64,000 nucleotides of DNA from an uncultured Gammaproteobacteria bacterium. Its GTDB lineage: Bacteria; Patescibacteriota; Patescibacteriia; UBA9570. Below are positions 1 through 64,000 of this stretch, in pieces (position 1 is the first letter of the stretch; each line of letters begins with the position of its first letter). A program made the position numbers and the translations under genes. Location of the stretch: assembly GCA_964385285.1 (NCBI GenBank), contig CAYLOJ010000001.1, forward strand, positions 24,537-88,536, in the 5' to 3' direction. A model generated the notes under the pieces. That model was not told where the DNA came from. It saw only the letters and a program-made list of their open reading frames with translations, and did not search any database.

Positions 1-966
1 TGGAGCCAGCGCCATGATGCCTGCACCCAAGCCAATACCGACCGCGCTCATATAGCGGGTAGAAAATCTGACAATTTTGCGGTAGCGTTCTAAATTTGCC
101 GGGTAACTACCATACAGATATGGAGTAATCGCTTGAAGGCCAATACGGTGAAAAATTAGGAAAAAAATAATGATACGAGAGGCAGCGCCATAGCGAGCAA
201 TATCGCCGGCTGGTAGGTTGGCCCAACCAAGATTTTGTAAAACGCGCATTACTAATTTATCGATCTCAAAATAGATCGACATAATTACTCCTTGCAAACT
301 ATACCAAATACCTTCCATGGCCATAGCTTTCATCCATGGCATATGCAGACGTGGGCGCACTAACGTGAAGGAATGCAGTGCGTAGATGCCGATAAAAAAA
401 ATGGTAGTAATGGTAAGCCAAGCAGCAATCCAATAGGCTCCCTGATTAATCTGTTCGATGTGACGAGTGATCCACCAGACGCCAATCACTTTACTTAAGC
501 CATCTAACACCTCAATGTAGGTAATATATTCTTTGTGGTAAAGACTTCTGTAGATAGATCGCACCACCACGCGGTATTGAATAACTGCTTGGTTTACTGC
601 CAGAACAAGTAATAGCCAGAACAGCGTTGTCAATCCTGCCCACAATGCATATCCACCAACACACACGACTAATAATACTAGCCAGGCCAGGGTTTCCAAG
701 GCTAAGGCCGTTCCATAATAATGTGCCAAATCTTCTCTTTTCTTCTGCGCGGCATAGCGCATCAGTACCATGCTCATCCCTATTTCACTGCCGATCATAA
801 TAATATTGGCAGCAGAATTTGCCACTTCAAAGATATCCGCCATGTCGGGATCCGCAATGATATATTGCGAAACTATAATGATAGCACCGGCTACCAGCAC
901 GCGATAAATGAGCCGAGAGGTAACGAGACGAGAGATTGTAGCTAGTAAATAGCGCCCATCAGACAT
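1..966 (-). CDS. Multi-pass integral membrane protein, N-terminal ~320 aa (polysaccharide-biosynthesis/flippase-like); gene continues beyond the window start
   Basis: Open minus-strand frame from ATG (rc of 964-966) to the window edge. Translation is strongly hydrophobic with many predicted TM helices. Start overlaps the stop of the upstream gene (TAATATG). Not in the ORF track because no stop lies within the window. Confidence 0.4.
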   Translation of the reverse strand, partial: MSDGRYLLATISRLVTSRLIYRVLVAGAIIIVSQYIIADPDMADIFEVANSAANIIMIGSEIGMSMVLMRYAAQKKREDLAHYYGTALALETLAWLVLLVVCVGGYALWAGLTTLFWLLLVLAVNQAVIQYRVVVRSIYRSLYHKEYITYIEVLDGLSKVIGVWWITRHIEQINQGAYWIAAWLTITTIFFIGIYALHSFTLVRPRLHMPWMKAMAMEGIWYSLQGVIMSIYFEIDKLVMRVLQNLGWANLPAGDIARYGAASRIIIFFLIFHRIGLQAITPYLYGSYPANLERYRKIVRFSTRYMSAVGIGLGAGIMALAP

Positions 967-967
967 A

Positions 968-2563
968 TTAAAAGTCGATTTCGTCGAGTAATTGAGTTAG
1001 GGCGTGTTGTTCTACAGCCTCTTCAATTAGCTTTGTGTCGTGCCGTGAATCACTCACCTTAAAGATATCCATGGGTGCTCCACGATGTTGTTTTTGTGCG
1101 GGAATGCCCATAGCCTGCATAATTGTAGGTGCCATCTGCATTATCGAACTGGTCGGCATGACCTTATGGTCTACGCCGTTACCATAAGCTAAGAACATGC
1201 CCCGAGCATCATGATAGTTTTTAACCGTTTTTTCGTAAAGTGCTGCAGAATGCAATGAGCCCGACAGATAGTACTTATCTGAACTAAGAAAGACATCTGG
1301 TGAATTTGGTAATAGGGGAGCGTCGCCGTATAAGCTGTCTGCAGTAACCACCTCTTCCACTAAGGGTTTTAACTTCGCCACTACTTCATCACGTAATGCC
1401 ACTCGCTGTTCCGCAGGCACGACACCTTGGCGGAAACGTCCCTGATCATTAACATATAACATACTGGCCATTGAGCCGCGCGGGAAACCGATCTTGGTTT
1501 TAGAAAGATCTAAAGTCAAATCCAAGGTCACGTTAACGGGTACAAATCGTTTGAAGACATGATGATACAACCATTTAGCAGCCCGTTCAAGCGTACGTGA
1601 AGACTTCAGGAATTTGCGCATCCCTTTACCCACTTTGATCTGTTTACGCTGACCTTGCATGACCTCGATCTCGCGCGATAATTTTGTGTGACTTTTTTGA
1701 AAGGAACCGGTACCACTATTGGTGCTTAGATAACCTTGTTCTTCCAACCAGCGGTTCAGATAAAAAATTTCATCATAAACGCGGAAGCCATGATCTGACA
1801 TTACAAACAAGGTTGTGTCACCATCCATCTGCTCCATTACCCAGCCAATGAAGTCATCCATGAGTTCCCACATCTTCCAGGCAGGTTGATAGCCTTCACG
1901 CAACGCTTTATCGTACACGACATGGGAAACCCAGTCCGTACCAGATGACAGATAGAAAAAGAAATCCCATGGTTCATTGGTAAAAAGATCTTTAGCTGCC
2001 GCAATACGATCCGATTCTAATGCACAAAGATCCTCAATATAAGGAGTGAAGTTATTGGTGGCACGCAGTTTGGCATTAGGGGATAGTCTGTAGTTCTTGA
2101 GCGACGGGTATTTTTCCTTTAGTGATTCGGGATAAATATAGCGATCGCCTCGTGTCATCAGGCTGGTAATTGTAATTTCGGTTTTTAATTTTGGTGGAAA
2201 TGTGTTTGGCAGATTAATCAAAATCGGCTTGCGTCCATGGCGCACCATTGCCTCATAGATAGTCTCCGAGGTAATCTTTGTGCTATCAATGATATCGACA
2301 TCAGTTAGATCATTTTGAACCACTAAAAAATCTAAGCAACCATGCTGGGTGGGATATAGACCCGTCGCAAAGCTAGTCCAGGCCGGCGCGCTGTGTGCCG
2401 GATGTGTGGAGAGCATAGTGCTCGACATCCCGTGTTCCTGCATCTGCTTGATGTGTGGCAACTTCCCGGCCGCAAACATCTTATTTACTAAATCCCAGCT
2501 CGAACCATCTAAACCGATGACGACTACTTTTTTCTTTGCGGCGGAATTAACCGTGGTGTTCAT
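968..2563 (-). CDS. Alkaline-phosphatase-superfamily protein, type I phosphodiesterase / nucleotide pyrophosphatase (NPP)-like, paralog 1 of 3
   Basis: 531 aa. N-terminal VIGLDGSSWD metal-binding motif and ...HSAPAWTSFATGLYPTQHG, which matches the NPP nucleophile/TG..P..HG signature. No signal peptide or TM segment. Confidence 0.7.
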   Translation of the reverse strand: MNTTVNSAAKKKVVVIGLDGSSWDLVNKMFAAGKLPHIKQMQEHGMSSTMLSTHPAHSAPAWTSFATGLYPTQHGCLDFLVVQNDLTDVDIIDSTKITSETIYEAMVRHGRKPILINLPNTFPPKLKTEITITSLMTRGDRYIYPESLKEKYPSLKNYRLSPNAKLRATNNFTPYIEDLCALESDRIAAAKDLFTNEPWDFFFYLSSGTDWVSHVVYDKALREGYQPAWKMWELMDDFIGWVMEQMDGDTTLFVMSDHGFRVYDEIFYLNRWLEEQGYLSTNSGTGSFQKSHTKLSREIEVMQGQRKQIKVGKGMRKFLKSSRTLERAAKWLYHHVFKRFVPVNVTLDLTLDLSKTKIGFPRGSMASMLYVNDQGRFRQGVVPAEQRVALRDEVVAKLKPLVEEVVTADSLYGDAPLLPNSPDVFLSSDKYYLSGSLHSAALYEKTVKNYHDARGMFLAYGNGVDHKVMPTSSIMQMAPTIMQAMGIPAQKQHRGAPMDIFKVSDSRHDTKLIEEAVEQHALTQLLDEIDF

Positions 2564-4146
2564 AACGCAAGGTCATCAATTAAGTTGCGAAGCTGATTTT
2601 TTTCGGACTGAATAGGTGTAGGGACAAATTCCTGGGTAAACAGATCTAATACCTTACCATCGGTATGGGTAGGAATGGCAACTCCAAATTGGTGGAGAAT
2701 GGTCGGAGCCAAATCTGCAATGGAAGCATCTGCTAAGACGCCATGTTTGATCTGTGGTCCAGCCGCTAAGAAAATACCATACTCATCATGCTTGTTGGAG
2801 ATATGATGCTCAAAGATGCTCTGGGAGTGGAGATGACCAACAATCCAAACATCTTTTGTTTTGCAATGTAAATCAGGTGACGGCGTAGGAGGATTGCTTC
2901 CATACAATTCTTCTTTCGTATACACGTGCTCAGTAACGCGTTTCCCGGAAGGAGTGCGCAACGCTTCTAGTTTTGTTTTAACATCTGCGCGAATGCGATC
3001 GTATTCTGCTTTGTCTTTAATCACAGCATCAGAAAAATTTCCAGAATGATTCAAATACAGTGTTTGCAACATACTGCCACGCGGAAAGCAAACCTGAGTG
3101 CGATCAAGATCAATTCCAATGTTCACATCAAAATGAATCGGAACGAATGGCTTAATAACATGATTGTAGAACCATTTAGCTGCGCGCTCTATTGCCGGAT
3201 GGAAGAAGAGCGCTTTTAGTTGCCGCTTATTCAAGCGAATCCGTAGCCGTTTTTTTGACCGTGCGGCATCCAAACTACGTCGTCGGGCAGTAGCATTTTC
3301 CTCAAATTTACCAGCACCAGTCGTTGTCGTGAGATAACCCTGCTGTTCTAACCAACGGTTGATGTAAAACAGTTCAGTGTAGTAGGTAAAACCGTGATCA
3401 GATAGCACGTACAGCGTAATGTCTTTCGGTAGGTGTGTGTTAATCCAACCAAAGAATTCGTCAACGAGATCAAAAACTTGCATGGCGGTTGGCTCTTTTC
3501 CTTGTACCATGTCCGCAAACGCTAAATGTGAAACCCAGTCCGTGGAAGAGAATAAGAAGAAAAAGAGGTCCCACTCTTCACCCAGCAGCAGTTCTTTTAC
3601 GGCTGTTATACGATCACGCTCAATATCTACAATGTGCTGAATGTATTCTGGTAGTGGTTTGGTTAATTTCAGTGATTCATCTGGACTGAGTTTATAGTTT
3701 TTGAGCGATGGATATTTTTCCACTAAATTAGCTGGGAAAATATACTGATCGCCATAAGTCATGAAGTCCGTAATAATCGTTTGGTCTGGAATTTTCGGAG
3801 GATAGGAATTTGGTAAATTAACCAGAATTGTTTTTTTACCGGCTTGGTTTAACAGTTCGTAAAAAGTTGGTACTTTAATTTCATAACTCGTTGCCGGACG
3901 AAAATCGCGAATCGTTTTACCTGGCAAAAAGAAATCATAGCAACCATGCTTACCAGGATGTGTGCCCGTGGCAAACGTTGTCCATGCTGGCACGGTGACG
4001 GGGGGTTTTGTAGAGAGTAATGTGGAGCGTACACCACGATCAATAATGTTTTGCAGATTGGGCAATTTTCCACTGGCCAGGAGGGGATCCAGTAACTTGT
4101 AGGTGGTGCCATCTAATCCGATAACTAAAACTTTTGGAGTGTTCAT
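2560..4146 (-). CDS. AlkP-superfamily NPP-like phosphodiesterase, paralog 2 of 3
   Basis: 528 aa. VIGLDGTTYK ... VTVPAWTTFATGTHPGKHG. Collinear with paralogs 1 and 3 along the full length. 4-nt overlap with paralog 1. Confidence 0.7.
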   Translation of the reverse strand: MNTPKVLVIGLDGTTYKLLDPLLASGKLPNLQNIIDRGVRSTLLSTKPPVTVPAWTTFATGTHPGKHGCYDFFLPGKTIRDFRPATSYEIKVPTFYELLNQAGKKTILVNLPNSYPPKIPDQTIITDFMTYGDQYIFPANLVEKYPSLKNYKLSPDESLKLTKPLPEYIQHIVDIERDRITAVKELLLGEEWDLFFFLFSSTDWVSHLAFADMVQGKEPTAMQVFDLVDEFFGWINTHLPKDITLYVLSDHGFTYYTELFYINRWLEQQGYLTTTTGAGKFEENATARRRSLDAARSKKRLRIRLNKRQLKALFFHPAIERAAKWFYNHVIKPFVPIHFDVNIGIDLDRTQVCFPRGSMLQTLYLNHSGNFSDAVIKDKAEYDRIRADVKTKLEALRTPSGKRVTEHVYTKEELYGSNPPTPSPDLHCKTKDVWIVGHLHSQSIFEHHISNKHDEYGIFLAAGPQIKHGVLADASIADLAPTILHQFGVAIPTHTDGKVLDLFTQEFVPTPIQSEKNQLRNLIDDLAL

Positions 4147-4155
4147 AATACGGAA

Positions 4156-5742
4156 TTATATCTCAATTTGATCTAGTATAGATTGCATGGCATGCTTTTC
4201 TGAGCGTTGTTCATACTGCACGGTAGTATCCGTTTTAAAGACTGGCAAAACACTGCCGTCGACATAATCTGGTACAGCCAAGGTCATGTCATGCAGGATT
4301 GTGGGCATAACACTGGCAATCTGTTGTTCTGGCAAGGTTTGGGCTTTAATGCCATCCCCATAGGCTATAAACATGCCAACAGAACCATGCTTGCTAGAAA
4401 TTTCATCGATAAATAATTCACTGGAATGAAACTGCCCGACAAACCAATAATCTCCGAATTCATAGAAGAGATCCGGACAACGTTCCGGTGTGTGGTCTCC
4501 ATAGATCTCTTCCTTAGTGTACACTTTAGGAGTAACCGGTTTGCCATCTGGTCCAGTTAAATTTTCCAATTTCGTTTTGATTTCTGTACGTAGTGATAAG
4601 TATTCATCATCGGTCATTGGTTTACCCTGTTTGTATTTACGGCCATCATTGATATAAATTGCGGTCATGGTACGGCCTTTAGGAAAACAAACCCGCGTCT
4701 GTTCAAAATCAATGGTAACGTCTAGATTAATGCGAATTGGCAAAAACGGCTTAGCGACTTTGTGATAAAACCACCGTGCAAGCCGCTCAATCGGTTTAAC
4801 TACACTCAATGCGCGCATCATGCCACTGCTGACGTGAAATTCATATTTTTTTTGCTGTTGCAACGCACTGCGCTGATCATCTTGCTTACTAATATTTTGA
4901 TGGAATTGCGTCGCACTGGCTGCCTTCGTAGTGAGATATCCTTCTTGCTCTAACCACTTATTAAAATAAAATGTGTGTTCATATACCTTGAAGCCATGAT
5001 CAGATAGGATATACAGGTGTGTATCTGTAGGAAGATGATCTACAAACCATTTTAGCTGGTCATCAATATACTTGAATAATTCATAGGCTTTTGGAAAGGA
5101 TCCATCCATTAATTTACTGAACATGGCGTGGGAGATCCAATCAGTCGATGAAAAGAGGTAATAAAAGAGATCCCAGGGTTCTTGTTGCCACAGCTGTTTA
5201 ACCGCTTCCATGTGGTCCTTCTCTAAGGCAATAATATCATCAACGTACTCGCTGTATTTTCCCTTGACGTTCAACTCCTCATCAGGGGATAAGCGATAGC
5301 GCTGCAAAGCAGGATATTTGGATTTAAGCGATTCTGGAAATACACAATTATCTCCGACGGTCAGCATGTCAGTGATAATGGGGCTATTTAATTTTGGTGG
5401 ATAGGAGTTTGGGAGGTTGATTAAAATAGATCGTTTGCCGCGTTGGTGTAGAAGTTCATAGATTGTCTCGACTTGAATGTGACTACTATTGCAGAGATCA
5501 AATTGTTCTAAATCTTCCGTCGGCAACAAAAAATCATAGCAACCATGTTTGCCCGGGTTAACGCCAGTCGCAAACGTTGTCCAGGCCGGTGCAGTATATG
5601 GAGGCATGGTGGAACGCAAATCCGCCCGAGTACCTTCCGTACACAGGCGCTGCAAGGTTGGCATATAGCCTTGTTGCATTAACGGGTCTAACAAACTGAA
5701 TGTCGCACCGTCTAAACCAATAACTGCGATTCGTCTTGCCAT
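4156..5742 (-). CDS. AlkP-superfamily NPP-like phosphodiesterase, paralog 3 of 3
   Basis: 528 aa. VIGLDGATFS ... YTAPAWTTFATGVNPGKHG. Same domain architecture as paralogs 1 and 2. Confidence 0.7.
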   Translation of the reverse strand: MARRIAVIGLDGATFSLLDPLMQQGYMPTLQRLCTEGTRADLRSTMPPYTAPAWTTFATGVNPGKHGCYDFLLPTEDLEQFDLCNSSHIQVETIYELLHQRGKRSILINLPNSYPPKLNSPIITDMLTVGDNCVFPESLKSKYPALQRYRLSPDEELNVKGKYSEYVDDIIALEKDHMEAVKQLWQQEPWDLFYYLFSSTDWISHAMFSKLMDGSFPKAYELFKYIDDQLKWFVDHLPTDTHLYILSDHGFKVYEHTFYFNKWLEQEGYLTTKAASATQFHQNISKQDDQRSALQQQKKYEFHVSSGMMRALSVVKPIERLARWFYHKVAKPFLPIRINLDVTIDFEQTRVCFPKGRTMTAIYINDGRKYKQGKPMTDDEYLSLRTEIKTKLENLTGPDGKPVTPKVYTKEEIYGDHTPERCPDLFYEFGDYWFVGQFHSSELFIDEISSKHGSVGMFIAYGDGIKAQTLPEQQIASVMPTILHDMTLAVPDYVDGSVLPVFKTDTTVQYEQRSEKHAMQSILDQIEI

Positions 5743-5764
5743 AGTTTAACCGCTCGATTATACT
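5736..5764 (+). promoter_or_regulatory. Sigma70-like promoter TTGCCA-17-TATACT, 9 nt upstream of ATG 5774 (leaderless-type)
   Basis: Read directly: -35 5736-5741, -10 5759-5764. The -35 overlaps the start codon of the divergent minus-strand gene (5742). Confidence 0.45.
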
Positions 5765-5773
5765 TGAAATCTG

Positions 5774-7282
5774 ATGAAAAGTCTAGGAGTCAAGATAGCC
5801 ATCATTATGGTACTCACTGTGCTGGCCGGCTGGCTACGCCTAGCTAACTTGGGTGCGGTTAATTTATATAATGACGAGTACTACCAGTTTGAAACGGCGG
5901 TGGGTTGGTTGCGGCTGGGTGAGTGGGTGCGTTATGACTATTATGAGGAAGCCGCTGGCAAGCCATATGATCGTGCTAAGATATTTATCGTGCAGGTGGC
6001 TGCGAGTATTCGAATGTTCGGTGAGACAGAAGCGGCTGGCCGGTTACCCGCAGCACTCTGGGGCACGTTGCTAATCCCAGTTACTATACTGTGTTTACTA
6101 ATCGTTGTGCGCCGTCCTTGGATTGCTTACGGAACTGGATTGGTATTGGTATTTGATGAGTTGAGTATCGGCCTGTCACGGTATGTGCGTATGTACAGCA
6201 TGTTGATGGTATTACTAGTGATACTGGTTACGTTAGTTTACCTACTGCTAGAATGTACCGGCTGGAAAAAACGCTTGTGGTATGGAATGAGTTCGGCTCT
6301 TGTACTCTGTTTAAGTCTACTGATTTTTAAGGAGTTAACATTGGCAATCATTGGAGCTATCGGAATCTATGCGCTTATGCGATCGATTAGTTTTGTCATC
6401 ACGCGTAATTCGGCGGATCGTCCATGGCTGATGGTTTGGTGTATAGGCGCCTTGGGTGGTGTGATCGCTATAGGTCTCACCCTATTGGGCTATAACATTG
6501 TGCCACTGGATGCCATTATTATTCGTACCAATCCGCACTGGAGCTATATCACTGAGTTATTCAACGATTGGCGAGTTCCTGCAATCGCTGCAGGCTTTGC
6601 GTTTGTGGGTACAATCGTGGCGCTGCGGCAATTGCGTAGTTATATGAGTTTTGCGGCTGTGATTAGCCTGGTTGTATTAATCTACTTTGCATTTTTGAGT
6701 CATCGGTGGGACGCACAACGTTATATTAGCATTGTTGTGCCGTTTATTGCGCTGATCACCACCGCAGGAATGGTTGCATCCATTAGGTTTTTATTTGCTC
6801 TCTTACCGCAACCCGTTTGGCTGCGCTGGACATTATTAGTGCCACTGGTTTGTTTAGTAGGGCCTTGGATTACTTTACCAGGAGTGCCCGGCAATAATTT
6901 CACACATCAAACGGCGACTGCCGATCGCTCAACTACTGAACTCGGTTATGCCGATATGCAAACTGCCTATGCGTATGTAGCTAGCCGCATTAGCCCGGGT
7001 GAGGTTGTGCTGATGCAGGGACCGCGCTTTTACTACTGGCCAGATCAAAGCGTGCCGGTCTACTTGTTAGGCGGATACAAAAGTCTATCGCTAGCTGAAT
7101 TTAAGGCTTTGGCTCAACGTGGTACTAGTGGCGGCTGGGTTGTGTTTAATGTCACTCATCAACGGCATTTGCAGGACAACATCAAGACGTATATGTCAAA
7201 ACGGTTCGAATACATACCCGAGCTTAGTGATACCAATGTAGTCGTCTATCACTTTGTACCAGCTGATCTGGTCACAAAGTAA
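5774..7282 (+). CDS. GT-C fold glycosyltransferase (ArnT / PMT-like, family 39/83-like), polytopic membrane protein
   Basis: 502 aa with about 11 predicted TM helices. NLYNDEYYQ 'DE' motif in the first extracytoplasmic loop, typical of lipid-phosphate-sugar dependent GT-C enzymes. C-terminal soluble domain. Confidence 0.5.
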   Translation: MKSLGVKIAIIMVLTVLAGWLRLANLGAVNLYNDEYYQFETAVGWLRLGEWVRYDYYEEAAGKPYDRAKIFIVQVAASIRMFGETEAAGRLPAALWGTLLIPVTILCLLIVVRRPWIAYGTGLVLVFDELSIGLSRYVRMYSMLMVLLVILVTLVYLLLECTGWKKRLWYGMSSALVLCLSLLIFKELTLAIIGAIGIYALMRSISFVITRNSADRPWLMVWCIGALGGVIAIGLTLLGYNIVPLDAIIIRTNPHWSYITELFNDWRVPAIAAGFAFVGTIVALRQLRSYMSFAAVISLVVLIYFAFLSHRWDAQRYISIVVPFIALITTAGMVASIRFLFALLPQPVWLRWTLLVPLVCLVGPWITLPGVPGNNFTHQTATADRSTTELGYADMQTAYAYVASRISPGEVVLMQGPRFYYWPDQSVPVYLLGGYKSLSLAEFKALAQRGTSGGWVVFNVTHQRHLQDNIKTYMSKRFEYIPELSDTNVVVYHFVPADLVTK

Positions 7283-8031
7283 TGGTAGAGTGCCTTAAGA
7301 TATATACGTAAATTATCCCACTTTGGTAATTTGCGGACACTCGTACCTTTGTGGTGTTGAATGGCGACGCTGCCCAAACAACGAATTTTCCACCGTGCCT
7401 GGTGCAAACGATAACAGAGATCAACGTCGTTGTAGTATAGGGGAAAGTGCTGCTGATCAAATAGTTGTCCTAACTGTTGGATAGCGCTGCGTCGCACTAG
7501 CAAAAATGCTCCAGCCGCCTGCTCAATATCGAAGTCAGATTGAAATGTCTGATCTAAATAAAGATACCGTTTGGTTGTAGGTAAGAGTAACCATGGACAC
7601 CGTTTGTAGAATAAGGCCAACGGAATATCATACCAGTGCGGGAAACGCCGGTGCATGTAGTATTGCGTAGTGCCATCATCATTAAGTAGTCGTACTGTTG
7701 CCGCACCATAATTTGGGTGACTCTTAAGCCATTGAAGAGAGCGCTCGATAGCCGCTGTGTTGACAAGCGTATCTTGATTGAGCAATAGCACGTATTCAGA
7801 TGTAGTCAGCTGATATCCCTGATTATTCCCGCCCGCGTATCCCAAGTTATCATTATTTTTAATCACACGAATACCATCGATCGTATCTAGTGCAGCAGCG
7901 CTGCCGTCTTGAGAAGCATTATCAATCACAACAATCTCTAGCGGAATATGGTGTTTAACTGCTAGTAGTGATTGGACGCAGGCTAATACCTCTTCCTTGG
8001 AATTCCAAGAAAGCACAATGACGCTTACCAT
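7249..8031 (-). CDS. GT2-family glycosyltransferase
   Basis: SVIVLSWNSKEE...VIDNASQDGS...NLGYAGGNNQG...LLLNQDT: canonical GT-A DxD-type motifs. Confidence 0.85.
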   Translation of the reverse strand: MVSVIVLSWNSKEEVLACVQSLLAVKHHIPLEIVVIDNASQDGSAAALDTIDGIRVIKNNDNLGYAGGNNQGYQLTTSEYVLLLNQDTLVNTAAIERSLQWLKSHPNYGAATVRLLNDDGTTQYYMHRRFPHWYDIPLALFYKRCPWLLLPTTKRYLYLDQTFQSDFDIEQAAGAFLLVRRSAIQQLGQLFDQQHFPLYYNDVDLCYRLHQARWKIRCLGSVAIQHHKGTSVRKLPKWDNLRIYLKALYHYFVTRSAGTK

Positions 8032-8924
8032 ACACTTTCTCCGAGCACGAAGGCCATCTGGCCCACCCGCATCGCTAGTACATTAACTGCTTTAAAATAG
8101 AGGTAACCCATCTTGATTGGTAGAAGTCTAAGCAGATAATCACCCAAAAATTGCTGTGGTTTTAAAGCTAAGCGATATCCAAAAAAACGCAGGCGTGTTT
8201 TGGCACTAGCTTGATAGCGCAACAGATGGGGGAAATAGGCTTGAATAAATTCACGATCATGCAATTGAGTAATCACCATGTTCCCATAATTTTGACGTAC
8301 ACGTTTGATGAGCAGGCCTTTAAATTGTTTGATATTATGATGAACAACGATCATGTTAGCATTGTAGACGAGTCGAAAATCCGCAGCATGTGCTCTGGCG
8401 CCAAACTCCATATCACCACCATATTGAAGATCAACTGCGAATTTTCCAATACGCTCAATGATTGTGCGCCGTATAGCTAAATTGCGTGTATCTACTCGAC
8501 GCAAGTGATCGTTGCTTGTAAACGCAGCAATGTTGGCCTCATACATGATTTGCTCGAGGGCCGCTACCCGCGTGGTGGGTGCACCGGCTGAAAAACCCAT
8601 TACCCCTGCAATGCTAGAGTCAGTTAATACTTGATCAATTTGCTCCAACCAGTTCGGAGTCACTTCACAGTCCGAATCCGTAAAAACCAGAATTTCTCCT
8701 TGGCTGGCTGCGATTCCGGTATTACGTGCTTGATACGAACCTGTAATTGGCTCGAAGAGATAGGTAAAACCATGACGTTCAACTAATGGCTTGACCCAAT
8801 CCGTTTCGCTATTTTCAACCACAATTACCTCGTGTTCAATGTTGCCCGTGAGGCGTGCTAAGCTATCTAAGCAAGCCGAAAAATTGGGATCGTTGTAAAC
8901 AGGAATAATAATGGAGTATCGCAT
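8025..8924 (-). CDS. GT2-family glycosyltransferase
   Basis: MRYSIIIPVYNDPNF...VVENSETD...FTDSDCEV. Start moved to the MRYSII ATG at 8924; the longer track ORF would overlap the upstream gene. Confidence 0.8.
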   Translation of the reverse strand: MRYSIIIPVYNDPNFSACLDSLARLTGNIEHEVIVVENSETDWVKPLVERHGFTYLFEPITGSYQARNTGIAASQGEILVFTDSDCEVTPNWLEQIDQVLTDSSIAGVMGFSAGAPTTRVAALEQIMYEANIAAFTSNDHLRRVDTRNLAIRRTIIERIGKFAVDLQYGGDMEFGARAHAADFRLVYNANMIVVHHNIKQFKGLLIKRVRQNYGNMVITQLHDREFIQAYFPHLLRYQASAKTRLRFFGYRLALKPQQFLGDYLLRLLPIKMGYLYFKAVNVLAMRVGQMAFVLGESVW

Positions 8925-8928
8925 AACA

Positions 8929-9705
8929 CTAGTTTCGTTTTGGTAAAGAGTGATACCACCCAGCCTGGGCTGCACGCAATAAATCACGGAATGTAGAACC
9001 TTTGCGAATGCGCTCAACCCAAAAGATAGTAAAATAGTAGCAAAAAAAGTAGGTTAGTTGAAGAGGGTTCGCAAACCGCTTCATGAACCAAACCATATTG
9101 CGGGCAATATAATAAGTTCTAAATTGATGGTTCTGCAAGTGTTGAATGGAGTTGAGCGGTACAACTTGGATATGATATCCAGCTTGCTTGGCTTGCAAAC
9201 ACCAGTCCGCCTCTTCGTAATAGGCAAAATACTGCTCGGTCAATTCGCCAATAGCCTGCAACACACTACTGCGTAGCATGACGCAGTACCCGACTACACA
9301 ATCACTGCCGGCATCACGCTTTACTTTTCCTGTCCATAACGAAATGGCAGCACCAGTTGGTCCGCAGGCTGCCAGGAGTGGATCCGCCTCCATGGCTGCC
9401 AGAAGTGGGCTGACGATGTCGCCCGTGATTTCAGTATCTTGGTTGAGTAAAATAATATATGGATACTGGCCAGATAATTGCTTGAGCCAATAATTATTCC
9501 CTCCGGTAAAACCGAGATTAGTTTCTGAGCGTTCCACATGAACAGTGGGAAAGCGTGTTCGCAAATTAGCAGCTTCATTTTCCTGTGAGCCGTTGTCTAG
9601 GATGTAGAGATCAGCCGAAACATGGTTCGATAATAAACCTTCTAGACACTTGGTCGTAAGAGCTAATCCATTCCAATTTAAAATGATAATCGCTACCTTT
9701 TCCAT
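8929..9705 (-). CDS. GT2-family glycosyltransferase
   Basis: VAIIILNWNGLALTTKCLEGL...YILDNGSQ...NLGFTGGNN...ILLNQDTEI. Confidence 0.85.
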   Translation of the reverse strand: MEKVAIIILNWNGLALTTKCLEGLLSNHVSADLYILDNGSQENEAANLRTRFPTVHVERSETNLGFTGGNNYWLKQLSGQYPYIILLNQDTEITGDIVSPLLAAMEADPLLAACGPTGAAISLWTGKVKRDAGSDCVVGYCVMLRSSVLQAIGELTEQYFAYYEEADWCLQAKQAGYHIQVVPLNSIQHLQNHQFRTYYIARNMVWFMKRFANPLQLTYFFCYYFTIFWVERIRKGSTFRDLLRAAQAGWYHSLPKRN

Positions 9706-10922
9706 AAAGGAAAAAATCGTTTAGCATCGCGATACATCAGAACAGCTAACAGTAGTTGCGTACATAATGTCGAGATGGCAGCTCCAATATAAGACCACTG
9801 CCATACGCAAAACACTGTAAGCGGAGCATTCACGCAGGCGGCAATGATAAAATTTCTGGTATAAAGCTTCTCTTGACCAATGGCTTGCAGGCTATTTCCA
9901 AGTGGTGCCCAGAAGTAAATCAGTAGCGTGTTCCATAGCAAAATAATCAGGGGAATCGTAGCATTGTGGTAGGCATCACTGTACAGCCAGTCTATTACCC
10001 AGGGTGCGGCAAAACTACCGATCAGTGCCATTGGCCAACCCACTAACATCAAAATACTAAAAAGCTTACGCACATGTTGTTGTGCCATGGCTGTTTCGCC
10101 GCGCTTCCATAATTGTGCGATCTTGGGGAAGAATGATGCGATAACTAAACCAGCCAATGAGGTGAGAAAGAAAATAGGTTTGTAGGCAGCAGTGTACCAA
10201 CCTACTTCAGCCGCGGGGCGCAGCCAACCCAAGATTGCGGAATCCAAATAATTGAATTGCGCATTAATGGCGATACTCGCAGCAAATGGCACCACTGAAG
10301 CAAACACCGTCTGTAAGGTTTGCTGGGAATGAATGCGCGGCAAACGTAACTCAGTACGAATAAATTGTAAGCTGAAAAGCCAACTCAGTAATGCCGAAAT
10401 CGCATAGGCGATCGCAACGTACAGTAATGGCACTTTGGAAATAATCGCGACACTCAGCGCTGTTGCTTGCAGTACGGTGTGTACTAATTTACTGGAAGCT
10501 TCTAAATGCATTTGCTGCTTGCCGCGAACTACGGCTTCATTAAACGTCCGTCCACTCACGGCAATAATCGCTATGGCACCGGCCACAATGGTGAGTAAAT
10601 CCAAATGGCTGCGCCAAGAGACAATGATCACTGTGACGATGAGAGCAACTAATGAGCCGAGTAGCTTTAAGGTGACAATATAGCGGCGCTGCTGTTGCCA
10701 GTCGGTTAAACTGCTGGCGACAAGCCGTGTGACATAAGTGTGTAAACCAAAATCGGCAATCACTACACACAAATTAGCAATCGCAAATACGTAGGAGAGT
10801 TGACCATAGGCAGCGTCACCCAGAGTATTGGCAAGCCAAACCACTACCGCAAACAAGACGATGCGGGTAATAAATTCAGTGGCAATCAGCCAAGTAGCGT
10901 TACGATGAATGGAGGCGGTCAT
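9693..10922 (-). CDS. Wzx-like oligosaccharide/polysaccharide flippase (MOP superfamily)
   Basis: 409 aa, about 12 predicted TM helices. The N-terminal region resembles polysaccharide biosynthesis protein (Wzx) families. Sits inside a GT cluster. Confidence 0.6.
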   Translation of the reverse strand: MTASIHRNATWLIATEFITRIVLFAVVVWLANTLGDAAYGQLSYVFAIANLCVVIADFGLHTYVTRLVASSLTDWQQQRRYIVTLKLLGSLVALIVTVIIVSWRSHLDLLTIVAGAIAIIAVSGRTFNEAVVRGKQQMHLEASSKLVHTVLQATALSVAIISKVPLLYVAIAYAISALLSWLFSLQFIRTELRLPRIHSQQTLQTVFASVVPFAASIAINAQFNYLDSAILGWLRPAAEVGWYTAAYKPIFFLTSLAGLVIASFFPKIAQLWKRGETAMAQQHVRKLFSILMLVGWPMALIGSFAAPWVIDWLYSDAYHNATIPLIILLWNTLLIYFWAPLGNSLQAIGQEKLYTRNFIIAACVNAPLTVFCVWQWSYIGAAISTLCTQLLLAVLMYRDAKRFFPLWKR

Positions 10923-11964
10923 AGATGGATTGGAGTGTGTTCAGCTGTGTAGACCAACTGTGAGTAGATGCAACGTACTGTTGTAGTGCCACACGCTGCT
11001 GCATCGTAGCAGGCGATTCCAGACCCGCGCAAATGGCATCGGCTAGTGCTTCAGCACTGACAGTTTCTACGGCGATGCCGTTACCACCTGCTAAAGCCTT
11101 TGTGCTAGGGCTGGAGAAATAGATTGGCGTCACGCCCGCAGCCATATAGTTTAGTAGTTTTCCGCTACCTTCCGTTGTCGTCGGGGGTTTGGGATCTACG
11201 CCGAGCTGGCAGGTCGCAAGCGTGTTGAGTAATTCTTCATAAGGAACAGTCTGATACCCTGGTGCAATCATTCGATAACGCAGTCCTGGTTTACGTTGCT
11301 GTACTAGTGTGATCGCCCGAAGTAATAGATCCGTTCCTTTGTGTTGACCAACACCCCCACTGTAGACAAGATCATATTGAATGGGTTGCGGAGCAACGCT
11401 CGAGCCAATACCGTCACGCAGTAATGTAAATTGAACTTCTGGAAATTTTTTGCTCAGCGTTTGATAGGCCTGATCAGAACTTACTAATACGTGGTTTGCC
11501 TGGCGCACTGCCCAATTTTCATACCATGATGCGAATACTGCAAGCCATTTCCAAATACCCCGATAGCTGCGAAGTTCTTCAGCCAACACACTTTGCAAAT
11601 CTAAGACGATTGGAATTTTTTTGCCGAAGCTAGCCCAATATGCAATCCACATACCTTCATGTAGATGTGCGTGAATCATACTGGCTTTCGATTTCTTAAT
11701 AATGCCTCGCGCTTTAATGATTAATAGAAAATCTAAGAGCAATTTAGTTGCTGACGGACCTGCCGTAGTTTTGCGGTACCAGGGTAGTCGAGTAGTACGT
11801 GAAATGTGTGCGGCGCCGATGTTTCTGCCCAGCGCATAAGTAGCTAACTCTACTTGATAACCCATGCGTTGTATTAATTTCAACTCCTCAAAAATGCGAA
11901 TATGACATCCACGGTCGGAAAAGTACGGCGTGGGAGCTATGACAAGTAGGGTGGAGGTGTTCAT
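10900..11964 (-). CDS. GT4-family (GT-B) glycosyltransferase
   Basis: 354 aa. N-terminal LLVIAPTPYF and a C-terminal EGSGKLLNYMAAGVTPI... region typical of GT4 enzymes. Confidence 0.7.
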   Translation of the reverse strand: MNTSTLLVIAPTPYFSDRGCHIRIFEELKLIQRMGYQVELATYALGRNIGAAHISRTTRLPWYRKTTAGPSATKLLLDFLLIIKARGIIKKSKASMIHAHLHEGMWIAYWASFGKKIPIVLDLQSVLAEELRSYRGIWKWLAVFASWYENWAVRQANHVLVSSDQAYQTLSKKFPEVQFTLLRDGIGSSVAPQPIQYDLVYSGGVGQHKGTDLLLRAITLVQQRKPGLRYRMIAPGYQTVPYEELLNTLATCQLGVDPKPPTTTEGSGKLLNYMAAGVTPIYFSSPSTKALAGGNGIAVETVSAEALADAICAGLESPATMQQRVALQQYVASTHSWSTQLNTLQSIYDRLHSS

Positions 11965-12893
11965 TGCAACTGACGTGTGATGACAGACTTTACAGTGTAG
12001 GGTCGACGATCCTGGGTGTAATAGGATTTAGCCAGTACTTCAGCTAACAAGCCACTGATAAAGAGTTGTAACCCCCCTAAGATTGATAACACCGCTACTA
12101 ACGGCCAGATGCTAGTGGATAGCGGATAAGCCCAACCAATGCGCATCACGGCTAGTACTAGCAGTAAAGCGCTACCGGCAGATACCATCACTAAACCCGC
12201 TCCGCCAAATAGATGCAGTGGTCGATACGCGTAGTTTCTCCAAAACCACAGCCCAAGCATATCGATGAATCCTCGAAAGATGCGTTCTGCTCCATATTTT
12301 GTGATTCCAGCAGTGCGAGGTTGATGATTAACTTCGACCTCACCAACAGAAAATCCGTTTAATCGAAGAATGGCGGGAATAAAACGGTGGCTTTCACCAT
12401 GCAAATCCACATCTACGAAGCAAGTTTTTCTATATACCTTCAATGTGCAACCGGAATCATGGATGCCATCATTCAAAAAAAATGTTCGCAGCCAATGGGC
12501 TCCGCGCGAGGTAAAGCGCTTAGCAATGCTATCACGACGGTGCTTTCTCCAACCTGACACAACGTCTAAGTTGTGAGTTTCTAAGTAAGTCAATAATTTC
12601 GGGATCTCCTCCGGGGGGTTCTGTAAGTCTCCATCGAGTGTAATAAGTAGCTCTCCTTGTGCCTGTTTAATGCCTGCATCGAGCGCGGCAGTTTGACCAA
12701 AGTTTTTACGTAATGTGATTACCGTGATTGGGGATAGTGTCTGCAACAACTCCGCTGTCCCATCAGTACTGCCATCGTCGACAAAAATAATTTCATACGG
12801 TTTGGCTAATTGTGTCATTACAACTACAACTCGACGATGTAATTCGCTTATATTCGGTTTCTCATTATAAACTGGGATGATCACGGTATACAT
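11961..12893 (-). CDS. Polyprenyl-phosphate sugar synthase (DPM1/ArnC/GtrB-like GT2) with C-terminal TM helices
   Basis: MYTVIIPVYNEKPNI...IIFVDDGSTDGT...TLRKNFGQTAALDAGI...LDGDLQNPPEEIPKLL, plus two C-terminal hydrophobic helices. Confidence 0.8.
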   Translation of the reverse strand: MYTVIIPVYNEKPNISELHRRVVVVMTQLAKPYEIIFVDDGSTDGTAELLQTLSPITVITLRKNFGQTAALDAGIKQAQGELLITLDGDLQNPPEEIPKLLTYLETHNLDVVSGWRKHRRDSIAKRFTSRGAHWLRTFFLNDGIHDSGCTLKVYRKTCFVDVDLHGESHRFIPAILRLNGFSVGEVEVNHQPRTAGITKYGAERIFRGFIDMLGLWFWRNYAYRPLHLFGGAGLVMVSAGSALLLVLAVMRIGWAYPLSTSIWPLVAVLSILGGLQLFISGLLAEVLAKSYYTQDRRPYTVKSVITRQLQ

Positions 12894-12916
12894 AAAACAT
12901 GCAAACTATAACACTA

Positions 12917-12945
12917 TTGCGCCATTTTGGCAAGCCCGATATACT
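12917..12945 (+). promoter_or_regulatory. Sigma70-like promoter TTGCGC-17-TATACT, 6 nt upstream of ATG 12952
   Basis: -35 12917-12922, -10 12940-12945. Confidence 0.35.
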
Positions 12946-12951
12946 AGTCGT

Positions 12952-14406
12952 ATGCATAATCTTAAATGGTTGCGGGCTGCGCTGATAATTGCAGGAGTGC
13001 TGAGTTGTGTTTGGATCGTTTACCTATATTTTGGTGGAAATGGCACACTCACCCTAACCTATCAATTTAATGGTACCGGGCAGTGGATCTCTAATTTTCA
13101 ACCGCATGGGAGAGCGCTCGATCTTGAACAAAACCAAGAGAATGGCGAGACGTATCAGCGGTTAGTGGGCGAGCCTACCTATTTTACCGTTACATTACCG
13201 AGCGCCTATGACTCTGTGGAAGTAGCTTTAGAATATCAGAATCCTAATCAAACTCTTATCGAGTTAGGATTAAAGCAAACTACAAACCCAGATTTGTTTG
13301 ATTACCAGATGCAGCCGGTGGAAAATAAATTAGTCGACGCAAGCGAATGGGATAGAGTTGAAAATGATGAATATGTTTTATTGCAGAAGGAACCAATATA
13401 TTCCTCTGTGGAAGAGTTTCTCATCAATCCACCTTTAGATAAACAGGTTGGCACGTATTTAGGGGTCGCACTACCAAATTTTATTGATACCTCATACACG
13501 CCAAATGACGAGCTGTTTAGCGATGTGTCGGTGACATTGCGCGGACGTCATGAATTTTATGCGTACGCGGCAGCAGGAGAGGAAATGCAGTTTTCAGTTT
13601 CGTTAGACACGATCGATTATATCGCGGGGAGTGATACGGCCACGGTTAGTCTATGGCAAGGTAATTCAGTGCTCGGAGAATCCTCAGTGAATAATCACGG
13701 CACGGCCCAACTTGAGGTTAGTGCACCAATGACCGGGGTGTATAAACTCGTAGTGGCAGCTTCCGATGATTTTTTGATCACACACCTACATTCTACGCAG
13801 GAACGACTCGTTGTTGGTAGTGCGATGCATTTGGCTGGTTCAGAAGAGTATCAGGCGAGTGAGGTTCCAATCAATACAGAGCCTACTCTCGTTAACTCCA
13901 ACGCTAGCTGGGTAACATTCATCGCCAAGCATTCCTACGGAGTGGGTAGCTATACAATGTACAACGGAGATTTTGCCGTCAACAAAGTCGATGCACCATC
14001 CACCTGGGTGAATCCCATTGCAAACGCGCATTTTAATTTTGTAGCGCCACAGAATGATCTGTATCTACAAAGTGATAGCTATTTTGCGCTCCCAGGGGCA
14101 ATCGAGTTTGATCCCTGGTTTGGCTTCCGTACAATATCAAGGTATAGCAATGGCGAACATTTGGATTATGTGTTGAGTAAACACTACACTCAGCCGGAAC
14201 GGTTGCGTGGCTGGACTTCAAGCCAAGTTACATTTGATCTTTCTACGGTCACACAAGATCAACCAAATACATTGCAATTTATGTTGTCTGCCCCAGGAGT
14301 CGAAACAACCCCAGAAGGTCTGAAAGTTAGACGCATCACCATTAATGCTAAACAACACGCTTTAACGCTATCCTATCTATGGGAAAAATTATTTGGCGCG
14401 AACTAA
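12952..14406 (+). CDS. Hypothetical membrane-anchored extracytoplasmic protein (N-terminal TM/signal anchor, ~480 aa)
   Basis: Start moved to ATG 12952 (MHNLKWLRAALIIAGVLSCVWIVYLYF), which sits right behind a -35/-10 promoter. No recognisable catalytic motif. Confidence 0.45.
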   Translation: MHNLKWLRAALIIAGVLSCVWIVYLYFGGNGTLTLTYQFNGTGQWISNFQPHGRALDLEQNQENGETYQRLVGEPTYFTVTLPSAYDSVEVALEYQNPNQTLIELGLKQTTNPDLFDYQMQPVENKLVDASEWDRVENDEYVLLQKEPIYSSVEEFLINPPLDKQVGTYLGVALPNFIDTSYTPNDELFSDVSVTLRGRHEFYAYAAAGEEMQFSVSLDTIDYIAGSDTATVSLWQGNSVLGESSVNNHGTAQLEVSAPMTGVYKLVVAASDDFLITHLHSTQERLVVGSAMHLAGSEEYQASEVPINTEPTLVNSNASWVTFIAKHSYGVGSYTMYNGDFAVNKVDAPSTWVNPIANAHFNFVAPQNDLYLQSDSYFALPGAIEFDPWFGFRTISRYSNGEHLDYVLSKHYTQPERLRGWTSSQVTFDLSTVTQDQPNTLQFMLSAPGVETTPEGLKVRRITINAKQHALTLSYLWEKLFGAN

Positions 14407-14570
14407 GCGTAGCCTTTACGATTTGGCTTTTAATCCTATTGATATTGGATTCGGCATTGCATGGCTTCGTGGCCGTTGTTCTTCCACTACCAATTTTAGG
14501 TGGGATTTGGCTAGTGAATTTAATTGCTTGGATCTGGACAAAACGCTCATAGAGTGTTAGTTTATTAGCT

Positions 14571-15290
14571 ATGAAAGGTATTATTTTAGCAGGTGGTAGC
14601 GGCACACGGTTGCAGCCATTGACCAAGGTTACCAGCAAACAGTTGCTGCCGATCTATGATCAACCGATGGTTTTTTTTCCATTGCAAACATTGATTCAAG
14701 CAGGTATTCGTGAGGTGTTGTTTATTGTAGCGCCGGAACACGCCGGTGATTTTTTGAATTGCTTGGGTTCTGGTGCTCAATTCGGCTGTCGTTTCACATA
14801 TGAGATTCAAGACAAACCGGCCGGATTAGCTCAAGGATTATCTCTGGCCGAGACATTTGTAGGCGAAGATAGTTGCGTGCTTATTTTAGGTGATAATATC
14901 TATGAGCACGACTTTAGTAAGGCAGTTAAAGAGTTTACTTCCGGTGCCCATATCTTCGTAAAGCAAGTTCCTGATCCAGAACGATTTGGTGTGGTGGAAT
15001 TAGACGAAAACATGCATGTGTTATCAATTGAAGAAAAACCAGCCAAACCCAAAACCAACTACGCGCAGACCGGAGTCTATATTTATGACGAACACGTATT
15101 CGATCTAATCCGTACGATGAAACCCTCAGCTCGTGGTGAGTTGGAGATTACCGATTTGAATAATCTCTATCTCTCTAAGGGCGTACTGACAGCGAGTGTA
15201 ATTACCGGTGAATGGATTGATGCTGGTACATTAGAAAGTCTCTTTAAAGCTGCAGAATTCAGACGAAAACTAGTATTAAAACAATCTTAG
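14571..15290 (+). CDS. rfbA: Glucose-1-phosphate thymidylyltransferase (short form)
   Basis: MKGIILAGGSGTRLQPLTKVTSKQLLPIYDQPMV... nucleotidyltransferase signature. Followed by rfbC, rfbB and rfbD. Confidence 0.85.
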   Translation: MKGIILAGGSGTRLQPLTKVTSKQLLPIYDQPMVFFPLQTLIQAGIREVLFIVAPEHAGDFLNCLGSGAQFGCRFTYEIQDKPAGLAQGLSLAETFVGEDSCVLILGDNIYEHDFSKAVKEFTSGAHIFVKQVPDPERFGVVELDENMHVLSIEEKPAKPKTNYAQTGVYIYDEHVFDLIRTMKPSARGELEITDLNNLYLSKGVLTASVITGEWIDAGTLESLFKAAEFRRKLVLKQS

Positions 15291-15293
15291 TTT

Positions 15294-16616
15294 ATGTCTA
15301 CTGAGCGTCCACCGAGGTTGAATGTTCCTGCAGTTGAAAGTGTTGGCACTGAACCTAGACCAGAAGCGACTCGAGAGATGGTCCAAGTAATTAATGAGTT
15401 GGTAGCAGCTGTGCCCGCGGAGACTATTGAAGTTGCTCGATCCGCTGCTACTTTACGTAGACAGTTACTAGAGCGCAGAATGCATGACAATCCAGCGGCG
15501 AAAGAAATTCATCATACTGCATTGCAGGATCTCATAACTCGTGAGGGTATTAATAATGATGACTATGAAATGGGACGCATTCTTGCAACTGTTCCGTCAG
15601 AATCATTCCCAAGTGGTTTGCAAGCAAAGCGGCTTTTATTGCGCGAGCGATTAATTGATCCGATTGATCAAGCAATTGCGGAAAACAGCACGTTAAAAAA
15701 GTTCTTTCCAGACCCACGCCTCCATCAAGCAGATCTATATCAGATTTCATACGACTATGCCTTAGCTATCAGCCGTTTAGATTTAAAGCGCGACAAAGGT
15801 CGTGATAGTTTGACTGGGCTGATTAATGACCAAGGTTTTTTAGCGGAAATTTTTGAGGCCAATCTAAAGTTGTTGGCTTTGCTAGAAGGGGATAGGGCGA
15901 TGGCAGTTTTTCGGATTGATCTTGATGGTTTTAAAGCTGTGAATGAACGGTACACCCACTCCGCTGGAGATAGAGTTTTAAAAGAGTTCGCCGATCAGTT
16001 ACGTTTGAAATTCAAGCGCACATTTGACACCATGAGTGTAAACCCAGAAAGCGATCAATATAGCTTAGATGGTCGGCCAGGTGGCGATGAGTTCGTATTA
16101 ATGGTGAATGACATTAATATGTCTAGCGACCCTGCTATCAGCAATGCTGATTACGAACATTATCCGGACGATTTATTACAAAGGTACGGTATCGGTAATC
16201 GCGCGATCTTTGGTATGGCCAAGTTAATCGCTGAAGCTGCAGCCGCAGTGCACATGCCAGATGGTTCTAAATTAACTGCTTCGGTTGGTTTTGCCCGCAT
16301 TCATCAGGAAGAGGCTTCCCGTATGCTGTACGGTCGGAAAGGGTCAGAATATGATCGTCGTAACTTTTCCTTTTACAATCATGCCGCTGATTCTGCTGCT
16401 CAATATGCTAAAGAATGGGGCGATGGCATTGCGTATGAATGGACGCCACGTTATGAGCCTGTGCCCATGACATTTGAACGCCTTTTAAAGAAAGGGATCA
16501 AGCGTTTTAATCGTGATCACCCGAGCATTCCCGTGGATGAAGAGATTATGACGATGTTGCAAGATCAGGCAACGTTGCTTGTTCAAAAATACGCGCAGTT
16601 AGCTGAGAAAAAGTAA
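15294..16616 (+). CDS. GGDEF-domain diguanylate cyclase (no recognisable sensor domain)
   Basis: RIDLDGFKAVNERYTHSAGDRVLKEFA ... RPGGDEFVLMV ... ASVGFA. Intact GG(D)EF active-site motif and conserved N..D guanine-specificity pair. About 190 aa of unknown N-terminal region. Confidence 0.75.
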   Translation: MSTERPPRLNVPAVESVGTEPRPEATREMVQVINELVAAVPAETIEVARSAATLRRQLLERRMHDNPAAKEIHHTALQDLITREGINNDDYEMGRILATVPSESFPSGLQAKRLLLRERLIDPIDQAIAENSTLKKFFPDPRLHQADLYQISYDYALAISRLDLKRDKGRDSLTGLINDQGFLAEIFEANLKLLALLEGDRAMAVFRIDLDGFKAVNERYTHSAGDRVLKEFADQLRLKFKRTFDTMSVNPESDQYSLDGRPGGDEFVLMVNDINMSSDPAISNADYEHYPDDLLQRYGIGNRAIFGMAKLIAEAAAAVHMPDGSKLTASVGFARIHQEEASRMLYGRKGSEYDRRNFSFYNHAADSAAQYAKEWGDGIAYEWTPRYEPVPMTFERLLKKGIKRFNRDHPSIPVDEEIMTMLQDQATLLVQKYAQLAEKK

Positions 16617-16622
16617 TTACTA

Positions 16623-17153
16623 TTGATGGATACAAATGCTATGCAAATAACTAAACAGGATTATCAGCCCCGACCACAAATTGAAGGAGTGAAAATTGTG
16701 GAGCTTAAAGTCTTTCGAGACGACGGTGGATATTTTTTTGAAGTTGGTCGCTTCAATCAACATCTCTTTGAACATTTTCCGGAATTTGAATTAAAGCAAT
16801 TGAATTTATCAGAGATGGACCCAGGTGTGATCAAAGCCTGGCACATTCACAATACCCAGGACGATATTTGGTTTGTACCCCCAAGTCAACGTATGCTGGT
16901 GTGTTTAAGAGATATTCGCGAAGGCTCTACCACTAAAGATGTGACGATGCGAATGGTGATGGGTGGAGGAAAAGCACAGTTGGTATTTATTCCGCGTGGT
17001 GTTGCTCATGGCGCTGCAAATGTATGGAATCAACCGGCGATGATTTTTTACATGGTGAATAACCAGTTTTCTGCTGACCCTATATTAAGCGACGAATATC
17101 GTTTACCTTGGGATCAGTTTGGTGCTGAACTTTGGCAGCAAACCAAGGGCTAA
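16623..17153 (+). CDS. rfbC: dTDP-4-dehydrorhamnose 3,5-epimerase (cupin)
   Basis: IEGVKIVELKVFRDDGGYFFE... matches the RmlC N-terminal pattern. Cupin His/Lys region WHIH. Confidence 0.75.
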   Translation: MMDTNAMQITKQDYQPRPQIEGVKIVELKVFRDDGGYFFEVGRFNQHLFEHFPEFELKQLNLSEMDPGVIKAWHIHNTQDDIWFVPPSQRMLVCLRDIREGSTTKDVTMRMVMGGGKAQLVFIPRGVAHGAANVWNQPAMIFYMVNNQFSADPILSDEYRLPWDQFGAELWQQTKG

Positions 17154-17154
17154 T

Positions 17155-18162
17155 ATGAAATTACTAGTCACCGGGGGGGCGGGATTTATTGGATCCAATT
17201 TTATTCAGTACTGGTTAAAACACCATCCTAAGGATAGTGTGGTTAATTTAGATAAACTTACCTACGCCGGCAATGTTGAGAATTTAGTCGAAGTCGCACA
17301 TAATAATAATTATCGGTTTGTGCAAGGTGATATCTGTGATCCAGAAGTTGTGAATCCATTAGTCTATGAAGCTGATCTGGTCGTGCATTTTGCCGCTGAA
17401 TCCCATGTGGATCGCTCTATTACATCGCCCGGTGAATTTATTCGTACAAATGTCCAAGGCACACAAGTATTACTGCAGGCAGCTGTAGAGTACACGAAGC
17501 GATTCCATCATGTTTCTACTGATGAGGTGTTTGGAAGTCTACCGTTACATTCATCCGCCAAATTTAATGAGTCCACGCCCTATGCACCGCGCAGTCCATA
17601 TTCGGCATCCAAAGCAGCTTCAGATCACATTGTACGCGCTTATCACGAAACATTTGGTTTACCAATTACTATTAGTAATTGCAGTAATAACTACGGTCCT
17701 TGGCATTTCCCCGAGAAATTTATCCCACTAGCCATTACAAATATTCTCGCGGGCAAGCCAATACCAATTTATGGTCAAGGCGTAAATGTACGTGACTGGC
17801 TATATGTAGAAGATCATTGTCGGGCCATTGAGACAATTTTGCTTAACGGCGTAATCGGTGAGACTTACTGCATCGGCGGCAATGCCGAAATTGATAATTT
17901 AACTTTAGCAAAACAACTAATTCACTTAATGCATAGTGATGAATCGCTGCTGCAATTTGTGACTGATCGGCCAGGCCATGACCTGCGCTATGCAATGGAT
18001 TATGGTAAGTTGCAGCGTACATTGGGTTGGGAGCCAAGTGTTGATTTAACTACAGGATTACAGCGTACAATTGATTGGTTTGTGTCGCACCGGGATTGGG
18101 TTGAACGCTGTACCAGTGGAGCGTACCAAACTTACTACCAAGCTCAATATGGCCAACGCTAA
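17155..18162 (+). CDS. rfbB: dTDP-glucose 4,6-dehydratase
   Basis: MKLLVTGGAGFIGSNF...YAGN...GDICD...YSASKAASD (SDR, Rossmann GxxGxxG, YxxxK). Start at ATG 17155, immediately after the rfbC stop. Confidence 0.9.
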   Translation: MKLLVTGGAGFIGSNFIQYWLKHHPKDSVVNLDKLTYAGNVENLVEVAHNNNYRFVQGDICDPEVVNPLVYEADLVVHFAAESHVDRSITSPGEFIRTNVQGTQVLLQAAVEYTKRFHHVSTDEVFGSLPLHSSAKFNESTPYAPRSPYSASKAASDHIVRAYHETFGLPITISNCSNNYGPWHFPEKFIPLAITNILAGKPIPIYGQGVNVRDWLYVEDHCRAIETILLNGVIGETYCIGGNAEIDNLTLAKQLIHLMHSDESLLQFVTDRPGHDLRYAMDYGKLQRTLGWEPSVDLTTGLQRTIDWFVSHRDWVERCTSGAYQTYYQAQYGQR

Positions 18163-19006
18163 GATTGTTATTCTTGGTGCCAATGGGATGCTCGGACATG
18201 CATTACTGCATGCCTTTAAGGACAAGAACCCGATTGGACTACGTCACTCCGATTTAGACATTACACAACGGGCTGCAGTTATAAAAAAAATCTCTGAATT
18301 GCAACCGTCAGTCATTATCAATGCCGCGGCCTATACCAAGGTCGATGATTGCGAAACCAATCAAGTAGTCGCGAATAAAGTAAATGGTGAAGCACCCGGA
18401 TTTTTAGCCGAAGCAGCCAAAGCTGTAAATGCAACATTAGTACAGTACAGTACAGATTATGTCTTTTCCGGGCAAAATTCAGCAGGGTATGCAGAAGATA
18501 GCGAACCCGGTCAGCCGGTTAATGCTTATGGAGCGAGTAAGTTATTAGGAGAGAAGAATATCGTTCAACAGGTTGATGCACAATGGTCAAATTACTACAT
18601 CATTCGAACATCATGGCTTTTTGGTAATGATGGGCCAAATTTTGTGGACACAATGCTAAAATTAGGCCTAACCAAGCCAGTGTTAAAAGTGGTGAATGAT
18701 CAGCATGGAAGCCCTACCTATACAAATGATTTGGCAGTAGCTACACGTTCGATTTTGGATCAGCAGTTGCCTGCCGGAATTTACCATGCGACGAATAGTG
18801 GGGATTGCACTTGGTATGAATTTGCACAAGAGATATTTCGGCTAGCTCAATTATCAGTGGTCGTCGAGCCCTGCAGTAGTTTGGAATTTCCTCGACCAGC
18901 TAAACGCCCTGCTTTTTCGATGTTACGAAATACAAAAATCTCAGCTCTACCCACTTGGCAACAAGCCCTAGCGACTTATTTGTCGGCGCGCAGTGGTAAG
19001 GCATAG
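18149..19006 (+). CDS. rfbD: dTDP-4-dehydrorhamnose reductase
   Basis: MANAKIVILGANGMLGHALL...NAAAYTKVDDCE...YGASKLLGE. Start set to ATG 18149, overlapping the end of rfbB. Confidence 0.85.
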   Translation: MANAKIVILGANGMLGHALLHAFKDKNPIGLRHSDLDITQRAAVIKKISELQPSVIINAAAYTKVDDCETNQVVANKVNGEAPGFLAEAAKAVNATLVQYSTDYVFSGQNSAGYAEDSEPGQPVNAYGASKLLGEKNIVQQVDAQWSNYYIIRTSWLFGNDGPNFVDTMLKLGLTKPVLKVVNDQHGSPTYTNDLAVATRSILDQQLPAGIYHATNSGDCTWYEFAQEIFRLAQLSVVVEPCSSLEFPRPAKRPAFSMLRNTKISALPTWQQALATYLSARSGKA

Positions 19007-19890
19007 GCGCCTTCAGCCTCCATCCAGTTCAGCTCATCCGATTCCACGTCATACCATAACGCGGAGACAGGAGTGGTGTGCTCAGCAATGACCTGGTCGC
19101 TGTAGTGTGTTGCGGCACGCGAATCGATCAGGTGTATCTCCTGGCCCTTGCTGTAGGCAAGATATGGAGTACTGCCAATCCAGGCGGCTGCAGAAATAGG
19201 TGTGCTTAGACGAATGATCGTTTCGCTATTGCTGGTGTGCAAATCAACACGCTCCAATGCAAATTGACTAACTAGTAGCATTGCGTCAGCGCGATCGGTG
19301 TATTGAATGTCTTGTGCAATTCCCAACTGACGACTTTGAATGATATTTCCACTTTGTGTTAATAACTGCACAACGCCAGACTGCCGATTTAAAACTGCAA
19401 TGGTAGATGAATCCACCGGTAAGATTTTGGTCTCATCTTTTAGAATTTCGAGTTGGGATACTGCAGCTTGAAGCGCAATCGACAAGCTATCTACCTCCAC
19501 TTCAAGCGGAGCTTTTTTCTTAGTTTGCGCTGGCTTTGTTAGTAGTGGCCAGAGTCGAAGTGGCTCAATAAGAAGCGTAGTATTGGGTTCAACTGTGAGT
19601 TCGAGATTTACCGGTTGATAGTTTGGTGCTTCAACATGTAAATGATAGATTCCTGGCAGTAGGTGCGTAAAGCTGGCTTGATGTCCGTGGTCGCTTGTTC
19701 CGACTGGCAATAACTGGATCAGCACATCATCCTTGGGTTCGACTGCAATACGAATGCTGCCAGTGGGTTGCAATTTCCAAGTATGAAAATTAAAACCATA
19801 GCCAGCACTATACAATAAAATAGCGGTCAAACCGACAGCAGACAGGCAAAATACCGCTAGAAAGATGAGTTGACGTACCCGCTTAGACAT
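18976..19890 (-). CDS. Membrane-anchored PEGA-domain-like protein
   Basis: N-terminal TM (LIFLAVFCLSAVGLTAILLY), then IRIAVEPKDDVLI...LPGIYHLHVEAPNYQPV PEGA-like beta-sandwich motif. Start set to MSKRV (19890), which sits 9 nt behind a TACAAT -10. Confidence 0.5.
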   Translation of the reverse strand: MSKRVRQLIFLAVFCLSAVGLTAILLYSAGYGFNFHTWKLQPTGSIRIAVEPKDDVLIQLLPVGTSDHGHQASFTHLLPGIYHLHVEAPNYQPVNLELTVEPNTTLLIEPLRLWPLLTKPAQTKKKAPLEVEVDSLSIALQAAVSQLEILKDETKILPVDSSTIAVLNRQSGVVQLLTQSGNIIQSRQLGIAQDIQYTDRADAMLLVSQFALERVDLHTSNSETIIRLSTPISAAAWIGSTPYLAYSKGQEIHLIDSRAATHYSDQVIAEHTTPVSALWYDVESDELNWMEAEGAYALPLRADK

Positions 19891-19898
19891 CGTAGACT
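19870..19898 (+). promoter_or_regulatory. Sigma70-like promoter TTGACG-17-TAGACT, 8 nt upstream of murA ATG 19907
   Basis: -35 19870-19875, -10 19893-19898. Lies inside the 5' end of the divergent PEGA gene. Confidence 0.45.
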
Positions 19899-19899
19899 C

Positions 19900-19926
19900 A
19901 TTGTACATGGCTAAGTTTATTATACA
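19900..19926 (-). promoter_or_regulatory. Minus-strand promoter TTGTAT-15-TACAAT, 9 nt upstream of the PEGA-gene ATG (19890)
   Basis: -10 is the rc of 19900-19905, the -35-like hexamer is the rc of 19921-19926. Lies inside the 5' end of murA, so the divergent promoters interlock. Confidence 0.3.
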
Positions 19927-21172
19927 AGGCAGAGGTCGTCTTCATGGTAGCATTGCAGTGGCAGGTGCTAAGAACCATGCACTTAAGTTATTTGCTGCAG
20001 CACTGCTTACTAAGCAGCCTGTGCATTTAAGTAATGTTCCAGAGATTGAAGACATTTTTCGTTTAAGAGAAATTTTGGAGACAATTGGTGTTGGGGTTAC
20101 ACATGAAGAAAAAGGGGAATACACACTCACTGCAAAACGAATTAACACGACCGTGTTGCCCAAAAAATTAGTACCGAAACTGCGCGCATCTATTTTGCTG
20201 AGTGGTCCTATTTTGGCTCGGTATGGCGAAGTAACATTTCCGCATCCGGGTGGTTGTTGGTTTGGTAAGCGCCCGATCAATTTATTCATTGCTGCATTTT
20301 CAGCGATGGGCGCAAAATGCGTCTATCAAAGCGGTGTGTATCGTTGCATTGCTCCCAAAGGCGGATTGCGCGGAACGCATTATATTTTTCCCATCGTGAG
20401 TGTTACGGGCACGGAGACACTCTTATTGGCTGCGGCGACAGCACACGGAACAACGGTAATTGAAAATGCTGCTCGCGAGCCGGAGGTTGCCGCACTGGCT
20501 GAATTCCTCAATGCTTGTGGTGCCCACATTACAGGTGCTGGTACCAGCACGCTAACGATTCATGGGGTAAAGCAGTTGCACGGCGGAGAAACTGTAGTGA
20601 TTCCTGATCGTATTGAGGCCCTATCCTTCATTTTTCTTGCATTAGCTGCACGTCAAAAACTTACCATCACGCAATGTCGCCCGAGTGACATTTCTGTCCC
20701 GTTGCAACTGTTAAGAGATGCCGGGGCAAAATTTGAAATTAGTGATCACCAGATTGTTGTGCTCCCATGGAAAAAATTAAAGCCGCTGCACGTTGTGACT
20801 AGGGAATATCCAGGTTTTCCAACGGATGGGCAATCACCATTAACAGTGTTGCTCACTCAGATTGCTGGCCAGAGTGAGGTAATGGAAACCATTTATTCAG
20901 ACCGACTATTTTTTACTGATATGCTCAATCGTATGGGGGCGAAAGTTACTATGCACACTTCGCAACATATTACGATTGATGGTGGTACTAAGCTGCGTGC
21001 CAAAGTTGTTGATAGCCCGGATTTGCGTGCGGGGATTGCAATGGTGATTGCTGGGATAATTGCACGAGGAACGACTGTCATTGGTAATGCTTACCAGATT
21101 GATCGTGGCTACGAAGCGATCGATACTCGACTCCGTAATATTGGAGTAAATATCCAGCGTCTAGAGGATTAG
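19907..21172 (+). CDS. murA: UDP-N-acetylglucosamine 1-carboxyvinyltransferase
   Basis: [28 protein letters not shown]..., full-length EPSP-synthase-fold MurA. Start at ATG 19907, behind a TTGACG-17-TAGACT promoter. Confidence 0.9.
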
Positions 21173-21179
21173 CGCATTA

Positions 21180-21208
21180 TTGACCAGCAATTTTTTTCCT
21201 GTTAGACT
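21180..21208 (+). promoter_or_regulatory. Sigma70-like promoter TTGACC-17-TAGACT, 8 nt upstream of ATG 21217 (S41 peptidase)
   Basis: -35 21180-21185, -10 21203-21208. Confidence 0.45.
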
Positions 21209-21216
21209 ATCACGAT

Positions 21217-22419
21217 ATGTCAGAGTCGCGTTCTGGAAAATGGTTTGTATTAGGTTTGTTCCTAATCACCCTTACAGCAGTTGCCTTTACAGGTGGCTAT
21301 GGTTTAGCGACGGTCAGACAGCAAGTGGACAAGGCTAATCCAGAGTATACTGATCCGGCTCAATCTGAGCTATTTTGGGATGTATGGGATGCCTTAAAAA
21401 CAGATTATCTTACGCAGCCTGTAGAGGACAAACAATTGTATTATGGTGCCATTAGCGGATTAGCCGCGTCGGTAAATGATCCTTACACAGTGTTTTTGGA
21501 TCCTGAACAGACTAATCTGCTACTCGATACAGTAAATGGAGCCTTTGAGGGAATTGGTGCAGAAATCGGCGAACAAGATGGTCAGATTGTTGTAGTTGCG
21601 CCACTGCCGGGAACTCCAGCAGAGAAGGCTGGTTTATTGCCCAAGGATATGATTCTTAAAATTGATGACCTAGAAACGACTGGCTTGTCTGTTGATGAGG
21701 CCATCTTTAAGATTCGTGGTGCAGAAGGAACGGATGTTAAGCTCACCATTTATCGTGAAGGCGATACGGATCTTCGTGAAGTAACTGTGCGTCGTGCCAA
21801 AATCGATTTGCCTAGTTCAACTTACACTACAGTACAAGCGGCTAGTGGAGAAAAGATTGGCGTGCTAACGATTAGCACGGTGAACGGAAACTCTGCTGAA
21901 GATGTGCGGGAATTATTAAATTCAGTTGTGCTAGAAGAGCCGGCTGGTTTAATTCTTGATTTGCGCAATAATCCAGGTGGAGTACTCAGTGATGCCATTG
22001 ATATTACTTCACTATTAATTGACAGCGGCGTAGTTGTCTCTGAACAATTCAATGATGGTACAACACGTTCATACCAAACCACTGGTCAGCCATTACTGCC
22101 AAATAAACCAAAATTGGTAGTACTGATTAATGGCGGCAGTGCATCTGCAGCCGAGATCATTGCTGGGGCCTTGCAAGATCACAATCGTGCTTGGTTAATT
22201 GGAACGACTTCATTTGGAAAAGGTGTTGTACAAGATGTTCGTGAATTTCCCGATGGCTCGGCTCTAAAGATGACGATCTCCAGTTGGTTAACGCCAAACG
22301 GGCGCACTATTCAACATACTGGCATCGAACCTGATCAAGTGGTGGATTATACAGCTGCTGAGAGTGCAGATACTCAAGATAGTCAGATGCAGGCCGCGAT
22401 CGATTACCTAGTTAAATAA
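21217..22419 (+). CDS. C-terminal processing (tail-specific) peptidase, S41 family, with PDZ domain
   Basis: N-terminal TM anchor. GIGAEIG...VVVAPLPGTPAEKAGL PDZ domain. ILDLRNNPGG and S41 catalytic region. Confidence 0.85.
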   Translation: MSESRSGKWFVLGLFLITLTAVAFTGGYGLATVRQQVDKANPEYTDPAQSELFWDVWDALKTDYLTQPVEDKQLYYGAISGLAASVNDPYTVFLDPEQTNLLLDTVNGAFEGIGAEIGEQDGQIVVVAPLPGTPAEKAGLLPKDMILKIDDLETTGLSVDEAIFKIRGAEGTDVKLTIYREGDTDLREVTVRRAKIDLPSSTYTTVQAASGEKIGVLTISTVNGNSAEDVRELLNSVVLEEPAGLILDLRNNPGGVLSDAIDITSLLIDSGVVVSEQFNDGTTRSYQTTGQPLLPNKPKLVVLINGGSASAAEIIAGALQDHNRAWLIGTTSFGKGVVQDVREFPDGSALKMTISSWLTPNGRTIQHTGIEPDQVVDYTAAESADTQDSQMQAAIDYLVK

Positions 22420-22449
22420 TACGACTAATTAATAAGTAATACTGATTTT

Positions 22450-22869
22450 ATGCAAGTCATCATGGTCAAAACAGGAGAAATGAAACAGGTTCCAGACGGA
22501 TATGCGCGCAATTATTTGCTTCCCAATAAGTTAGCAACGGCTGCCACAGATGCCAATGTTGAAGAGGCTAAGGTGATCCAGGCAAAGCACCTTGCCGATC
22601 AACAAGCGCGTCAAGCAGAATACGCTCAACTTGGTAAGACATTAATGAATCTGAAACTGGAGATCGCAGCCGCTGCCAATGAACAAGGAAAATTGTTTGC
22701 TGCTCTGAAGGCCAGTGATGTTGTGAAGCAATTAACAGAGCATAAACTTGCCATTAGTGAAGAGATGATTAAAATGCCTGCTATCAAACACACCGGAGAC
22801 TACAAAGTTACTGTACGCATTCCAGAGCAAGCATCCGTCGAAGTGACTTTAGTAGTTAAAGCAGCGTAA
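22450..22869 (+). CDS. rplI: 50S ribosomal protein L9
   Basis: MQVIMVK...DGYARNYLLPNKLA, L9 N-domain signature. Confidence 0.85.
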   Translation: MQVIMVKTGEMKQVPDGYARNYLLPNKLATAATDANVEEAKVIQAKHLADQQARQAEYAQLGKTLMNLKLEIAAAANEQGKLFAALKASDVVKQLTEHKLAISEEMIKMPAIKHTGDYKVTVRIPEQASVEVTLVVKAA

Positions 22870-22882
22870 CGCTTCAGAGATT

Positions 22883-24514
22883 ATGGCCAAAAAAAATCCA
22901 AAATATATATTCGTAGTGGGTGGTGTTATGTCCAGTGTGGGTAAGGGCGTGACCTCCGCAAGCATCGGGCGAATTCTCCAGTCCAAAGGATTGCGTGTAA
23001 CAGCCGTCAAAGCTGATCCTTACATTAACTTGGATGCCGGCACCATGAATCCAACCGAACATGGCGAAGTATTTGTAACAGAAGATCGTGATGAAACTGA
23101 TCAGGACATTGGTAACTATGAGCGGTTCTTGAATACTGATGTGCTCTCGGTAAACTATATGACCACTGGCCGTGTCTACGATACCGTCATTCGTAAGGAG
23201 CGCAATCTAGAGTATAAAGGAGCATGTGTAGAAGTAGTGCCACATATTCCTGAGGAAATTATTAGTCGTATCCGCGAGGCGCAACGTCAAGCTAACGCAG
23301 ACGTCACGATTATTGAGGTTGGTGGAACAATTGGAGAATATCAGAACATTCTATTCTTGGAAGCAGCACGCATGATGCACACGCGTTATCCGGACGACGT
23401 CTGTTTTATGCTGGTTAGCTATATGCCGATCCCTGAACGTGTTGGTGAGATGAAAACAAAGCCGACGCAATCTGCGGCGCGCGCATTGAACACAGCCGGG
23501 ATCCAAGCTGATTTTATTATCTGTCGCGCTGCACGTCCGTTGGATCAAAAACGTCAAGAAAAGCTAGCAATTTTTTGTGGCATCTCTCCTGATCATGCAA
23601 TTTCAGCACCGGATGTAGATATGATCTATCAGATTCCTCAAGTCTTTGAGCAGCAAAAACTGGGTGACAAGATACTCAAACAATTGAAGTTAAAGCCGGC
23701 TGTTACGAAAATGACCGAGTGGAATTCAATGGTCAATCGAGCCTTGAAAGTCACTAAGCCACTGCGCATAGCTGTGGTAGGTAAGTACTTTGGAACAGGC
23801 GACTATACATTGGCGGATTCCTATATTTCCGTGATTGAAGCACTTAAACACGCCGCTTGGTCACAGCACCGCAAGCCACAACTTACTTGGATCGATTCAG
23901 AAGTCTACGAAAAAACTCCAAGTAAAGTGAAGGAACTTAGTCAGTATGACGGGGTCATTGTACCTGGTGGTTTTGGTAGTCGTGGGATCGAAGGGATTAT
24001 TTCTGCCATTCAATATGTACGTACACACAATATTCCATACCTAGGACTGTGCTATGGCATGCAACTGGCAATGGTAGAAATTGCACGCCATGAAGCTGGA
24101 TTGACACAAGCGACGACGGTTGAAATTGATGCAAAATCTAAGCAACCGATTATTCACATCAATCCGAAGCAATTTGAAAATGTAAAATTGAATCGCTATG
24201 GTGGAACGATGCGTTTAGGTGCATTCCGTTGCACAGTGAAAAAAGGCACAAAAGCCTTTGCTGCCTATGGAAAAACCGAAATCTCCGAGCGCCATCGCCA
24301 TCGCTATGAATTTAACAATACGTATCGTGGTGCGCTGGAGGCTGCAGGCGTTGTTTTTTCAGGCATCAACCCCGAACAAGATTTAGTGGAAATTGCAGAA
24401 TATAAAAAACATCCTTGGTTTATCGGCACGCAGTTTCATCCCGAATTAAAATCTCGTCCGCTGGACCCACATCCTCTGTATGTTGGTTTTGTGAAAGCCT
24501 GTATTAAACGCTAA
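22883..24514 (+). CDS. pyrG: CTP synthase
   Basis: KYIFVVGGVMSSVGKGVTSASIG... synthetase domain plus a C-terminal class-I glutamine amidotransferase domain (GLCYGMQ). Confidence 0.95.
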   Translation: MAKKNPKYIFVVGGVMSSVGKGVTSASIGRILQSKGLRVTAVKADPYINLDAGTMNPTEHGEVFVTEDRDETDQDIGNYERFLNTDVLSVNYMTTGRVYDTVIRKERNLEYKGACVEVVPHIPEEIISRIREAQRQANADVTIIEVGGTIGEYQNILFLEAARMMHTRYPDDVCFMLVSYMPIPERVGEMKTKPTQSAARALNTAGIQADFIICRAARPLDQKRQEKLAIFCGISPDHAISAPDVDMIYQIPQVFEQQKLGDKILKQLKLKPAVTKMTEWNSMVNRALKVTKPLRIAVVGKYFGTGDYTLADSYISVIEALKHAAWSQHRKPQLTWIDSEVYEKTPSKVKELSQYDGVIVPGGFGSRGIEGIISAIQYVRTHNIPYLGLCYGMQLAMVEIARHEAGLTQATTVEIDAKSKQPIIHINPKQFENVKLNRYGGTMRLGAFRCTVKKGTKAFAAYGKTEISERHRHRYEFNNTYRGALEAAGVVFSGINPEQDLVEIAEYKKHPWFIGTQFHPELKSRPLDPHPLYVGFVKACIKR

Positions 24515-24530
24515 AAAAATATTTGGGGGT

Positions 24531-24572
24531 AAAAACAATAGAGCCGCGATTTCTCGCGGCTCTATTTGTGTT
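24531..24572. terminator. Bidirectional rho-independent terminator between convergent pyrG and rpmA
   Basis: Hairpin GAGCCGCG-ATTTCT-CGCGGCTC (24541-24562), flanked by an A-run (24531-24540) and a T-run (TATTTGTGTT). Confidence 0.7.
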
Positions 24573-24592
24573 GAATTTATAGGTGGAGCTAA

Positions 24593-24874
24593 CTATTTGG
24601 CAGCTGTTATACTAACAAACTGGCGGCGAACTACTTTTCCGGTAAAGTTCTTCACTTTGCGGATAGTAAACTGCACGGCCCCTGCCTTAGCGGCATATAA
24701 CGTGTCGTCTTCACCACGGCGAACATTTTTGCCTGGATGAAATTTAGTACCACGTTGGCGCACAATCACTTCTCCCGGTTTTACAGTTTGGCCACCATAA
24801 GCCTTAACGCCAAGACGTTTCGAAACGGAATCTCGACCTAGGGCTGTTGATCCACCTGCTTTTGTATGTGCCAT
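24593..24874 (-). CDS. rpmA: 50S ribosomal protein L27
   Basis: [29 protein letters not shown]... Confidence 0.95.
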
Positions 24875-24882
24875 ACCGCCGG

Positions 24883-24911
24883 ATTGTACCAGGGCTGAAA
24901 ACCCTTGTCAA
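24883..24911 (-). promoter_or_regulatory. Consensus sigma70 promoter TTGACA-17-TACAAT, 8 nt upstream of rpmA ATG (24874)
   Basis: -35 is the rc of 24906-24911, -10 is the rc of 24883-24888. Predicted TSS lies at or 1 nt before the start codon. Confidence 0.5.
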
Positions 24912-24940
24912 CTTGGTCAGAATCAGCCATACTAGAGCCT

Positions 24941-25636
24941 ATGTTTACATTAACCGGACAACATTTTAACGAAATTTTACGCTATCCGTTCACTGGGAAG
25001 GATTGGTTTGTCAAAATCAGCTTGCAAGGTGCCCTTATTATTATGCTCTGCCCATTTTTAATTGGCATTCCCTTATTATCTGGATTCGTAGCGGCACATA
25101 CACAGCGCGGTATTAAAGGTACCAACGACTATCCGGATTGGAAAGATTGGGGATTGTATTGGACACTAGGTTGGAAAATATTGGCTGCGAATTTATTGTA
25201 TTACCTTCCGTTTTTATTTCTTATTGGTGTCTATTTATTGATTATTCTAGTGCCCATTGCAATCGGCGCAGCAACAAACTCGCCTGACTTAGTCGTCTTA
25301 GGTAGTGTCCTGGGTTCAATGGGAATGTTCGTGCTCTACCCACTGATGTTTGTCTATCTGATCTTTTACATCCCGATTCAGATGGCAGTTGGTGCGAAGA
25401 TTGCTGCTGGCGCAAAATTTAGTCAAGCAGTAGATTGGAAGCAGTATATTTGGCCATACATTAAATCGAATGGTCTACACTTGCTCGTGATCTATCTGAT
25501 TGGCTACTTTGCTTCTCTCTTGTCCATGGTCGGTATGGTGGCATTATTTGCAGGCATTCTACTGACAATGCCACTCTCCTTTGCTCTGATGGGCTACGCA
25601 CATGGCGTAGGCTATCGCTTATCAACTGTGAAATAG
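24941..25636 (+). CDS. Hypothetical polytopic membrane protein (DUF4013-like)
   Basis: Several TM helices. Start set to ATG 24941; the TTG-initiated extension in the track would overlap the rpmA promoter. Confidence 0.4.
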   Translation: MFTLTGQHFNEILRYPFTGKDWFVKISLQGALIIMLCPFLIGIPLLSGFVAAHTQRGIKGTNDYPDWKDWGLYWTLGWKILAANLLYYLPFLFLIGVYLLIILVPIAIGAATNSPDLVVLGSVLGSMGMFVLYPLMFVYLIFYIPIQMAVGAKIAAGAKFSQAVDWKQYIWPYIKSNGLHLLVIYLIGYFASLLSMVGMVALFAGILLTMPLSFALMGYAHGVGYRLSTVK

Positions 25637-25650
25637 AATTTTAGGATTGT

Positions 25651-26943
25651 ATGGAGATGGAAAAAATAGTATCCCTTGCTAAGCAACGTGGGTTTATCTA
25701 CCCAGGTAGCGAGATTTATGGTGGGTTAGCCAATTCCTGGGATTACGGCCCGCTTGGAGCGCAGATGCGCATGAATATCAAGCGAGCTTGGTGGCGCGAT
25801 GTCGTAGAACAACGCATGGACATGTATGGTTTGGATGGTGCCATTTTAATGAATCCAAAAGTCTGGGAAGCCAGTGGACATGTCGCTACATTTCATGATC
25901 CGTTAGTTGAATGCGCAAAGTGCCGACATCGTTTTCGTGCGGATCAAATTTCTAGCACTAGCTGTCCGGATTGCGGCGGAACCTTATCTGCTCCGCGAGA
26001 ATTTAATTTGATGTTCAAAACTCAGATTGGCCCGGTCAGTGAGCAAGGTACCACGGTCTATTTGCGACCAGAAACCGCCCAGGCCATGTTCGTCAATTTT
26101 AAGAATGTCATGCAATCGATTCGTCCGCGCTTGCCATTTGGGTTAGCACAAATTGGTAAAGCCTTTCGCAACGAGATTACGCCCGGGAATTACATTTTCC
26201 GCACACTCGAGTTTGAACAAATGGAAATCGAATATTTTATTGAGCCAACGGATTGGGAAAGTACCTTTGAAACTTGGAAGCAGTGGATGTTGAACTGGGC
26301 GAAAAGCATTGGTATTAATCTTGAAAAAATGCACGAACTGGAAGTGCCAGCCGAAGAGCGCGCACATTATTCCAAGCGCACTGTTGATTTTGAATTTGAT
26401 TTCCCCTTTGGTCGCAAAGAATTGTGGGGGTTGGCCTATCGCACTGATTTTGACCTGAGTAATCACAGCCAAGCCTCTGGTGAAAGATTAGAGTACACCG
26501 ATCCAATGGATCCAAAGCGTCGTTTCGTTCCTCATGTGATTGAACCGACCATGGGTGTAGATCGTACATTGCTGGCAATGTTAATCAGTGCCTATGATGA
26601 AGAAGAGGTGAATGGCGAAACTCGTGTCGTATTGCGTCTGACCAAAGAGATGGCGCCTTATCAAGTAGCCGTTCTTCCGTTATCCAAAAAAGACGAGTTA
26701 AAGGCCGTAGCGCAGCCGCTATATGCCCAGCTGATCAAATCATTCCGCTGTGAGTACGATGAAACCCAAAGCATTGGGAAACGCTACCGCCGTCAGGATG
26801 AAATTGGCACACCATTTTGTATCACTGTTGATTTCGATTCATTAAATGATCAGCAGGTGACAATTCGTGAACGTGATTCAATGCAACAAATTCGTTTGCC
26901 TTTAAACCAAGTAATGACTTATCTCCATGAGCACGGTCTCTAA
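25651..26943 (+). CDS. glyQS: Glycine--tRNA ligase, alpha2 (archaeal/eukaryotic-like) type
   Basis: [24 protein letters not shown] signature. Class-II motifs and a C-terminal anticodon-binding domain. Confidence 0.9.
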
Positions 26944-28204
26944 AAAAGTATTGTCAAATAAGCTAACCGTTTTAACCATTCCGCAGCCAGGCACAGAAAC
27001 CGTAACGGTCATGGTGCTGGTACCCGTAGGTTCGCGTCATGAAAATCCAAGTAATAATGGGATTTCGCATTTCTTAGAGCACTTAATGTTTAAAGGTACG
27101 GAGCGTCGTCCTAGTACCTTAGAGCTGACCAAACAATTAGACGCGGTTGGTGCTGAGTACAATGCCTTTACCTCAAAAGATATCACGCTTTACTATATTA
27201 AGGTCGCAGCTAATCAATTGGAATTAGCATTAGATCTCTTTTCTGACATGTTATTCCACTCACTGTTTGACCCTGCTGAAATTGATCGCGAGCGGGGAGT
27301 GATTTTGGAAGAACTCAATATGTACGAAGACAACCCTTTGATGCATGTTGATACGGTGTTTGAGATGTCGTTGTTCGGAGAGCATAATCCCATTGGTTAT
27401 GATATTGGTGGTAAGAAAGATAATATCCGTAACTTGCCACGCCAAGCTTTTATTGATTACAAAAAACGTCACTATTCTCCGGCCGCTATGCATCTTGTGA
27501 TTGCTGGTAATATTGATAAGCGCGCTAACAAATGGATCAAACAGTACTTTGCGGATCAACCAGCCGGCAAAGGCAAACCATCCTTTGAACGGTTTAAATC
27601 GTATCAGCATAAGATTCAGTTTCGTCACAAATATAAAGATACACAGCAAACTCAAATTGCATTAGGTGTTGAAGCAATTGGATTAAAACGCCCACAAGAT
27701 ATGGCTACCTTATCTGTGCTCTCGACTATCCTAGGTGGAAATATGAGCTCTCGTTTGTTTATCTCTATTCGCGAACGACAAGGCTTATGCTATGTCATTC
27801 ATAGCGATGTTAGTCCCTACGTGGACACTGGCGCATTGATGATTCAGGCGGGTGTAGACAATCAGCGTGTAGAACCGGCAATCGTAGCAATTGTTGAAGA
27901 GTTAAATAAAATTAAAGGTGAATTAGTCAGTACGGAGGAACTGCACAATGCACAGACCTGTATCGTTGGGCACACAGCTTTGAAAATGGAGGATTCTTCA
28001 GCGCTTGCGGGCTTCTACGGTAAACAGTCTGTATTGTTGGGAGAAATGCGCACACCTAAGCAAAAACTAGCCATGATCAACCAGGTCACACGTGAAGATA
28101 TTCGACGAATGGCTCAACATTTGCTAAAGTTAGAAAAGTTAAATATTGCTAGCATTGGCCCTCAATCTTCGCTTACGGGGGTGGCTAAGCAACTAAGTCT
28201 ATAG
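26927..28204 (+). CDS. M16-family (pitrilysin/insulinase-like) zinc peptidase
   Basis: [11 protein letters not shown] inverted HxxEH zinc motif. About 425 aa with the two-domain M16 layout. Confidence 0.85.
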
Positions 28205-28215
28205 CTGACCATTCC

Positions 28216-29280
28216 ATGATCGAATCGCGTCAACCGCTACACGTCAACATTTCTAGCCTTACGATTATCAAGGTAGTACTGGTTGGAATTGGATTAGTCT
28301 TACTGTGGTTAGTGCGTGATGTGTTGGCGATGATTTTTGTCGCTTGGGTACTCTCCATGGCGCTACACCCGTGGGTAGATTGGCTGCAGCGTCATCATGT
28401 GCCTCGGTCACTTGGGATTTTATCCGTATATGTTACAGCGCTGGCGGTTCTCACAACTGTATTGATCTTACTCGTGCCACCAGTCACTGCTGAACTGACC
28501 AGTATTAGTCAGAATTTCCCGACGTATTATGCACCGATTCAGGCAGCATTAGAGAGTGTCCGCCAAACTGGGGAGACCTTTGGTTTACTAGAAACACTTC
28601 GTCAAACTTTAAACACTACCGTTCAAGGCGTATCTCAGCTATCTTCAGGAATCTATTCAGCGGTTTCATCCATTTTTACCGGCATTATTACGCTAGTCGG
28701 AATTTTGGTAATTGCTTTTTATATGACTAGCGAAGAAGATGGGATCAAAAAGTTTGTCCAATCTATTTCGCCGATCAATTATCAACCTTATATATTACAT
28801 AAATTGACTCAGATCCAGCACCGTTTGAGTAATTGGATGTGGGGACAGTTTGTCCTGATGATTTTCGTTGGTACATTAACGGGATTGGCGCTGTGGATTT
28901 TAGGTGTTAAATATGCCTTGGTGCTCGGTATCCTGGCTGGCTTACTAGAGTTCATTCCGGTGATCGGACCAACACTTGCTGCGGTTCCAGCGATCTTTTT
29001 TGCCTTCACAGATTTTGCGCACACGCCCTATAAGCCGTTTATTGTGCTGATTATGTTTATCATCATTCAGCAAGTAGAGAATCAGCTGTTAGTGCCGCGC
29101 GTGATGAAGCGGGCTACTGGGTTGAATCCGATCATCATTATTATCTCCTTATTGGTTGGTGCTAAGCTGGGTGGCTTTATTGGTGTGGTGCTTTCCGTGC
29201 CCTCAGTAGCCATTATTGATGTCTTTTTAGCTGACTTTCTATCTAAAAAACAAGAAGAGCAGAATCGTCTGGAGGCTTAA
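28216..29280 (+). CDS. AI-2E family transporter (UPF0118 / PerM-like)
   Basis: Polytopic membrane protein with a conserved C-terminal region (...QVENQLLVPRVM...). Confidence 0.65.
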   Translation: MIESRQPLHVNISSLTIIKVVLVGIGLVLLWLVRDVLAMIFVAWVLSMALHPWVDWLQRHHVPRSLGILSVYVTALAVLTTVLILLVPPVTAELTSISQNFPTYYAPIQAALESVRQTGETFGLLETLRQTLNTTVQGVSQLSSGIYSAVSSIFTGIITLVGILVIAFYMTSEEDGIKKFVQSISPINYQPYILHKLTQIQHRLSNWMWGQFVLMIFVGTLTGLALWILGVKYALVLGILAGLLEFIPVIGPTLAAVPAIFFAFTDFAHTPYKPFIVLIMFIIIQQVENQLLVPRVMKRATGLNPIIIIISLLVGAKLGGFIGVVLSVPSVAIIDVFLADFLSKKQEEQNRLEA

Positions 29281-29298
29281 TCTGTATTAATCTTTAGT

Positions 29299-30744
29299 AT
29301 GCCCGGTAAGTATTATTTAACTACAGCTATTCCTTATGTAAATTCAAAACCACATATCGGTTTTGCATTAGAGCTTGTACAGGCGGATGTGGTAGCGCGT
29401 TATCAACGTCTAATCGGCCAAGATACCTATTTTTTAACCGGAGTTGATGAGAATAGTTTGAAAAATGTTCGTGCAGCTGAACAAGCCGGCGTATCTACAC
29501 AAGCATTGTGCGACCAAAACGCTGCCAGCTTTCAGGAGCTACTGAAGTCGCTCGATATTTCTGCCAATCAATTTTTTCGTACGTCATCAGAACAACATCA
29601 TCGCGGCGCACAAGCGTTGTGGTCTGCCTGTCAGCCGGAAGATATTTATACAAAACGCTATAGTGGGCTCTATTGCGTCGGCTGTGAGGCGTATTACATG
29701 GAAAAAGATCTCGTCGATGGGAAGTGCCCCGAACACAAGACTATCCCAGAGTTAGTAGAAGAAGAGAACTATTTTTTTCGCCTCAGCAATTACACGACTA
29801 AACTAAAAAAACTAATTGAATCAGGTGAGATTCAGATCTATCCGCGCTTTCGTAAAAATGAAGTTTTATCCTTTATTCAAATGGGACTGGAGGACTTTTC
29901 CATCTCCCGCTCCCGCCATCGTGCAAAAGATTGGGGAGTCAGTGTTCCTGGTAATGAGGAGCAGGTGATGTATGTCTGGTTTGATGCGTTGAGCAATTAC
30001 ATTACCGCTCTAGGTTACGGTTCTGGAGATATCAAACTATTTAAGCAATACTGGCCAGCTGATTTGCACGTGATTGGTAAAGGAATATCCAGATTCCACG
30101 CTATCTATTGGCCGGCCATGCTACTTTCTGCTGGCGTCGCTTTACCAAAGTCCATTTTTATCCACGGCTACGTTTCTTCTGGTGGACAAAAAATGAGCAA
30201 ATCGTTAGGCAATGTCGTGGATCCATTTGAATATGTACACAGCTACGGGGCAGATGCTGTGCGCTACTATCTGTTAAGAGAAATACCGCCAGCCGAGGAT
30301 GGTGATTGGTCGGAGGATAAATTTGTTGAGCGCTACAACTCGGATTTAGCTAATGATCTTGGCAATTTAGTCAGTCGCGTCTCCAATATGGTAGATCGCT
30401 ACCTGGGCGGAATGATTCCACCTATCGAATTACCAGACCCCGAGTATCACTTAGAGGATGTTTATACACTGATTAGTCAGTACCGCTTTAACGAAGCCCT
30501 AGACTCAGTTTGGCAAATTATCAAGTTAGCCAACAAAATGGTGGACGACGAGAAGCCTTGGGAGTTGCATAGCAAAGCCAATACAGAAAAATTAGAACGT
30601 GTATTAGCACAGTTAGTGGTGATGGTACAAGATATTGCCTTGGCGCTTGAACCATTCTTACCGACGACTGCCAAAACTATTCAACAGCATTTCAGCCAGC
30701 CAAAAATCAATAAAATCTCTCCGCTCTTTCCGCGGATTCTATAA
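29299..30744 (+). CDS. metG: Methionine--tRNA ligase (short form, no C-terminal tRNA-binding appendix)
   Basis: YYLTTAIPYVNSKPHIGFALE (HIGH-type), Cys-rich CP knuckle (CxxC...CPEH), KMSKSLGN. Confidence 0.95.
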   Translation: MPGKYYLTTAIPYVNSKPHIGFALELVQADVVARYQRLIGQDTYFLTGVDENSLKNVRAAEQAGVSTQALCDQNAASFQELLKSLDISANQFFRTSSEQHHRGAQALWSACQPEDIYTKRYSGLYCVGCEAYYMEKDLVDGKCPEHKTIPELVEEENYFFRLSNYTTKLKKLIESGEIQIYPRFRKNEVLSFIQMGLEDFSISRSRHRAKDWGVSVPGNEEQVMYVWFDALSNYITALGYGSGDIKLFKQYWPADLHVIGKGISRFHAIYWPAMLLSAGVALPKSIFIHGYVSSGGQKMSKSLGNVVDPFEYVHSYGADAVRYYLLREIPPAEDGDWSEDKFVERYNSDLANDLGNLVSRVSNMVDRYLGGMIPPIELPDPEYHLEDVYTLISQYRFNEALDSVWQIIKLANKMVDDEKPWELHSKANTEKLERVLAQLVVMVQDIALALEPFLPTTAKTIQQHFSQPKINKISPLFPRIL

Positions 30745-30755
30745 CTAAACACGGT

Positions 30756-31241
30756 ATGAATATTTTAGATTGGGCAATTGTAATTTGGCTGGTAGTAGCA
30801 TTTCTGAGCGGTGCAAAATTAGGTTTAGTCTATCGGATTGGACACTTTGTGGGCTTGGTTGTTGGAATCTGGCTGGCCTTTACGTATGGTGGAGAAATCG
30901 TAGCATGGTTTGGCGGTGGAATTTACACCACAATCACGGTGGTGCTCGTGCTCATCTCAGGCGTTTCGGCATTAGGCGGTATATTGGCGAAGACATTGGA
31001 TAAAGTCTTTGGAATTTTTTCTTGGATTCCATTCTTGCGGACTGCCAATGCCATTCTTGGCGGAATACTATCGTTAATCATTAACATTGTTGTGTTGAGT
31101 ATAATGTTCGGGCTAGCGATTACTCTATTTACGGCAGACGACACACAATACATCTTAATGGTTGAGCAATCGATGTTTTATCCTTGGTTTATGCCAATTT
31201 CCGAATTGATCGTGCCAATGATTCCTTGGTTTAGCAAATAG
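30756..31241 (+). CDS. cvpA: CvpA-family membrane protein
   Basis: MNILDWAIVIWLVVAFLSGAKLGLVYRIGHFVGL..., 4-TM small membrane protein. Confidence 0.6.
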   Translation: MNILDWAIVIWLVVAFLSGAKLGLVYRIGHFVGLVVGIWLAFTYGGEIVAWFGGGIYTTITVVLVLISGVSALGGILAKTLDKVFGIFSWIPFLRTANAILGGILSLIINIVVLSIMFGLAITLFTADDTQYILMVEQSMFYPWFMPISELIVPMIPWFSK

Positions 31242-31242
31242 C

Positions 31243-32121
31243 ATGCGGTTAGTCGACACACATACTCACGTTAATTTTCAGCCGTTTTTAGATAGTTATC
31301 GCGAGGTCATCCAGCGTGCCACGAATTCCGATATCATCGTGACCAATGTTGGAACGCAATGGGAATCTTCAGAGCGATCGGTTCGCATCGCTGATGAATT
31401 AGGGGGTTTGGTCTATGCAGCTGTAGGCCTGCACCCATTACACTTATTTAAAGATATTGTCGAAGAACAAAAGTTTGGGGATACTACACAGAAGATTGTG
31501 GCGAGATCCGAAAAATTTGATCCGGCAAAATATAAACTGTTAGCACAATCTTCCAAGCGTGTCGTAGCCATTGGTGAATGCGGCTTAGATTATTATCATA
31601 CGGATGGCTTGGCTAGTGTTCAGCAAACCGTTTTACGCCAGCATATTGAATTAGGGATTGCTCTGGATCTGCCACTCATTATCCATTGTCGTGATGCCGG
31701 CATTCATACCGATGATACCGTTCAAGCGTTTGATGATCTAGCTGCTTTGTTGAGTGATTACCAAGGTAAAGTACGTGGGACAATTCACTGTTACACCGGC
31801 ACGCCTAAATACATTGAGCGGTTTCTAAAATTCGGCTTCTATATCGGCTTTACCGGGATTGCAACATTCACCAGTGCTAAGGCGGTGCGGGCGAGTGTGC
31901 AGGCAGTACCGCTGGATCGTATTCTTCTGGAAACTGACGCTCCATATTTAGCTCCGGTACCACATCGTGGTCAGCGTAATGAACCTGCCTACGTGCGCTA
32001 TGTAGCTGAGGAAATTGCCAAGTTAAAGGGTGAGTCATTAGAGAATGTCGCAGCCCAAACGACAAGCAATGCCTTTGACTTGTTCCGCTATCCGGACTGT
32101 CCGAATTCTGGTACACTATAA
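31243..32121 (+). CDS. tatD: TatD-family metal-dependent hydrolase (DNase)
   Basis: DTHTHVNF...IGECGLDYYH...HCRDA...ETDAPYL. Confidence 0.9.
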   Translation: MRLVDTHTHVNFQPFLDSYREVIQRATNSDIIVTNVGTQWESSERSVRIADELGGLVYAAVGLHPLHLFKDIVEEQKFGDTTQKIVARSEKFDPAKYKLLAQSSKRVVAIGECGLDYYHTDGLASVQQTVLRQHIELGIALDLPLIIHCRDAGIHTDDTVQAFDDLAALLSDYQGKVRGTIHCYTGTPKYIERFLKFGFYIGFTGIATFTSAKAVRASVQAVPLDRILLETDAPYLAPVPHRGQRNEPAYVRYVAEEIAKLKGESLENVAAQTTSNAFDLFRYPDCPNSGTL

Positions 32122-32123
32122 CC

Positions 32124-33068
32124 ATGTTGAGTTGGTTAATTCCGTCCATTGTTATCGTCGTCGTTGGCATTGTTTTGTGGTATTGGCTGAATAAACTACT
32201 AACGACCAAGTTAGCACCGAAAGACGATTCAGCTGCTTATACAATGCTGAATCAGAACATTCAGGGCATGCAGCAGAGTTTAAATTCGGTTAGTAGTGGC
32301 CTGAATAGTCGATTAGATAATGCCGCAAAGGTGATCTCCGACGTGAACAAAGAACTCGGTCAGGTCCAGGAAATAGGTCGCAATATGCGTGATTTGCAGC
32401 AGTTTTTGCAATCACCAAAATTGCGCGGCAATATTGGTGAACAGGTATTGCGCGATCTGCTCAGTCAGAATTTTCCTCAGAATTTCTTTGAAATGCAATA
32501 CAAATTTCGTTCTGGTGAAGTAGTAGATGCTTTGTTAAAAACAGACAATGGAATGATTGGTATCGACTCCAAGTTCCCATTAACAAACTTTGATCAGTTA
32601 ATGAAAGCTGATACCGAGGAACTGGCTGCACAATATCGCAAGTTATTTCAGCGCGATGTTAAAAAACATATCAGCGACATCGCCAAAAAATATATTTTGC
32701 CAGAGGAGGGGACGGTGAACTTTGCTTTAATGTATATTCCGTCGGAGGCTATCTACTATGAAATTATCCGCGATGATGTGGAGATGATGGCACATGCCCA
32801 AGCTCAAAAGGTACTACTGGTTTCGCCCAATAGCTTCTATTACTTCTTACGTGTGATTATGATCGGCATGGAAGGTAAAAAAATTGAGAAGCAGGCCCAA
32901 GCAATATTGATCGCTTTACAGGGTTTGCAGAAAGATTCGGACAAGTTTGGTCGTGAATTAGATGTGTTAACTACCCACCTAACCAATGCCAAAAGTGCTT
33001 TAGAACGGGTGTCTAGCCAGTACCATCAATTAGACGCAAAAATTGATCAAATTAAGCTTTTAGAGTAG
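32124..33068 (+). CDS. rmuC: DNA recombination protein RmuC
   Basis: N-terminal TM, coiled coil, then GNIGEQVLRDLL...VVDALLKTDNGMIGIDSKFPL, the RmuC nuclease-like core. Confidence 0.75.
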   Translation: MLSWLIPSIVIVVVGIVLWYWLNKLLTTKLAPKDDSAAYTMLNQNIQGMQQSLNSVSSGLNSRLDNAAKVISDVNKELGQVQEIGRNMRDLQQFLQSPKLRGNIGEQVLRDLLSQNFPQNFFEMQYKFRSGEVVDALLKTDNGMIGIDSKFPLTNFDQLMKADTEELAAQYRKLFQRDVKKHISDIAKKYILPEEGTVNFALMYIPSEAIYYEIIRDDVEMMAHAQAQKVLLVSPNSFYYFLRVIMIGMEGKKIEKQAQAILIALQGLQKDSDKFGRELDVLTTHLTNAKSALERVSSQYHQLDAKIDQIKLLE

Positions 33069-33076
33069 CCTAGCGC

Positions 33077-33646
33077 ATGGATATGACTAACCGACCATGG
33101 GAACAGTTAAAGACCCTAAAAGAGCAATTTAAAGGCACTGGGGTTGAATTAGGTAAGAATGTCACCATTCATCCTACAGCAGTGATTGAAGGTCCAGTTA
33201 AAATTGGCGATAACACAGTGGTTGGCGTTGGAGCCTTCATTCGTCCGTATACAATAATTGGTAGCGATTGCGTGATTGGTCACGCCACGGAAGTCAAACA
33301 CTCTATTATTGGTAATCACGTTACTTTGCCGCATTTTAATTATGTGGGCGACAGTATTTTGTCAGATTATGTCCACCTCGGCGGCGGTGCTGTGTTGGCA
33401 AATTTTAAGAGTGACGGCAGTACAATTCAGGTTGCAATGGATGGTCAAAAAATTGATACTGGTCTTACTAAGTTTGGTGCCGTGCTCGGCGAACATGTGG
33501 AGATTGGCGGTGGGGCTTTTTTGAATCCCGGTACCATTGTAGGTGCCAATACTACCATCTATCCCAAGGCTATTGTCCGCGGTAGCATTCCTGCCAACTC
33601 GATCGTCAAAGTTCGACAAGATCAAGAGATTGTTTCGAAGCACTAG
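33077..33646 (+). CDS. Left-handed beta-helix (hexapeptide-repeat) acyl/acetyltransferase
   Basis: Tandem hexapeptide repeats (IGDNTVVGVGAFIRPYTIIGSDCVIGHATEV...). Confidence 0.65.
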   Translation: MDMTNRPWEQLKTLKEQFKGTGVELGKNVTIHPTAVIEGPVKIGDNTVVGVGAFIRPYTIIGSDCVIGHATEVKHSIIGNHVTLPHFNYVGDSILSDYVHLGGGAVLANFKSDGSTIQVAMDGQKIDTGLTKFGAVLGEHVEIGGGAFLNPGTIVGANTTIYPKAIVRGSIPANSIVKVRQDQEIVSKH

Positions 33647-33667
33647 TAACTGAGCAAGATCCTCAAT

Positions 33668-33697
33668 AACCCCATATATTCTGTGGGGTTATTTTGT
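33668..33697 (+). terminator. Rho-independent terminator after the hexapeptide-transferase gene
   Basis: AACCCCA-tatattctg-TGGGGTT then ATTTTGT. Confidence 0.6.
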
Positions 33698-33701
33698 ACC
33701 T

Positions 33702-33736
33702 AAAAACCAAAAACCCCTCTCCCGGAAGGAGAGGGG
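33702..33736 (-). terminator. Rho-independent terminator of the atp operon (after atpC)
   Basis: On the minus strand: CCCCTCTCC-ttccg-GGAGAGGGG followed by TTTTTGGTTTTT. Confidence 0.7.
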
Positions 33737-33749
33737 TAGGGGGAGAGGA

Positions 33750-34169
33750 CTATTTCTTCCATTTCTTACCAACGTTGAGACGAGCGCGCTCGTGTTCAAG
33801 TTGTTTTTGTAGCATGCTATACGAATTAAGATCCAAATCGGTGCGATTTTTGAGATCCTGTTCCAACTGTTGAGTGCGGGACTCTGCAGCGGCAATATCG
33901 ATGTCACTAGCGTGCTCAGCAGAGTCTGCTAACACGTAGAGAGTGTTGTGGTAAACCTCAACGAGACCACCACTAACCGCTAATGGGTAGCTTTTTCCTT
34001 CAGCTCGCACAATCAATTCTCCTGGTTCCAAAATACTGACTAGTTCAGTATGTTCAGGTAATACAGTAATTTCACCAAGGCGAGTAGGCAAACTTACACC
34101 ATCTACCGTTTGTTCGAAGACGGTCTCTACGGGTGTCACCATTTTGAATTTTAGGTTTGCCTGTGTCAT
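33750..34169 (-). CDS. atpC: F1Fo ATP synthase epsilon subunit
   Basis: KFKMVTPVETVFE...GEITVLPEHTELVSILEPGEL. Confidence 0.9.
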   Translation of the reverse strand: MTQANLKFKMVTPVETVFEQTVDGVSLPTRLGEITVLPEHTELVSILEPGELIVRAEGKSYPLAVSGGLVEVYHNTLYVLADSAEHASDIDIAAAESRTQQLEQDLKNRTDLDLNSYSMLQKQLEHERARLNVGKKWKK

Positions 34170-34180
34170 GTATTTTTGAG

Positions 34181-35557
<1,377 letters not shown>

Positions 35558-35592
35558 TTAGATTAAATAAATTATTGTTTTGTTAACATGGT

Positions 35593-36528
35593 TTAAGATA
35601 CCGCTGCCGTGCCGGCTGCAATTTCAGCAATTTCTTTTGTAATACTGGCTTGTCGCGTGCGGTTAAACGCTAACACCAAATCATCAATCATGTCGGTTGC
35701 CGCATCCGAAGCATTCTTCATCGCGAGCATACGAGCCGAGTGCTCAGAGGCATTACTTTCCAACAAGGCCTGATAAATCTGAGCTTCTGCCAAACGCGGA
35801 ACAACATATTCTAAGACATCTAGTTTACCAGGTTCATAGATGTAGTCGGCACTGACCGATAACTCTGGAGTAGCAGTCAGAGGTAATGTCGTTTCATTTT
35901 CCACTGCCTCAGCGATACTGCCGGCCTGCAGTAATGGGAAAAGTTGCTTCACTACAGGAGTTTGTAATACAGCGGACTTATAATCGGTATAAGCGACTAA
36001 GACACGATCAGTTTGTTTGGTACTGAATTGTTTGTAAGCATAGGCTGCCACTTCTGCAATGGATCCAGTATTCTTGGCAGTGTCGTCTTTAACATATGCA
36101 AATTCAGCTTTCACGCCGATAGCATTGAGTGTCGTAACACCTTTTTTACCAATCATGATCAATTCCAGATTATTTCGTCCATGATGCTTAATCTGTTTGA
36201 CGACGCGCTTCATTACATTGCTGTTGAACGCCCCACATAACCCACGGTTGGAAGTAAAGACAATCAAGGTAATTTTTTCTGGAGTACCCGCTTCTAACTC
36301 TGGAGCTACAAAGAAGCGACGAACTGAATCTGTTGGTTTCAACTCAACGCTGCTCATTACGCGATTAATCACATCCCACAGCATGTTCGCGTAGGTTCGT
36401 GTGTTTAACGCAGACTGCACAGCACGGCGCATTTTAGCGGCGGATACTAACTCCATCGCTTTCGTAATTTTTTTCGAGTTCTTTACGGAGCGGAGTCGAT
36501 TTTTAATTTCGCGACCTTGCAATGCCAT
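35593..36528 (-). CDS. atpG: F1Fo ATP synthase gamma subunit
   Basis: MALQGREIKNRLRSVKNSKKITKAMELVSAAKMRRA... Confidence 0.95.
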   Translation of the reverse strand: MALQGREIKNRLRSVKNSKKITKAMELVSAAKMRRAVQSALNTRTYANMLWDVINRVMSSVELKPTDSVRRFFVAPELEAGTPEKITLIVFTSNRGLCGAFNSNVMKRVVKQIKHHGRNNLELIMIGKKGVTTLNAIGVKAEFAYVKDDTAKNTGSIAEVAAYAYKQFSTKQTDRVLVAYTDYKSAVLQTPVVKQLFPLLQAGSIAEAVENETTLPLTATPELSVSADYIYEPGKLDVLEYVVPRLAEAQIYQALLESNASEHSARMLAMKNASDAATDMIDDLVLAFNRTRQASITKEIAEIAAGTAAVS

Positions 36529-36536
36529 AGAATAGC

Positions 36537-38069
36537 TTAAGCGACACGTTGATCAGCGGATAAAGTAGCCTTATAATCAGCAATCATATTTTGCAGTTTG
36601 GTTTCCCAAGCATCATCAAACGCTTTTTCAGTACGGATCTTTTCCAGTAAATCATTGGCGTGCTGTTCCACGTACTCGACTAAGCCAACACTAAACTCTT
36701 GAATGTAGTTAGCTTTGACATCATCCGTTAAACCTTTAGTGACAGCGTAAATTTGAATGACCTGTTGTTCAACGGATAATGGTTCGTATTGTTTCTGTTT
36801 CAATAGTTCTTCTAAACGTTTGCCGCGCTCTAATTGTTTTTTGGTAGCTTCATCTAAATCGGAACCGAATTGTGTGAAGGCTTCCAATTCGCGGAACTGA
36901 GCTAAGCCTAAGCGTAATGTACCAGCGACTTTTTTCATCGCTTTAATCTGAGCAGCGCCACCGACGCGCGATACCGACAGACCGACGTTAATAGCAGGAC
37001 GGAAACCTTTGTTGAACAGGTTGGTTTCTAAATAGATCTGACCATCAGTAATGGAAATCACGTTGGTAGGAATATAAGCGGATACATCGTTACCTTGGGT
37101 TTCAATGATCGGTAGAGCAGTGAGCGAACCATTGCCATTGTCTTCGTTCAACTTGGCAGCACGTTCTAGTAAACGAGAATGCAGATAGAACACATCTCCA
37201 GGATAAGCTTCGCGCCCTGGTGGACGGCGTAACAGTAAGGAAATTTGGCGATAGGCAACAGCATGCTTGGAAAGATCATCATAAACAATCAAGGCGTCCT
37301 GACCTTTATCCATGAAATATTCACCCATGGCACAACCTGCATATGGAGCCAAGAATGCGAGCGCGGCGGGTTCAGCGGCACCAGCACTGACGATAATGGT
37401 GTAATCCATCGCTCCTTTTTCTGTGAGCTTGGCAACTAATTGTGCAATCTTACTTTCTTTCTGACCGATGGCCACATAGATACAGATCATATTTTGGCCT
37501 TTTTGGTTCAGAATGGTATCAATCGCCACAGCGGTTTTACCCGTTTGACGGTCACCGATGATCAACTCGCGTTGACCACGACCCACTGGAGTCATGGCAT
37601 CGATGGATTTAATACCAGTCTGCACCGGCTGATGCACGGATTTACGGGTGATAACACCAGGAGCAACACGTTCCATTGGATAGGTTTTACTTGCCTTGAT
37701 AGGCCCTTTACCATCCTTTGGATTGCCCAAAGCATCAACCACGCGTCCGATCAGCCCTTCACCTACCGGTACTTCTAAAATTTTGCCCAAACTTTTGACT
37801 TTCATGCCCTCACTAATACCTGTGTAGTCGCCCATGACCATGATACCCACCATGCCTTCTTCCAAGTTTAACGCAACGCCTTGGATGCCATTATCAAATT
37901 CAACCATTTCAGAGGCGCGTACTTCAGCCAAACCGGTGGCCTTAACAATACCGTCACCAACTTCGATGACTGTACCGATTTTTTCGGCTTCTAAGGATTG
38001 CTTAAAATTAGCAATTTCTTGCTTGAGGTGTTCGACAATACTTGGAGTAGAGGCTTTCGTATCCGACAT
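36537..38069 (-). CDS. atpA: F1Fo ATP synthase alpha subunit
   Basis: GDRQTGKTA Walker A, full-length alpha. Confidence 0.97.
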
Positions 38070-38099
38070 AAGGGAGTAGGTGATTAAGTGGGTAATGAA

Positions 38100-38489
38100 T
38101 TAACGAAGGGTATGGGCGAGTTGATTTAATTGTCCTTTGACAGACAGATCCCAGCGCTGATTGATGGTTTCGATTTGAGCACCACCAATGACCATTGGGT
38201 CAACCTGCTGATCAATCACAGTCTTCGCAGTGGGCAATACTGCAGCGACCAGTTGATTCAGTAAATCTTGATCTAAGGCGTGGGCACTACGGACAGTCAC
38301 TGCCACTGTACCATTTTGACGATGCTGTAACACATCAACTAAACGGACAATCTCTGGCAGCCACTTCACATGACCATGACTGTAGATATGTTTTAACACA
38401 CGCTTGGAAATATCATTCCAATCCTCAGGCTTGCTCTCAGCGAGAACAGAGAACCAGGCTTGGGCGTAATATTTAGGGGTTAAGCGCAT
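38100..38489 (-). CDS. atpH: F1Fo ATP synthase delta (OSCP) subunit, unusually short (129 aa)
   Basis: C-terminal OSCP motif ...VDPMVIGGAQIETINQRWDLSVKGQLNQL. The N-terminal helical domain is reduced to about 45 aa. Confidence 0.75.
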   Translation of the reverse strand: MRLTPKYYAQAWFSVLAESKPEDWNDISKRVLKHIYSHGHVKWLPEIVRLVDVLQHRQNGTVAVTVRSAHALDQDLLNQLVAAVLPTAKTVIDQQVDPMVIGGAQIETINQRWDLSVKGQLNQLAHTLR

Positions 38490-38490
38490 G

Positions 38491-38985
38491 TTATTTAAGA
38501 TCAGCTAAACTGCGCTCAATTAAAGTTTTGTCCGCTGGTGCAGTCAGCTTCTCTTTTAAGATGCGTTCTGTAGCCAGCAACACTACCTCACCGAGCTCAG
38601 CTTTGGCGTCTTGTAGCATTTTGTCATGCTCCAGACGAATATCCTGTTTGGCCTTTTCAATGACTTTGGCCGCTTCGGCTTTACTGCGTTCTACCAACTG
38701 ATTGCCTTGTACAACGGCAGCAGCTTTAGCTTCGTCCAACACGCGTTGAGCATCCACTTTAGCCTCTGCAATTAAGCGTTTTTGTTCAGCTGTAGCTGAA
38801 TCGAGTGCAGTCTGAGCCTGTTCAGCTTGCTGGATACCTTTTTCAATTTTGTCTGTCCGTTCCTGAACAAATTTCAGGATCGGTTTATAGCCAATTTTGT
38901 AAAGGATAAATCCAAGCAACACAAAGTTCACTACCTGCGCAATCAGGATTTTGACGTCTAAACCAAGCGCAGATAATAACTCCAT
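38491..38985 (-). CDS. atpF: F1Fo ATP synthase b subunit
   Basis: Single N-terminal TM, then a long charged helix. Confidence 0.9.
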   Translation of the reverse strand: MELLSALGLDVKILIAQVVNFVLLGFILYKIGYKPILKFVQERTDKIEKGIQQAEQAQTALDSATAEQKRLIAEAKVDAQRVLDEAKAAAVVQGNQLVERSKAEAAKVIEKAKQDIRLEHDKMLQDAKAELGEVVLLATERILKEKLTAPADKTLIERSLADLK

Positions 38986-38992
38986 ATCCGAA

Positions 38993-39220
38993 CTAGACGA
39001 ACAAGATCAATAAAGCAATAACCAAGGAATAAATACCGAGAGATTCGGTAATAGCCATGGCGATTACTAATTTACCGAAGATACTGCCTTCGATGCTTGG
39101 ATTGCGGCCAATGGATTCCATAGTTTGACGAACCATCATACCTTGGGCCATAGCTGGGGCGATACAACCGAAAGCAACAGTGGCTCCGGCGACGATGTAT
39201 TTGATTGCTTCTGCGTCCAT
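38993..39220 (-). CDS. atpE: F1Fo ATP synthase c subunit
   Basis: Helical hairpin with a conserved carboxylate in ...AITESLGIYSLVIALL. Confidence 0.95.
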   Translation of the reverse strand: MDAEAIKYIVAGATVAFGCIAPAMAQGMMVRQTMESIGRNPSIEGSIFGKLVIAMAITESLGIYSLVIALLILFV

Positions 39221-39247
39221 AAAATTATGTAAACGATTAATTATTTA

Positions 39248-40144
39248 TTAATTAGCTAATTTAGGTTGGGCTTGCTGGTGCTTCAAGTGTAGCCCCTCTT
39301 CCACCGAGATATTCACGAATAACAGAATTAACATCGGGAACAGTAATGCCTGAATGGTGGCGGTTAATAATCCAAGCATAGCAAAGGGGAGTGGGGCAAC
39401 GAACGGCGCGATCGCCAACATCACTAACATCAAGACTTCTTCAGAGAAAATATTTCCGAATAAACGAAAGGACAGAGACAATACACGAGCAACCTCACCC
39501 ACTAGTTCTAAGATCCCTACAAAGAATGAGATTGGGCTAGAAAAGTTGAGGTATTTACCGACATAGATCTTAACGCCTACGAACTTCCAAATCGTATATT
39601 GCGAAAACAAAAACATCAGTACGGTAATGCCAACCACTAAGGCATAATCGGCTAAGGCTGGGCGATATAAGTGGTGTCCGTTGACTTCAAAGGCTAACAA
39701 ACCAGGAAGGAAGTTGGCCATGTTGGAAGTCCAGAAGAACAAAACGAGTGTCATGAACACAGGGAAAATATGCTTCGTTAAAGCTTCATTCTTTGTAGTA
39801 TCCTTAACGAAATTATAGCCGGTGAGCAGAATAGTTTCGTAGAATAACTGTAGTTTTCCAGGGACCGTTTTCAGTTGGCTGCGCACAATTACGGTCAGAA
39901 TAACCAAAAATAAACTGACGGAGTAAGCCGCCAGCATAGAGTTGGTTACCGGTAAGGAACCAATGTTAAAAATAGTTTCAGGTTTAAGACTTACGTGAAT
40001 AGCACTCTCTTCATGGGCTGCTTCAGCCTGGGTATCATCACTCGCATGCTCAACTGCTGTTACTTCAGCATGTTCAGTCAGTTCCACCTCGGTCGTTGTG
40101 GCAACTTCTTCTTGATGCTCGGTAGTGGTTGTAATTTCGCTCAT
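39248..40144 (-). CDS. atpB: F1Fo ATP synthase a subunit with a ~60-aa acidic T/E/A-rich N-terminal extension
   Basis: Conserved LSLSFRLFGNIFSEEV (essential Arg). N-terminus is MSEITTTTEHQEEVATTTEVELTEHAEV... Confidence 0.9.
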   Translation of the reverse strand: MSEITTTTEHQEEVATTTEVELTEHAEVTAVEHASDDTQAEAAHEESAIHVSLKPETIFNIGSLPVTNSMLAAYSVSLFLVILTVIVRSQLKTVPGKLQLFYETILLTGYNFVKDTTKNEALTKHIFPVFMTLVLFFWTSNMANFLPGLLAFEVNGHHLYRPALADYALVVGITVLMFLFSQYTIWKFVGVKIYVGKYLNFSSPISFFVGILELVGEVARVLSLSFRLFGNIFSEEVLMLVMLAIAPFVAPLPFAMLGLLTATIQALLFPMLILLFVNISVEEGLHLKHQQAQPKLAN

Positions 40145-40170
40145 TCTCTTATCACTATATACACTATAAA

Positions 40171-40380
40171 TTACGGCTTTTTCACCAGTTTAACCAGCTT
40201 GTTGGTTGTTGTGATGATTAGCAGGTTGGAGGTAATGAAGGCAATGAAAATGCCTGCAATTACATATTTTGTTGAGCCATAACGTTGGGTTAGAGCCCAG
40301 CCAATTCCACCGAACAGGGCGAGGGGCCCGAGGATATTTCCGGTTGAAACTGCCAAAGCGGTGACTAACTGTGATTTCAT
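40171..40380 (-). CDS. AtpI/AtpZ-like small membrane protein at the head of the atp operon
   Basis: 69 aa, two TM helices. Sits directly upstream of atpB, as in many atp operons. Confidence 0.55.
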   Translation of the reverse strand: MKSQLVTALAVSTGNILGPLALFGGIGWALTQRYGSTKYVIAGIFIAFITSNLLIITTTNKLVKLVKKP

Positions 40381-40389
40381 GGCGCCTCT

Positions 40390-40418
40390 ATTCTAAAGTA
40401 AAACCCTAGATGGGTCAA
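40390..40418 (-). promoter_or_regulatory. atp operon promoter TTGACC-17-TAGAAT, 9 nt upstream of the atpI-like ATG (40380)
   Basis: -35 is the rc of 40413-40418, -10 is the rc of 40390-40395. Confidence 0.45.
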
Positions 40419-40476
40419 CGACTGGCTTTTAGGTATGTGGATAAATCAAAAAAACTCAAAATTTCCGTTACACAGC

Positions 40477-40505
40477 TTGACATTTGTAAAAAAAAATACT
40501 ATAAG
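40477..40505 (+). promoter_or_regulatory. Sigma70-like promoter TTGACA-17-TATAAG upstream of the small-ORF/giant-protein operon
   Basis: -35 40477-40482, -10 40500-40505. About 41 nt before ATG 40547, so this one is not leaderless. Confidence 0.4.
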
Positions 40506-40546
40506 AATAGTATCTTAAAACAGATAAAATAGAACGCATTGTGCCT

Positions 40547-40873
40547 ATGGACCCAATCAATGAATTTGTACAAACGTTAATGAAAGAGGCCGGCTTAAGT
40601 GGGCTCAGTGATGATTTAAGGCTAGGTTTAGAACGACAACTGCAAGTTCTGGCATATCGTCGAATTGGAGAGGTTATTTTGGATGAATTAGGGGAAGCCG
40701 AACAGATTGCCTTTATGCAAATAGTTGATCGTAATCCAGAGACACCAGATTATGATGCCATTAATCATTTTTTGGCTCAGCACACAAAGGGATTAGATAT
40801 AAAACTCCGTGAAGCTCTACGTAAATTGGGGACATTGTTCCTTGAGCAAATGTCACTCGCTAAACGAGTCTAG
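40547..40873 (+). CDS. Hypothetical small soluble protein (109 aa)
   Basis: ATG 40547 is downstream of a TTGACA-17-TATAAG promoter. First gene of the apparent operon that ends with the giant protein. Confidence 0.45.
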   Translation: MDPINEFVQTLMKEAGLSGLSDDLRLGLERQLQVLAYRRIGEVILDELGEAEQIAFMQIVDRNPETPDYDAINHFLAQHTKGLDIKLREALRKLGTLFLEQMSLAKRV

Positions 40874-40881
40874 TCTAGAGC

Positions 40882-41055
40882 ATGGCTACCGAACTAGAAA
40901 AGGCTCAAATCCAACTGGTAGAGGAGATCTACACACGCTTTAAAGTTGAATTGGGGAAGCTGCAGCGACGACAAAATGACACCATTCAGAAGATCGTTCA
41001 ACGCGTCGATCATTCCAAAACAGAACAACTCCTAGAAGAATTACACAAATCTTAA
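40882..41055 (+). CDS. Small helical ORF (57 aa), below the ORF-track length cutoff
   Basis: ATG 40882 to TAA 41053-41055, 8 nt after the previous stop and 10 nt before the giant gene. Predicted amphipathic helix (MATELEKAQIQLVEEIYTRFKVELGKLQRRQNDT...). Confidence 0.3.
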   Translation: MATELEKAQIQLVEEIYTRFKVELGKLQRRQNDTIQKIVQRVDHSKTEQLLEELHKS

Positions 41056-41065
41056 TAAACGATTT

Positions 41066-44000
41066 ATGACTGGCACCTCTGCTACTAGAGAAAAAAAACG
41101 CGGCGGACTTATAGAAACTGCTCGACGTTTCAAATCTGAGGTTGATGCTTTGAAGCAGCGTGATTCTGCACTAAATAGTATTAGTGCCGCCATTAAGTTG
41201 TTTGATCTACGCGCGCGTGAACGCAACCAGCAACTGAATCCTGGTGAGGCAGAGGCACTACATCGACTTACGCTAGAGGCACAACGCTTGCGCGCCAGAA
41301 CTGAACGTAAGGTAGAGGCCGTGTTTGATGAGCGGAAGCGCTTTTGGCCAAACTCAGCTGTTGCAACGGAGGCGCATCCGGATCATCCAATGCGTAATGA
41401 GGACTCATTTATCAAAGATGATATTAACCAGCTGTATGCCGTGTTTGATGGCATGGGTGGATATGATGGTGGAGACAAGGCTTCTGCCACAGCTGCATTA
41501 GTGACCAAAACCGAACTTAGTGGATTACCGGAGGACATAGCACTGGCGGATTTAGTTGAGCGCGTTAAACAGGCTTTTGTGAAAGCAGGCGAAGCGGTAG
41601 ATTCTGCAGACTACAACCGAGGCAAAAGTGAAGACCAAAAGGCGGGCACTACCGGAGCGCTAGTTAAAATCCATGTCGATGAAAAGGGAAAGCGGACGGC
41701 GATCGTTGCTCACGCTGGCGATTCACGTGTTTATAAGCGTAAAAAAAATGGTGAGCTAGTCTGTTTGACACAGGATGATAATTTACTGCAACTCCTGAGT
41801 GCGCGTGGACTTCTTACAGACGCACGAGTGAATGAATTTAATCGAAAATTCGCCAACGTCACAGACCCCGCCACTGAATTAAGTGACGTAGTGCTATTTG
41901 AGGCAGTTGATTTAATGGACCCACGCAATGGACGTATTGCCTATACCGAAAAAGTGCTTTATCGACTTTGTTATGTAGTCACCAAGACGGTTAATGGTGA
42001 TGAGCCAACGATTACTACACATGAACTCGAAGAGGGCGAGAAGTTGCTGCTAACATCAGATGGCATCCATGATTTAGTACCAGATGCCAATATCGCCCAG
42101 CAGTTAGATGCTGCTCGGGATGCAGACGCTGCGGCCAGAGGCTTGGTGTCAGACTCTAAACGCGGTTTACGAGTTGGTCCGGGCGGTAAGCGTGATGACG
42201 ACCGCACGTCACTCCTAGTAGAGTGGGAAGATACCTTGCAAGATGAACAGGAAATTAGAACTATCGCTTATTTGGAAGCTGCGAAAAAGGGTCGTCTATT
42301 ACTGATCCCATTAACCTGGGTGGATCAGGCAGCGTTTGCTGAAGCTAGACGAACCGTAGCGGGCACGGCTGATGAAGCCGCTTTGAAACGTGCTTTTTTG
42401 ACCACTAGAGAAGCAGACGACCAACCAGATAAGCACGCGGGTCAGTGGATCAGTGCAGGCGCTGAAGATTGGGTGAAGGAAGGCGACATCGATACAAAAG
42501 CTGCAAATGTGGCTGCGATGCTGGAGAATGGTAACTTTGACGCCTTTAATGGGGACCCACGAGAAATTGAAGAGCTACGAAATTTGCTAACTGGACCTTT
42601 TTCTCGATCACGAAAAATAAGAGTAGTGGAATATGTAAAACGCAAACGTCGCTCTGGTGATGAGGTGGCCAGTAAGTTTATGGGCATTGATGCCGACTTA
42701 GACTCAGCTTTGTCTGCCATTCCAGGTGAGACTGAGTTACGAGCTGAATTTGCCGCTGAGACTCTAGCGATGGTGCGAAAAGGGTTTTTAGATAATTCAT
42801 TTAACTCTTTTAATCTTGCCATTGGCACAGATCAGCCGGAAAATCGCGCTACTGTTATTGGTGTCTTTCAGCAGCTGCAGATCGACGCGAGCGCAGCCGG
42901 CCAAGGTGATCGCCTGTACTATTGGATTGCCACATTATTAAATAGGCTGTCTGATCAGACGCGAAGCTGGTTAATTGAAGGATTGACTAGCATTGGTGGT
43001 CTCTGTGCTGAAGCGGCAAGTAAATATCACGAGGTTCAACTAAGTGAGCCCGAAGTGCGAAATATTCCAAATGCATTGGGGGGTAATATCGACATTAAGA
43101 ACCGCAAGTTTCTTTATGAACTCACTATTGCGGCACAGTTAATTGATGATGTGGAACGTGCAAAGGGGATTGCGTCATTAGATTATATTCAGTCGGAGGC
43201 AATATTAGGAGACCCCGCCACTTTTGGCGAGCTGGCAAAATTGGTTTTCCCAGAGGGAGCTGCTCCCACAGACGCTGAAATGACAGCTGCAGTAAAGGCA
43301 CTTGCAGATCGCATGCAACTTGATGAGAATACGGTAGCGCATGTTATCCAGGAACAACGTATAGCCTTTGCTGACCTAGCTGCACAGCGCGAACGCTCAG
43401 AACGTAGTTTAAAATTGCAGTTAGCCAAAGCGGCTGGATACCTTGGTGGTGGCTTAGGTTTAGCCTGGGCGACTGGTGGGCTCGGACTTCCCGTATTAGG
43501 AGTCACCGGTGCAATCGCCGCAGTTAGATTTGCAGATGCTATTGGTACCCACTCGTTTCGTAGCAGCAAGCAAGCACGTTACAGTGCTGAGCTCCAAAGC
43601 CAACTAACCAGCAGCAAGCAAGCCTTCACTGGATTGGCGACGGCCGAACAAGATTACGCTCATGCTACCGGGCGCTTTCAAGAGCTACTTGCCAATACCG
43701 CAGCAGCTTTGGCAAATGCTAAGGAAGCAACGGCCCGCATTTCAGTCGGAAGGACCTCCACTCACGATGATGGAGAGTATGTGCGGTCCTTAGTCTTTGA
43801 AGGTAACAAATCACCGCAAAAATACGCCCTGGAGCAGGCCACGAATGATTATTTGAGATCAAGTCCAGCGGACCCTGATTACCACGATAAATACCAAGCA
43901 CTGCTCAAGGCACAAGCAGAACTAAATACAGTGCTAGGACCAGAATTAGCAGCCGCTGAAGCTCAGGTGGCCATCCTGAACGTAGATATGATTGTGTCTG

Positions 44001-46261
44001 ATGAACGTGCACAAAGTACTGATCGTAGTATCCCGTGGACAGAACGAATGCCCAAACTAGCAGCTATGTTAGGCTATAGTGAGCAGGTTGGAGACAGGCT
44101 AGCATCCATTTCATTTTACACGGCGTTAGGTATTGCTAGCCGTGAATTTTTGCCTGTGCGTATTGCTGCCTCAGCGTATGCCGGTTCTCGGTTGGGTGAT
44201 CTAGCTGCTACATATTTGATTCACAGAAGCGACAAAGCAATTGCGAAGGAACGTAACCTTGAACCTGATAGGCGGTTAAATAAGCAACGGCTAGAAGAGA
44301 TTGCAGCGATCCTTGATCCGAACGTTCAGTATAGGGAATTGGCAAAGTTGAATGTAGGAGCATTGCGCGAACAACTAACTGAGCGTTTGAGACGACAAGC
44401 ACCCCGCAAATATGAGGAGCTGCGCGCGTTGATGGATCGCTATGACCAAATGGTTCTAGCTTGTGCGGCGAACCGAGGCATTAGGAATATTGTTGCAATG
44501 AATACACGGCGTTTAGAAGATGAGCGTTACAAACATACACATGAATTAAGAACTAAGAGTTTCGACAAGTGGATGCGTAGAGGATTTCAGGCTTTAGGAG
44601 CCCTTGCCGGTGTATCATTTGCGTTTGCGTTATCGTCTCTGGCGGTAGATACCAATGAACACCACAGCGATGCTGCGGGTCAACCAGCTGAGCCACCCAC
44701 ACCTGGTCAACCAGTCACTTCCGGAACAAATCCAGATGCAGGCACTCCGGCACCTTCAATTGACAATCATCCAGATACAACTCCAGCACCCGAAACTCCT
44801 TCCGCCCCACCCGCAGCTGAACTCCCTCCAGCTACACCACCGGCGCCCGCACTGGAACCTAATCCAACTCCTTCACCTGTCACTACTGAGCAATTAAGCC
44901 ACGTAGTACACAAAGGTGAGGGCTTAAGTCATGCTCTGCGTGGTCAGGATTCTGCTCGCACAATTCAGCATGAGTTAACTGATACCAAAGTAATGCTGAA
45001 TGGGCATGAAGTAAGCTTAAACGATACGGGTGTCCGTGAAGCTGGCACTGTCAGTGCGGTTATTCACGATGTTGGTGGCCATAAAACGATCGATTTGTAT
45101 GATGCGCATGATGGACATCAAATTACCGGCAGTGAGATGGATAAATATCTCTACATTCTTAATGATGGTACACATGGAACCGGAGATCACGTATCTGGAC
45201 ATGACATTTCCGTAGCCCATGGCGATGATGTAGGTGAAGGGTCGATACACGAGACAGCTAACCCAATTGAAGGCAAGGTAAGTGCAGATTCAGTGCCACC
45301 TGTAGAATCACTGTTTCGCAACCCATTGCCAACTGATACCGAGTCTGGCTACGTGCAGTCTGGATTACAAAACTATGTAGAGACGCATCCGGAGTGGTCC
45401 GCATTATCTCACCTATCACCTGAACAATTGACGCAACGTCCGGAGTTGAGCATTATTCGTGATCAACTGAAGCGTGAGTATCTGCAGCATCTGGGGTCTA
45501 CACCGACTGAGGCCGGTGATGGTGGTGCAGGCGGAGCAGTTGATTTGGCAGCCACAGAAGGATCCAAGTCAACCTCACTTGATGGGCTTGTAAATACAGA
45601 AAGTCATCGCTTAACAGAGGCGGGAGTGAGAGAGCTCGGGTTACAGGAGCATATCTCAGGCACCGGAGAGATCCAAGATTACAAGAGCTTTTCAAAGGAG
45701 GTACTTGCGTTATTACAGTCAGATCATCGCGATCGTATCACTGGACCAAATGGATTAGTCTTCGAGGATCGTGGAGGAGTGCTGTATGTTGACGTGGCCG
45801 GCGGAGCACAAGAACATTTCCCGCTGGATGAAAAACTGTATCACGAGTTAATGGTGGAATACAAAACGCATGTTGATAGTGCGTTGGACGGAAAATTTGA
45901 CAAGGAGTCATTCTATGATGTGTTGGATCGCGCTGAAACACACCATGCTCTCCGAACATTTGAACAGCCGGATTGGACCCTAAACTTTCTCAATGAAGGC
46001 AAAAGCTATGCCGCGTTTCAGGATGAAATTCGGCACATCATGGATATTCATGATACCAACCAATTTAGGACAGCAAACGGCCTAACGTTCATTCAAGAAG
46101 GCGATCAATTATTCGTGCGTGCCACCATCTCAAAATATGAGGTAACTGCTGACTTATATGTTGCATTGATGAAGCATTACGATAAACTGTTGATCAGCCC
46201 AGATTACCGAGGTGTCTTCGACGGCGAGCAGCTAGCTAAGGTAGTTGAAGATAGCAAATAA
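41066..46261 (+). CDS. Giant multidomain protein (1731 aa): N-terminal PP2C-family Ser/Thr phosphatase, two predicted TM helices, Pro/Thr-rich linker, unknown ~450-aa C-terminal domain
   Basis: PP2C motifs: NEDSF, AVFDGMGGYDGG, GTTGA, AHAGDSRVY, LTQDDN, LLLTSDGIHD, DDRTSLLVEW. Hydrophobic Gly-zipper segment AGYLGGGLGLAWATGGLGLPVLGVTGAIAAV and a second TM (ALGALAGVSFAFALSSLAV). PT-rich linker of about 70 aa. Confidence 0.7.
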   Translation: MTGTSATREKKRGGLIETARRFKSEVDALKQRDSALNSISAAIKLFDLRARERNQQLNPGEAEALHRLTLEAQRLRARTERKVEAVFDERKRFWPNSAVATEAHPDHPMRNEDSFIKDDINQLYAVFDGMGGYDGGDKASATAALVTKTELSGLPEDIALADLVERVKQAFVKAGEAVDSADYNRGKSEDQKAGTTGALVKIHVDEKGKRTAIVAHAGDSRVYKRKKNGELVCLTQDDNLLQLLSARGLLTDARVNEFNRKFANVTDPATELSDVVLFEAVDLMDPRNGRIAYTEKVLYRLCYVVTKTVNGDEPTITTHELEEGEKLLLTSDGIHDLVPDANIAQQLDAARDADAAARGLVSDSKRGLRVGPGGKRDDDRTSLLVEWEDTLQDEQEIRTIAYLEAAKKGRLLLIPLTWVDQAAFAEARRTVAGTADEAALKRAFLTTREADDQPDKHAGQWISAGAEDWVKEGDIDTKAANVAAMLENGNFDAFNGDPREIEELRNLLTGPFSRSRKIRVVEYVKRKRRSGDEVASKFMGIDADLDSALSAIPGETELRAEFAAETLAMVRKGFLDNSFNSFNLAIGTDQPENRATVIGVFQQLQIDASAAGQGDRLYYWIATLLNRLSDQTRSWLIEGLTSIGGLCAEAASKYHEVQLSEPEVRNIPNALGGNIDIKNRKFLYELTIAAQLIDDVERAKGIASLDYIQSEAILGDPATFGELAKLVFPEGAAPTDAEMTAAVKALADRMQLDENTVAHVIQEQRIAFADLAAQRERSERSLKLQLAKAAGYLGGGLGLAWATGGLGLPVLGVTGAIAAVRFADAIGTHSFRSSKQARYSAELQSQLTSSKQAFTGLATAEQDYAHATGRFQELLANTAAALANAKEATARISVGRTSTHDDGEYVRSLVFEGNKSPQKYALEQATNDYLRSSPADPDYHDKYQALLKAQAELNTVLGPELAAAEAQVAILNVDMIVSDERAQSTDRSIPWTERMPKLAAMLGYSEQVGDRLASISFYTALGIASREFLPVRIAASAYAGSRLGDLAATYLIHRSDKAIAKERNLEPDRRLNKQRLEEIAAILDPNVQYRELAKLNVGALREQLTERLRRQAPRKYEELRALMDRYDQMVLACAANRGIRNIVAMNTRRLEDERYKHTHELRTKSFDKWMRRGFQALGALAGVSFAFALSSLAVDTNEHHSDAAGQPAEPPTPGQPVTSGTNPDAGTPAPSIDNHPDTTPAPETPSAPPAAELPPATPPAPALEPNPTPSPVTTEQLSHVVHKGEGLSHALRGQDSARTIQHELTDTKVMLNGHEVSLNDTGVREAGTVSAVIHDVGGHKTIDLYDAHDGHQITGSEMDKYLYILNDGTHGTGDHVSGHDISVAHGDDVGEGSIHETANPIEGKVSADSVPPVESLFRNPLPTDTESGYVQSGLQNYVETHPEWSALSHLSPEQLTQRPELSIIRDQLKREYLQHLGSTPTEAGDGGAGGAVDLAATEGSKSTSLDGLVNTESHRLTEAGVRELGLQEHISGTGEIQDYKSFSKEVLALLQSDHRDRITGPNGLVFEDRGGVLYVDVAGGAQEHFPLDEKLYHELMVEYKTHVDSALDGKFDKESFYDVLDRAETHHALRTFEQPDWTLNFLNEGKSYAAFQDEIRHIMDIHDTNQFRTANGLTFIQEGDQLFVRATISKYEVTADLYVALMKHYDKLLISPDYRGVFDGEQLAKVVEDSK
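44680..44885 (+). repeat. Low-complexity Pro/Thr/Ala-rich linker-coding segment inside the giant gene
   Basis: GQPAEPPTPGQPVTSGTNPDAGTPAPSIDNHPDTTPAPETPSAPPAAELPPATPPAPALEPNPTPSPV. CCA/CCG/ACT-rich DNA that produces a spurious alternative-frame ORF (44655..44897). Confidence 0.6.
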
Positions 46262-46279
46262 CTTTGCTATTATTAGCCG

Positions 46280-46711
46280 ATGCCTGTTAGTCGATTTCTA
46301 ATGCTACTCGGAGTTTCTGGCGCTGCTAGCCTAGCGGCTTGGATTGTAGTACTCGTGTTTATTGACCCGACACAAACTGGATTCATTGGCATTGCACTGT
46401 TCTATGCTACATTGGCCTGTTGGATGTTCGCAGCCATTACGTTATTGGGTTTGCTGACACGTGTGCTCATGAGGCGCATGCAGCGGCAATCGATCATCGC
46501 TTTCCGACTAATGCTGCCAACACTGCGTCAGGCATTATGGAGCACATTAATTGTAGTAATCTCTTTAGTGCTTGCCGCGCATGAGCTGTTCTCCTGGTTT
46601 ACTGCTACATTGCTCGTTTTATTCTTTACTTTATTAGAAGGTTTTCTCTATAGTCTACAAAAAGATTCCTCAAATGACTCGTCCCATGAATCCATCACAA
46701 CTGCTCAGTAA
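46280..46711 (+). CDS. Hypothetical 4-TM membrane protein
   Basis: 143 aa, four hydrophobic helices, directly downstream of the giant gene. Confidence 0.4.
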   Translation: MPVSRFLMLLGVSGAASLAAWIVVLVFIDPTQTGFIGIALFYATLACWMFAAITLLGLLTRVLMRRMQRQSIIAFRLMLPTLRQALWSTLIVVISLVLAAHELFSWFTATLLVLFFTLLEGFLYSLQKDSSNDSSHESITTAQ

Positions 46712-47702
46712 GTACCAACCTTTGATCGCTCAAGCCACAACGGTTGCGCAATTAGAAGAATTAAGCAAGCAGATCTTTCACAAAAAATCTGGTGAACTTG
46801 GTGTGCTGTTGCGCTCATTGAAGGAACTCTCCATCGAAGAGCGCAAACAACTAGGGGAGCAAGCCAACGCTGTGAAGGCGGAACTGCAACAAGCCTTAGA
46901 TGCCGCGCAGCAAAAATTAAGCGGCAGCACAGATGCCGTGATTGATACAACTCTGCCGGGTATTGCAGTTAAGCGCGGCCACATGCACCCCTTACGTTTA
47001 GTACAAGAGGAATTGGTGGACGTGTTCCGGTCCATGAGCTTTGCGGTATTTGAAGGAAACGAACGTGAGACGGAGGATTACTGCTTTGAATTTTTAAATA
47101 TTCCCGCGACACATCCGGCACGAGATTTGCAGGATACCTTTTATCTAAATTCAGATCGACCAGACAAAATGAAAGAGGTCATGCGCACTCATACCTCGAA
47201 CATGCAGGTGCGCATTATGCAGCAATTTAAACCGCCACTGCGTGTGGTAGTACCAGGACGCGTTTTTCGAAACGAGGCCATTGACGCATCTCATGAACAT
47301 ACGTTTTATCAAATGGAAGGGTTTGTGGTTGACCAAAATATTTCAATTGCTCAGTTAACCTACATGTTGCGGTTGGCCATGTCTAAGTTATTGAAAGCAG
47401 ACGTGAAGGTGCGGCTACGCCCGGGTTATTTCCCTTATGTCGAACCAGGATTTGAAGCGGATTGTTCTTGTACAAATTGCAGTGGTAAAGGGTGTGCCGT
47501 TTGTAAATATACCGGCTGGGTAGAGATGTTGGGTTGTGGAATGATTCATCCTAAAGTGTTTGCATCTGCCGGATATGAAGCAGGTAAATATACTGGGTTT
47601 GCTTTTGGTATTGGCCTGAACCGTTTAGCCATGTTGCGCTATGGTATTCGTGATATCCGCTACTTTATGCAAAACGATATCCGTTTTCTCAAACAGTTTT
47701 AA
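46674..47702 (+). CDS. pheS: Phenylalanine--tRNA ligase alpha subunit
   Basis: Class-II motifs: FRNEAID..., GFAFGIGLNRLAML. Start at 46674 or 46686 (MNPSQ); both overlap the upstream gene. Confidence 0.92.
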   Translation: MTRPMNPSQLLSKYQPLIAQATTVAQLEELSKQIFHKKSGELGVLLRSLKELSIEERKQLGEQANAVKAELQQALDAAQQKLSGSTDAVIDTTLPGIAVKRGHMHPLRLVQEELVDVFRSMSFAVFEGNERETEDYCFEFLNIPATHPARDLQDTFYLNSDRPDKMKEVMRTHTSNMQVRIMQQFKPPLRVVVPGRVFRNEAIDASHEHTFYQMEGFVVDQNISIAQLTYMLRLAMSKLLKADVKVRLRPGYFPYVEPGFEADCSCTNCSGKGCAVCKYTGWVEMLGCGMIHPKVFASAGYEAGKYTGFAFGIGLNRLAMLRYGIRDIRYFMQNDIRFLKQF

Positions 47703-47714
47703 ATCTGAACTCCT

Positions 47715-49955
47715 ATGAAATTATCCTACAATTGGTTAAAAGAATATGTCGATCTGCCTGCGGATGCCAAAGAAGTAGCGTCGTTGATTACCAAGCATGT
47801 CGCTGAGGTGGAGAAAATACATTCCCAAGCAGAGGCCTTAGAGAATGTTGTGCTTGGAAAAATCGTGGAAGTTAAAGCACATCCCAATGCTGACAAACTA
47901 CGCATCTGCAATGTGGAATTGGGCAACGTCACTCAACAGATTGTCTGTGGCGGCTCCAATCTAGCGGTTGATCAATACGTAGTGGTTGCCAAACCTGGCG
48001 CGCGTGTTCGCTGGCATGGTGAAGGGGATTTAGTAACCCTAGGTGAAACAAAGATCCGCGGTGAAGCCTCTTACGGTATGATCTGCGCGGCTGTGGAACT
48101 CGGGTTAGAGCAGCGCTTTCCAGCAGCTGGTGAACGTGAAATTATCGCCTTAACACAAACAAACCATGCGACAGGTACATCCATCGCTGAAGTATTGGGT
48201 TTGACGGATGTGATTATTGAAATCGATAATAAAACCCTAACCCATCGTCCTGATCTGTTTTGTCATATTGGGTTTGCTCGTGAGCTCAGTGTCGTACTAC
48301 AAACACCTCTAAAACTACCGGCTTTATTGCAAGCGGAAGGAGTAGATCGTCTACCCTACAGCATTCAGATGGAAGCACCAGAACATTGCCGCAGATATAT
48401 TGGCGTCGTGATGGATGGTGTGGTTATTAAAGCGTCGCCAGCCTGGTTGCAAGAACGTTTGTATGCGATTGGATTGCGTCCTATCAACAATGTTGTAGAC
48501 ATCACAAACTATGTAATGTATGAGTACGGTCAACCACTGCATGCCTTTGATTATGCGAAATTGTCTGGCCAAAAAGTAGTAGTACGTTTAGCTAAACCGA
48601 ATGAAACGATGCAGACACTTGATGGTATGGAACGTAAGCTGACAGATCAAGTGTTGGTGATTGCGGATGATACTAAACCTGAGGCGTTGGCTGGGATTAT
48701 GGGTGGATTGCAATCCGAAATTACCGATACTACAACACAGGTAGCGATTGAATCTGCCAATTTTAAACCGACAACCGTACGACTCGGTGCACAATCCTTA
48801 GCCATTCGCACTGATGGCAGTACGCGCCATGAAAAAAACTTACCGTTAGTCTTTCCAGAGCTGGGCATGTGGCGCACAGTACAACTGATGGAAGAGTTAG
48901 CTGAGGCTAAGGTGGCCTCCCAATTTATCGACATGCGCAATGCAGACCAACCACGTCCTGAGATTACACTAGAACTAGCCTACATTCAGCGTTTGATGGG
49001 CGTAAGCATTGAAGCTGCTGCCGTGGAGCGCACTTTGACTGCCTTGGGTTGCGAGGTGACATTTGCAGAGGATTGTTTTACGGTGTTACCACCAACTCAT
49101 CGCACGGATCTGCTCATTGCCGAAGAATTAATTGAGGAAATTGCCCGCGTGTATGGCTATACCGCCATCGAGCCACAGCCACTGGTAGCTACATTAGTAC
49201 CGCAGACCATCGAACAGACTTACGGATTAGGCAGCAAGTTAATGCATCGTGCTGTTGAAGCTGGGGCCTACGAGGTCTGTAATTATTCCTTCTACAGTTT
49301 AAATACAGCCAAGCGGTTTGGATTAGATGCTGCCAAGCACACCGCTATGCTGAACCCAATGAATCCAGATCAAGCGTTGTTGCGCCAAACCTTGCGACCA
49401 AATTTGGTGCTGACTGCTGAGCGAAACCTAGATCAAGGACAGCGTGATTTTGTGCTGGCTGAATATGGACACATCTATTTAAGTAACGAAGAACAAATCC
49501 ACTTCGGTGTGTTGTGTGCCGGATCGACTCCCGAGATTTACAGGCAAGCTAAGGGCTTTCAAATGGAATTAGGCTTAGAGAACGCAACCATTACTCTAGA
49601 TAAGGTAGGCAAGTGGTATACGGCAACCGTGGAGGCAAATTTGTCTGTATTAGCCAATCAACCAGAGACCGTACTTAAGGCTCAGCCCATTCCAGATTAT
49701 CCCGGGATTGAGCTGGATATTTCAGTCGCCTTTCCTCAGCCGGTAAAATGGGCGGAAATTAGTGCAGCTATTCTGAAAGCTGGAGCCCCATTATTGACGG
49801 CAGTGACCGTATTTGATCGCTATGAAAACGCTCTTGGCATTCGCATGACTCTACAAGCGGCAGACCGCACTTTGACTATGGACGAAGCTGAACAACTACG
49901 CCATACTGTTATTACTAGCCTGCAAACACAGTTTAATGCTGTGCATCGGCAATAA
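47715..49955 (+). CDS. pheT: Phenylalanine--tRNA ligase beta subunit
   Basis: 746 aa. N-terminal tRNA-binding domain (KIVEVKAHPNADKLRICNVELG), B3/B4 and B5 regions, C-terminal FDX-ACB-like domain. Confidence 0.92.
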   Translation: MKLSYNWLKEYVDLPADAKEVASLITKHVAEVEKIHSQAEALENVVLGKIVEVKAHPNADKLRICNVELGNVTQQIVCGGSNLAVDQYVVVAKPGARVRWHGEGDLVTLGETKIRGEASYGMICAAVELGLEQRFPAAGEREIIALTQTNHATGTSIAEVLGLTDVIIEIDNKTLTHRPDLFCHIGFARELSVVLQTPLKLPALLQAEGVDRLPYSIQMEAPEHCRRYIGVVMDGVVIKASPAWLQERLYAIGLRPINNVVDITNYVMYEYGQPLHAFDYAKLSGQKVVVRLAKPNETMQTLDGMERKLTDQVLVIADDTKPEALAGIMGGLQSEITDTTTQVAIESANFKPTTVRLGAQSLAIRTDGSTRHEKNLPLVFPELGMWRTVQLMEELAEAKVASQFIDMRNADQPRPEITLELAYIQRLMGVSIEAAAVERTLTALGCEVTFAEDCFTVLPPTHRTDLLIAEELIEEIARVYGYTAIEPQPLVATLVPQTIEQTYGLGSKLMHRAVEAGAYEVCNYSFYSLNTAKRFGLDAAKHTAMLNPMNPDQALLRQTLRPNLVLTAERNLDQGQRDFVLAEYGHIYLSNEEQIHFGVLCAGSTPEIYRQAKGFQMELGLENATITLDKVGKWYTATVEANLSVLANQPETVLKAQPIPDYPGIELDISVAFPQPVKWAEISAAILKAGAPLLTAVTVFDRYENALGIRMTLQAADRTLTMDEAEQLRHTVITSLQTQFNAVHRQ

Positions 49956-49994
49956 GATCAGACAATAATTCTTTGGACACTAAACCTCTCATTT

Positions 49995-52028
49995 ATGGCT
50001 AAAAAAACTGGATCCGCATACGGCGCTCAACAAATTACAGTCTTAGAAGGTTTAGATCCTGTCCGTAAACGTCCTGGGATGTATATCGGCAACACGGCTC
50101 ATGCTGGGTTGCATCATTTGATCTGGGAAGTCGTTGATAACTCCATCGATGAAGCGATGGCTGGTTATTGCACCGAAATTACAATTACCTTATTGCCTGA
50201 TCATTTTGTTTCCGTAGAAGATAATGGTCGTGGTATCCCAGTCGAAAAACATCCCGTTACAAAAATTTCTAGTTTAGAAACTGTTTTAACCAAGCTGCAT
50301 GCTGGTGGAAAATTTGGCGGTGAAGGGTATAAGGTATCTGGTGGTTTGCATGGCGTGGGTGTTTCCGTCGTGAACGCATTGTCTTCTGAATTAATTGCCC
50401 AAGTGAAACGAGAAGGCAAGCTGTATGAGCAAAAGTTCAAAATTGGAAAACCACAAGGTAATGTTAAAATGATTGGCAAATCGGATCACGATGGTACCAT
50501 CATTACCTTTAAGGCTGATGATTCCATTTTCACAGTAAATGAATATGAATGGAAATATATTTTGGATCACTTGCGCCAGCAGGCCTACTTGACCAAGGGC
50601 TTGAAGATGAGTATTTGGGATAAACGTGACGAACGCAATGTCCAAAGTTATACCTACTACTTTGAAGGCGGGGTAGCATCCTATTGCCGTCACCTTAACC
50701 ATCTTAAAGATGTTAAGCAGGACAAAGTATTTTATATTGAAAAAGATGTTGATCAAGTTAAAGTTGAAGTCGCCGTACAATATAACGCCGATTACAATGA
50801 ATTAGTCTACGGATTCGCCAACAACATTCATACAATTGAAGGTGGCATGCACGTACAAGGTTTCCGTACAGCACTAACACGTACAATTAACAACTATGCG
50901 CGCAAACAAGGCTTTCTCAAGGAGAAAGATGGTAATTTGCAAGGTGAAGATGTCCGTGAAGGTTTAACCGCAGTCATTTCCGTCAAACTACCTGAGCCGC
51001 AATTTGAAGGTCAAACCAAAGCTAAATTAGGCAACGCTGAAATTAAGCCGATCGTTGAAAGTGTTTTTGGTGATTATTTTGCTGCCTTTCTTGAAGAAAA
51101 TCCACATGATGCGCGTGAAATCATTCATAAATGCTTGATTGCTCAGCAAGCCCGCGACGCCGCCCGTGCCGCGCGTGATACCGTCCTCCGTAAGGGTGCT
51201 CTTGAGGGAATGACCTTGCCAGGTAAGCTGGCAGATTGTTCATCACGCAAAGCTGAAGAATGTGAGCTGTATGTTGTAGAGGGTGATTCGGCCGGTGGCT
51301 CTGCCAAGCAAGGTCGTGAACGTCGCTTTCAAGCTATTCTGCCATTGCGTGGTAAAATTTTAAACGTCGAGAAATCGCGTTTAGACAAAATGCTAGCTAA
51401 CAACGAGATCAAAAATTTGATCATCGCCATGGGTACGAGTATTGGCGAGCAATTTGATCTTACTAAGCTCCGCTATAATCGTATTATCATCATGACCGAT
51501 GCTGACGTCGATGGAGCCCATATCCGCACTTTGCTACTCACGCTTTTTTTCCGTCACTTTCCTGATCTGATTAGCCAAGGGCACTTGTTCATCGCCCAAC
51601 CTCCGTTGTATCGCATTAGCAAAGGACGTGAAGTACATTATGCCTATGCAGATCCTGAAAAAGAAAAAATCGTTGCTGATTTTACAGCTAAAGCTAATGC
51701 AAAATCCGGAAAAAAAGGTAAATCGGAGCCGGCAGAAGAGGTAGTCATTGTAGAAACAGAAGCGGGGGAAGGTGAGGTTGATACTACAGGCGTAGGTCAA
51801 AATATCTCCGGTATTAATATCCAACGCTATAAAGGTTTGGGTGAAATGAATCCAGAGCAGCTTTGGGAAACCACCATGGATCCAGCTCGTCGCGTGATGC
51901 AAGTCGTTACTATGGATGATGCCGAAAAAGCTGATGAAATCTTCGATATCTTAATGGGAAGTGAAGTAGCACCACGCAAGCGCTTTATTCAAACCCACGC
52001 GAAGTCTGTTACAAATTTAGACATTTAA
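49995..52028 (+). CDS. gyrB: DNA gyrase subunit B (type IIA topoisomerase ATPase subunit)
   Basis: GHKL ATPase (GLHHLIWEVVDNSIDE), TOPRIM (EGDSAGGSAKQGR), and a C-terminal tail with a GyrB-typical insertion. ParE cannot be strictly excluded. Confidence 0.8.
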   Translation: MAKKTGSAYGAQQITVLEGLDPVRKRPGMYIGNTAHAGLHHLIWEVVDNSIDEAMAGYCTEITITLLPDHFVSVEDNGRGIPVEKHPVTKISSLETVLTKLHAGGKFGGEGYKVSGGLHGVGVSVVNALSSELIAQVKREGKLYEQKFKIGKPQGNVKMIGKSDHDGTIITFKADDSIFTVNEYEWKYILDHLRQQAYLTKGLKMSIWDKRDERNVQSYTYYFEGGVASYCRHLNHLKDVKQDKVFYIEKDVDQVKVEVAVQYNADYNELVYGFANNIHTIEGGMHVQGFRTALTRTINNYARKQGFLKEKDGNLQGEDVREGLTAVISVKLPEPQFEGQTKAKLGNAEIKPIVESVFGDYFAAFLEENPHDAREIIHKCLIAQQARDAARAARDTVLRKGALEGMTLPGKLADCSSRKAEECELYVVEGDSAGGSAKQGRERRFQAILPLRGKILNVEKSRLDKMLANNEIKNLIIAMGTSIGEQFDLTKLRYNRIIIMTDADVDGAHIRTLLLTLFFRHFPDLISQGHLFIAQPPLYRISKGREVHYAYADPEKEKIVADFTAKANAKSGKKGKSEPAEEVVIVETEAGEGEVDTTGVGQNISGINIQRYKGLGEMNPEQLWETTMDPARRVMQVVTMDDAEKADEIFDILMGSEVAPRKRFIQTHAKSVTNLDI

Positions 52029-52047
52029 ACACCGCCCCCTGGGGTTG

Positions 52048-52076
52048 TTGACGTATTTTTACAGTTATTGTATAGT
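52048..52076 (+). promoter_or_regulatory. Sigma70-like promoter TTGACG-17-TATAGT upstream of secE-nusG-rplK-rplA
   Basis: -35 52048-52053, -10 52071-52076. Confidence 0.4.
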
Positions 52077-52083
52077 ACGCAAC

Positions 52084-52102
52084 AGCCCACAGGGGCTTTT
52101 TA
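52084..52102 (+). terminator. Short hairpin plus U-tract (AGCCC-acag-GGGCT-TTTTT). Either the gyrB terminator or a 5'-proximal attenuator on the secE transcript.
   Basis: 5-bp GC-rich stem followed by five T. Lies 56 nt after the gyrB stop and about 7 nt after the -10 of the secE promoter. Confidence 0.35.
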
Positions 52103-52173
52103 AGTTCCATGGTAATCCTATCCACTGGAGCATAAAGTTATCTCATATTAGGAGTCCATATCTATTTCGCAAT

Positions 52174-52365
52174 ATGGCTTTCTCACTCACAGCCTATCTA
52201 AAAGAATCTGTCACAGAACTTCGAAAAGTGTCGTGGCCGACACGTCAAGAAGCGCTGCGCAGTACCGGCATCGTGATTGCATTCACAGCTGGTGTCTCCC
52301 TGTTTTTAGGGGTTGTCGATTACCTCTTCACACTCGGACTTAATTACGTCATTGCTATTTCCTAG
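52174..52365 (+). CDS. secE: Preprotein translocase subunit SecE
   Basis: 63 aa, single C-terminal TM, immediately upstream of nusG. Start set to ATG 52174 (MAFSLTAYLKESVTELRKV...). Confidence 0.8.
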   Translation: MAFSLTAYLKESVTELRKVSWPTRQEALRSTGIVIAFTAGVSLFLGVVDYLFTLGLNYVIAIS

Positions 52366-52368
52366 CTT

Positions 52369-52914
52369 ATGCCAAAACAAACTGGAGCACTGGGACGTCG
52401 CTGGTATGTGTTACACACCTACTCTGGCTACGAAGAAAACGTATCGGATAATCTCCGTCAACGTATCGAATCCATGGACATGCAAGATAAAATCTTCAAT
52501 GTCTTGGTCCCCACAGAAAAGAAGATCAAGATCAAGAATGGTAAGCGGAAGGTCATTACCGAAAAAATCTTTCCGGGCTACGTCTTGGTAGAAATGATCG
52601 TCACCGATGATTCTTGGTACGTCGTACGTAATACACCGAACGTCACTGGATTCGTTGGCTCTGGTACTACTCCAACGCCAATTTCTGAAGAAGAGATCAA
52701 GGAATTGCAACGCCGTATGGGTATCGAACAGCCCACAATGAAGCTAGACCTTTATACCTCTGACACCGTACGCATTACCGATGGACCATTCAAAGATATG
52801 GAAGGAAAAGTTTCTGAGGTCGATGAAGTTCGTGGCAAAGTAAAAGTACTAGTATCCATGTTCGGTCGTGAAACCCCAGTTGAATTAGACCCGTTACAAT
52901 TGAAAAAAATCTAA
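52369..52914 (+). CDS. nusG: Transcription termination/antitermination protein NusG
   Basis: RRWYVLHTYSGYEENV (NGN), C-terminal KOW (GPFKDMEGKVSEVDEVRGKVKVLVSMFGR). Confidence 0.95.
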   Translation: MPKQTGALGRRWYVLHTYSGYEENVSDNLRQRIESMDMQDKIFNVLVPTEKKIKIKNGKRKVITEKIFPGYVLVEMIVTDDSWYVVRNTPNVTGFVGSGTTPTPISEEEIKELQRRMGIEQPTMKLDLYTSDTVRITDGPFKDMEGKVSEVDEVRGKVKVLVSMFGRETPVELDPLQLKKI

Positions 52915-52923
52915 CATATACCT

Positions 52924-53349
52924 ATGGCTAAGAAAATTAAAACACAGATCAAGTTGCAAATTCCAGCCGGTGCGGCTAATCCAGCCCCTCCAGTCGGTCC
53001 TGCGCTTGGTCAACATGGTTTAAACATCCAAGATTTCTGCAAGCAGTTCAATGATCGCACGCAGGATCAACGTGGTAATATCTTACCAGTGGTGATCACT
53101 GTTTTCGAAGACCGTACTTTTTCTTTCATCTTAAAGACTCCTCCCGCTGCTGAATTCCTGAAAAAGGCTGCCGGTATCCAAAAAGGTTCTGGAAAACCAC
53201 TAACCGAAAAAATCGGCAAAGTGACTAAAGCTCAGCTGCGAGAAATTGCTGAAAAGAAGATGCCCGACTTAAATACCCAAGACATCGAAGCGGCTACCCG
53301 GATTATTGCAGGTACAGCTCGTCAGATGGGCCTAACTGTAGAGGAATAA
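52924..53349 (+). CDS. rplK: 50S ribosomal protein L11
   Basis: [35 protein letters not shown]... Confidence 0.97.
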
Positions 53350-53360
53350 TTGATATCTAT

Positions 53361-54047
53361 ATGAAGAAACCTTCCAAGCGCTATCGCGCAGCAGCCAGTG
53401 AAATTACAAAGGGCAAGACTTACCCAATCGCTGAGGCAGCCAAAGTCGTTAAAGCTGCTCCTACTAAGTTTGATGCCAGTATTGAAGTTCACGTCCGTTT
53501 AGGAATTGATCCAAAAAAATCTGACCAAACTGTGCGTGGTTCCGTTAATCTGCCACATGGTACCGGTAATGTAAAAAAAGTAATTGCATTTGTGGATCCG
53601 AATCATGAAGCCGATGCCAAAGAGGCCGGAGCAGATATTATTGGAACTGCCGAGGTAATTAATCAGATCAAGACTACAGGAAAAATCGAATTCGATGTCG
53701 CGGTGGCTACACCAGACATGATGAAGCAACTCGCTCCAATTGCTCGTATCTTGGGTCAAAAAGGTTTGATGCCAAATCCAAAAACTGAAACAGTTGGCAC
53801 TGATGTTAAAAAAATGGTGATGGCCTTAAAAAAAGGTAAGGTCAACTTCAAGAATGATGCGACCTCTAATGTGCATTTAGCCGTTGGAAAAGTGTCGTTC
53901 ACTCCTGAGCAGATTACTGAAAACGTTACTGCAACCTTAGACGCCATTCGCAAGGCTAAGCCAGCTTCATCCAAGGGAACGTTCATGCGTTCAGTCACCT
54001 TGACCACAACGATGGGCCCTGGGGTTCCATTGTCTGCGAACGCCTGA
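53361..54047 (+). CDS. rplA: 50S ribosomal protein L1
   Basis: [10 protein letters not shown]...[24 protein letters not shown]... Confidence 0.95.
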
Positions 54048-54059
54048 TATACTGCATAG

Positions 54060-54500
54060 ATGAACACAACGCGGCCCACGATTGATCAATATTTCATCAA
54101 TATCGCTAGCGTTGTTGCCACCCGCGCCACATGTGACCGTGCTCACATCGGCGCGGTTTTGGTTAAAGACAAATATATTATTTCCACAGGCTACAATGGC
54201 GCTCCCCACGGGTTAGCCCATTGCGATGAAGTAGGTCACGAGATGGACAATGGTCACTGCGTGCGCACAACCCATGCTGAGCAAAATGCTATTATCCAGG
54301 CGGCTGTGCATGGAAGCTCCACGGCGGGTGGGACATTGTATACTACACACTCTCCTTGCAAAATCTGCACCAAGATCATTTTGAACGCACGTATTCAAAA
54401 AGTTGTCTCAAAAGAAATTTACCGCGACCCTTCCATTAAAGAAATGTTTAAAGAAGCGGGCGTAGAATTTGTTGTGGTTGAACCCACTGTCCAGGTATAA
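54060..54500 (+). CDS. dCMP deaminase (ComEB-like cytidine/deoxycytidylate deaminase)
   Basis: Zinc motifs HAEQNAI ... SPCKICTKII. Confidence 0.85.
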   Translation: MNTTRPTIDQYFINIASVVATRATCDRAHIGAVLVKDKYIISTGYNGAPHGLAHCDEVGHEMDNGHCVRTTHAEQNAIIQAAVHGSSTAGGTLYTTHSPCKICTKIILNARIQKVVSKEIYRDPSIKEMFKEAGVEFVVVEPTVQV

Positions 54501-54509
54501 ATCAGTTAT

Positions 54510-55055
54510 ATGATTATAGGATTAACCGGAGAAAAGTTAGCAGGCAAGGGAACAATCGCAGAGTACCTAGAGAAATACCACAATGCTAAAGTATTACGCT
54601 TTTCACGACCCCTATCTGATATTTTGCTTCGAATTGGGCAGCCAAATACACGCAAAGAATTAGTTGCTCTTGGAACATATTTACGGGAACGCTTTGGAGA
54701 TGATGTACTTGCGCAAGTAGCCGCCCGTGATGCAGCCACCCTTACGGGGTTAGTCGTCATCGATGGCATGCGCTACAAAGCTGAATACAACATTTTTTCC
54801 AGGTTGCCCAACTTTTATTTGTTGAACGTTACGGCTCCGTTAGAAGTGCGCTATCAACGCACACAGCAGCGCAGTGAAAAAGTGGACGAACAAGCAATGA
54901 CGTTAGAGGAGTTCACACGCCGTGAGCAAGATGCTACTGAGCAGGAGATTGCAGCCGTGCAAGCAATGGCTCACGCCAAAATGAATAACATTGGTTCCTT
55001 TGAAGAGTTATATCAACAGGTCGATCAATGGCTCGCTACCTTGCCACAGTCCTAG
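54510..55055 (+). CDS. P-loop nucleotide kinase (dNMP-kinase / CoaE-like fold)
   Basis: MIIGLTGEKLAGKGT, a GxxxxGKGT adenylate-kinase-like Walker A. 181 aa. Confidence 0.45.
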   Translation: MIIGLTGEKLAGKGTIAEYLEKYHNAKVLRFSRPLSDILLRIGQPNTRKELVALGTYLRERFGDDVLAQVAARDAATLTGLVVIDGMRYKAEYNIFSRLPNFYLLNVTAPLEVRYQRTQQRSEKVDEQAMTLEEFTRREQDATEQEIAAVQAMAHAKMNNIGSFEELYQQVDQWLATLPQS

Positions 55056-56740
55056 TACTTCTAGCCGTTGCCTTACCGAGCTATGCAACGACTAATTTTA
55101 TTTATCCAACACCCGTTTGGAAGATTACAACGCATCAGGGCGATGAGGTAGGTGGCGGCCTCTATCACATGGGTGTGGACGTTGGATATAACCTACCAGC
55201 GGGCACGCCAATTTATGCCGTTGCCGACGGTATTGTGCGTGAAGCCCAGGAACGCACCCAGTTTGGGTTAGTTGTTCTGATCGAGCATTATCCTGATGAT
55301 AGTTCAGCAAACGTTTCACTCTATGGACACTTAGACCCTACTGAGATTCTAGTGACACCTGGACAGCAAGTTTCTGTAGGTGATCAAATTGGAGTATTGG
55401 GCACAGAGGAGAATAACGGGGGTTGGGCACCGCACCTGCACTTCGGTATTCATAAGCAACCCTACACCGGCGATTGGGTGTATTATGGTCACGTGCATGA
55501 CCCGGCAACAGCGGATGAATGGTACGATCCTGAAACTTACCTTCCAGAGCATCTCATCGCAGATGACTGGGATCCTAGCGTGACTTTGGATTTAGTGGAT
55601 GGAGTGACTATTGGAAATACGCTAGATCTTACGGGAACTGTTGGCGATATCGGAGGTGGTCTAAAAAAAATTCGCGTGAAGGCTAGCAGTGATGGAATCC
55701 ACTATGAAACATTGTCCGTTGACGAAGATTCGAACTATCTGCTGAGCCAATCTCTGAATATCTCAAATTATCCTGACGGTGATTTTTATCTCCGTGTAAT
55801 TGCGCGAGATCAGTTTAATCATAAAACTACCGTCAACCGCCTTGTCACCAAAGATCCTTATCGCAATACCACACCAGCATTCCTCACAATGAAAAGTGGC
55901 AACAGTAACGCACTGGTCGCTCAATGGGCATTCGGCGACTCAACCTTGAATACATTTTTCCCATTTAAAGAGAGTTGGAATAAGGGCGGGCTAGTGGCGG
56001 TTGGCCAAATCGGCGACAGTGATGAGACAGAAATTGTAGTAATCCGCAATAAAAAAAGGGGAACCACACCCTTGTTGAAGGTAATGTCGGCCACCGGAGA
56101 TCTACACTCTAGCTTTACTCTACGATCTATTACAGCCAGAGCGACTACTGTGGCTAATCACATTATTTATGTTGCCCAACCACTCACGGGTTACGATGAG
56201 CAGGGAGAGATGATTTGGAGTTCAAGTGCATTAAACCCAAACCGCACAGTAACAGATATTGCCGCGGATGAGTCAACGCTCTATGTCTGCTGGCAAGCTA
56301 ATGGTAAAAGCCGTATCAGCTTGATCGATCTTGCTTCCGGTAAACTGACTAAAACCTTTCGGCCGCTTCCAACATCGGCAGCAACCGGCTGTCAAATCAC
56401 GCTTGCAGATTTTACTGGCGACGGAACCGAGGAATTAGCAGTTGGATCCAACGGAGGCGCTACTGGAACAGTCCGTTTGTTCACACTACGAGGTAGAGCG
56501 TTGAGCGATTCTTTTCAACCATTTGGCGATCAATTTAAAGGTGTAGTTGACCTCAGTTCAGTGCAATGGGATACCATTGAAGATGCATTATCTGAGTACG
56601 AACTCATCGTCAGTCAGGCCAGTAAGGGGCAGGCCTGGGTTAAGGTCTATCGATTATCCAATGGAACCGAAATTCTAAATAACACGCGAGTATATGAGGA
56701 AACCTTTGATGCAGGGACACAGATTGTCGGCTGGCCATGA
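55028..56740 (+). CDS. Secreted M23-family (LytM-type) metallopeptidase with a C-terminal FG-GAP/beta-propeller-like domain
   Basis: Signal peptide (LATVLVLLAVALPSYA). HMGVDVGYNLPAGTPIYAVADG...LYGHLD...GGWAPHLHFGIH M23 motifs. C-terminal TGDGTEELAVGSNGGATGTVRLF FG-GAP-like repeats. Confidence 0.8.
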   Translation: MARYLATVLVLLAVALPSYATTNFIYPTPVWKITTHQGDEVGGGLYHMGVDVGYNLPAGTPIYAVADGIVREAQERTQFGLVVLIEHYPDDSSANVSLYGHLDPTEILVTPGQQVSVGDQIGVLGTEENNGGWAPHLHFGIHKQPYTGDWVYYGHVHDPATADEWYDPETYLPEHLIADDWDPSVTLDLVDGVTIGNTLDLTGTVGDIGGGLKKIRVKASSDGIHYETLSVDEDSNYLLSQSLNISNYPDGDFYLRVIARDQFNHKTTVNRLVTKDPYRNTTPAFLTMKSGNSNALVAQWAFGDSTLNTFFPFKESWNKGGLVAVGQIGDSDETEIVVIRNKKRGTTPLLKVMSATGDLHSSFTLRSITARATTVANHIIYVAQPLTGYDEQGEMIWSSSALNPNRTVTDIAADESTLYVCWQANGKSRISLIDLASGKLTKTFRPLPTSAATGCQITLADFTGDGTEELAVGSNGGATGTVRLFTLRGRALSDSFQPFGDQFKGVVDLSSVQWDTIEDALSEYELIVSQASKGQAWVKVYRLSNGTEILNNTRVYEETFDAGTQIVGWP

Positions 56741-56758
56741 TCATGCTAATCTCATAGT

Positions 56759-57397
56759 ATGACTACTGTAAAAGCCGGAAAATTGATTGTATTTGAAGGC
56801 GGCGAGGGCAGTGGCAAATCTTCGCATGTGCGTCTAACTAAGGATTTTCTTGTGCAGCGACAGCAGGCTGTAATTGCAACCCATGAACCTGGTGACACTG
56901 CTATCGGTAAAGTGCTTAGACAATTAATTCTCAATGAACCCGTTGCTACCCGCGCAGAACTGCTGTTATTTTTAGCCGATCGCGCTCAGCATGTCGCTGA
57001 GTTGATTCAACCAGCCCTAGAACGTGGTACTTCAGTATTATGTGATCGCTTCACGGGTTCAACTTTGGCGTATCAAGTGGGAGCACGCCGTTTGCAACCA
57101 GAGCAATTGATTGTCGAAATGGAAGCATTTGCGCGTGGTGGTATTGAACCTGACTTAACCATCTATTTAAACATGGATCCTAAATTGGGGATCGAGCGGA
57201 AATTGAAACAGCCCAATCATGTGATGAATAGTTTTGATGATTTTGATCTGGAGTTCCATCAGGCCGTGCATGATTATTTTTTGCAGTATGCTCAGCAGAG
57301 ATCAAAATGGGCGATTGTCGATGCCAGCCGTTCGCTCTCGACTGTACAATACGATATCAATCAATTGATCGATCAACTCTATGAATTTGGCAATTAA
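56759..57397 (+). CDS. tmk: Thymidylate kinase
   Basis: KLIVFEGGEGSGKSS P-loop, DRFTGSTLAYQ. Confidence 0.92.
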   Translation: MTTVKAGKLIVFEGGEGSGKSSHVRLTKDFLVQRQQAVIATHEPGDTAIGKVLRQLILNEPVATRAELLLFLADRAQHVAELIQPALERGTSVLCDRFTGSTLAYQVGARRLQPEQLIVEMEAFARGGIEPDLTIYLNMDPKLGIERKLKQPNHVMNSFDDFDLEFHQAVHDYFLQYAQQRSKWAIVDASRSLSTVQYDINQLIDQLYEFGN

Positions 57398-57803
57398 AAA
57401 ATTACTTCCCGAGGCAACTCTGCCGCAGTATGCACACGATACCGATGCTGGCATGGACCTCTGCTCAGTCGAACAGTTAACTGTCCACCCGCAGGAGCGC
57501 GTATTAGTGAGTACTGGAATCGCATTGGCAATACCCACTGGTTACGTTGGACTAGTGTGGGATAAATCTGGAATTGCCACAAAAACAGGGTTAACCACAT
57601 TGGCAGGGGTAATTGATTCTGGCTACCGCGGTGAACTTAAAATTGCCTTGCTCAACACTAGTACTGAGAATTACACAATCGTGCCAGGTCAAAAAATCGC
57701 ACAGCTGCTCATTCAACCCATTATGCATCCTGTTTTGCGGGAAGTAGATAGCCTACCGGCGACAGAACGGGGTGATGGTGGTTTTGGCAGTACGGGTCTA
57801 TGA
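57381..57803 (+). CDS. dut: dUTP diphosphatase
   Basis: AGMDLCS...GVIDSGYRGELKIALLNTS...GQKIAQLLIQP. 17-nt overlap with tmk. Confidence 0.92.
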   Translation: MNLAIKKLLPEATLPQYAHDTDAGMDLCSVEQLTVHPQERVLVSTGIALAIPTGYVGLVWDKSGIATKTGLTTLAGVIDSGYRGELKIALLNTSTENYTIVPGQKIAQLLIQPIMHPVLREVDSLPATERGDGGFGSTGL

Positions 57804-58507
57804 TGGATGAAATAATTGATTTTTTACGTAGTTACCTAGTCGACAAACCAGCGGTCATTGGATTATCCGGTGGAGTGGATTCTGCTGTGGTAGCCACGCT
57901 GTTAGCACGCGCCATTTCACCTGATCGGATTTATAGTTACCATTTGCCATCTAGTACCAATGCCTTTGAGGATTTGATCGATGCCAAGCACCTGGCCGAA
58001 AATTTGGGTATACATTTTGAAACAGTGCCGCTGGAAGGAATACTGTCCGCCTATTTGACACTCGGACCCACCTTAACTCCATTGGCGCTTGGAAACCTAA
58101 AGGCTCGTGTTCGCATGTCCATTCTTTATACCCGGGCAAATCTATTGGGCGGCTTAGTGATAGGTACCGGAAACAAAACTGAGTTGCAACTGGGTTATTT
58201 TACAAAATACGGTGATGGCGGTGTTGACCTTTTACCCATTGCACACCTCTACAAAACTCAAGTGTGGCAGCTGGCCAAGGAGCTAGCATTACCAGCGCAG
58301 TTTGTTACCAAGGCACCGAGCGCAGGCCTTTGGGCTGGTCAGACAGATGAAGCAGAATTAGGAGTTACCTATGCCCTGGCAGACCAAATTCTGCAGGCGC
58401 AAGAAAACCAGCAATCTCTGAGCAACTTTGAGCAATCGACTGTGCAGCGTATCCAACAATTGCAGCAAGCAGGAGCGCACAAACTAGCCTTACCTCCACA
58501 TCTCTAG
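57800..58507 (+). CDS. nadE: NH3-dependent NAD+ synthetase
   Basis: VIGLSGGVDSAVVATL PP-loop (SGGxDS), about 235 aa, single-domain type. Confidence 0.9.
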   Translation: MMDEIIDFLRSYLVDKPAVIGLSGGVDSAVVATLLARAISPDRIYSYHLPSSTNAFEDLIDAKHLAENLGIHFETVPLEGILSAYLTLGPTLTPLALGNLKARVRMSILYTRANLLGGLVIGTGNKTELQLGYFTKYGDGGVDLLPIAHLYKTQVWQLAKELALPAQFVTKAPSAGLWAGQTDEAELGVTYALADQILQAQENQQSLSNFEQSTVQRIQQLQQAGAHKLALPPHL

Positions 58508-58509
58508 CC

Positions 58510-59013
58510 ATGGCTGTTTTGTTTGTTGGGCGGTTTCAACCCTTGCATCTTGGACACCTTTCAGTCATTGAGTGGCTGCGCGCTGAAGGTTATGACCAGA
58601 TCATCATTGGGATAGGTAGCAGTCAATATTCCGGAACCGATGAGAATCCACTGTCCTTTGCGCAGCGATCGCAGTGCTGGCAACAGCTCTACCCAGAGCT
58701 ACCGGTAGTAGCCATTCCTGATATTCACGATGATGCACACTGGGTTGAACATGTCCGTAAAGTAGTCTATACTGTGTACCCATCAGGTTTTGATCAGTTT
58801 GTAAGCGGAAATCCCTGGGTGGAACGCCTGGCAACAGAGGCAGGACTCTCCACTTTAATTCCACCGCAAACGTTAAGGATCGACGCCACTACTATTCGGC
58901 AGTTAATCCGTAATCATGATGATGCCTGGAAACATTATGTCCCAGCCACTCTCCACAACTTCATCCAACCTAGCATTGCAGGAAGCGGTGCAAAAACTGA
59001 AGCGCGAGCGTAA
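58510..59013 (+). CDS. nadM: Nicotinamide-nucleotide adenylyltransferase, archaeal NadM-like (cytidylyltransferase fold)
   Basis: MAVLFVGRFQPLHLGHLSVIEWL (HxGH), 167 aa. Confidence 0.8.
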   Translation: MAVLFVGRFQPLHLGHLSVIEWLRAEGYDQIIIGIGSSQYSGTDENPLSFAQRSQCWQQLYPELPVVAIPDIHDDAHWVEHVRKVVYTVYPSGFDQFVSGNPWVERLATEAGLSTLIPPQTLRIDATTIRQLIRNHDDAWKHYVPATLHNFIQPSIAGSGAKTEARA

Positions 59014-59902
59014 CGCCATCATTTTGGCACACAATTATCAGCTGCCCGAAATTTATGATGTTGCTGATTTTATCGGTGACTCATTGGAATTATCACGTCA
59101 GGCGGCAACAACACAGGCAGATACCATTGTCTTTTGTGGTGTACATTTCATGGCGGAAACCGCAAAAATTCTATCCCCAAACAAAACAGTTTTATTGCCA
59201 GATCTGGCTGCTGGGTGCTCCTTAGCAGATTCGATTAACGCCGAGCAACTACGGGCTTGGAAGGATGAGCATCCGCAGGCCGTAGTGGTAATGTATGTGA
59301 ATACAACGGCAGAGGTAAAGGCACTATCGGACTATTGCTGCACCTCATCAAATGCTGTGAAAGTAGTCAATAGTATTCCGGCTGATCAAGAAATTTTATT
59401 TGGACCAGATATGTTTTTGGGTGCCTATGTACAGCGCCTAACCAAGCGTACGAATATGCATATCTGGCCGGGTGAGTGTCATGTGCATGCCGGTTTTCGG
59501 GCTGAGCACTTGGCTAAGCTGCAAGCTAAACATCCCAACGCCGAATTCATTCTTCATCCCGAATGCGGCTGCGTCAGTCAGTGCTTGTATATGATGGATC
59601 AAAAACAATTGGCACACGCCAAAGTTCTTTCTACCAGCGGAATGTTGAAAGAGGTCAGAGAATCTACGGCTCAGGAATTTATTATTGGTACAGAGGTTGG
59701 CATTATCGAGCGCATGAAACGCGAAGTGCCAAACAAACGTTACATCCCACTAAAAGAAACTGCGGTTTGTGAATACATGAAGAAAATCACACTTCCCAAA
59801 GTGTATGATGCCCTCCGTCTAAACCAGTTTGCAATAGATGTTCCACAGGATATTCAGGTCAAAGCCAAACAAGCGATTGAGCGAATGATTGCAATCGGCT
59901 AG
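58937..59902 (+). CDS. nadA: Quinolinate synthase
   Basis: NAIILAHNYQLPEI...VFCGVHFMAETAKIL...PECGC. Start is uncertain: ATG 58937, TTG 58976 or GTG 58988. All candidates overlap the end of nadM (stop 59011-59013). Confidence 0.85.
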   Translation: MSQPLSTTSSNLALQEAVQKLKRERNAIILAHNYQLPEIYDVADFIGDSLELSRQAATTQADTIVFCGVHFMAETAKILSPNKTVLLPDLAAGCSLADSINAEQLRAWKDEHPQAVVVMYVNTTAEVKALSDYCCTSSNAVKVVNSIPADQEILFGPDMFLGAYVQRLTKRTNMHIWPGECHVHAGFRAEHLAKLQAKHPNAEFILHPECGCVSQCLYMMDQKQLAHAKVLSTSGMLKEVRESTAQEFIIGTEVGIIERMKREVPNKRYIPLKETAVCEYMKKITLPKVYDALRLNQFAIDVPQDIQVKAKQAIERMIAIG

Positions 59903-59911
59903 ACTGACCTC

Positions 59912-60802
59912 ATGGCAACACATCACCTTAAGGCCAAAGCATTTTATGATCGCTCAAGCGAGCTGAGTTTGAGTAAGCCTTGGTATCGCGCACAAGTAGA
60001 GCGCTTTGTATTAGGTAATCTAGATAGTGATGCCTATAGCGATCAAACCTCCAAGAAATTAATTCCACGCACACTGGTTGCCACTGCCTACATCACCACA
60101 AAGCAGGCTGGAGTCATTGCTGGCTTGGCAGAGATTAGTTGGTTATGTAAACGCGAAGGTCTGACCATTCAGTTGTATGTTAAAGATGGACGGGGAGTCA
60201 AAGCCAATGCAAAGATCATCAAAATCGTGGGGAACGCCAGAACAATTCTTCGGGTGGAACGGACGGTTTTGAATACCCTGCAACACCTTTCAGGCATCGC
60301 CACTCGCACACGTCATTATCTGCATAACGTTAAACCAGGCGTGCTACTCGCTGCCACTCGCAAAACACTATGGGGTGGGCTAGATAAGAAAGCCGTGGCG
60401 TTAGGCGGAGGATATACACATCGCCTACATTTGGGCGACGGTGTCATGGTGAAAGATAATCACATTGCACTGGTTGAACATACTACTTTACAAAACACAC
60501 GTTGGGAGAAACAACTGTGCGAGTTAGAGGTAGATTCACTAGCACAATTGAAGCGGGCAGTGATTCATTATCCTCAATTTCGCATCCTCATGCTGGATAA
60601 TTTTTCTCCTGAAAAAATTCGTCTAGCGGTACGTTGGATGGAACAGCAACATGTGCGTCAACACTATATTCTGGAGGCTTCCGGAGGCATTCATATTGGG
60701 AATCTTAAAGCGTTTAGTTACAGCGGTGTTGACGTCGTCTCGATGGGAGCATTAACACATTCTGCGCCTGCACTTGATTTATCTCTAGAATTAATCGTAT
60801 GA
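59912..60802 (+). CDS. nadC: Nicotinate-nucleotide pyrophosphorylase [carboxylating] (quinolinate phosphoribosyltransferase)
   Basis: ...ATRKTLWGGLDKKAVALGGGYTHRLHLGDGVMVKDNHIA... Confidence 0.9.
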   Translation: MATHHLKAKAFYDRSSELSLSKPWYRAQVERFVLGNLDSDAYSDQTSKKLIPRTLVATAYITTKQAGVIAGLAEISWLCKREGLTIQLYVKDGRGVKANAKIIKIVGNARTILRVERTVLNTLQHLSGIATRTRHYLHNVKPGVLLAATRKTLWGGLDKKAVALGGGYTHRLHLGDGVMVKDNHIALVEHTTLQNTRWEKQLCELEVDSLAQLKRAVIHYPQFRILMLDNFSPEKIRLAVRWMEQQHVRQHYILEASGGIHIGNLKAFSYSGVDVVSMGALTHSAPALDLSLELIV

Positions 60803-62262
60803 CACCCGTCATTCCGCAACGCGAGGTAATTATTGTGGGTAGTGGGATTGCCGGCCTGTATTGTGCGTTGTGGTGTGCACAGCACAGCAAAGTACGCCTG
60901 ATTACCAAGAATAAAATTGTAGAGAGCAGCTCAAGTTATGCTCAAGGTGGCATTGCAGCCGTTCTGGATGATCATGATAGTTTTCAACGACATATTCAGG
61001 ATACGCTGGCAGCTGGTGCGCAGCACAACAAGCGCTCAGCGGTCGAAGTGTTAGTTAAAGAAGCCCCGCAACATATTGCATCACTTATTCAGCTCGGAGT
61101 TGATTTTTCACTTAATCCTTCCGGAACACTGGATCTTGGCCGAGAAGGCGGACACACGAATCGCCGCATCGTACATGCAAAGGATATGACCGGGTTGGCT
61201 GTAGAGCGCGCATTGATTGCCGCTGTAAAGCGTCACAAAAATATTCACATTCAGCAATGGGAGTTTGCACTAGACTTAATCAAAGACCGAAAAAAAATCG
61301 TTGGTGTCCGTACGGTCAAAAAAAATTATTATGCGGACGCCGTTATTTTAGCCACCGGCGGAGCTGGCCAGATGTATCCCTATACCTCTAATCCAACCGT
61401 AGTCACAGGGGATGGAATTGCCATGGCCATGCGGGCAGGTGCCAAAGCGGCAGATATGGAGTTTGTGCAGTTCCATCCGACCGCCTATTATATTCCCGGC
61501 AAACGCCCATTTTTATTATCAGAAGCGTTGCGTGGTGAGGGAGCCTATTTGCGCAACGTCCTAGGAAACCGCTTCGTCAATGAATTGAAGCCCCGGGATT
61601 ATGTGAGTCGTGCCGTCTACCGCCAACAGCGGCAAGGTCTGGTTTACTTGGATTTCAGACACGCCAAGAAGACGTTTTTGCAGCAGCGTTTTCCAGGAAT
61701 CTATCAACAATTGAGTAAAGATCATTTAATGTTGGAACGTGATTTAATTCCGATTACACCAGTGGCGCATTACTTCTGTGGGGGCATTAAGACCGACCTG
61801 TACGGACGTAGCTCGTTACCGGGACTCTACGTTATTGGAGAGGCAGCCCAAACTGGTGTACATGGTGCTAATCGACTCGCCAGTAATTCGCTATTGGAAT
61901 GTTTAGTATTTGGCTACAGAGCAGCACAGCAAATTAAAAAATTAGTTCCAAATCCACGCCGCCCAAAGACCATTTCTAAACCTTACCGTTTAGTGGCTGA
62001 TCGAGATGATACGTACATCGGTTTACGCCAACAACTACAAAATGTCATGTGGGAAGCGGGCGGGATTGTACGTACACGTGCGGGATTAACTGCTGGATTA
62101 GCCGAGATCCGCATTATCCATCGAATCCTCATCAGTGAGCTGAAACGCAAACCCACGCTGCTTGCGTTAGAGCTATCAAATCTAGCTACTGTAGGCGAGG
62201 CAGTCTTGGCCGCTGCGCTCAAACGGAGGATAAGTCTCGGTTGCCATTATCGCGTAAATTAG
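60799..62262 (+). CDS. nadB: L-aspartate oxidase
   Basis: VIIVGSGIAGLYCAL FAD motif. Succinate-dehydrogenase/fumarate-reductase flavoprotein-like fold, 487 aa. Confidence 0.9.
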   Translation: MTPVIPQREVIIVGSGIAGLYCALWCAQHSKVRLITKNKIVESSSSYAQGGIAAVLDDHDSFQRHIQDTLAAGAQHNKRSAVEVLVKEAPQHIASLIQLGVDFSLNPSGTLDLGREGGHTNRRIVHAKDMTGLAVERALIAAVKRHKNIHIQQWEFALDLIKDRKKIVGVRTVKKNYYADAVILATGGAGQMYPYTSNPTVVTGDGIAMAMRAGAKAADMEFVQFHPTAYYIPGKRPFLLSEALRGEGAYLRNVLGNRFVNELKPRDYVSRAVYRQQRQGLVYLDFRHAKKTFLQQRFPGIYQQLSKDHLMLERDLIPITPVAHYFCGGIKTDLYGRSSLPGLYVIGEAAQTGVHGANRLASNSLLECLVFGYRAAQQIKKLVPNPRRPKTISKPYRLVADRDDTYIGLRQQLQNVMWEAGGIVRTRAGLTAGLAEIRIIHRILISELKRKPTLLALELSNLATVGEAVLAAALKRRISLGCHYRVN

Positions 62263-62281
62263 ATATTGTAGGGGCATCAAA

Positions 62282-62354
62282 CGGGGATTAGCGCAGTTGG
62301 TAGCGCGTGCGATTCGGGTTCGCAAGGTCAAGAGTTCGAGTCTCTTATCCCCGA
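62282..62354 (+). tRNA. tRNA-Pro (anticodon CGG); CCA not encoded
   Basis: Manual cloverleaf. Acceptor CGGGGAT/ATCCCCG; U8; D-stem GCGC/GCGC; anticodon stem TGCGA/TCGCA; loop TTCGGGT (anticodon CGG at 62315-62317, G37); variable AGGTC; T-arm AAGAG-TTCGAGT-CTCTT; discriminator A. Confidence 0.85.
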
Positions 62355-62359
62355 CACAA

Positions 62360-63784
62360 ATGTTGACCTTTACTCCTAGTCTTTTCTTTAAATACGCCAC
62401 CTGCCCACACTGGATCTGGCGTGATTTGTTTGCGGACCAGAAGCGCAAGGGGGAGATGCCCGAACTAGCAAAAAAACTACTGGAGCAAGGTGTCTTACAT
62501 GAAGAAGAATACATCAGGGATTTACAAGTTGAGACAGTAGACACTCAACTAGGTGAAGCTGGTTACGCAGAAACCCAACGCCTCATGGCACAGGGTGTCC
62601 CGCTCATTTATCAAGGCTCCATCCGCGCTGAGATTGATGGCGTACGCTATCAGGGACGTCCGGATTTACTGGAAAAGGTGACTGGCTATTCAAAATTGGG
62701 TGATTACTATTATCGTCCGATTGATATTAAAAATTCGAAAGATCTCAAACCAGCCCATTGGTTACAGCTCACATTGTATGCCATTATTTTGGAACAGCTG
62801 CAGGGAGTATTTCCACAAGAATGTGCAATCATCAATAGCGAGCATGTTCAATTGGAAGTCACGCTCTCAGAGCTGAATCGCGCAAAAACTTGGTCAAAAA
62901 TCAAAGATATTCTCGCAGTGATGAATGGCCAGAAACCACCACTTAAACTGGTGAGCAGTTGCAAACAAAACCCATGGTTTAGCGAGTGTATTCGTGAGGC
63001 CGAATTAGCCGACGACATTGCGTTAATCTACAAACTCGATAGCCGTGCGATGGAGGTCTTACGTACCATGGGAATCAAAACAGTCCATGATGCAGCAGCC
63101 ATGGATATTAATCGTCTCCCGGCTATCCCATTCACGAGCCGCACAGCAATGAAACGCGTCCACTTGCAAGCCCAATCACTCGTATCCAGAACGATCCATT
63201 GGCTGAATACACCCACCATTCCTGATGCTAAATTAAAAATCTATTTTGATATTGAAGGCGACCCTTTGCTCCAAGTGCAATATTTATTTGGCTTTTGGAT
63301 TGTGGACGGCCAGCAGGCACCGTATTACAAATATTTTTTAGCAGAGCAACCGGGTGATGAGGGAAAAATGTGGGGGGAATTTTTAGCCTGGCTCGATTCG
63401 CTACCCATCAATGATTGTCAGGTTTATCACTTTGCTGATTATGAGCGTTCACGTTGCTTGGGAATGGCAAAACAGTATGGTGGAGAATCCGCTATTGCAC
63501 GGTTCATTACACGCTTCATTGATCTTTCAACGATCGTGCAAGAATCAGTCATTTTTCCCCTCTATTTTTATTCCATCAAAGATATCGCTAAATCTAAGTT
63601 TTTAAATTACAAGTGGCGCCACCCGAAGGCCGGTGGGGCCCAAAGTATCTTTTGGTATGAAAAATGGCTAGAAACAGGGGATCGACAAGTACTGCAGGAT
63701 ATTGTGGACTATAATGAAGATGATGTGATCGCGACGGAATACTTGCATCAGTGGCTAATAAGCCAAACACATCCACGCTTGTAA
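62360..63784 (+). CDS. TM0106-family RecB-like nuclease (PD-(D/E)xK-like N-domain plus RNase-H-like C-domain)
   Basis: Start set to ATG 62360, 5 nt after the tRNA. ...LKIYFDIEGDP...YHFADYERS... (DxE / exonuclease-like motifs). N-terminal YATCPHW... region. Confidence 0.5.
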   Translation: MLTFTPSLFFKYATCPHWIWRDLFADQKRKGEMPELAKKLLEQGVLHEEEYIRDLQVETVDTQLGEAGYAETQRLMAQGVPLIYQGSIRAEIDGVRYQGRPDLLEKVTGYSKLGDYYYRPIDIKNSKDLKPAHWLQLTLYAIILEQLQGVFPQECAIINSEHVQLEVTLSELNRAKTWSKIKDILAVMNGQKPPLKLVSSCKQNPWFSECIREAELADDIALIYKLDSRAMEVLRTMGIKTVHDAAAMDINRLPAIPFTSRTAMKRVHLQAQSLVSRTIHWLNTPTIPDAKLKIYFDIEGDPLLQVQYLFGFWIVDGQQAPYYKYFLAEQPGDEGKMWGEFLAWLDSLPINDCQVYHFADYERSRCLGMAKQYGGESAIARFITRFIDLSTIVQESVIFPLYFYSIKDIAKSKFLNYKWRHPKAGGAQSIFWYEKWLETGDRQVLQDIVDYNEDDVIATEYLHQWLISQTHPRL

Positions 63785-63790
63785 CTCGCT

Positions 63791-64000
63791 ATGGTCTTTA
63801 CCATTGTGGACACTCAAGAAAGCGAAATGATCGCGGCAGCTAGTCGCGGAGAGGAAGCTGCGCTTAGTTGGCTGTATACACGCTATCAACCGCTTGTTTT
63901 GGGCTACCTAATCCGCTTATTAGGTTCAGTACCACTAGCCGAAGATCTGTGCCAGGATAGCTTCTTAAAGGCGTTTAGAGCCCTAAAGAGTTATCGCGGT
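63791..64000 (+). CDS. RNA polymerase sigma-70 ECF-family sigma factor, N-terminal region 2 (gene continues beyond the window end)
   Basis: MVFTIVDTQESEMIAAASRGEEAALSWLYTRYQPLVLGYLIRLLGSVPLAEDLCQDSFLKAFRALKSYRG, the sigma region 2.1-2.2 pattern. Confidence 0.75.
   Translation, partial: MVFTIVDTQESEMIAAASRGEEAALSWLYTRYQPLVLGYLIRLLGSVPLAEDLCQDSFLKAFRALKSYRG

Follow-up and report, generated by a model that had tools for sequence, protein, structure and literature searches.

Leaderless or near-leaderless transcription is, with a probability of ca. 0.8 judged from the sequence, the best explanation for a set of promoters that abut start codons in the 64 kb stretch of DNA analysed here (hereafter the window). 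Promoters end 6–9 nt before the ATG in around half of the operon-leading genes, and the leader is probably 0–3 nt long in many mRNAs. All computational tests able to refute this reading favoured it, and its support comes from a start-specific −10 box, a −35 box that emerged unselected, conservation in orthologs, correctly placed ATGs and the absence of Shine-Dalgarno (SD) sequences. The initial annotation had described leaderless mRNAs as pervasive and the evidence as direct: the first term holds for operon-leading genes, 42–57% of which have such a promoter, and not for all genes, whilst the second overstates a case built on promoter position, promoter conservation and SD absence, in which the exact transcription start sites (TSSs) are predicted.

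Source organism and gene arrangement

Protein identity and synteny, rather than a phylogenetic placement, suggest a Kerfeldbacteria-like source organism within the CPR/Patescibacteria. The closest relatives are two MAGs titled Candidatus Kerfeldbacteria, which share 82% and 73% MurA identity and a common gene order across ~20 kb. The genome has a GC content of ~45% and encodes both uL1 and bL9; no rRNA was present in the 64 kb window or in the 90 compared loci. Genes in the window are tightly packed and co-oriented, and downstream cistrons are mostly spaced by −38 to +18 nt.

Promoters are enriched at start codons

The pattern TTGACN-N17-TANANT-N6-9-ATG, for which the initial annotation proposed a motif search, occurs four times in the window against 0.08 expected from dinucleotide-shuffle controls (0 of 100 shuffles reached four), and all four exact matches fall on verified gene starts, those of murA, the S41 peptidase, rpmA and the atp operon (Table 1). 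The hexamers and 17-nt spacing had been reported for nine starts; every named site is present where it was placed, and four of them match the full pattern exactly. At 5774, 12952 and 19890 the −10 box and its distance stand, with a weaker −35 box at each and a 16-nt spacer at the last. Further sites had been missed, at 14571, 24941, 46280, 56759 and 59912.

Table 1 Start-adjacent promoters, candidates and leadered counter-examples in the window (numbers between hexamers, and between −10 box and ATG, are distances in nt; loci from related genomes are denoted L).
Gene or feature	Coordinates	Strand	Elements and start	Orthologs
Unknown 502-aa gene	5736..5776	+	TTGCCA(5736)-17-TATACT(5759)-9-ATG(5774), PWM 12.5	
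Divergent phosphodiesterase gene 5742	5762..5757	−	TATAAT, overlaps 5774 −10 box; 14 nt from own ATG	
Unknown 484-aa protein	12917..12954	+	TTGCGC-17-TATACT(12940)-6-ATG(12952); start shifted inward from 12877	L001, L039, L003: ATG 7–8 nt after TATACT/TATAGT
GT2 glycosyltransferase, divergent, strong promoter	12891..12933	−	TTGCCA-17-TATAGT-11-ATG(12893), PWM 14.0	−10-to-ATG distance 11–23 nt
RmlA-like nucleotidyltransferase	14535..14573	+	TGGACA-17-(TGt)TAGTTT-7-ATG(14571)	Kept in L001, L039, L003; distance 7 throughout
murA	19870..19909	+	TTGACG-17-TAGACT-8-ATG(19907)	Identical architecture in L001, L002, L039, L003
Divergent gene, PEGA/CarboxypepD_reg-like (weak)	19888..19927	−	TTGTAT-16-TACAAT(19905..19900)-9-ATG(19890)	
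S41 (Ctp-like) peptidase	21180..21219	+	TTGACC-17-(TGt)TAGACT-8-ATG(21217)	
rplI (bL9)	22438..22452	+	AATACT 6 nt before start	TATACT at 7 nt
rpmA (bL27)	24872..24911	−	TTGACA-17-(TGg)TACAAT-8-ATG(24874); PWM 16.5, top score in the window	
DUF4013 gene	24905..24943	+	TTGTCA-17-CATACT-7-ATG(24941); start shifted inward from TTG 24905	
rmuC, candidate extended −10 promoter	32109..32126	+	(TGg)TACACT-6-ATG(32124); no clear −35	
atp operon, small AtpI/Z-like first gene	40378..40418	−	TTGACC-17-TAGAAT-9-ATG(40380)	L042 TTGACT-17-TACTCT-9; L043 TTGACG-17-TAAACT-9
Unknown 143-aa gene upstream of pheS/pheT	46245..46282	+	TTGAAG-17-(TGc)TATTAT-6-ATG(46280)	L042 TTGAAT-17-(TGt)TATTCT-6-ATG
secE, counter-example	52048..52176	+	TTGACG-17-TATAGT (52048-52076), 97 nt upstream of ATG 52174	
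dCMP/cytidine deaminase, candidate extended −10 promoter	54045..54062	+	(TGa)TATACT-6-ATG(54060)	
tmk, candidate operon-internal leaderless promoter	56724..56761	+	TTGTCG-17-(TGc)TAATCT-6-ATG(56759)	
nadC, candidate operon-internal promoter	59877..59914	+	TTGAGC-17-TAGACT-6-ATG(59912); −10 TAG is the nadA stop codon	

TANNNT ending 5–9 nt before the ATG was found at 22 of 53 start ATGs (41.5%) and at 194 of 2230 other ATGs (8.7%), a difference well outside chance. When either TGn or at least 4/6 matches to the −35 box were also demanded, the counts were 12/53 (22.6%) and 26/2230 (1.2%). Among operon-first genes, 30 of 53 had TANNNT at this gap, which peaked at 7–9 nt. With an independent PWM derived from E. 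coli promoters, and thresholds set as percentiles of random ATGs, 42% of operon-first genes (p = 1.6e-11) and 14% of internal genes (p = 5.7e-6) exceeded the 99th percentile; in a shifted register (gap 15–19 nt) 7–8% exceeded the 95th. Six of the nine best full-promoter matches on the two strands (128 kb) sit 6–9 nt from a gene start, and a seventh sits 11 nt away. Around 40–55% of operon-first genes have no start-adjacent promoter, and some have short (11–14 nt) or long (secE, ~91 nt) leaders, and operon-internal genes are mostly without a promoter. Some TANNNT matches at internal genes coincide with the TAA or TAG stop codon of the preceding gene (e.g. 33077, 36528 and 52924).

It is barely credible that this enrichment is an artefact of composition or annotation, produced by AT-rich starts, upstream TAA/TAG stops or start codons fitted to the motif. 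Stop codons do account for a few of the internal-gene matches, and three starts had been shifted inward by the initial annotation to fit the motif, however the dinucleotide-shuffle, random-ATG and shifted-register controls all contradict such an origin, and both hexamers are kept in orthologs. Motif-blind calls, in which starts beyond the curated window set were naively placed at the first ATG of each ORF, gave the same signal, whilst Bacteroidota loci, which are also SD-less, were at chance level (3% above the 99th PWM percentile, compared to 21–28% here).

The start codons themselves are well placed. Every supported site uses ATG and orthologs agree on the starts; Pfam domains start at residues 1–7 of MurA, L27, RmlA and L9, and because the N-termini coincide with these domain starts, the four ATGs are correct. 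The inward-moved starts held up too: the ATG at 12952 always lies 6–8 nt after the −10 box, and in the L003 ortholog of 19890 reading from the upstream ATG would be in another frame and would meet a TAG. The ATG at 12952 tracks the −10 box in orthologs whose N-terminus differs, which implies that the distance is itself under selection.

The start-adjacent elements are promoters

Alignment of 50 starts on nothing but the −10 box brought out a TTGAC at exactly 17-nt spacing (T74/T54/G60/A60/C48%), together with the extended −10 TGn (T58/G50%), and because both appear without having been selected, the start-adjacent elements are promoters and not a translation signal. Their consensus is TTGAC, a 17-nt spacer often ending in TGn, and TAnACT, which the housekeeping RNA polymerase holoenzyme would read as ordinary sigma-70-type promoters in this clade. 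Hexamers and spacing were compared across four to five related genomes: in 22 orthologous promoters (six genes, related Kerfeldbacteria MAGs) identity was 0.89 in the −35 and 0.80 in the −10 hexamer, against 0.46 in the spacer, 0.37 in the upstream flank and 0.43 in the discriminator, and the spacer was 17 nt in 22 of 22.

These observations leave little room for a reading in which TAnnnT serves translation rather than transcription, for instance as an A/U-rich, non-SD binding site for the ribosome or S1 of the ‘group B’ Bacteroidetes type, on leadered mRNAs with no promoter, which we regard as very unlikely. It would suit an SD-less lineage with A/T-rich, G-poor regions upstream of its genes, and the strong preference for U at −1 extends to internal genes, so some translational start context exists. 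Yet a ribosome signal needs neither a −35 TTGAC at a fixed 17 nt nor TGn, conservation among orthologs is highest in the −35 hexamers, and the TAnnnT element is twice as common at operon-first as at internal genes, where a ribosome-binding motif would be expected at all genes. The divergent murA and 19890 genes are separated by 16 nt (19891–19906), with each −35 box inside the coding sequence of the opposite gene, and this gap is therefore too small to hold a leader. The −35 boxes of the DUF4013 gene and rpmA overlap on opposite strands. The promoter at 46280 straddles the stop of a 1731-aa gene, the last codons of which hold the −35 box, and the −10 box lies in the 18 nt between the two genes.

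Transcription start and leader length

Across bacteria, the distribution of TSSs is centred 7 bp past the −10 box (PMC12641261). Counting from the end of that box, nucleotide 7 or 8 is a purine at 32 of 34 sites here, and the predicted TSS positions are plausible. Transcription would start 7–8 nt past the −10 box, on the A of the AUG where the gap is 6–7 nt, and 2 nt earlier, giving 5'-purine-pyrimidine-AUG, where it is 8–9 nt. The −10-to-ATG gap peaks at 7–8 nt and not at 6 nt, which implies that about half of the transcripts would have a 2-nt leader (5'-R-Y-AUG) and not zero; many transcripts may have a leader of 1–3 nt, which would make them functionally, if not strictly, leaderless. Such promoters lie at the first gene of about half of the transcription units and at a minority of cluster-internal genes. 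Ribosomes would load straight onto the 5'-terminal AUG, and termination-reinitiation, or some other route independent of SD sequences, would serve the downstream cistrons; here we infer the exact TSS, 70S/leaderless ribosome loading and reinitiation alike.

The promoters could be real and leaderless mRNA still a minor product, if the main transcripts came from upstream promoters or read-through and were translated by an unrecognised leader-dependent route. Tightly packed co-oriented genes do make read-through likely at the cluster-internal promoters (46280, 56759 and 59912), and some strong promoters are leadered (secE) or have gaps of 11–14 nt (12893 and 5742). We nevertheless consider this unlikely, as the divergent pairs murA/PEGA, rpmA/DUF4013, 5742/5774 and 12893/12952 have no same-strand upstream gene for read-through, the 12952 ATG follows its −10 box through the changes in N-terminus, and of the 40 first genes with any promoter, 20 have their best one within 150 nt in the 5–9-nt gap bin (5-nt bins). 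Additional upstream promoters may also yield leadered isoforms.

Initiation without Shine-Dalgarno sequences

SD-like 4-mers precede 1–4% of starts against a background of 5–6%, i.e. without enrichment, no G-rich k-mers are enriched upstream of starts, and the energy of anti-SD duplexes averages −0.79 kcal/mol at starts vs. −1.59 at random positions, so that starts pair more weakly. Positive controls behaved differently, with a mean of −4.15 kcal/mol in PVC loci and an AGGAGG upstream of a Microgenomates murA. The initial annotation had seen no SD sequence before the genes it inspected, which these below-background values bear out, and no gene here appears to use SD pairing. The only signals common to first and internal genes are a pyrimidine at −1 and A/T richness, and no positioned motif stands out.

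The base at −1 is T in ~60% of starts, in first and internal genes alike, and in 52–74% across SD-less CPR loci; we know of no earlier description of a genome-wide −1 U bias of this size. A U directly 5' of the AUG, which can pair with A37 of the initiator tRNA as a U(−1):A37 ‘quadruplet’, boosts initiation (Hollerer & Jeschek 2023, PMC10018350; Esposito 2003), an effect which is modest and modulatory in E. coli, unlike the strong bias in these CPR loci. U at −1 may aid initiation here, and the bias could equally follow from the rule that a TSS has a −1 pyrimidine and a +1 purine.

Relation to known leaderless systems

Leaderless gene expression is already well known in Actinobacteria and Deinococcus, and GeneMarkS-2 ‘group C’ leaderless genomes are defined by this same placement of the −10 box near the start (PMC6028130). 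In Actinobacteria (Mycobacterium tuberculosis, M. smegmatis, Streptomyces and Corynebacterium) 25–50% of transcripts are predicted to be leaderless, and there, as here, TANNNT ends ~6–8 nt before operon-first starts and initiation is AUG-dependent (PMC6028130). The −10 position, promoter and AUG start of ‘group C’ are all found in our DNA, its SD sites on leadered and internal genes are not; actinobacterial leadered and operon-internal genes carry SD sequences. Our DNA also differs in its strong −35 TTGAC, frequent TGn and −10 consensus TAnACT, at ~45% GC and in an unrelated lineage (CPR). Of the 262 genes mapped in Deinococcus deserti, 167 are leaderless, and the Deinococcus-Thermus group resembles our case in its large leaderless fraction and in having a sigma-70-like promoter directly next to the start codon (both cited in PMC6028130). 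That phylum is a different one, and its TSSs are mapped experimentally, whereas ours are predicted. Leadered genes of Deinococcus still use SD sequences.

As in the ‘group B’ Bacteroidetes (Flavobacterium johnsoniae, PMC6847099), SD sequences are not enriched and anti-SD pairing is equally below background, but the Bacteroidota loci have no start-placed promoter and a −1 U in 35% of starts, against 52–74% here. About half of Parcubacteria 16S rRNAs have lost the anti-SD motif, a loss linked to lineages without uL1, in a study from which leaderless mRNAs are absent (Tsurumaki et al. 2022, PMC9297842). Our genome likewise belongs to a CPR lineage in which SD–anti-SD pairing is apparently unused, yet it has uL1, unlike those lineages.

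We found no report in the literature of a leaderless architecture for the Kerfeldbacteria-like group; the novelty appears to lie in the lineage, and in a total lack of SD sequences alongside that architecture. More speculatively, and at somewhat less than even odds, Kerfeldbacteria (less so other Parcubacteria-type CPR) may initiate translation in a wholly SD-independent manner, with promoter-fused first cistrons bearing 0–3-nt leaders, reinitiated downstream cistrons, and ‘UAUG’-A37 as the sole signal. If true, initiation would run on a minimal system that matches the reduced ribosome of the CPR and might be ancestral-like or a product of streamlining, and the anti-SD sequence would be lost or unused in Kerfeldbacteria.

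Reassigned and leadered genes

The initial annotation had listed metG (29299) as a probable leaderless example, which is not supported: the candidate promoter (29270..29301, + strand) has no convincing −35 box, and L039, L003 and L042 do not share its −10-like box. The gene starts 18 nt past the one upstream, and its translation more probably begins by reinitiation or translational coupling. The ‘PEGA’ label of the 19890 product comes from a weak Pfam match (E = 0.11). The transcript of the GT2 glycosyltransferase gene at 12893 is predicted to have a short leader of ~4 nt and not to be strictly leaderless. The site ending at 52076, where the range given in the initial annotation ends, is a wrong example too; it is the fifth exact TTGACN-N17-TANANT match in the window and belongs to secE, whose ATG lies far downstream; from this spacing the secE transcript is predicted to carry a leader of ~91 nt, and the leader contains a hairpin and a T-run at 52086–52102.

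Promoters abutting start codons

A promoter placed directly in front of the start codon is a real, conserved and statistically overwhelming feature of the window. Nine TTGACn-17-TAnAnT promoters ending 6-9 nt before an ATG had been proposed in the initial annotation, and four of these hold exactly, at murA, the S41 peptidase gene, rpmA and the first gene of the atp operon; the pattern TTGACN-N17-TANANT-N6-9-ATG occurred 4 times, a count that none of the dinucleotide-preserving shuffles attained (0.08 expected). At three other sites (5774, 12952 and 19890) the -10 box is good and correctly spaced from the ATG, but the -35 is weaker than claimed, metG is without a credible -35, and the site ending at 52076 serves a leadered gene, secE. 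The gene at 19890 had also been labelled PEGA, the basis of which is a Pfam match with E=0.11.

The signal is broader than first reported, extending to further starts, among them the seven so marked in the Table. Among 58 window genes with curated starts, 24 have a TANNNT box ending 5-9 nt before the start, against ~5 expected. The initial annotation had named equal frequency at random ATGs as one outcome that would speak against it, whereas the box is found at 22/53 start ATGs (41.5%) vs 194/2230 other ATGs on both strands (8.7%), and the box plus either a -35 matching at ≥4/6 positions or an extended -10 (TGn) at 12/53 (22.6%) vs 26/2230 (1.2%). A relaxed pattern (TTGNNN-N16-18-TANNNT-N5-9-ATG) matched 23 times vs 14.6 ± 3.7 in Markov-1 simulations, and 11 of the 23 matches coincide with curated gene starts (~0.6 by chance).

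Besides the secE promoter, two candidates were rejected as promoters of leaderless genes. At metG, in addition to the absent -35, the -10-like box is missing in three Kerfeld-like comparison loci (L039, L003 and L042), and the box in front of atpB, which has no conserved counterpart in L042 or in a further such locus, L043, is on that account probably a chance occurrence.

Table. Coordinates of promoter sites, gene starts and other features in the window; promoter sites are given by start codon, and "further site" marks those missed in the initial annotation.
Position	Feature	Remark
5774	gene start	-35 TTGCCA
12952	gene start	-35 TTGCGC
19890	gene start	-35 TTGTAT, spacer 16 nt
19907	murA	exact pattern
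21217	S41 peptidase	exact pattern
24874	rpmA	exact pattern
40380	atp operon, first gene	exact pattern
14571	RmlA-like	further site
24941	DUF4013	further site; start moved inward from TTG 24905
46280		further site
56759	tmk	further site
59912	nadC	further site
32124, 54060		further sites, extended -10 type
29299	metG	rejected
40144	atpB	TATAGT, 9-nt gap; rejected
52048-52076	secE promoter	leadered
52077-52173	secE leader	~91 nt
52086-52102	5-bp GC hairpin and T-run	secE leader
52110	8-codon ORF	secE leader
52174	secE ATG	97 nt downstream of promoter
19870-19927	murA/19890 divergent pair	16 nt between ATGs
5736-5776	5742/5774 divergent pair	31 nt between ATGs
12893/12952	divergent pair	58 nt between ATGs
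24872-24943	rpmA/DUF4013 divergent pair	66 nt between ATGs
16623, 40541	listed TTG/GTG starts, likely wrong	ATG 16626 and ATG 40547 just inside their ORFs
17119	listed TTG/GTG start, likely wrong	RmlB-like domain from residue 16 of ORF
8025-9017	ORF, listed TTG/GTG start likely wrong	overlaps neighbour by 89 nt
968-5742 (-)	three tandem paralogues	528-531 aa
15294-16616 (+)	GGDEF-domain protein	
41066-46261 (+)	PP2C-domain protein	1731 aa
57800-62262 (+)	NAD de novo/salvage cluster	
58510-59013, 58916-59902	ORFs in NAD cluster	98-nt overlap
62282-62355	tRNA-Pro(CGG)	
62297-63784	mechanically listed ORF	5' end overlapped by tRNA-Pro
62360	ATG, Cas4/PD-(D/E)XK + RNase H-like domain gene	more likely start

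In a genome without Shine-Dalgarno sequences, the chief alternative is that the box is a translation signal, but nothing would require a ribosome-binding site to be accompanied by TTGAC 17 nt upstream. We aligned, on the hexamer alone, 50 starts with TANNNT at a 5-9-nt gap from the window and the Kerfeld-like loci (L001, L039, L003, L042 and L043), with starts called naively as the first ATG of the ORF. An unselected -35 emerged with a spacer of exactly 17 nt (T 74%, T 54%, G 60%, A 60%, C 48%), together with TG at the extended -10 position (T 58%, G 50%), which argues for a promoter and not a translation signal. The -10 consensus is TAnACT rather than TATAAT (A 60% at position 4, C 58% at position 5), and in the pooled promoters TGn is frequent and the 17-nt spacer strictly kept.

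Scoring used a position weight matrix (PWM) built from E. coli sigma-70 statistics, independent of these data. Scores above the 99th percentile of random ATGs were found at 42% of operon-first and 14% of operon-internal genes (Mann-Whitney p = 1.6e-11 and 5.7e-6), whilst in a shifted-register control (gap 15-19 nt) 7-8% exceeded the 95th percentile, near the 5% expected. In a two-box scan of the full window, six of the nine top matches lie 6-9 nt from a gene start and a seventh at 11 nt, the other two being the secE promoter and one antisense inside atpA; full-PWM matches scoring below ~12 were at chance frequency (17 observed vs 13.6 in shuffles). Of 53 operon-first genes searched over 150 nt, 20 have their best promoter at a 5-9-nt gap, 7 at a gap of 10-15 nt and 13 elsewhere (12 further upstream, 1 at <5 nt), and 13 have no promoter above threshold.

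Conservation and divergent gene pairs

The source of the window appears to be a Kerfeldbacteria-like member of the Candidate Phyla Radiation (CPR), judging from MurA identities and shared gene order. Its MurA is 82% and 73% identical to those of two MAGs titled Candidatus Kerfeldbacteria (L001 and L039), 65% to that of a 'Patescibacteria group' MAG (L003) and 46-51% to those of Kuenen-/Falkowbacteria-type MAGs; gene order is shared with L001, L039 and L003 across 10.9-31.2 kb of the window, and with the metagenome contig L042 across ~27-50 kb.

In 22 orthologous promoters from up to five genomes (rpmA, S41, murA, the atp operon, the RmlA-like gene and 46280), pairwise identity was 0.89 in the -35 and 0.80 in the -10 hexamer, compared with 0.46 in the spacer, 0.37 in the 12 nt upstream and 0.43 in the discriminator, and the spacer was 17 nt long in 22/22. 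At 12952 the protein N-terminus varies among genomes, yet the ATG still lies 6-8 nt past the -10 box in each, which argues for selection on the promoter-ATG distance itself.

Start codons are anchored by the Pfam domains of MurA, L27, RmlA and L9, which begin within the first few residues. The inward start proposed for 19890 is backed by L003, where the window's upstream in-frame ATG is out of frame and followed by TAG. Several listed TTG/GTG starts are likely wrong, and almost every true start in the window seems to be an ATG.

The promoters of divergent gene pairs are packed so closely that there is no space for a 5' UTR. In the murA/19890 pair, two -10 boxes lie side by side between the ATGs and each -35 falls within the coding sequence of the other gene, at 5742/5774 the -10 boxes overlap, and at rpmA/DUF4013 the -35 boxes overlap on opposite strands in a palindromic TTGTCAA. 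RNA polymerase should be able to occupy only one promoter of a pair at a time.

Translation initiation signals

Transcription start sites (TSSs) are centred 7 bp downstream of the -10 box across bacteria (PMC12641261). At 34 high-scoring sites, gaps of 5, 6, 7, 8 and 9 nt occurred 1, 5, 12, 11 and 5 times, and in 32/34 a purine occupies nt 7 or 8 past the -10 box. A gap of 6-7 nt would place the start of transcription on the A of the AUG, and at 8-9 nt, where purine-pyrimidine-ATG is typical, a 2-nt leader is predicted; leaders of 0-2 nt agree with the earlier proposal of starts at or 1-2 nt before the AUG. On the computational evidence a leaderless or near-leaderless reading is well supported, and we put its probability at about 0.8.

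The reported lack of Shine-Dalgarno (SD) sequences is borne out: SD-like 4-mers precede 4% of window starts vs 6% of background, and 0-6% in individual Kerfeld-like loci (1% pooled). Neither an SD nor a promoter was found before atpA or atpD. Mean duplex energy with the canonical anti-SD was weaker at starts (-0.79 kcal/mol) than at random positions (-1.6 to -1.9 kcal/mol), a depletion equal to that in Bacteroidota loci, whilst PVC control loci gave -4.15 and Microgenomates loci -2.78 kcal/mol. The murA of a Shapirobacteria (Microgenomates) locus, L022 (~position 10001), carries a canonical AGGAGG 6 nt ahead of its ATG, so SD usage differs sharply between CPR superclades. No rRNA was found in the window or in 90 fetched loci, searched for conserved 16S/23S motifs and, for the window, with Rfam.

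Upstream of internal genes no G-rich k-mer was enriched, and the search for another positioned ribosome-binding motif returned only TAA/TAAT (stop codons and A/T richness) and a pyrimidine at -1. Most cistrons are separated by -38 to +18 nt, and initiation of downstream cistrons by termination-reinitiation would fit this arrangement.

The base before the start ATG was surveyed at all gene starts in the window and in L001, L003-L021, L027, L030, L031, L033-L035, L037, L039, L042 and L043. It is T in 52-74% of genes vs 18-26% at random ATGs, with a pyrimidine in >80% of window and Kerfeld-like genes. The T bias is seen in the window, in Kerfeld-like and in other SD-less Parcubacteria-type CPR loci, also at operon-internal genes without a promoter, and is missing in Microgenomates (33%), Bacteroidota (35%) and PVC (16%). 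Two possible causes are U(-1):A37 pairing with the initiator tRNA (PMC10018350) and a TSS rule of pyrimidine at -1 and purine at +1.

Taxonomic spread and known systems

Genes above the 99th PWM percentile make up 21% in the window and 28% in Kerfeld-like loci, against 4-12% in other CPR groups and 3% in Bacteroidota. The murA promoter-ATG fusion is kept in the Kerfeld clade only, a sister group having TTGAAA...TATAGT 11 nt from the ATG. On these comparisons, the trait is strongest in the Kerfeld clade and present, though weaker, elsewhere in CPR.

The architecture is the one that characterises leaderless genes of Actinobacteria, Deinococcus-Thermus and the GeneMarkS-2 'group C' (PMC6028130), whose genomes however use SD sequences for other genes, whereas here there are none. 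The SD-less Bacteroidetes ('group B') likewise do without SD, but lack promoter-ATG fusions. Tsurumaki et al. (PMC9297842), who do not discuss leaderless mRNAs, reported that about half of Parcubacteria, mostly lineages without uL1, show no detectable anti-SD motif; the present genome encodes both uL1 and bL9. A limited full-text literature search found no description of leaderless genes in CPR, including Patescibacteria, Saccharibacteria and Parcubacteria.

The mechanism is of a known kind in a new lineage, with total SD absence and a strong preference for U at -1 added. CPR bacteria are a large share of bacterial diversity, almost all uncultured and with reduced ribosomes, and to our knowledge their translation initiation has hardly been studied. 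As leaderless initiation is established in Actinobacteria, Deinococcus and archaea, the gain lies in the lineage and in annotation, not in a new principle. If about half of transcription units are leaderless and none use SD, gene callers that rely on ribosome-binding sites would misplace starts in these MAGs; several ORF starts in the window need moving inward. Promoters could then be read straight from sequence beside start codons, giving a model (TTGAC-N17-(TGn)TAnACT) for a lineage without genetics, and the clade would be a natural test case for SD-independent initiation, reinitiation and U(-1):A37 pairing. The divergent packing, with 16-66 nt between opposing ATGs, illustrates how genome streamlining removes 5' UTRs.

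The secE leader and gene content

A fifth match of the promoter-only pattern (ATG not required) ends at the last coordinate of the initial annotation's range. It was rejected as a leaderless promoter because of the distance to secE, whose leader departs most clearly from the leaderless rule. Behind this near-consensus promoter, a hairpin and T-run directly follow the predicted TSS, and the leader also holds a short ORF and an AGGAG 30 nt before the ATG. No Rfam family was matched, and the leader folds only modestly better than shuffled sequence (z = -2.2). It may act as an attenuator or be a small RNA.

The window has ~45% GC, high coding density, one tRNA-Pro and no rRNA, and an exact-sequence look-up of one of its proteins matched no record. 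Pfam matches identify glycosyltransferases and dTDP-rhamnose genes, murA, Ctp/S41 peptidase, rplI, pyrG, rpmA, several aminoacyl-tRNA synthetases, a complete F-type atp operon, a PP2C-domain protein, gyrB, secE-nusG-rplK-rplA and an NAD biosynthesis cluster. The last is compact (nadE, cytidylyltransferase-like nadD/nadM, nadA, nadC and nadB) and an unusual biosynthetic capacity in a CPR genome; the true nadA start is probably further in, given the overlap of the two ORFs there. The PP2C-domain protein has its phosphatase domain at the N-terminus, predicted transmembrane and Pro/Thr-rich segments and a long uncharacterised C-terminus, and its L042 counterpart is only ~28-31% identical and split into two ORFs. 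The three tandem paralogues belong to the type I phosphodiesterase/nucleotide pyrophosphatase family, and the GGDEF-domain (diguanylate cyclase-like) protein lies within the rhamnose/glycosyltransferase cluster of this CPR genome.

Follow-up and report, generated by a model that had tools for sequence, protein, structure and literature searches.

The 64-kb stretch of DNA analysed here (the window) encodes all four enzymes of the rmlACBD set contiguously on its plus strand, with a gene for a GGDEF-domain protein as the sole interruption. We refer to this gene, which lies between rfbA and rfbC, as the slot gene, and to the form found in the window as type A. The genes of the locus are as follows.

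14571..15290, + strand: rfbA/rmlA-like glucose-1-phosphate thymidylyltransferase, 239 aa (PF00483, 1.2e-61); its stop lies 3 nt ahead of the GGDEF start
15294..16616, + strand: GGDEF-domain protein gene, the type A slot gene; ORF of 440 aa with Pfam and NCBIfam GGDEF matches
16626..17153, + strand: rfbC/rmlC-like cupin, dTDP-4-dehydrorhamnose 3,5-epimerase-like (PF00908, 54.6 bits, cut-off 27)
17155..18162, + strand: rfbB/rmlB dTDP-glucose 4,6-dehydratase (TIGR01181, 469 bits, cut-off 365)
18149..19006, + strand: rfbD/rmlD dTDP-4-dehydrorhamnose reductase (TIGR01214, 287 bits, cut-off 224), overlapping rfbB by 14 nt

The predicted gene order, rfbA-GGDEF-rfbC-rfbB-rfbD, and its tight junctions are borne out, with gaps of 3 nt, 6-9 nt (an alternative TTG start for rfbC lies at 16623) and 1 nt, followed by the 14-nt overlap. 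RmlB and RmlD exceed their NCBIfam equivalog cut-offs; RmlA and RmlC pass the Pfam thresholds without reaching the equivalog ones, with the best match of RmlA, TIGR01207, at 293.7 bits (cut-off 360.65) and RmlC at 47.6 bits against TIGR01221 (cut-off 155.75). The neighbourhood also encodes a 509-aa membrane protein upstream (12877-14406), a PEGA-like protein (18976-19908) and glycosyltransferases. The plus strand between 14750 and 19006 contains no terminator-like site. Judging from the spacing, the GGDEF gene and rmlA-C-B-D are likely to form one transcript, in which the slot gene is probably translationally coupled with the rml genes; the gene order also points to a putative functional coupling of the slot gene to glycan precursor supply.

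The ORF at 15294-16616 is genuine. Its product matches the Pfam GGDEF family (PF00990) at 49.2 bits, with a cut-off of 23.8, and TIGR00254 at 58.4 bits, with a cut-off of 37.4; the alignment to the GGDEF model covers only profile positions 3-94 of 161 because of insertions in the slot protein. As predicted, the protein has no transmembrane segment (maximum 19-residue hydropathy 1.24), and Pfam and NCBIfam scans found no PAS, GAF or REC domain in it. The type A family comprises 8 relatives in a search of 5.8 billion proteins, with 4 representatives at E<1e-30 in a search of 1.84 billion. The GC content of the slot gene matches that of its neighbours. Insertion by a mobile element was considered and rejected, as there is no GC anomaly and no direct or inverted repeats flank the gene.

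Architecture of the slot protein

The protein divides into an N-terminal helical domain, a GGDEF domain and a C-terminal tail, in which we distinguish the following features (all on the + strand).

15360..15785, + strand: N-terminal all-helical domain, residues ~23-164 (AF2), including the helix that leads into the GGDEF domain
15786..16445, + strand: GGDEF domain, residues ~165-384, a complete fold with three insertions (Foldseek; PleD alignment)
15918..15971, + strand: substrate and metal residues D209, D211, F213, K214, N217 and D226, equivalent to PleD D327, D329, F331, K332, N335 and D344
16017..16028, + strand: RxxD I-site motif R242-T-F-D245, invariant in type A
16029..16064, + strand: insertion 1, T246-S257, 12 aa, between the RxxD motif and the GGDEF strand (PleD alignment)
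16074..16094, + strand: active-site motif R261-P-G263-G-D-E-F267, equivalent to PleD R366 and G368-F372
16128..16202, + strand: insertion 2, D279-R303, ~25 aa, with invariant D286, H289, P291, D293, G299 and G301
16320..16367, + strand: insertion 3, R343-F358, 16 aa, with invariant M344, L345, Y346, G347, Y353 and F358
16410..16424, + strand: K373-E-W-G-D377, where K373 corresponds to PleD K442 and D377 replaces PleD R446
16446..16613, + strand: C-terminal tail, residues ~385-440, a conserved P..VP.T stretch followed by two helices

The AF2 model of the full-length protein has a pLDDT of 80.8, and its GGDEF domain matches isolated domains in the PDB (4zvh, 4urs, 3ign and 6eib) with target-normalised TM scores of 0.73-0.81 in Foldseek. 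Residues were mapped on to a PleD sequence verified against the PDB. The RxGGDEF motif and the N217/D226 guanine pair are intact, in agreement with the original prediction, and map to PleD R366 and G368-F372 and to N335/D344, respectively. All 8 type A sequences have RxGGDEF unchanged, and all 17 slot proteins of the three types described below contain GGDE as well as D209, F213, K214 and N217. At the position of PleD D344, 7 of the 8 type A sequences have Asp and one, P0004, has Asn. Every canonical catalytic residue is present in the aligned sequence except the equivalent of PleD R446, a phosphate contact, which is Asp. This substitution, D377, had previously been overlooked; all type A members have Asp or Asn there, and the ordinary GGDEF proteins aligned with them also vary at this position, having Lys, Arg or Gly.

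The insertion of about 13 residues reported ahead of the GGDEF motif is confirmed as the 12-residue T246-S257, and a similar insertion occurs in two GGDEF proteins from unrelated contexts (P0162 and P0146). The two further insertions, D279-R303 and R343-F358, had escaped the earlier description.

The claim that the protein lacks an RxxD I-site proved wrong at the level of the motif: R242-T-F-D245 is invariant in the 8-member type A family, and R242 and D245 align with the RKSD of PDB 6zxm and with PleD R359 and D362. An RxxD motif five residues before GG(D/E)EF is typical of GGDEF cyclases, though not obligatory. Here the motif is displaced by the 12-residue insertion and stands 17 residues from the GG, against the typical 5. 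Across the slot proteins the Arg is kept in 16/17 and the Asp in 17/17. Product feedback through this putative I-site is probably retained, to judge from the motif; the AF2 model has a pLDDT below 50 for residues 242-263, a level at which the geometry of the I-site and hairpin is not to be judged from it.

The N-terminal region indeed belongs to no recognised family, but it spans about 165 residues, not the ~190 first given. Modelled alone with AF2 it reaches a pLDDT of 86.1, and it contains a strongly conserved FFPDPxLHxADLYxISYxY stretch (residues 137-155), in which F138, P139, H144, A146-Y149, S152 and Y153 are invariant. It has no Pfam or NCBIfam match, its profile retrieved only noise from PDB sequences (best E 1.6), and a Foldseek search of the PDB with its model gave no match below E 0.3, with TM<0.4. 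At the other end of the protein is a conserved helical tail of about 55 residues, also overlooked before.

Three slot types and an empty slot

A GGDEF gene lies between rfbA and rfbC in 12 distinct related loci (15 fetched), whose flanking proteins are down to ~70% identical. Lack of synteny in close relatives, which the original prediction had named as a refuting outcome, thus does not apply to most of them. In one related locus, L012, which is nested within the clade on the flank tree with 95% bootstrap, rfbA and rfbC overlap and there is no gene between them. The slot gene is therefore dispensable for the rml pathway.

The slot is filled by genes of three types, A, B and C, with 18-28% identity between types; type B occurs at L007-L011, L014 and L033, and type C is represented by P0059 (L036) and P0060 (L039). 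All share the slot between rfbA and rfbC and a common layout of helical N-terminal region, GGDEF domain and helical tail. Type B differs from type A in having no insertions, canonical RxxD spacing and Gln or His at the position of PleD R366, and type C in its FKxEN and GHxGVDRD variants. Outside the GGDEF domain, the N- and C-terminal parts of types A and C are homologous (hhalign 94% and 96%, the tails at E 4e-9), whereas domain-wise hhalign detected no homology between types A and B. Full-length hhalign gives 96.9% for types A and B, but the domain-wise signal is confined to the GGDEF domain; since the types are moreover interleaved on the tree of concatenated RmlA, C, B and D, with key nodes at 95-100% bootstrap, we reject the idea that A and B are fast-diverged orthologues. 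A GGDEF protein at L004, where the neighbouring genes are only 35-50% identical, was considered as an ancestral form and discarded, having no homology to the slot proteins outside the GGDEF domain.

The divergence is confined to the gene itself. Between the window and L007 the flanks are 51-93% identical, while the slot gene has no tblastn match, and nucleotide identity drops from ~70-80% to ~45% exactly at the slot gene borders. The slot gene diverges faster than every neighbouring gene, and synonymous sites are saturated over such distances. Its ORF is intact and full-length in 12 distinct lineages. Across all three types, at least 16 of the 17 slot proteins share the same residue at eighteen positions. 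About 13 of these are established positions of GGDEF domains, the equivalents of the LTG turn, D327, F331, K332, N335, R359, D362, GGDE, G416 and K442; the remaining five (V205, M270, G332, A368 and R407) have no assigned role. Selection is evidently centred on residues of catalysis and of the I-site, and the slot has the behaviour of a cassette that can be swapped and evolves very fast, whose types seem to have been exchanged or sorted independently of the flanks and which is occasionally empty.

Proposed function and alternatives

As the original prediction had stated, no EAL, HD-GYP or PilZ domain was found in any ORF scanned in the window, and MshEN is likewise absent from them; a six-frame motif scan for MshEN and PilZ signatures gave a single antisense chance match. 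Control of the slot gene by a riboswitch was rejected, as the 64 kb contain no c-di-GMP riboswitch and Rfam models found one tRNA only. A defence-system identity was also rejected: PADLOC models matched (E<=0.01) neither types A, B and C nor the uncharacterised flanking proteins.

Taken together, these data lead us to favour, with some reserve, the reading that the slot protein is a soluble, operon-coupled and product-inhibited diguanylate cyclase, and that the slot holds a GGDEF cassette of three types. The protein is probably an active c-di-GMP synthase; catalysis is predicted from the GGDE, metal, phosphate and guanine residues, which 17/17 or 16/17 proteins retain even though the types are only 18-28% identical. 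In the proposed mechanism, a soluble and catalytically competent protein would convert two GTP to c-di-GMP, and its amount would track expression of the rhamnose pathway. All GGDEF enzymes need to dimerise, and here the N-terminal domain and the C-terminal tail may control dimerisation, either constitutively or through a ligand or partner. The c-di-GMP would act on a receptor encoded elsewhere in the genome, none lying in the window, or on adjacent glycan-assembly proteins. Several observations count against this reading: the change of R446 to Asp or Asn in all of type A, the 12-residue insertion that parts RxxD from the GGDEF hairpin in a stretch modelled with low confidence, the Gln or His of type B at the R366 position, the rml operon of L012, which works as a unit without a slot gene, and the lack of a phosphodiesterase, receptor or riboswitch in the 64 kb. 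A more specific version, to which we give a small chance, is a locally acting cyclase gated by a partner or metabolite, with the hypervariable terminal helices and type-specific insertions docking on the proteins that make the rhamnose glycan, such as an Rml enzyme or a glycosyltransferase, or sensing one of their products, such as a dTDP-sugar; it would be among the few second-messenger modules of a reduced Patescibacteria genome, and the three exchangeable types would be signalling alleles that co-evolve at a locus for surface glycan.

The slot protein might instead be mainly a c-di-GMP- or GTP-binding receptor or scaffold, which senses nucleotide through its I-site, its active site or both and regulates Rml enzymes or neighbouring glycosyltransferases by protein contact, the mode of action of YdaK, PssE and PelD. 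The retention of RxxD in all three types, the position within a glycan-related operon, like that of YdaK and PssE (PMC5422440), the Asp in place of R446 and the fast-evolving terminal helical parts, which would suit a protein-protein interface, are consistent with such a role. We nonetheless consider it unlikely, since known receptors have degenerate active sites, YdaK being a 'degenerated GGDEF' (PMC5422440), and the near-complete conservation of GGDE and of the metal, phosphate and guanine residues across 17 proteins is difficult to account for unless the protein is catalytic or at least binds GTP; nor did we see another cyclase in the window as a source of ligand. A somewhat less likely explanation still is that the slot is a conflict or variable-surface-locus cassette, carrying a rapidly diversifying signalling enzyme that is exchanged by recombination and has a role in interactions with phage, host or competitors, its rml position reflecting no more than a recombination-permissive site between conserved flanks. 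Three types in one slot that are incongruent with the flank tree, divergence confined within the gene borders and faster than in any neighbour, and the loss of the gene in L012 would all fit this picture, but the native composition, the lack of mobile-element repeats and PADLOC matches, and the absence of an effector-like partner gene alongside do not; and the occupant being a GGDEF gene in 12/12 occupied loci argues for a function tied to the operon.

The unusual insertions adjoining the active site, the Asp at the R446 position and the Asn of P0004 at the D344 position raise the question of the product, which might be cGAMP or c-di-AMP, as in Hypr enzymes, or derive from another NTP such as dTTP, which the neighbouring RmlA would be expected to use. 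This we regard as improbable. The Hypr alternative, raised in the original prediction, is not supported by the residue that defines it: the position of GacA Ser348, equivalent to PleD D344, is Asp (D226) in the window protein, which keeps the canonical N217/D226 pair, and a Ser to Asp change in GacA itself restores a pure diguanylate cyclase (PMC6456294). Pyrimidine NTPs, it has been argued, lack the length that the site demands (PMC6456294). Finally, the very low conservation between relatives and the missing gene in L012 could be read as signs of a decaying or functionless remnant, but intact full-length ORFs in 12 lineages, selectively kept catalytic residues and the many invariant type A residues, including those of the insertions, make this very improbable indeed.

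Comparison with known systems

Patescibacteria (CPR) are ultra-small bacteria with small genomes, and their signalling is almost wholly uncharted. Our literature search on diguanylate cyclases in this group found gene counts only, and no GGDEF gene inside an rml operon. The slot protein family is undescribed, and only a small clade of Kerfeldbacteria-like Patescibacteria carries it. The window itself comes from such a bacterium: its closest named GyrB matches, at 78-83%, are Patescibacteria group bacteria and Ca. Kerfeldbacteria, and an assignment to Saccharibacteria was rejected on this ground. A recurrent rml-operon cyclase with conserved catalytic and I-site residues points to a connection of c-di-GMP with envelope glycan production that is simple and open to testing, and the three-type cassette provides a clean natural experiment on which GGDEF residues are indispensable; should the protein prove inactive or not linked to glycan, it would be one more orphan GGDEF protein.

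The canonical cyclases PleD, WspR, DgcZ and DosC have the same fold (Foldseek TM ~0.8) and share with the slot protein the GG(D/E)EF motif, the metal-binding Asp, the K332 and K442 lysines, the N335/D344 pair and the RxxD motif. The slot protein differs from them in its insertions of 12, ~25 and 16 residues, in its RxxD-GG distance of 17 instead of 5 and in the Asp replacing R446; it has a helical N-terminal domain in place of REC, CZB or globin domains and an additional C-terminal helical tail, and its GGDEF domain is only ~27% identical to that of PleD. The Hypr enzymes, Geobacter GacA and Bdellovibrio Bd0367, likewise share the GGDEF fold and a GGDEF rather than GGEEF motif, and the Foldseek matches include 6d9m, a Geobacter GGDEF domain fused to T4 lysozyme; their signature is Ser or Thr at GacA position 348, where the slot protein has D226.

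A further parallel is with GGDEF receptors of exopolysaccharide operons, among them PelD of P. aeruginosa. B. subtilis YdaK (ydaJ-N) and L. monocytogenes PssE (pssABCDE) are encoded in such operons as well (PMC5422440). The slot protein resembles these three in the placement of a GGDEF gene in a surface-polysaccharide cluster and in an intact RxxD motif, which suggests that c-di-GMP may control glycan locally. YdaK, PssE and PelD are degenerate, non-catalytic and mostly membrane-anchored, and are encoded beside synthases and glycosyltransferases. The slot protein, in contrast, is predicted to be soluble and retains both its active-site residues, the R446 equivalent excepted, and its I-site motif, and its gene lies between rmlA and rmlC, within an operon for nucleotide-sugar precursors.

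The GGDEF gene and its operon

The open reading frame originally predicted at 15294-16616 (+) is real and encodes a 440-residue protein, which scores 49.2 bits against Pfam PF00990 (curated cut-off 23.8) and 58.4 bits against TIGR00254 (curated cut-off 37.4). It occupies the position between rfbA and rfbC of the dTDP-rhamnose (rml) operon, here called the slot.

The rml operon and the genes that bracket it (window coordinates)
12877-14406 (+), membrane-anchored protein
14571-15290, RmlA-like thymidylyltransferase, rfbA (best match; passes the Pfam cut-off, not the NCBIfam equivalog)
15294-16616 (+), GGDEF protein, type A (PF00990 and TIGR00254 above cut-offs)
16623/16626-17153, RmlC-like cupin, rfbC (best match; passes the Pfam cut-off, not the NCBIfam equivalog)
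17155-18162, RmlB, rfbB (passes the NCBIfam equivalog cut-off)
18149-19006, RmlD, rfbD (passes the NCBIfam equivalog cut-off)
18976-19908 (-), membrane-anchored protein

The successive junctions from rfbA to rfbD measure 3 nt, 6-9 nt, 1 nt and a 14-nt overlap, and the + strand from 14750 to 19006 contains no terminator-like site. The GGDEF gene does not differ from its neighbors in GC content, and a search for flanking repeats found none. Taken together, these features make co-transcription with the rml genes likely. The two bracketing proteins are fast-evolving, conserved around the operon in all relatives and without Pfam domains; in three related loci (L035, L036 and L039) the downstream one has homologues with a PEGA domain. 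Both proteins are candidates for surface proteins tied to the glycan.

The window protein belongs to a small family (type A), with 8 clusters at 45-62% identity among 5.8 billion proteins and four representatives (E<1e-30) in a set of 1.84 billion. Every member with a readable contig (L001, L002, L003, L013, L035) lies in the same locus, rfbA-GGDEF-rfbC-(NUDIX)-rfbB-rfbD-x-murA-ctpA-rplI-pyrG. Among named organisms, the closest GyrB matches to the window organism come from Patescibacteria group bacteria (83%) and from Candidatus Kerfeldbacteria (78%), which identifies it as a CPR bacterium. In the locus of P0058, the most divergent type A protein (L035 5259-7342), rfbA is called as 163 aa and rfbC is missing, which could reflect operon decay or an assembly problem.

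One subclade of relatives carries a second accessory gene within the operon, a NUDIX hydrolase gene between rfbC and rfbB that is not present in the window.

NUDIX gene copies in related loci
L002 2695-3201 (weak PADLOC match to PDC-S07, E 8e-6)
L003 9915-10454
L014 3252-3755
L036 7935-8474
L039 2586-3113 (with the NDP-sugar hydrolase N-terminal domain PF28549)

Fold, active site and I-site motif of the slot protein

An AlphaFold2 model of the window protein, built on an 8-sequence family alignment, has a mean pLDDT of 80.8 and a pTM of 0.79.

Architecture of the window protein (AlphaFold2)
Residues 1-22, disordered N-terminus
Residues 24-164, helical region of six helices
Residues ~165-384, GGDEF domain
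Residues 394-439, C-terminal tail with two helices

Its Foldseek matches in the PDB are exclusively GGDEF proteins, and target-normalised TM scores of 0.73-0.81 to isolated GGDEF domains indicate a complete GGDEF fold. By every sequence and fold criterion tested, the protein belongs to the GGDEF superfamily. As predicted, it lacks a transmembrane segment. The N-terminal domain matches no Pfam or NCBIfam family, and its profile finds no relative among PDB sequences (best E 1.6); modeled alone it reaches a pLDDT of 86.1, and Foldseek with this model gives no match below E 0.3. We aligned the GGDEF domain to that of PleD, a canonical diguanylate cyclase, the sequence of which was checked against the PDB.

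Window residues and their PleD equivalents (alignment of GGDEF domains)
D209, PleD D327
D211, PleD D329
F213, PleD F331
K214, PleD K332
N217, PleD N335
D226, PleD D344
R242 / D245, PleD R359 / D362 (RxxD I-site)
R261, PleD R366
G263-F267, PleD GGEEF
K373, PleD K442
D377, PleD R446

The sole departure in the catalytic site is the Asp at the PleD R446 position, which is variable in ordinary GGDEF proteins too. The protein had been described as lacking an RxxD I-site; at the level of the motif this is incorrect, as RTFD (R242-D245) is invariant in the family and is aligned by HMMER with the RKSD motif of PDB 6zxm. The motif lies 17 residues before GG, rather than the usual 5, because of a 12-residue insertion (T246-S257) between it and the GGDEF motif; AlphaFold2 is unconfident over residues 242-263, and so gives no reliable I-site geometry. 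Two further insertions with invariant residues (D279-R303 and R343-F358) explain why the PF00990 alignment stops halfway, at profile position 94 of 161. P0162, a 209-residue GGDEF protein from a farmland metagenome, is encoded beside RimK-like ATP-grasp genes (L037 3724-4807) and has the first two insertions of the type A domain, which are therefore not unique to the rml-linked family.

Alternative genes in the slot

Tracing relatives of RmlA, instead of relatives of the GGDEF protein, revealed a second slot type. In loci L007-L011 RmlA is 91-93% identical to that of the window and the other neighboring genes are 51-93% identical; the slot holds a GGDEF protein of 381-394 aa (type B), to which the window protein has no tblastn match and a single BLASTP match, 29% across 86 GGDEF-core residues. 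Type B, also found in L014 and L033, has no insertions, canonical RxxD spacing and Q or H at the PleD R366 position; its family is tiny as well. A type C (P0059, P0060 and relatives) fills the slot in L036 and L039. Domain-wise profile comparison shows types A and C to be homologous at both ends, in the N-terminal domain (94%, E 1e-7) and in the C-terminal tail (96%, E 4e-9), and detects no homology of type B to either outside the GGDEF domain. In L012, a close relative with an RmlA 84% identical to the window's and the same gene order around the operon, the slot is empty: the rfbA stop and rfbC start codons overlap in the sequence ATGA (6700-6725). This arrangement has the look of either a clean natural deletion or the ancestral form of the slot. 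In more distant rfbA relatives the rml genes are ordered differently and no GGDEF gene is present.

A neighbor-joining tree of concatenated RmlA+C+B+D (1063 columns) joins window-A and L001-A with L007-B and L011-B (100% bootstrap), followed by the empty-slot L012 (95%) and L033-B (95%); L014-B groups with L002-A and L013-A, and L036-C with L003-A (both 100%). Slot type is therefore incongruent with its flanks. In A/B pairs, nucleotide identity is ~70-80% on both flanks, as far as the rfbA stop and again from the rfbC start onward, and ~45%, effectively unaligned, within the slot gene. The simplest readings are that the slot gene was swapped by recombination between conserved flanks, or that ancient alternative genes have been sorted.

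Across 17 slot proteins of the three types, identity between types is 18-28%, no higher than to PleD, and 18 positions are shared by at least 16 of the 17. About 13 of these correspond to established GGDEF positions, namely the LTG turn and the counterparts of PleD D327, F331, K332, N335, R359, D362, G368, G369, E370, E371, G416 and K442. No role is assigned to the remaining five (V205, M270, G332, A368, R407). This pattern is the strongest argument that selection maintains nucleotide and metal binding and the I-site.

Proposed function and genomic setting

From the observed fold, residues, position and conservation pattern, we propose that the helical parts of the slot enzyme mediate dimerization, that it would turn GTP into c-di-GMP under I-site feedback, that its dosage would track rml operon transcription, and that its product would act on some receptor. 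A possible alternative is a receptor or scaffold role, modeled on YdaK and PssE, which are degenerate GGDEF proteins from EPS operons (PMC5422440). The intact active site disfavors this, and retention of catalytic and I-site positions at 18-28% identity speaks for an active, product-inhibited cyclase rather than a degenerate receptor. The original prediction also allowed for a different cyclic dinucleotide, as made by Hypr enzymes; however, the Hypr-defining Ser is Asp in the window protein, and a Ser-to-Asp change makes the Hypr enzyme GacA a pure diguanylate cyclase (PMC6456294). A defense role is argued against by zero PADLOC matches for slot types A, B and C or the flanking unknown proteins.

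Pfam searches covering essentially every ORF of the 64 kb bear out the reported lack of EAL, HD-GYP and PilZ domains, and within this part of the genome they found no T2SSE_N/MshEN or second GGDEF domain; a motif scan and Rfam search of the window yielded nothing further for c-di-GMP partners. Upstream of the operon, on the opposite strand, lies a glycan assembly cluster of four GT2 genes, a GT4 gene, a Wzx-like flippase, a PMT-like protein and three PF01663 paralogues. The functional tie of the GGDEF gene to the glycan is putative. The PF01663 paralogues (type I phosphodiesterase / nucleotide pyrophosphatase, alkaline-phosphatase superfamily) are in tandem, ~530 aa each, at 968-5742 (-), adjoining the glycosyltransferases, and occur also in L007-L010; no sign was seen that they act on cyclic dinucleotides.

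Other features of the window and its relatives are recorded here. In L004, a distant Patescibacteria MAG labeled Ca. Saccharibacteria, a simple 318-residue GGDEF protein (9725-10681) with canonical RxxD spacing and an AKxxGR motif is encoded between glyS and the gene for an M16 peptidase; it is homologous to the window protein in the GGDEF domain only, and in the window glyS and the M16 gene overlap with no GGDEF gene there (25651-28204). A 1731-residue protein at 41066-46261 (+) has only a PP2C phosphatase domain recognized (~residues 110-340). A gene run at 54060-62262 (+) encodes dCMP deaminase, dTMP kinase, dUTPase, NadE, a NadD-like protein, NadA, NadC and NadB; de novo NAD synthesis together with dTTP supply is notable for a CPR genome, and the dTTP genes supply the pathway in which RmlA acts. 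A 495-residue protein at 62282-63784 combines PD-(D/E)XK/Cas4-like and RNase_H_2 domains; its listed start overlaps tRNA-Pro (62282-62355), and the real start probably lies downstream.

The observation is real and more structured than originally realized. In literature searches we found no published account of a GGDEF gene lying within an rml operon, and nothing beyond gene counts on c-di-GMP signaling in Patescibacteria. One family fragment is labeled 'diguanylate cyclase (GGDEF)-like protein' in IMG, which means that recognition of the domain is not in itself new, and unknown N-termini are very common among GGDEF proteins. In comparison with described GGDEF enzymes, the window protein differs in its unrecognized N-terminal domain, three domain insertions and conserved tail; its gene is fixed inside a nucleotide-sugar precursor operon, and the slot gene has diversified in a cassette-like manner in a CPR clade.
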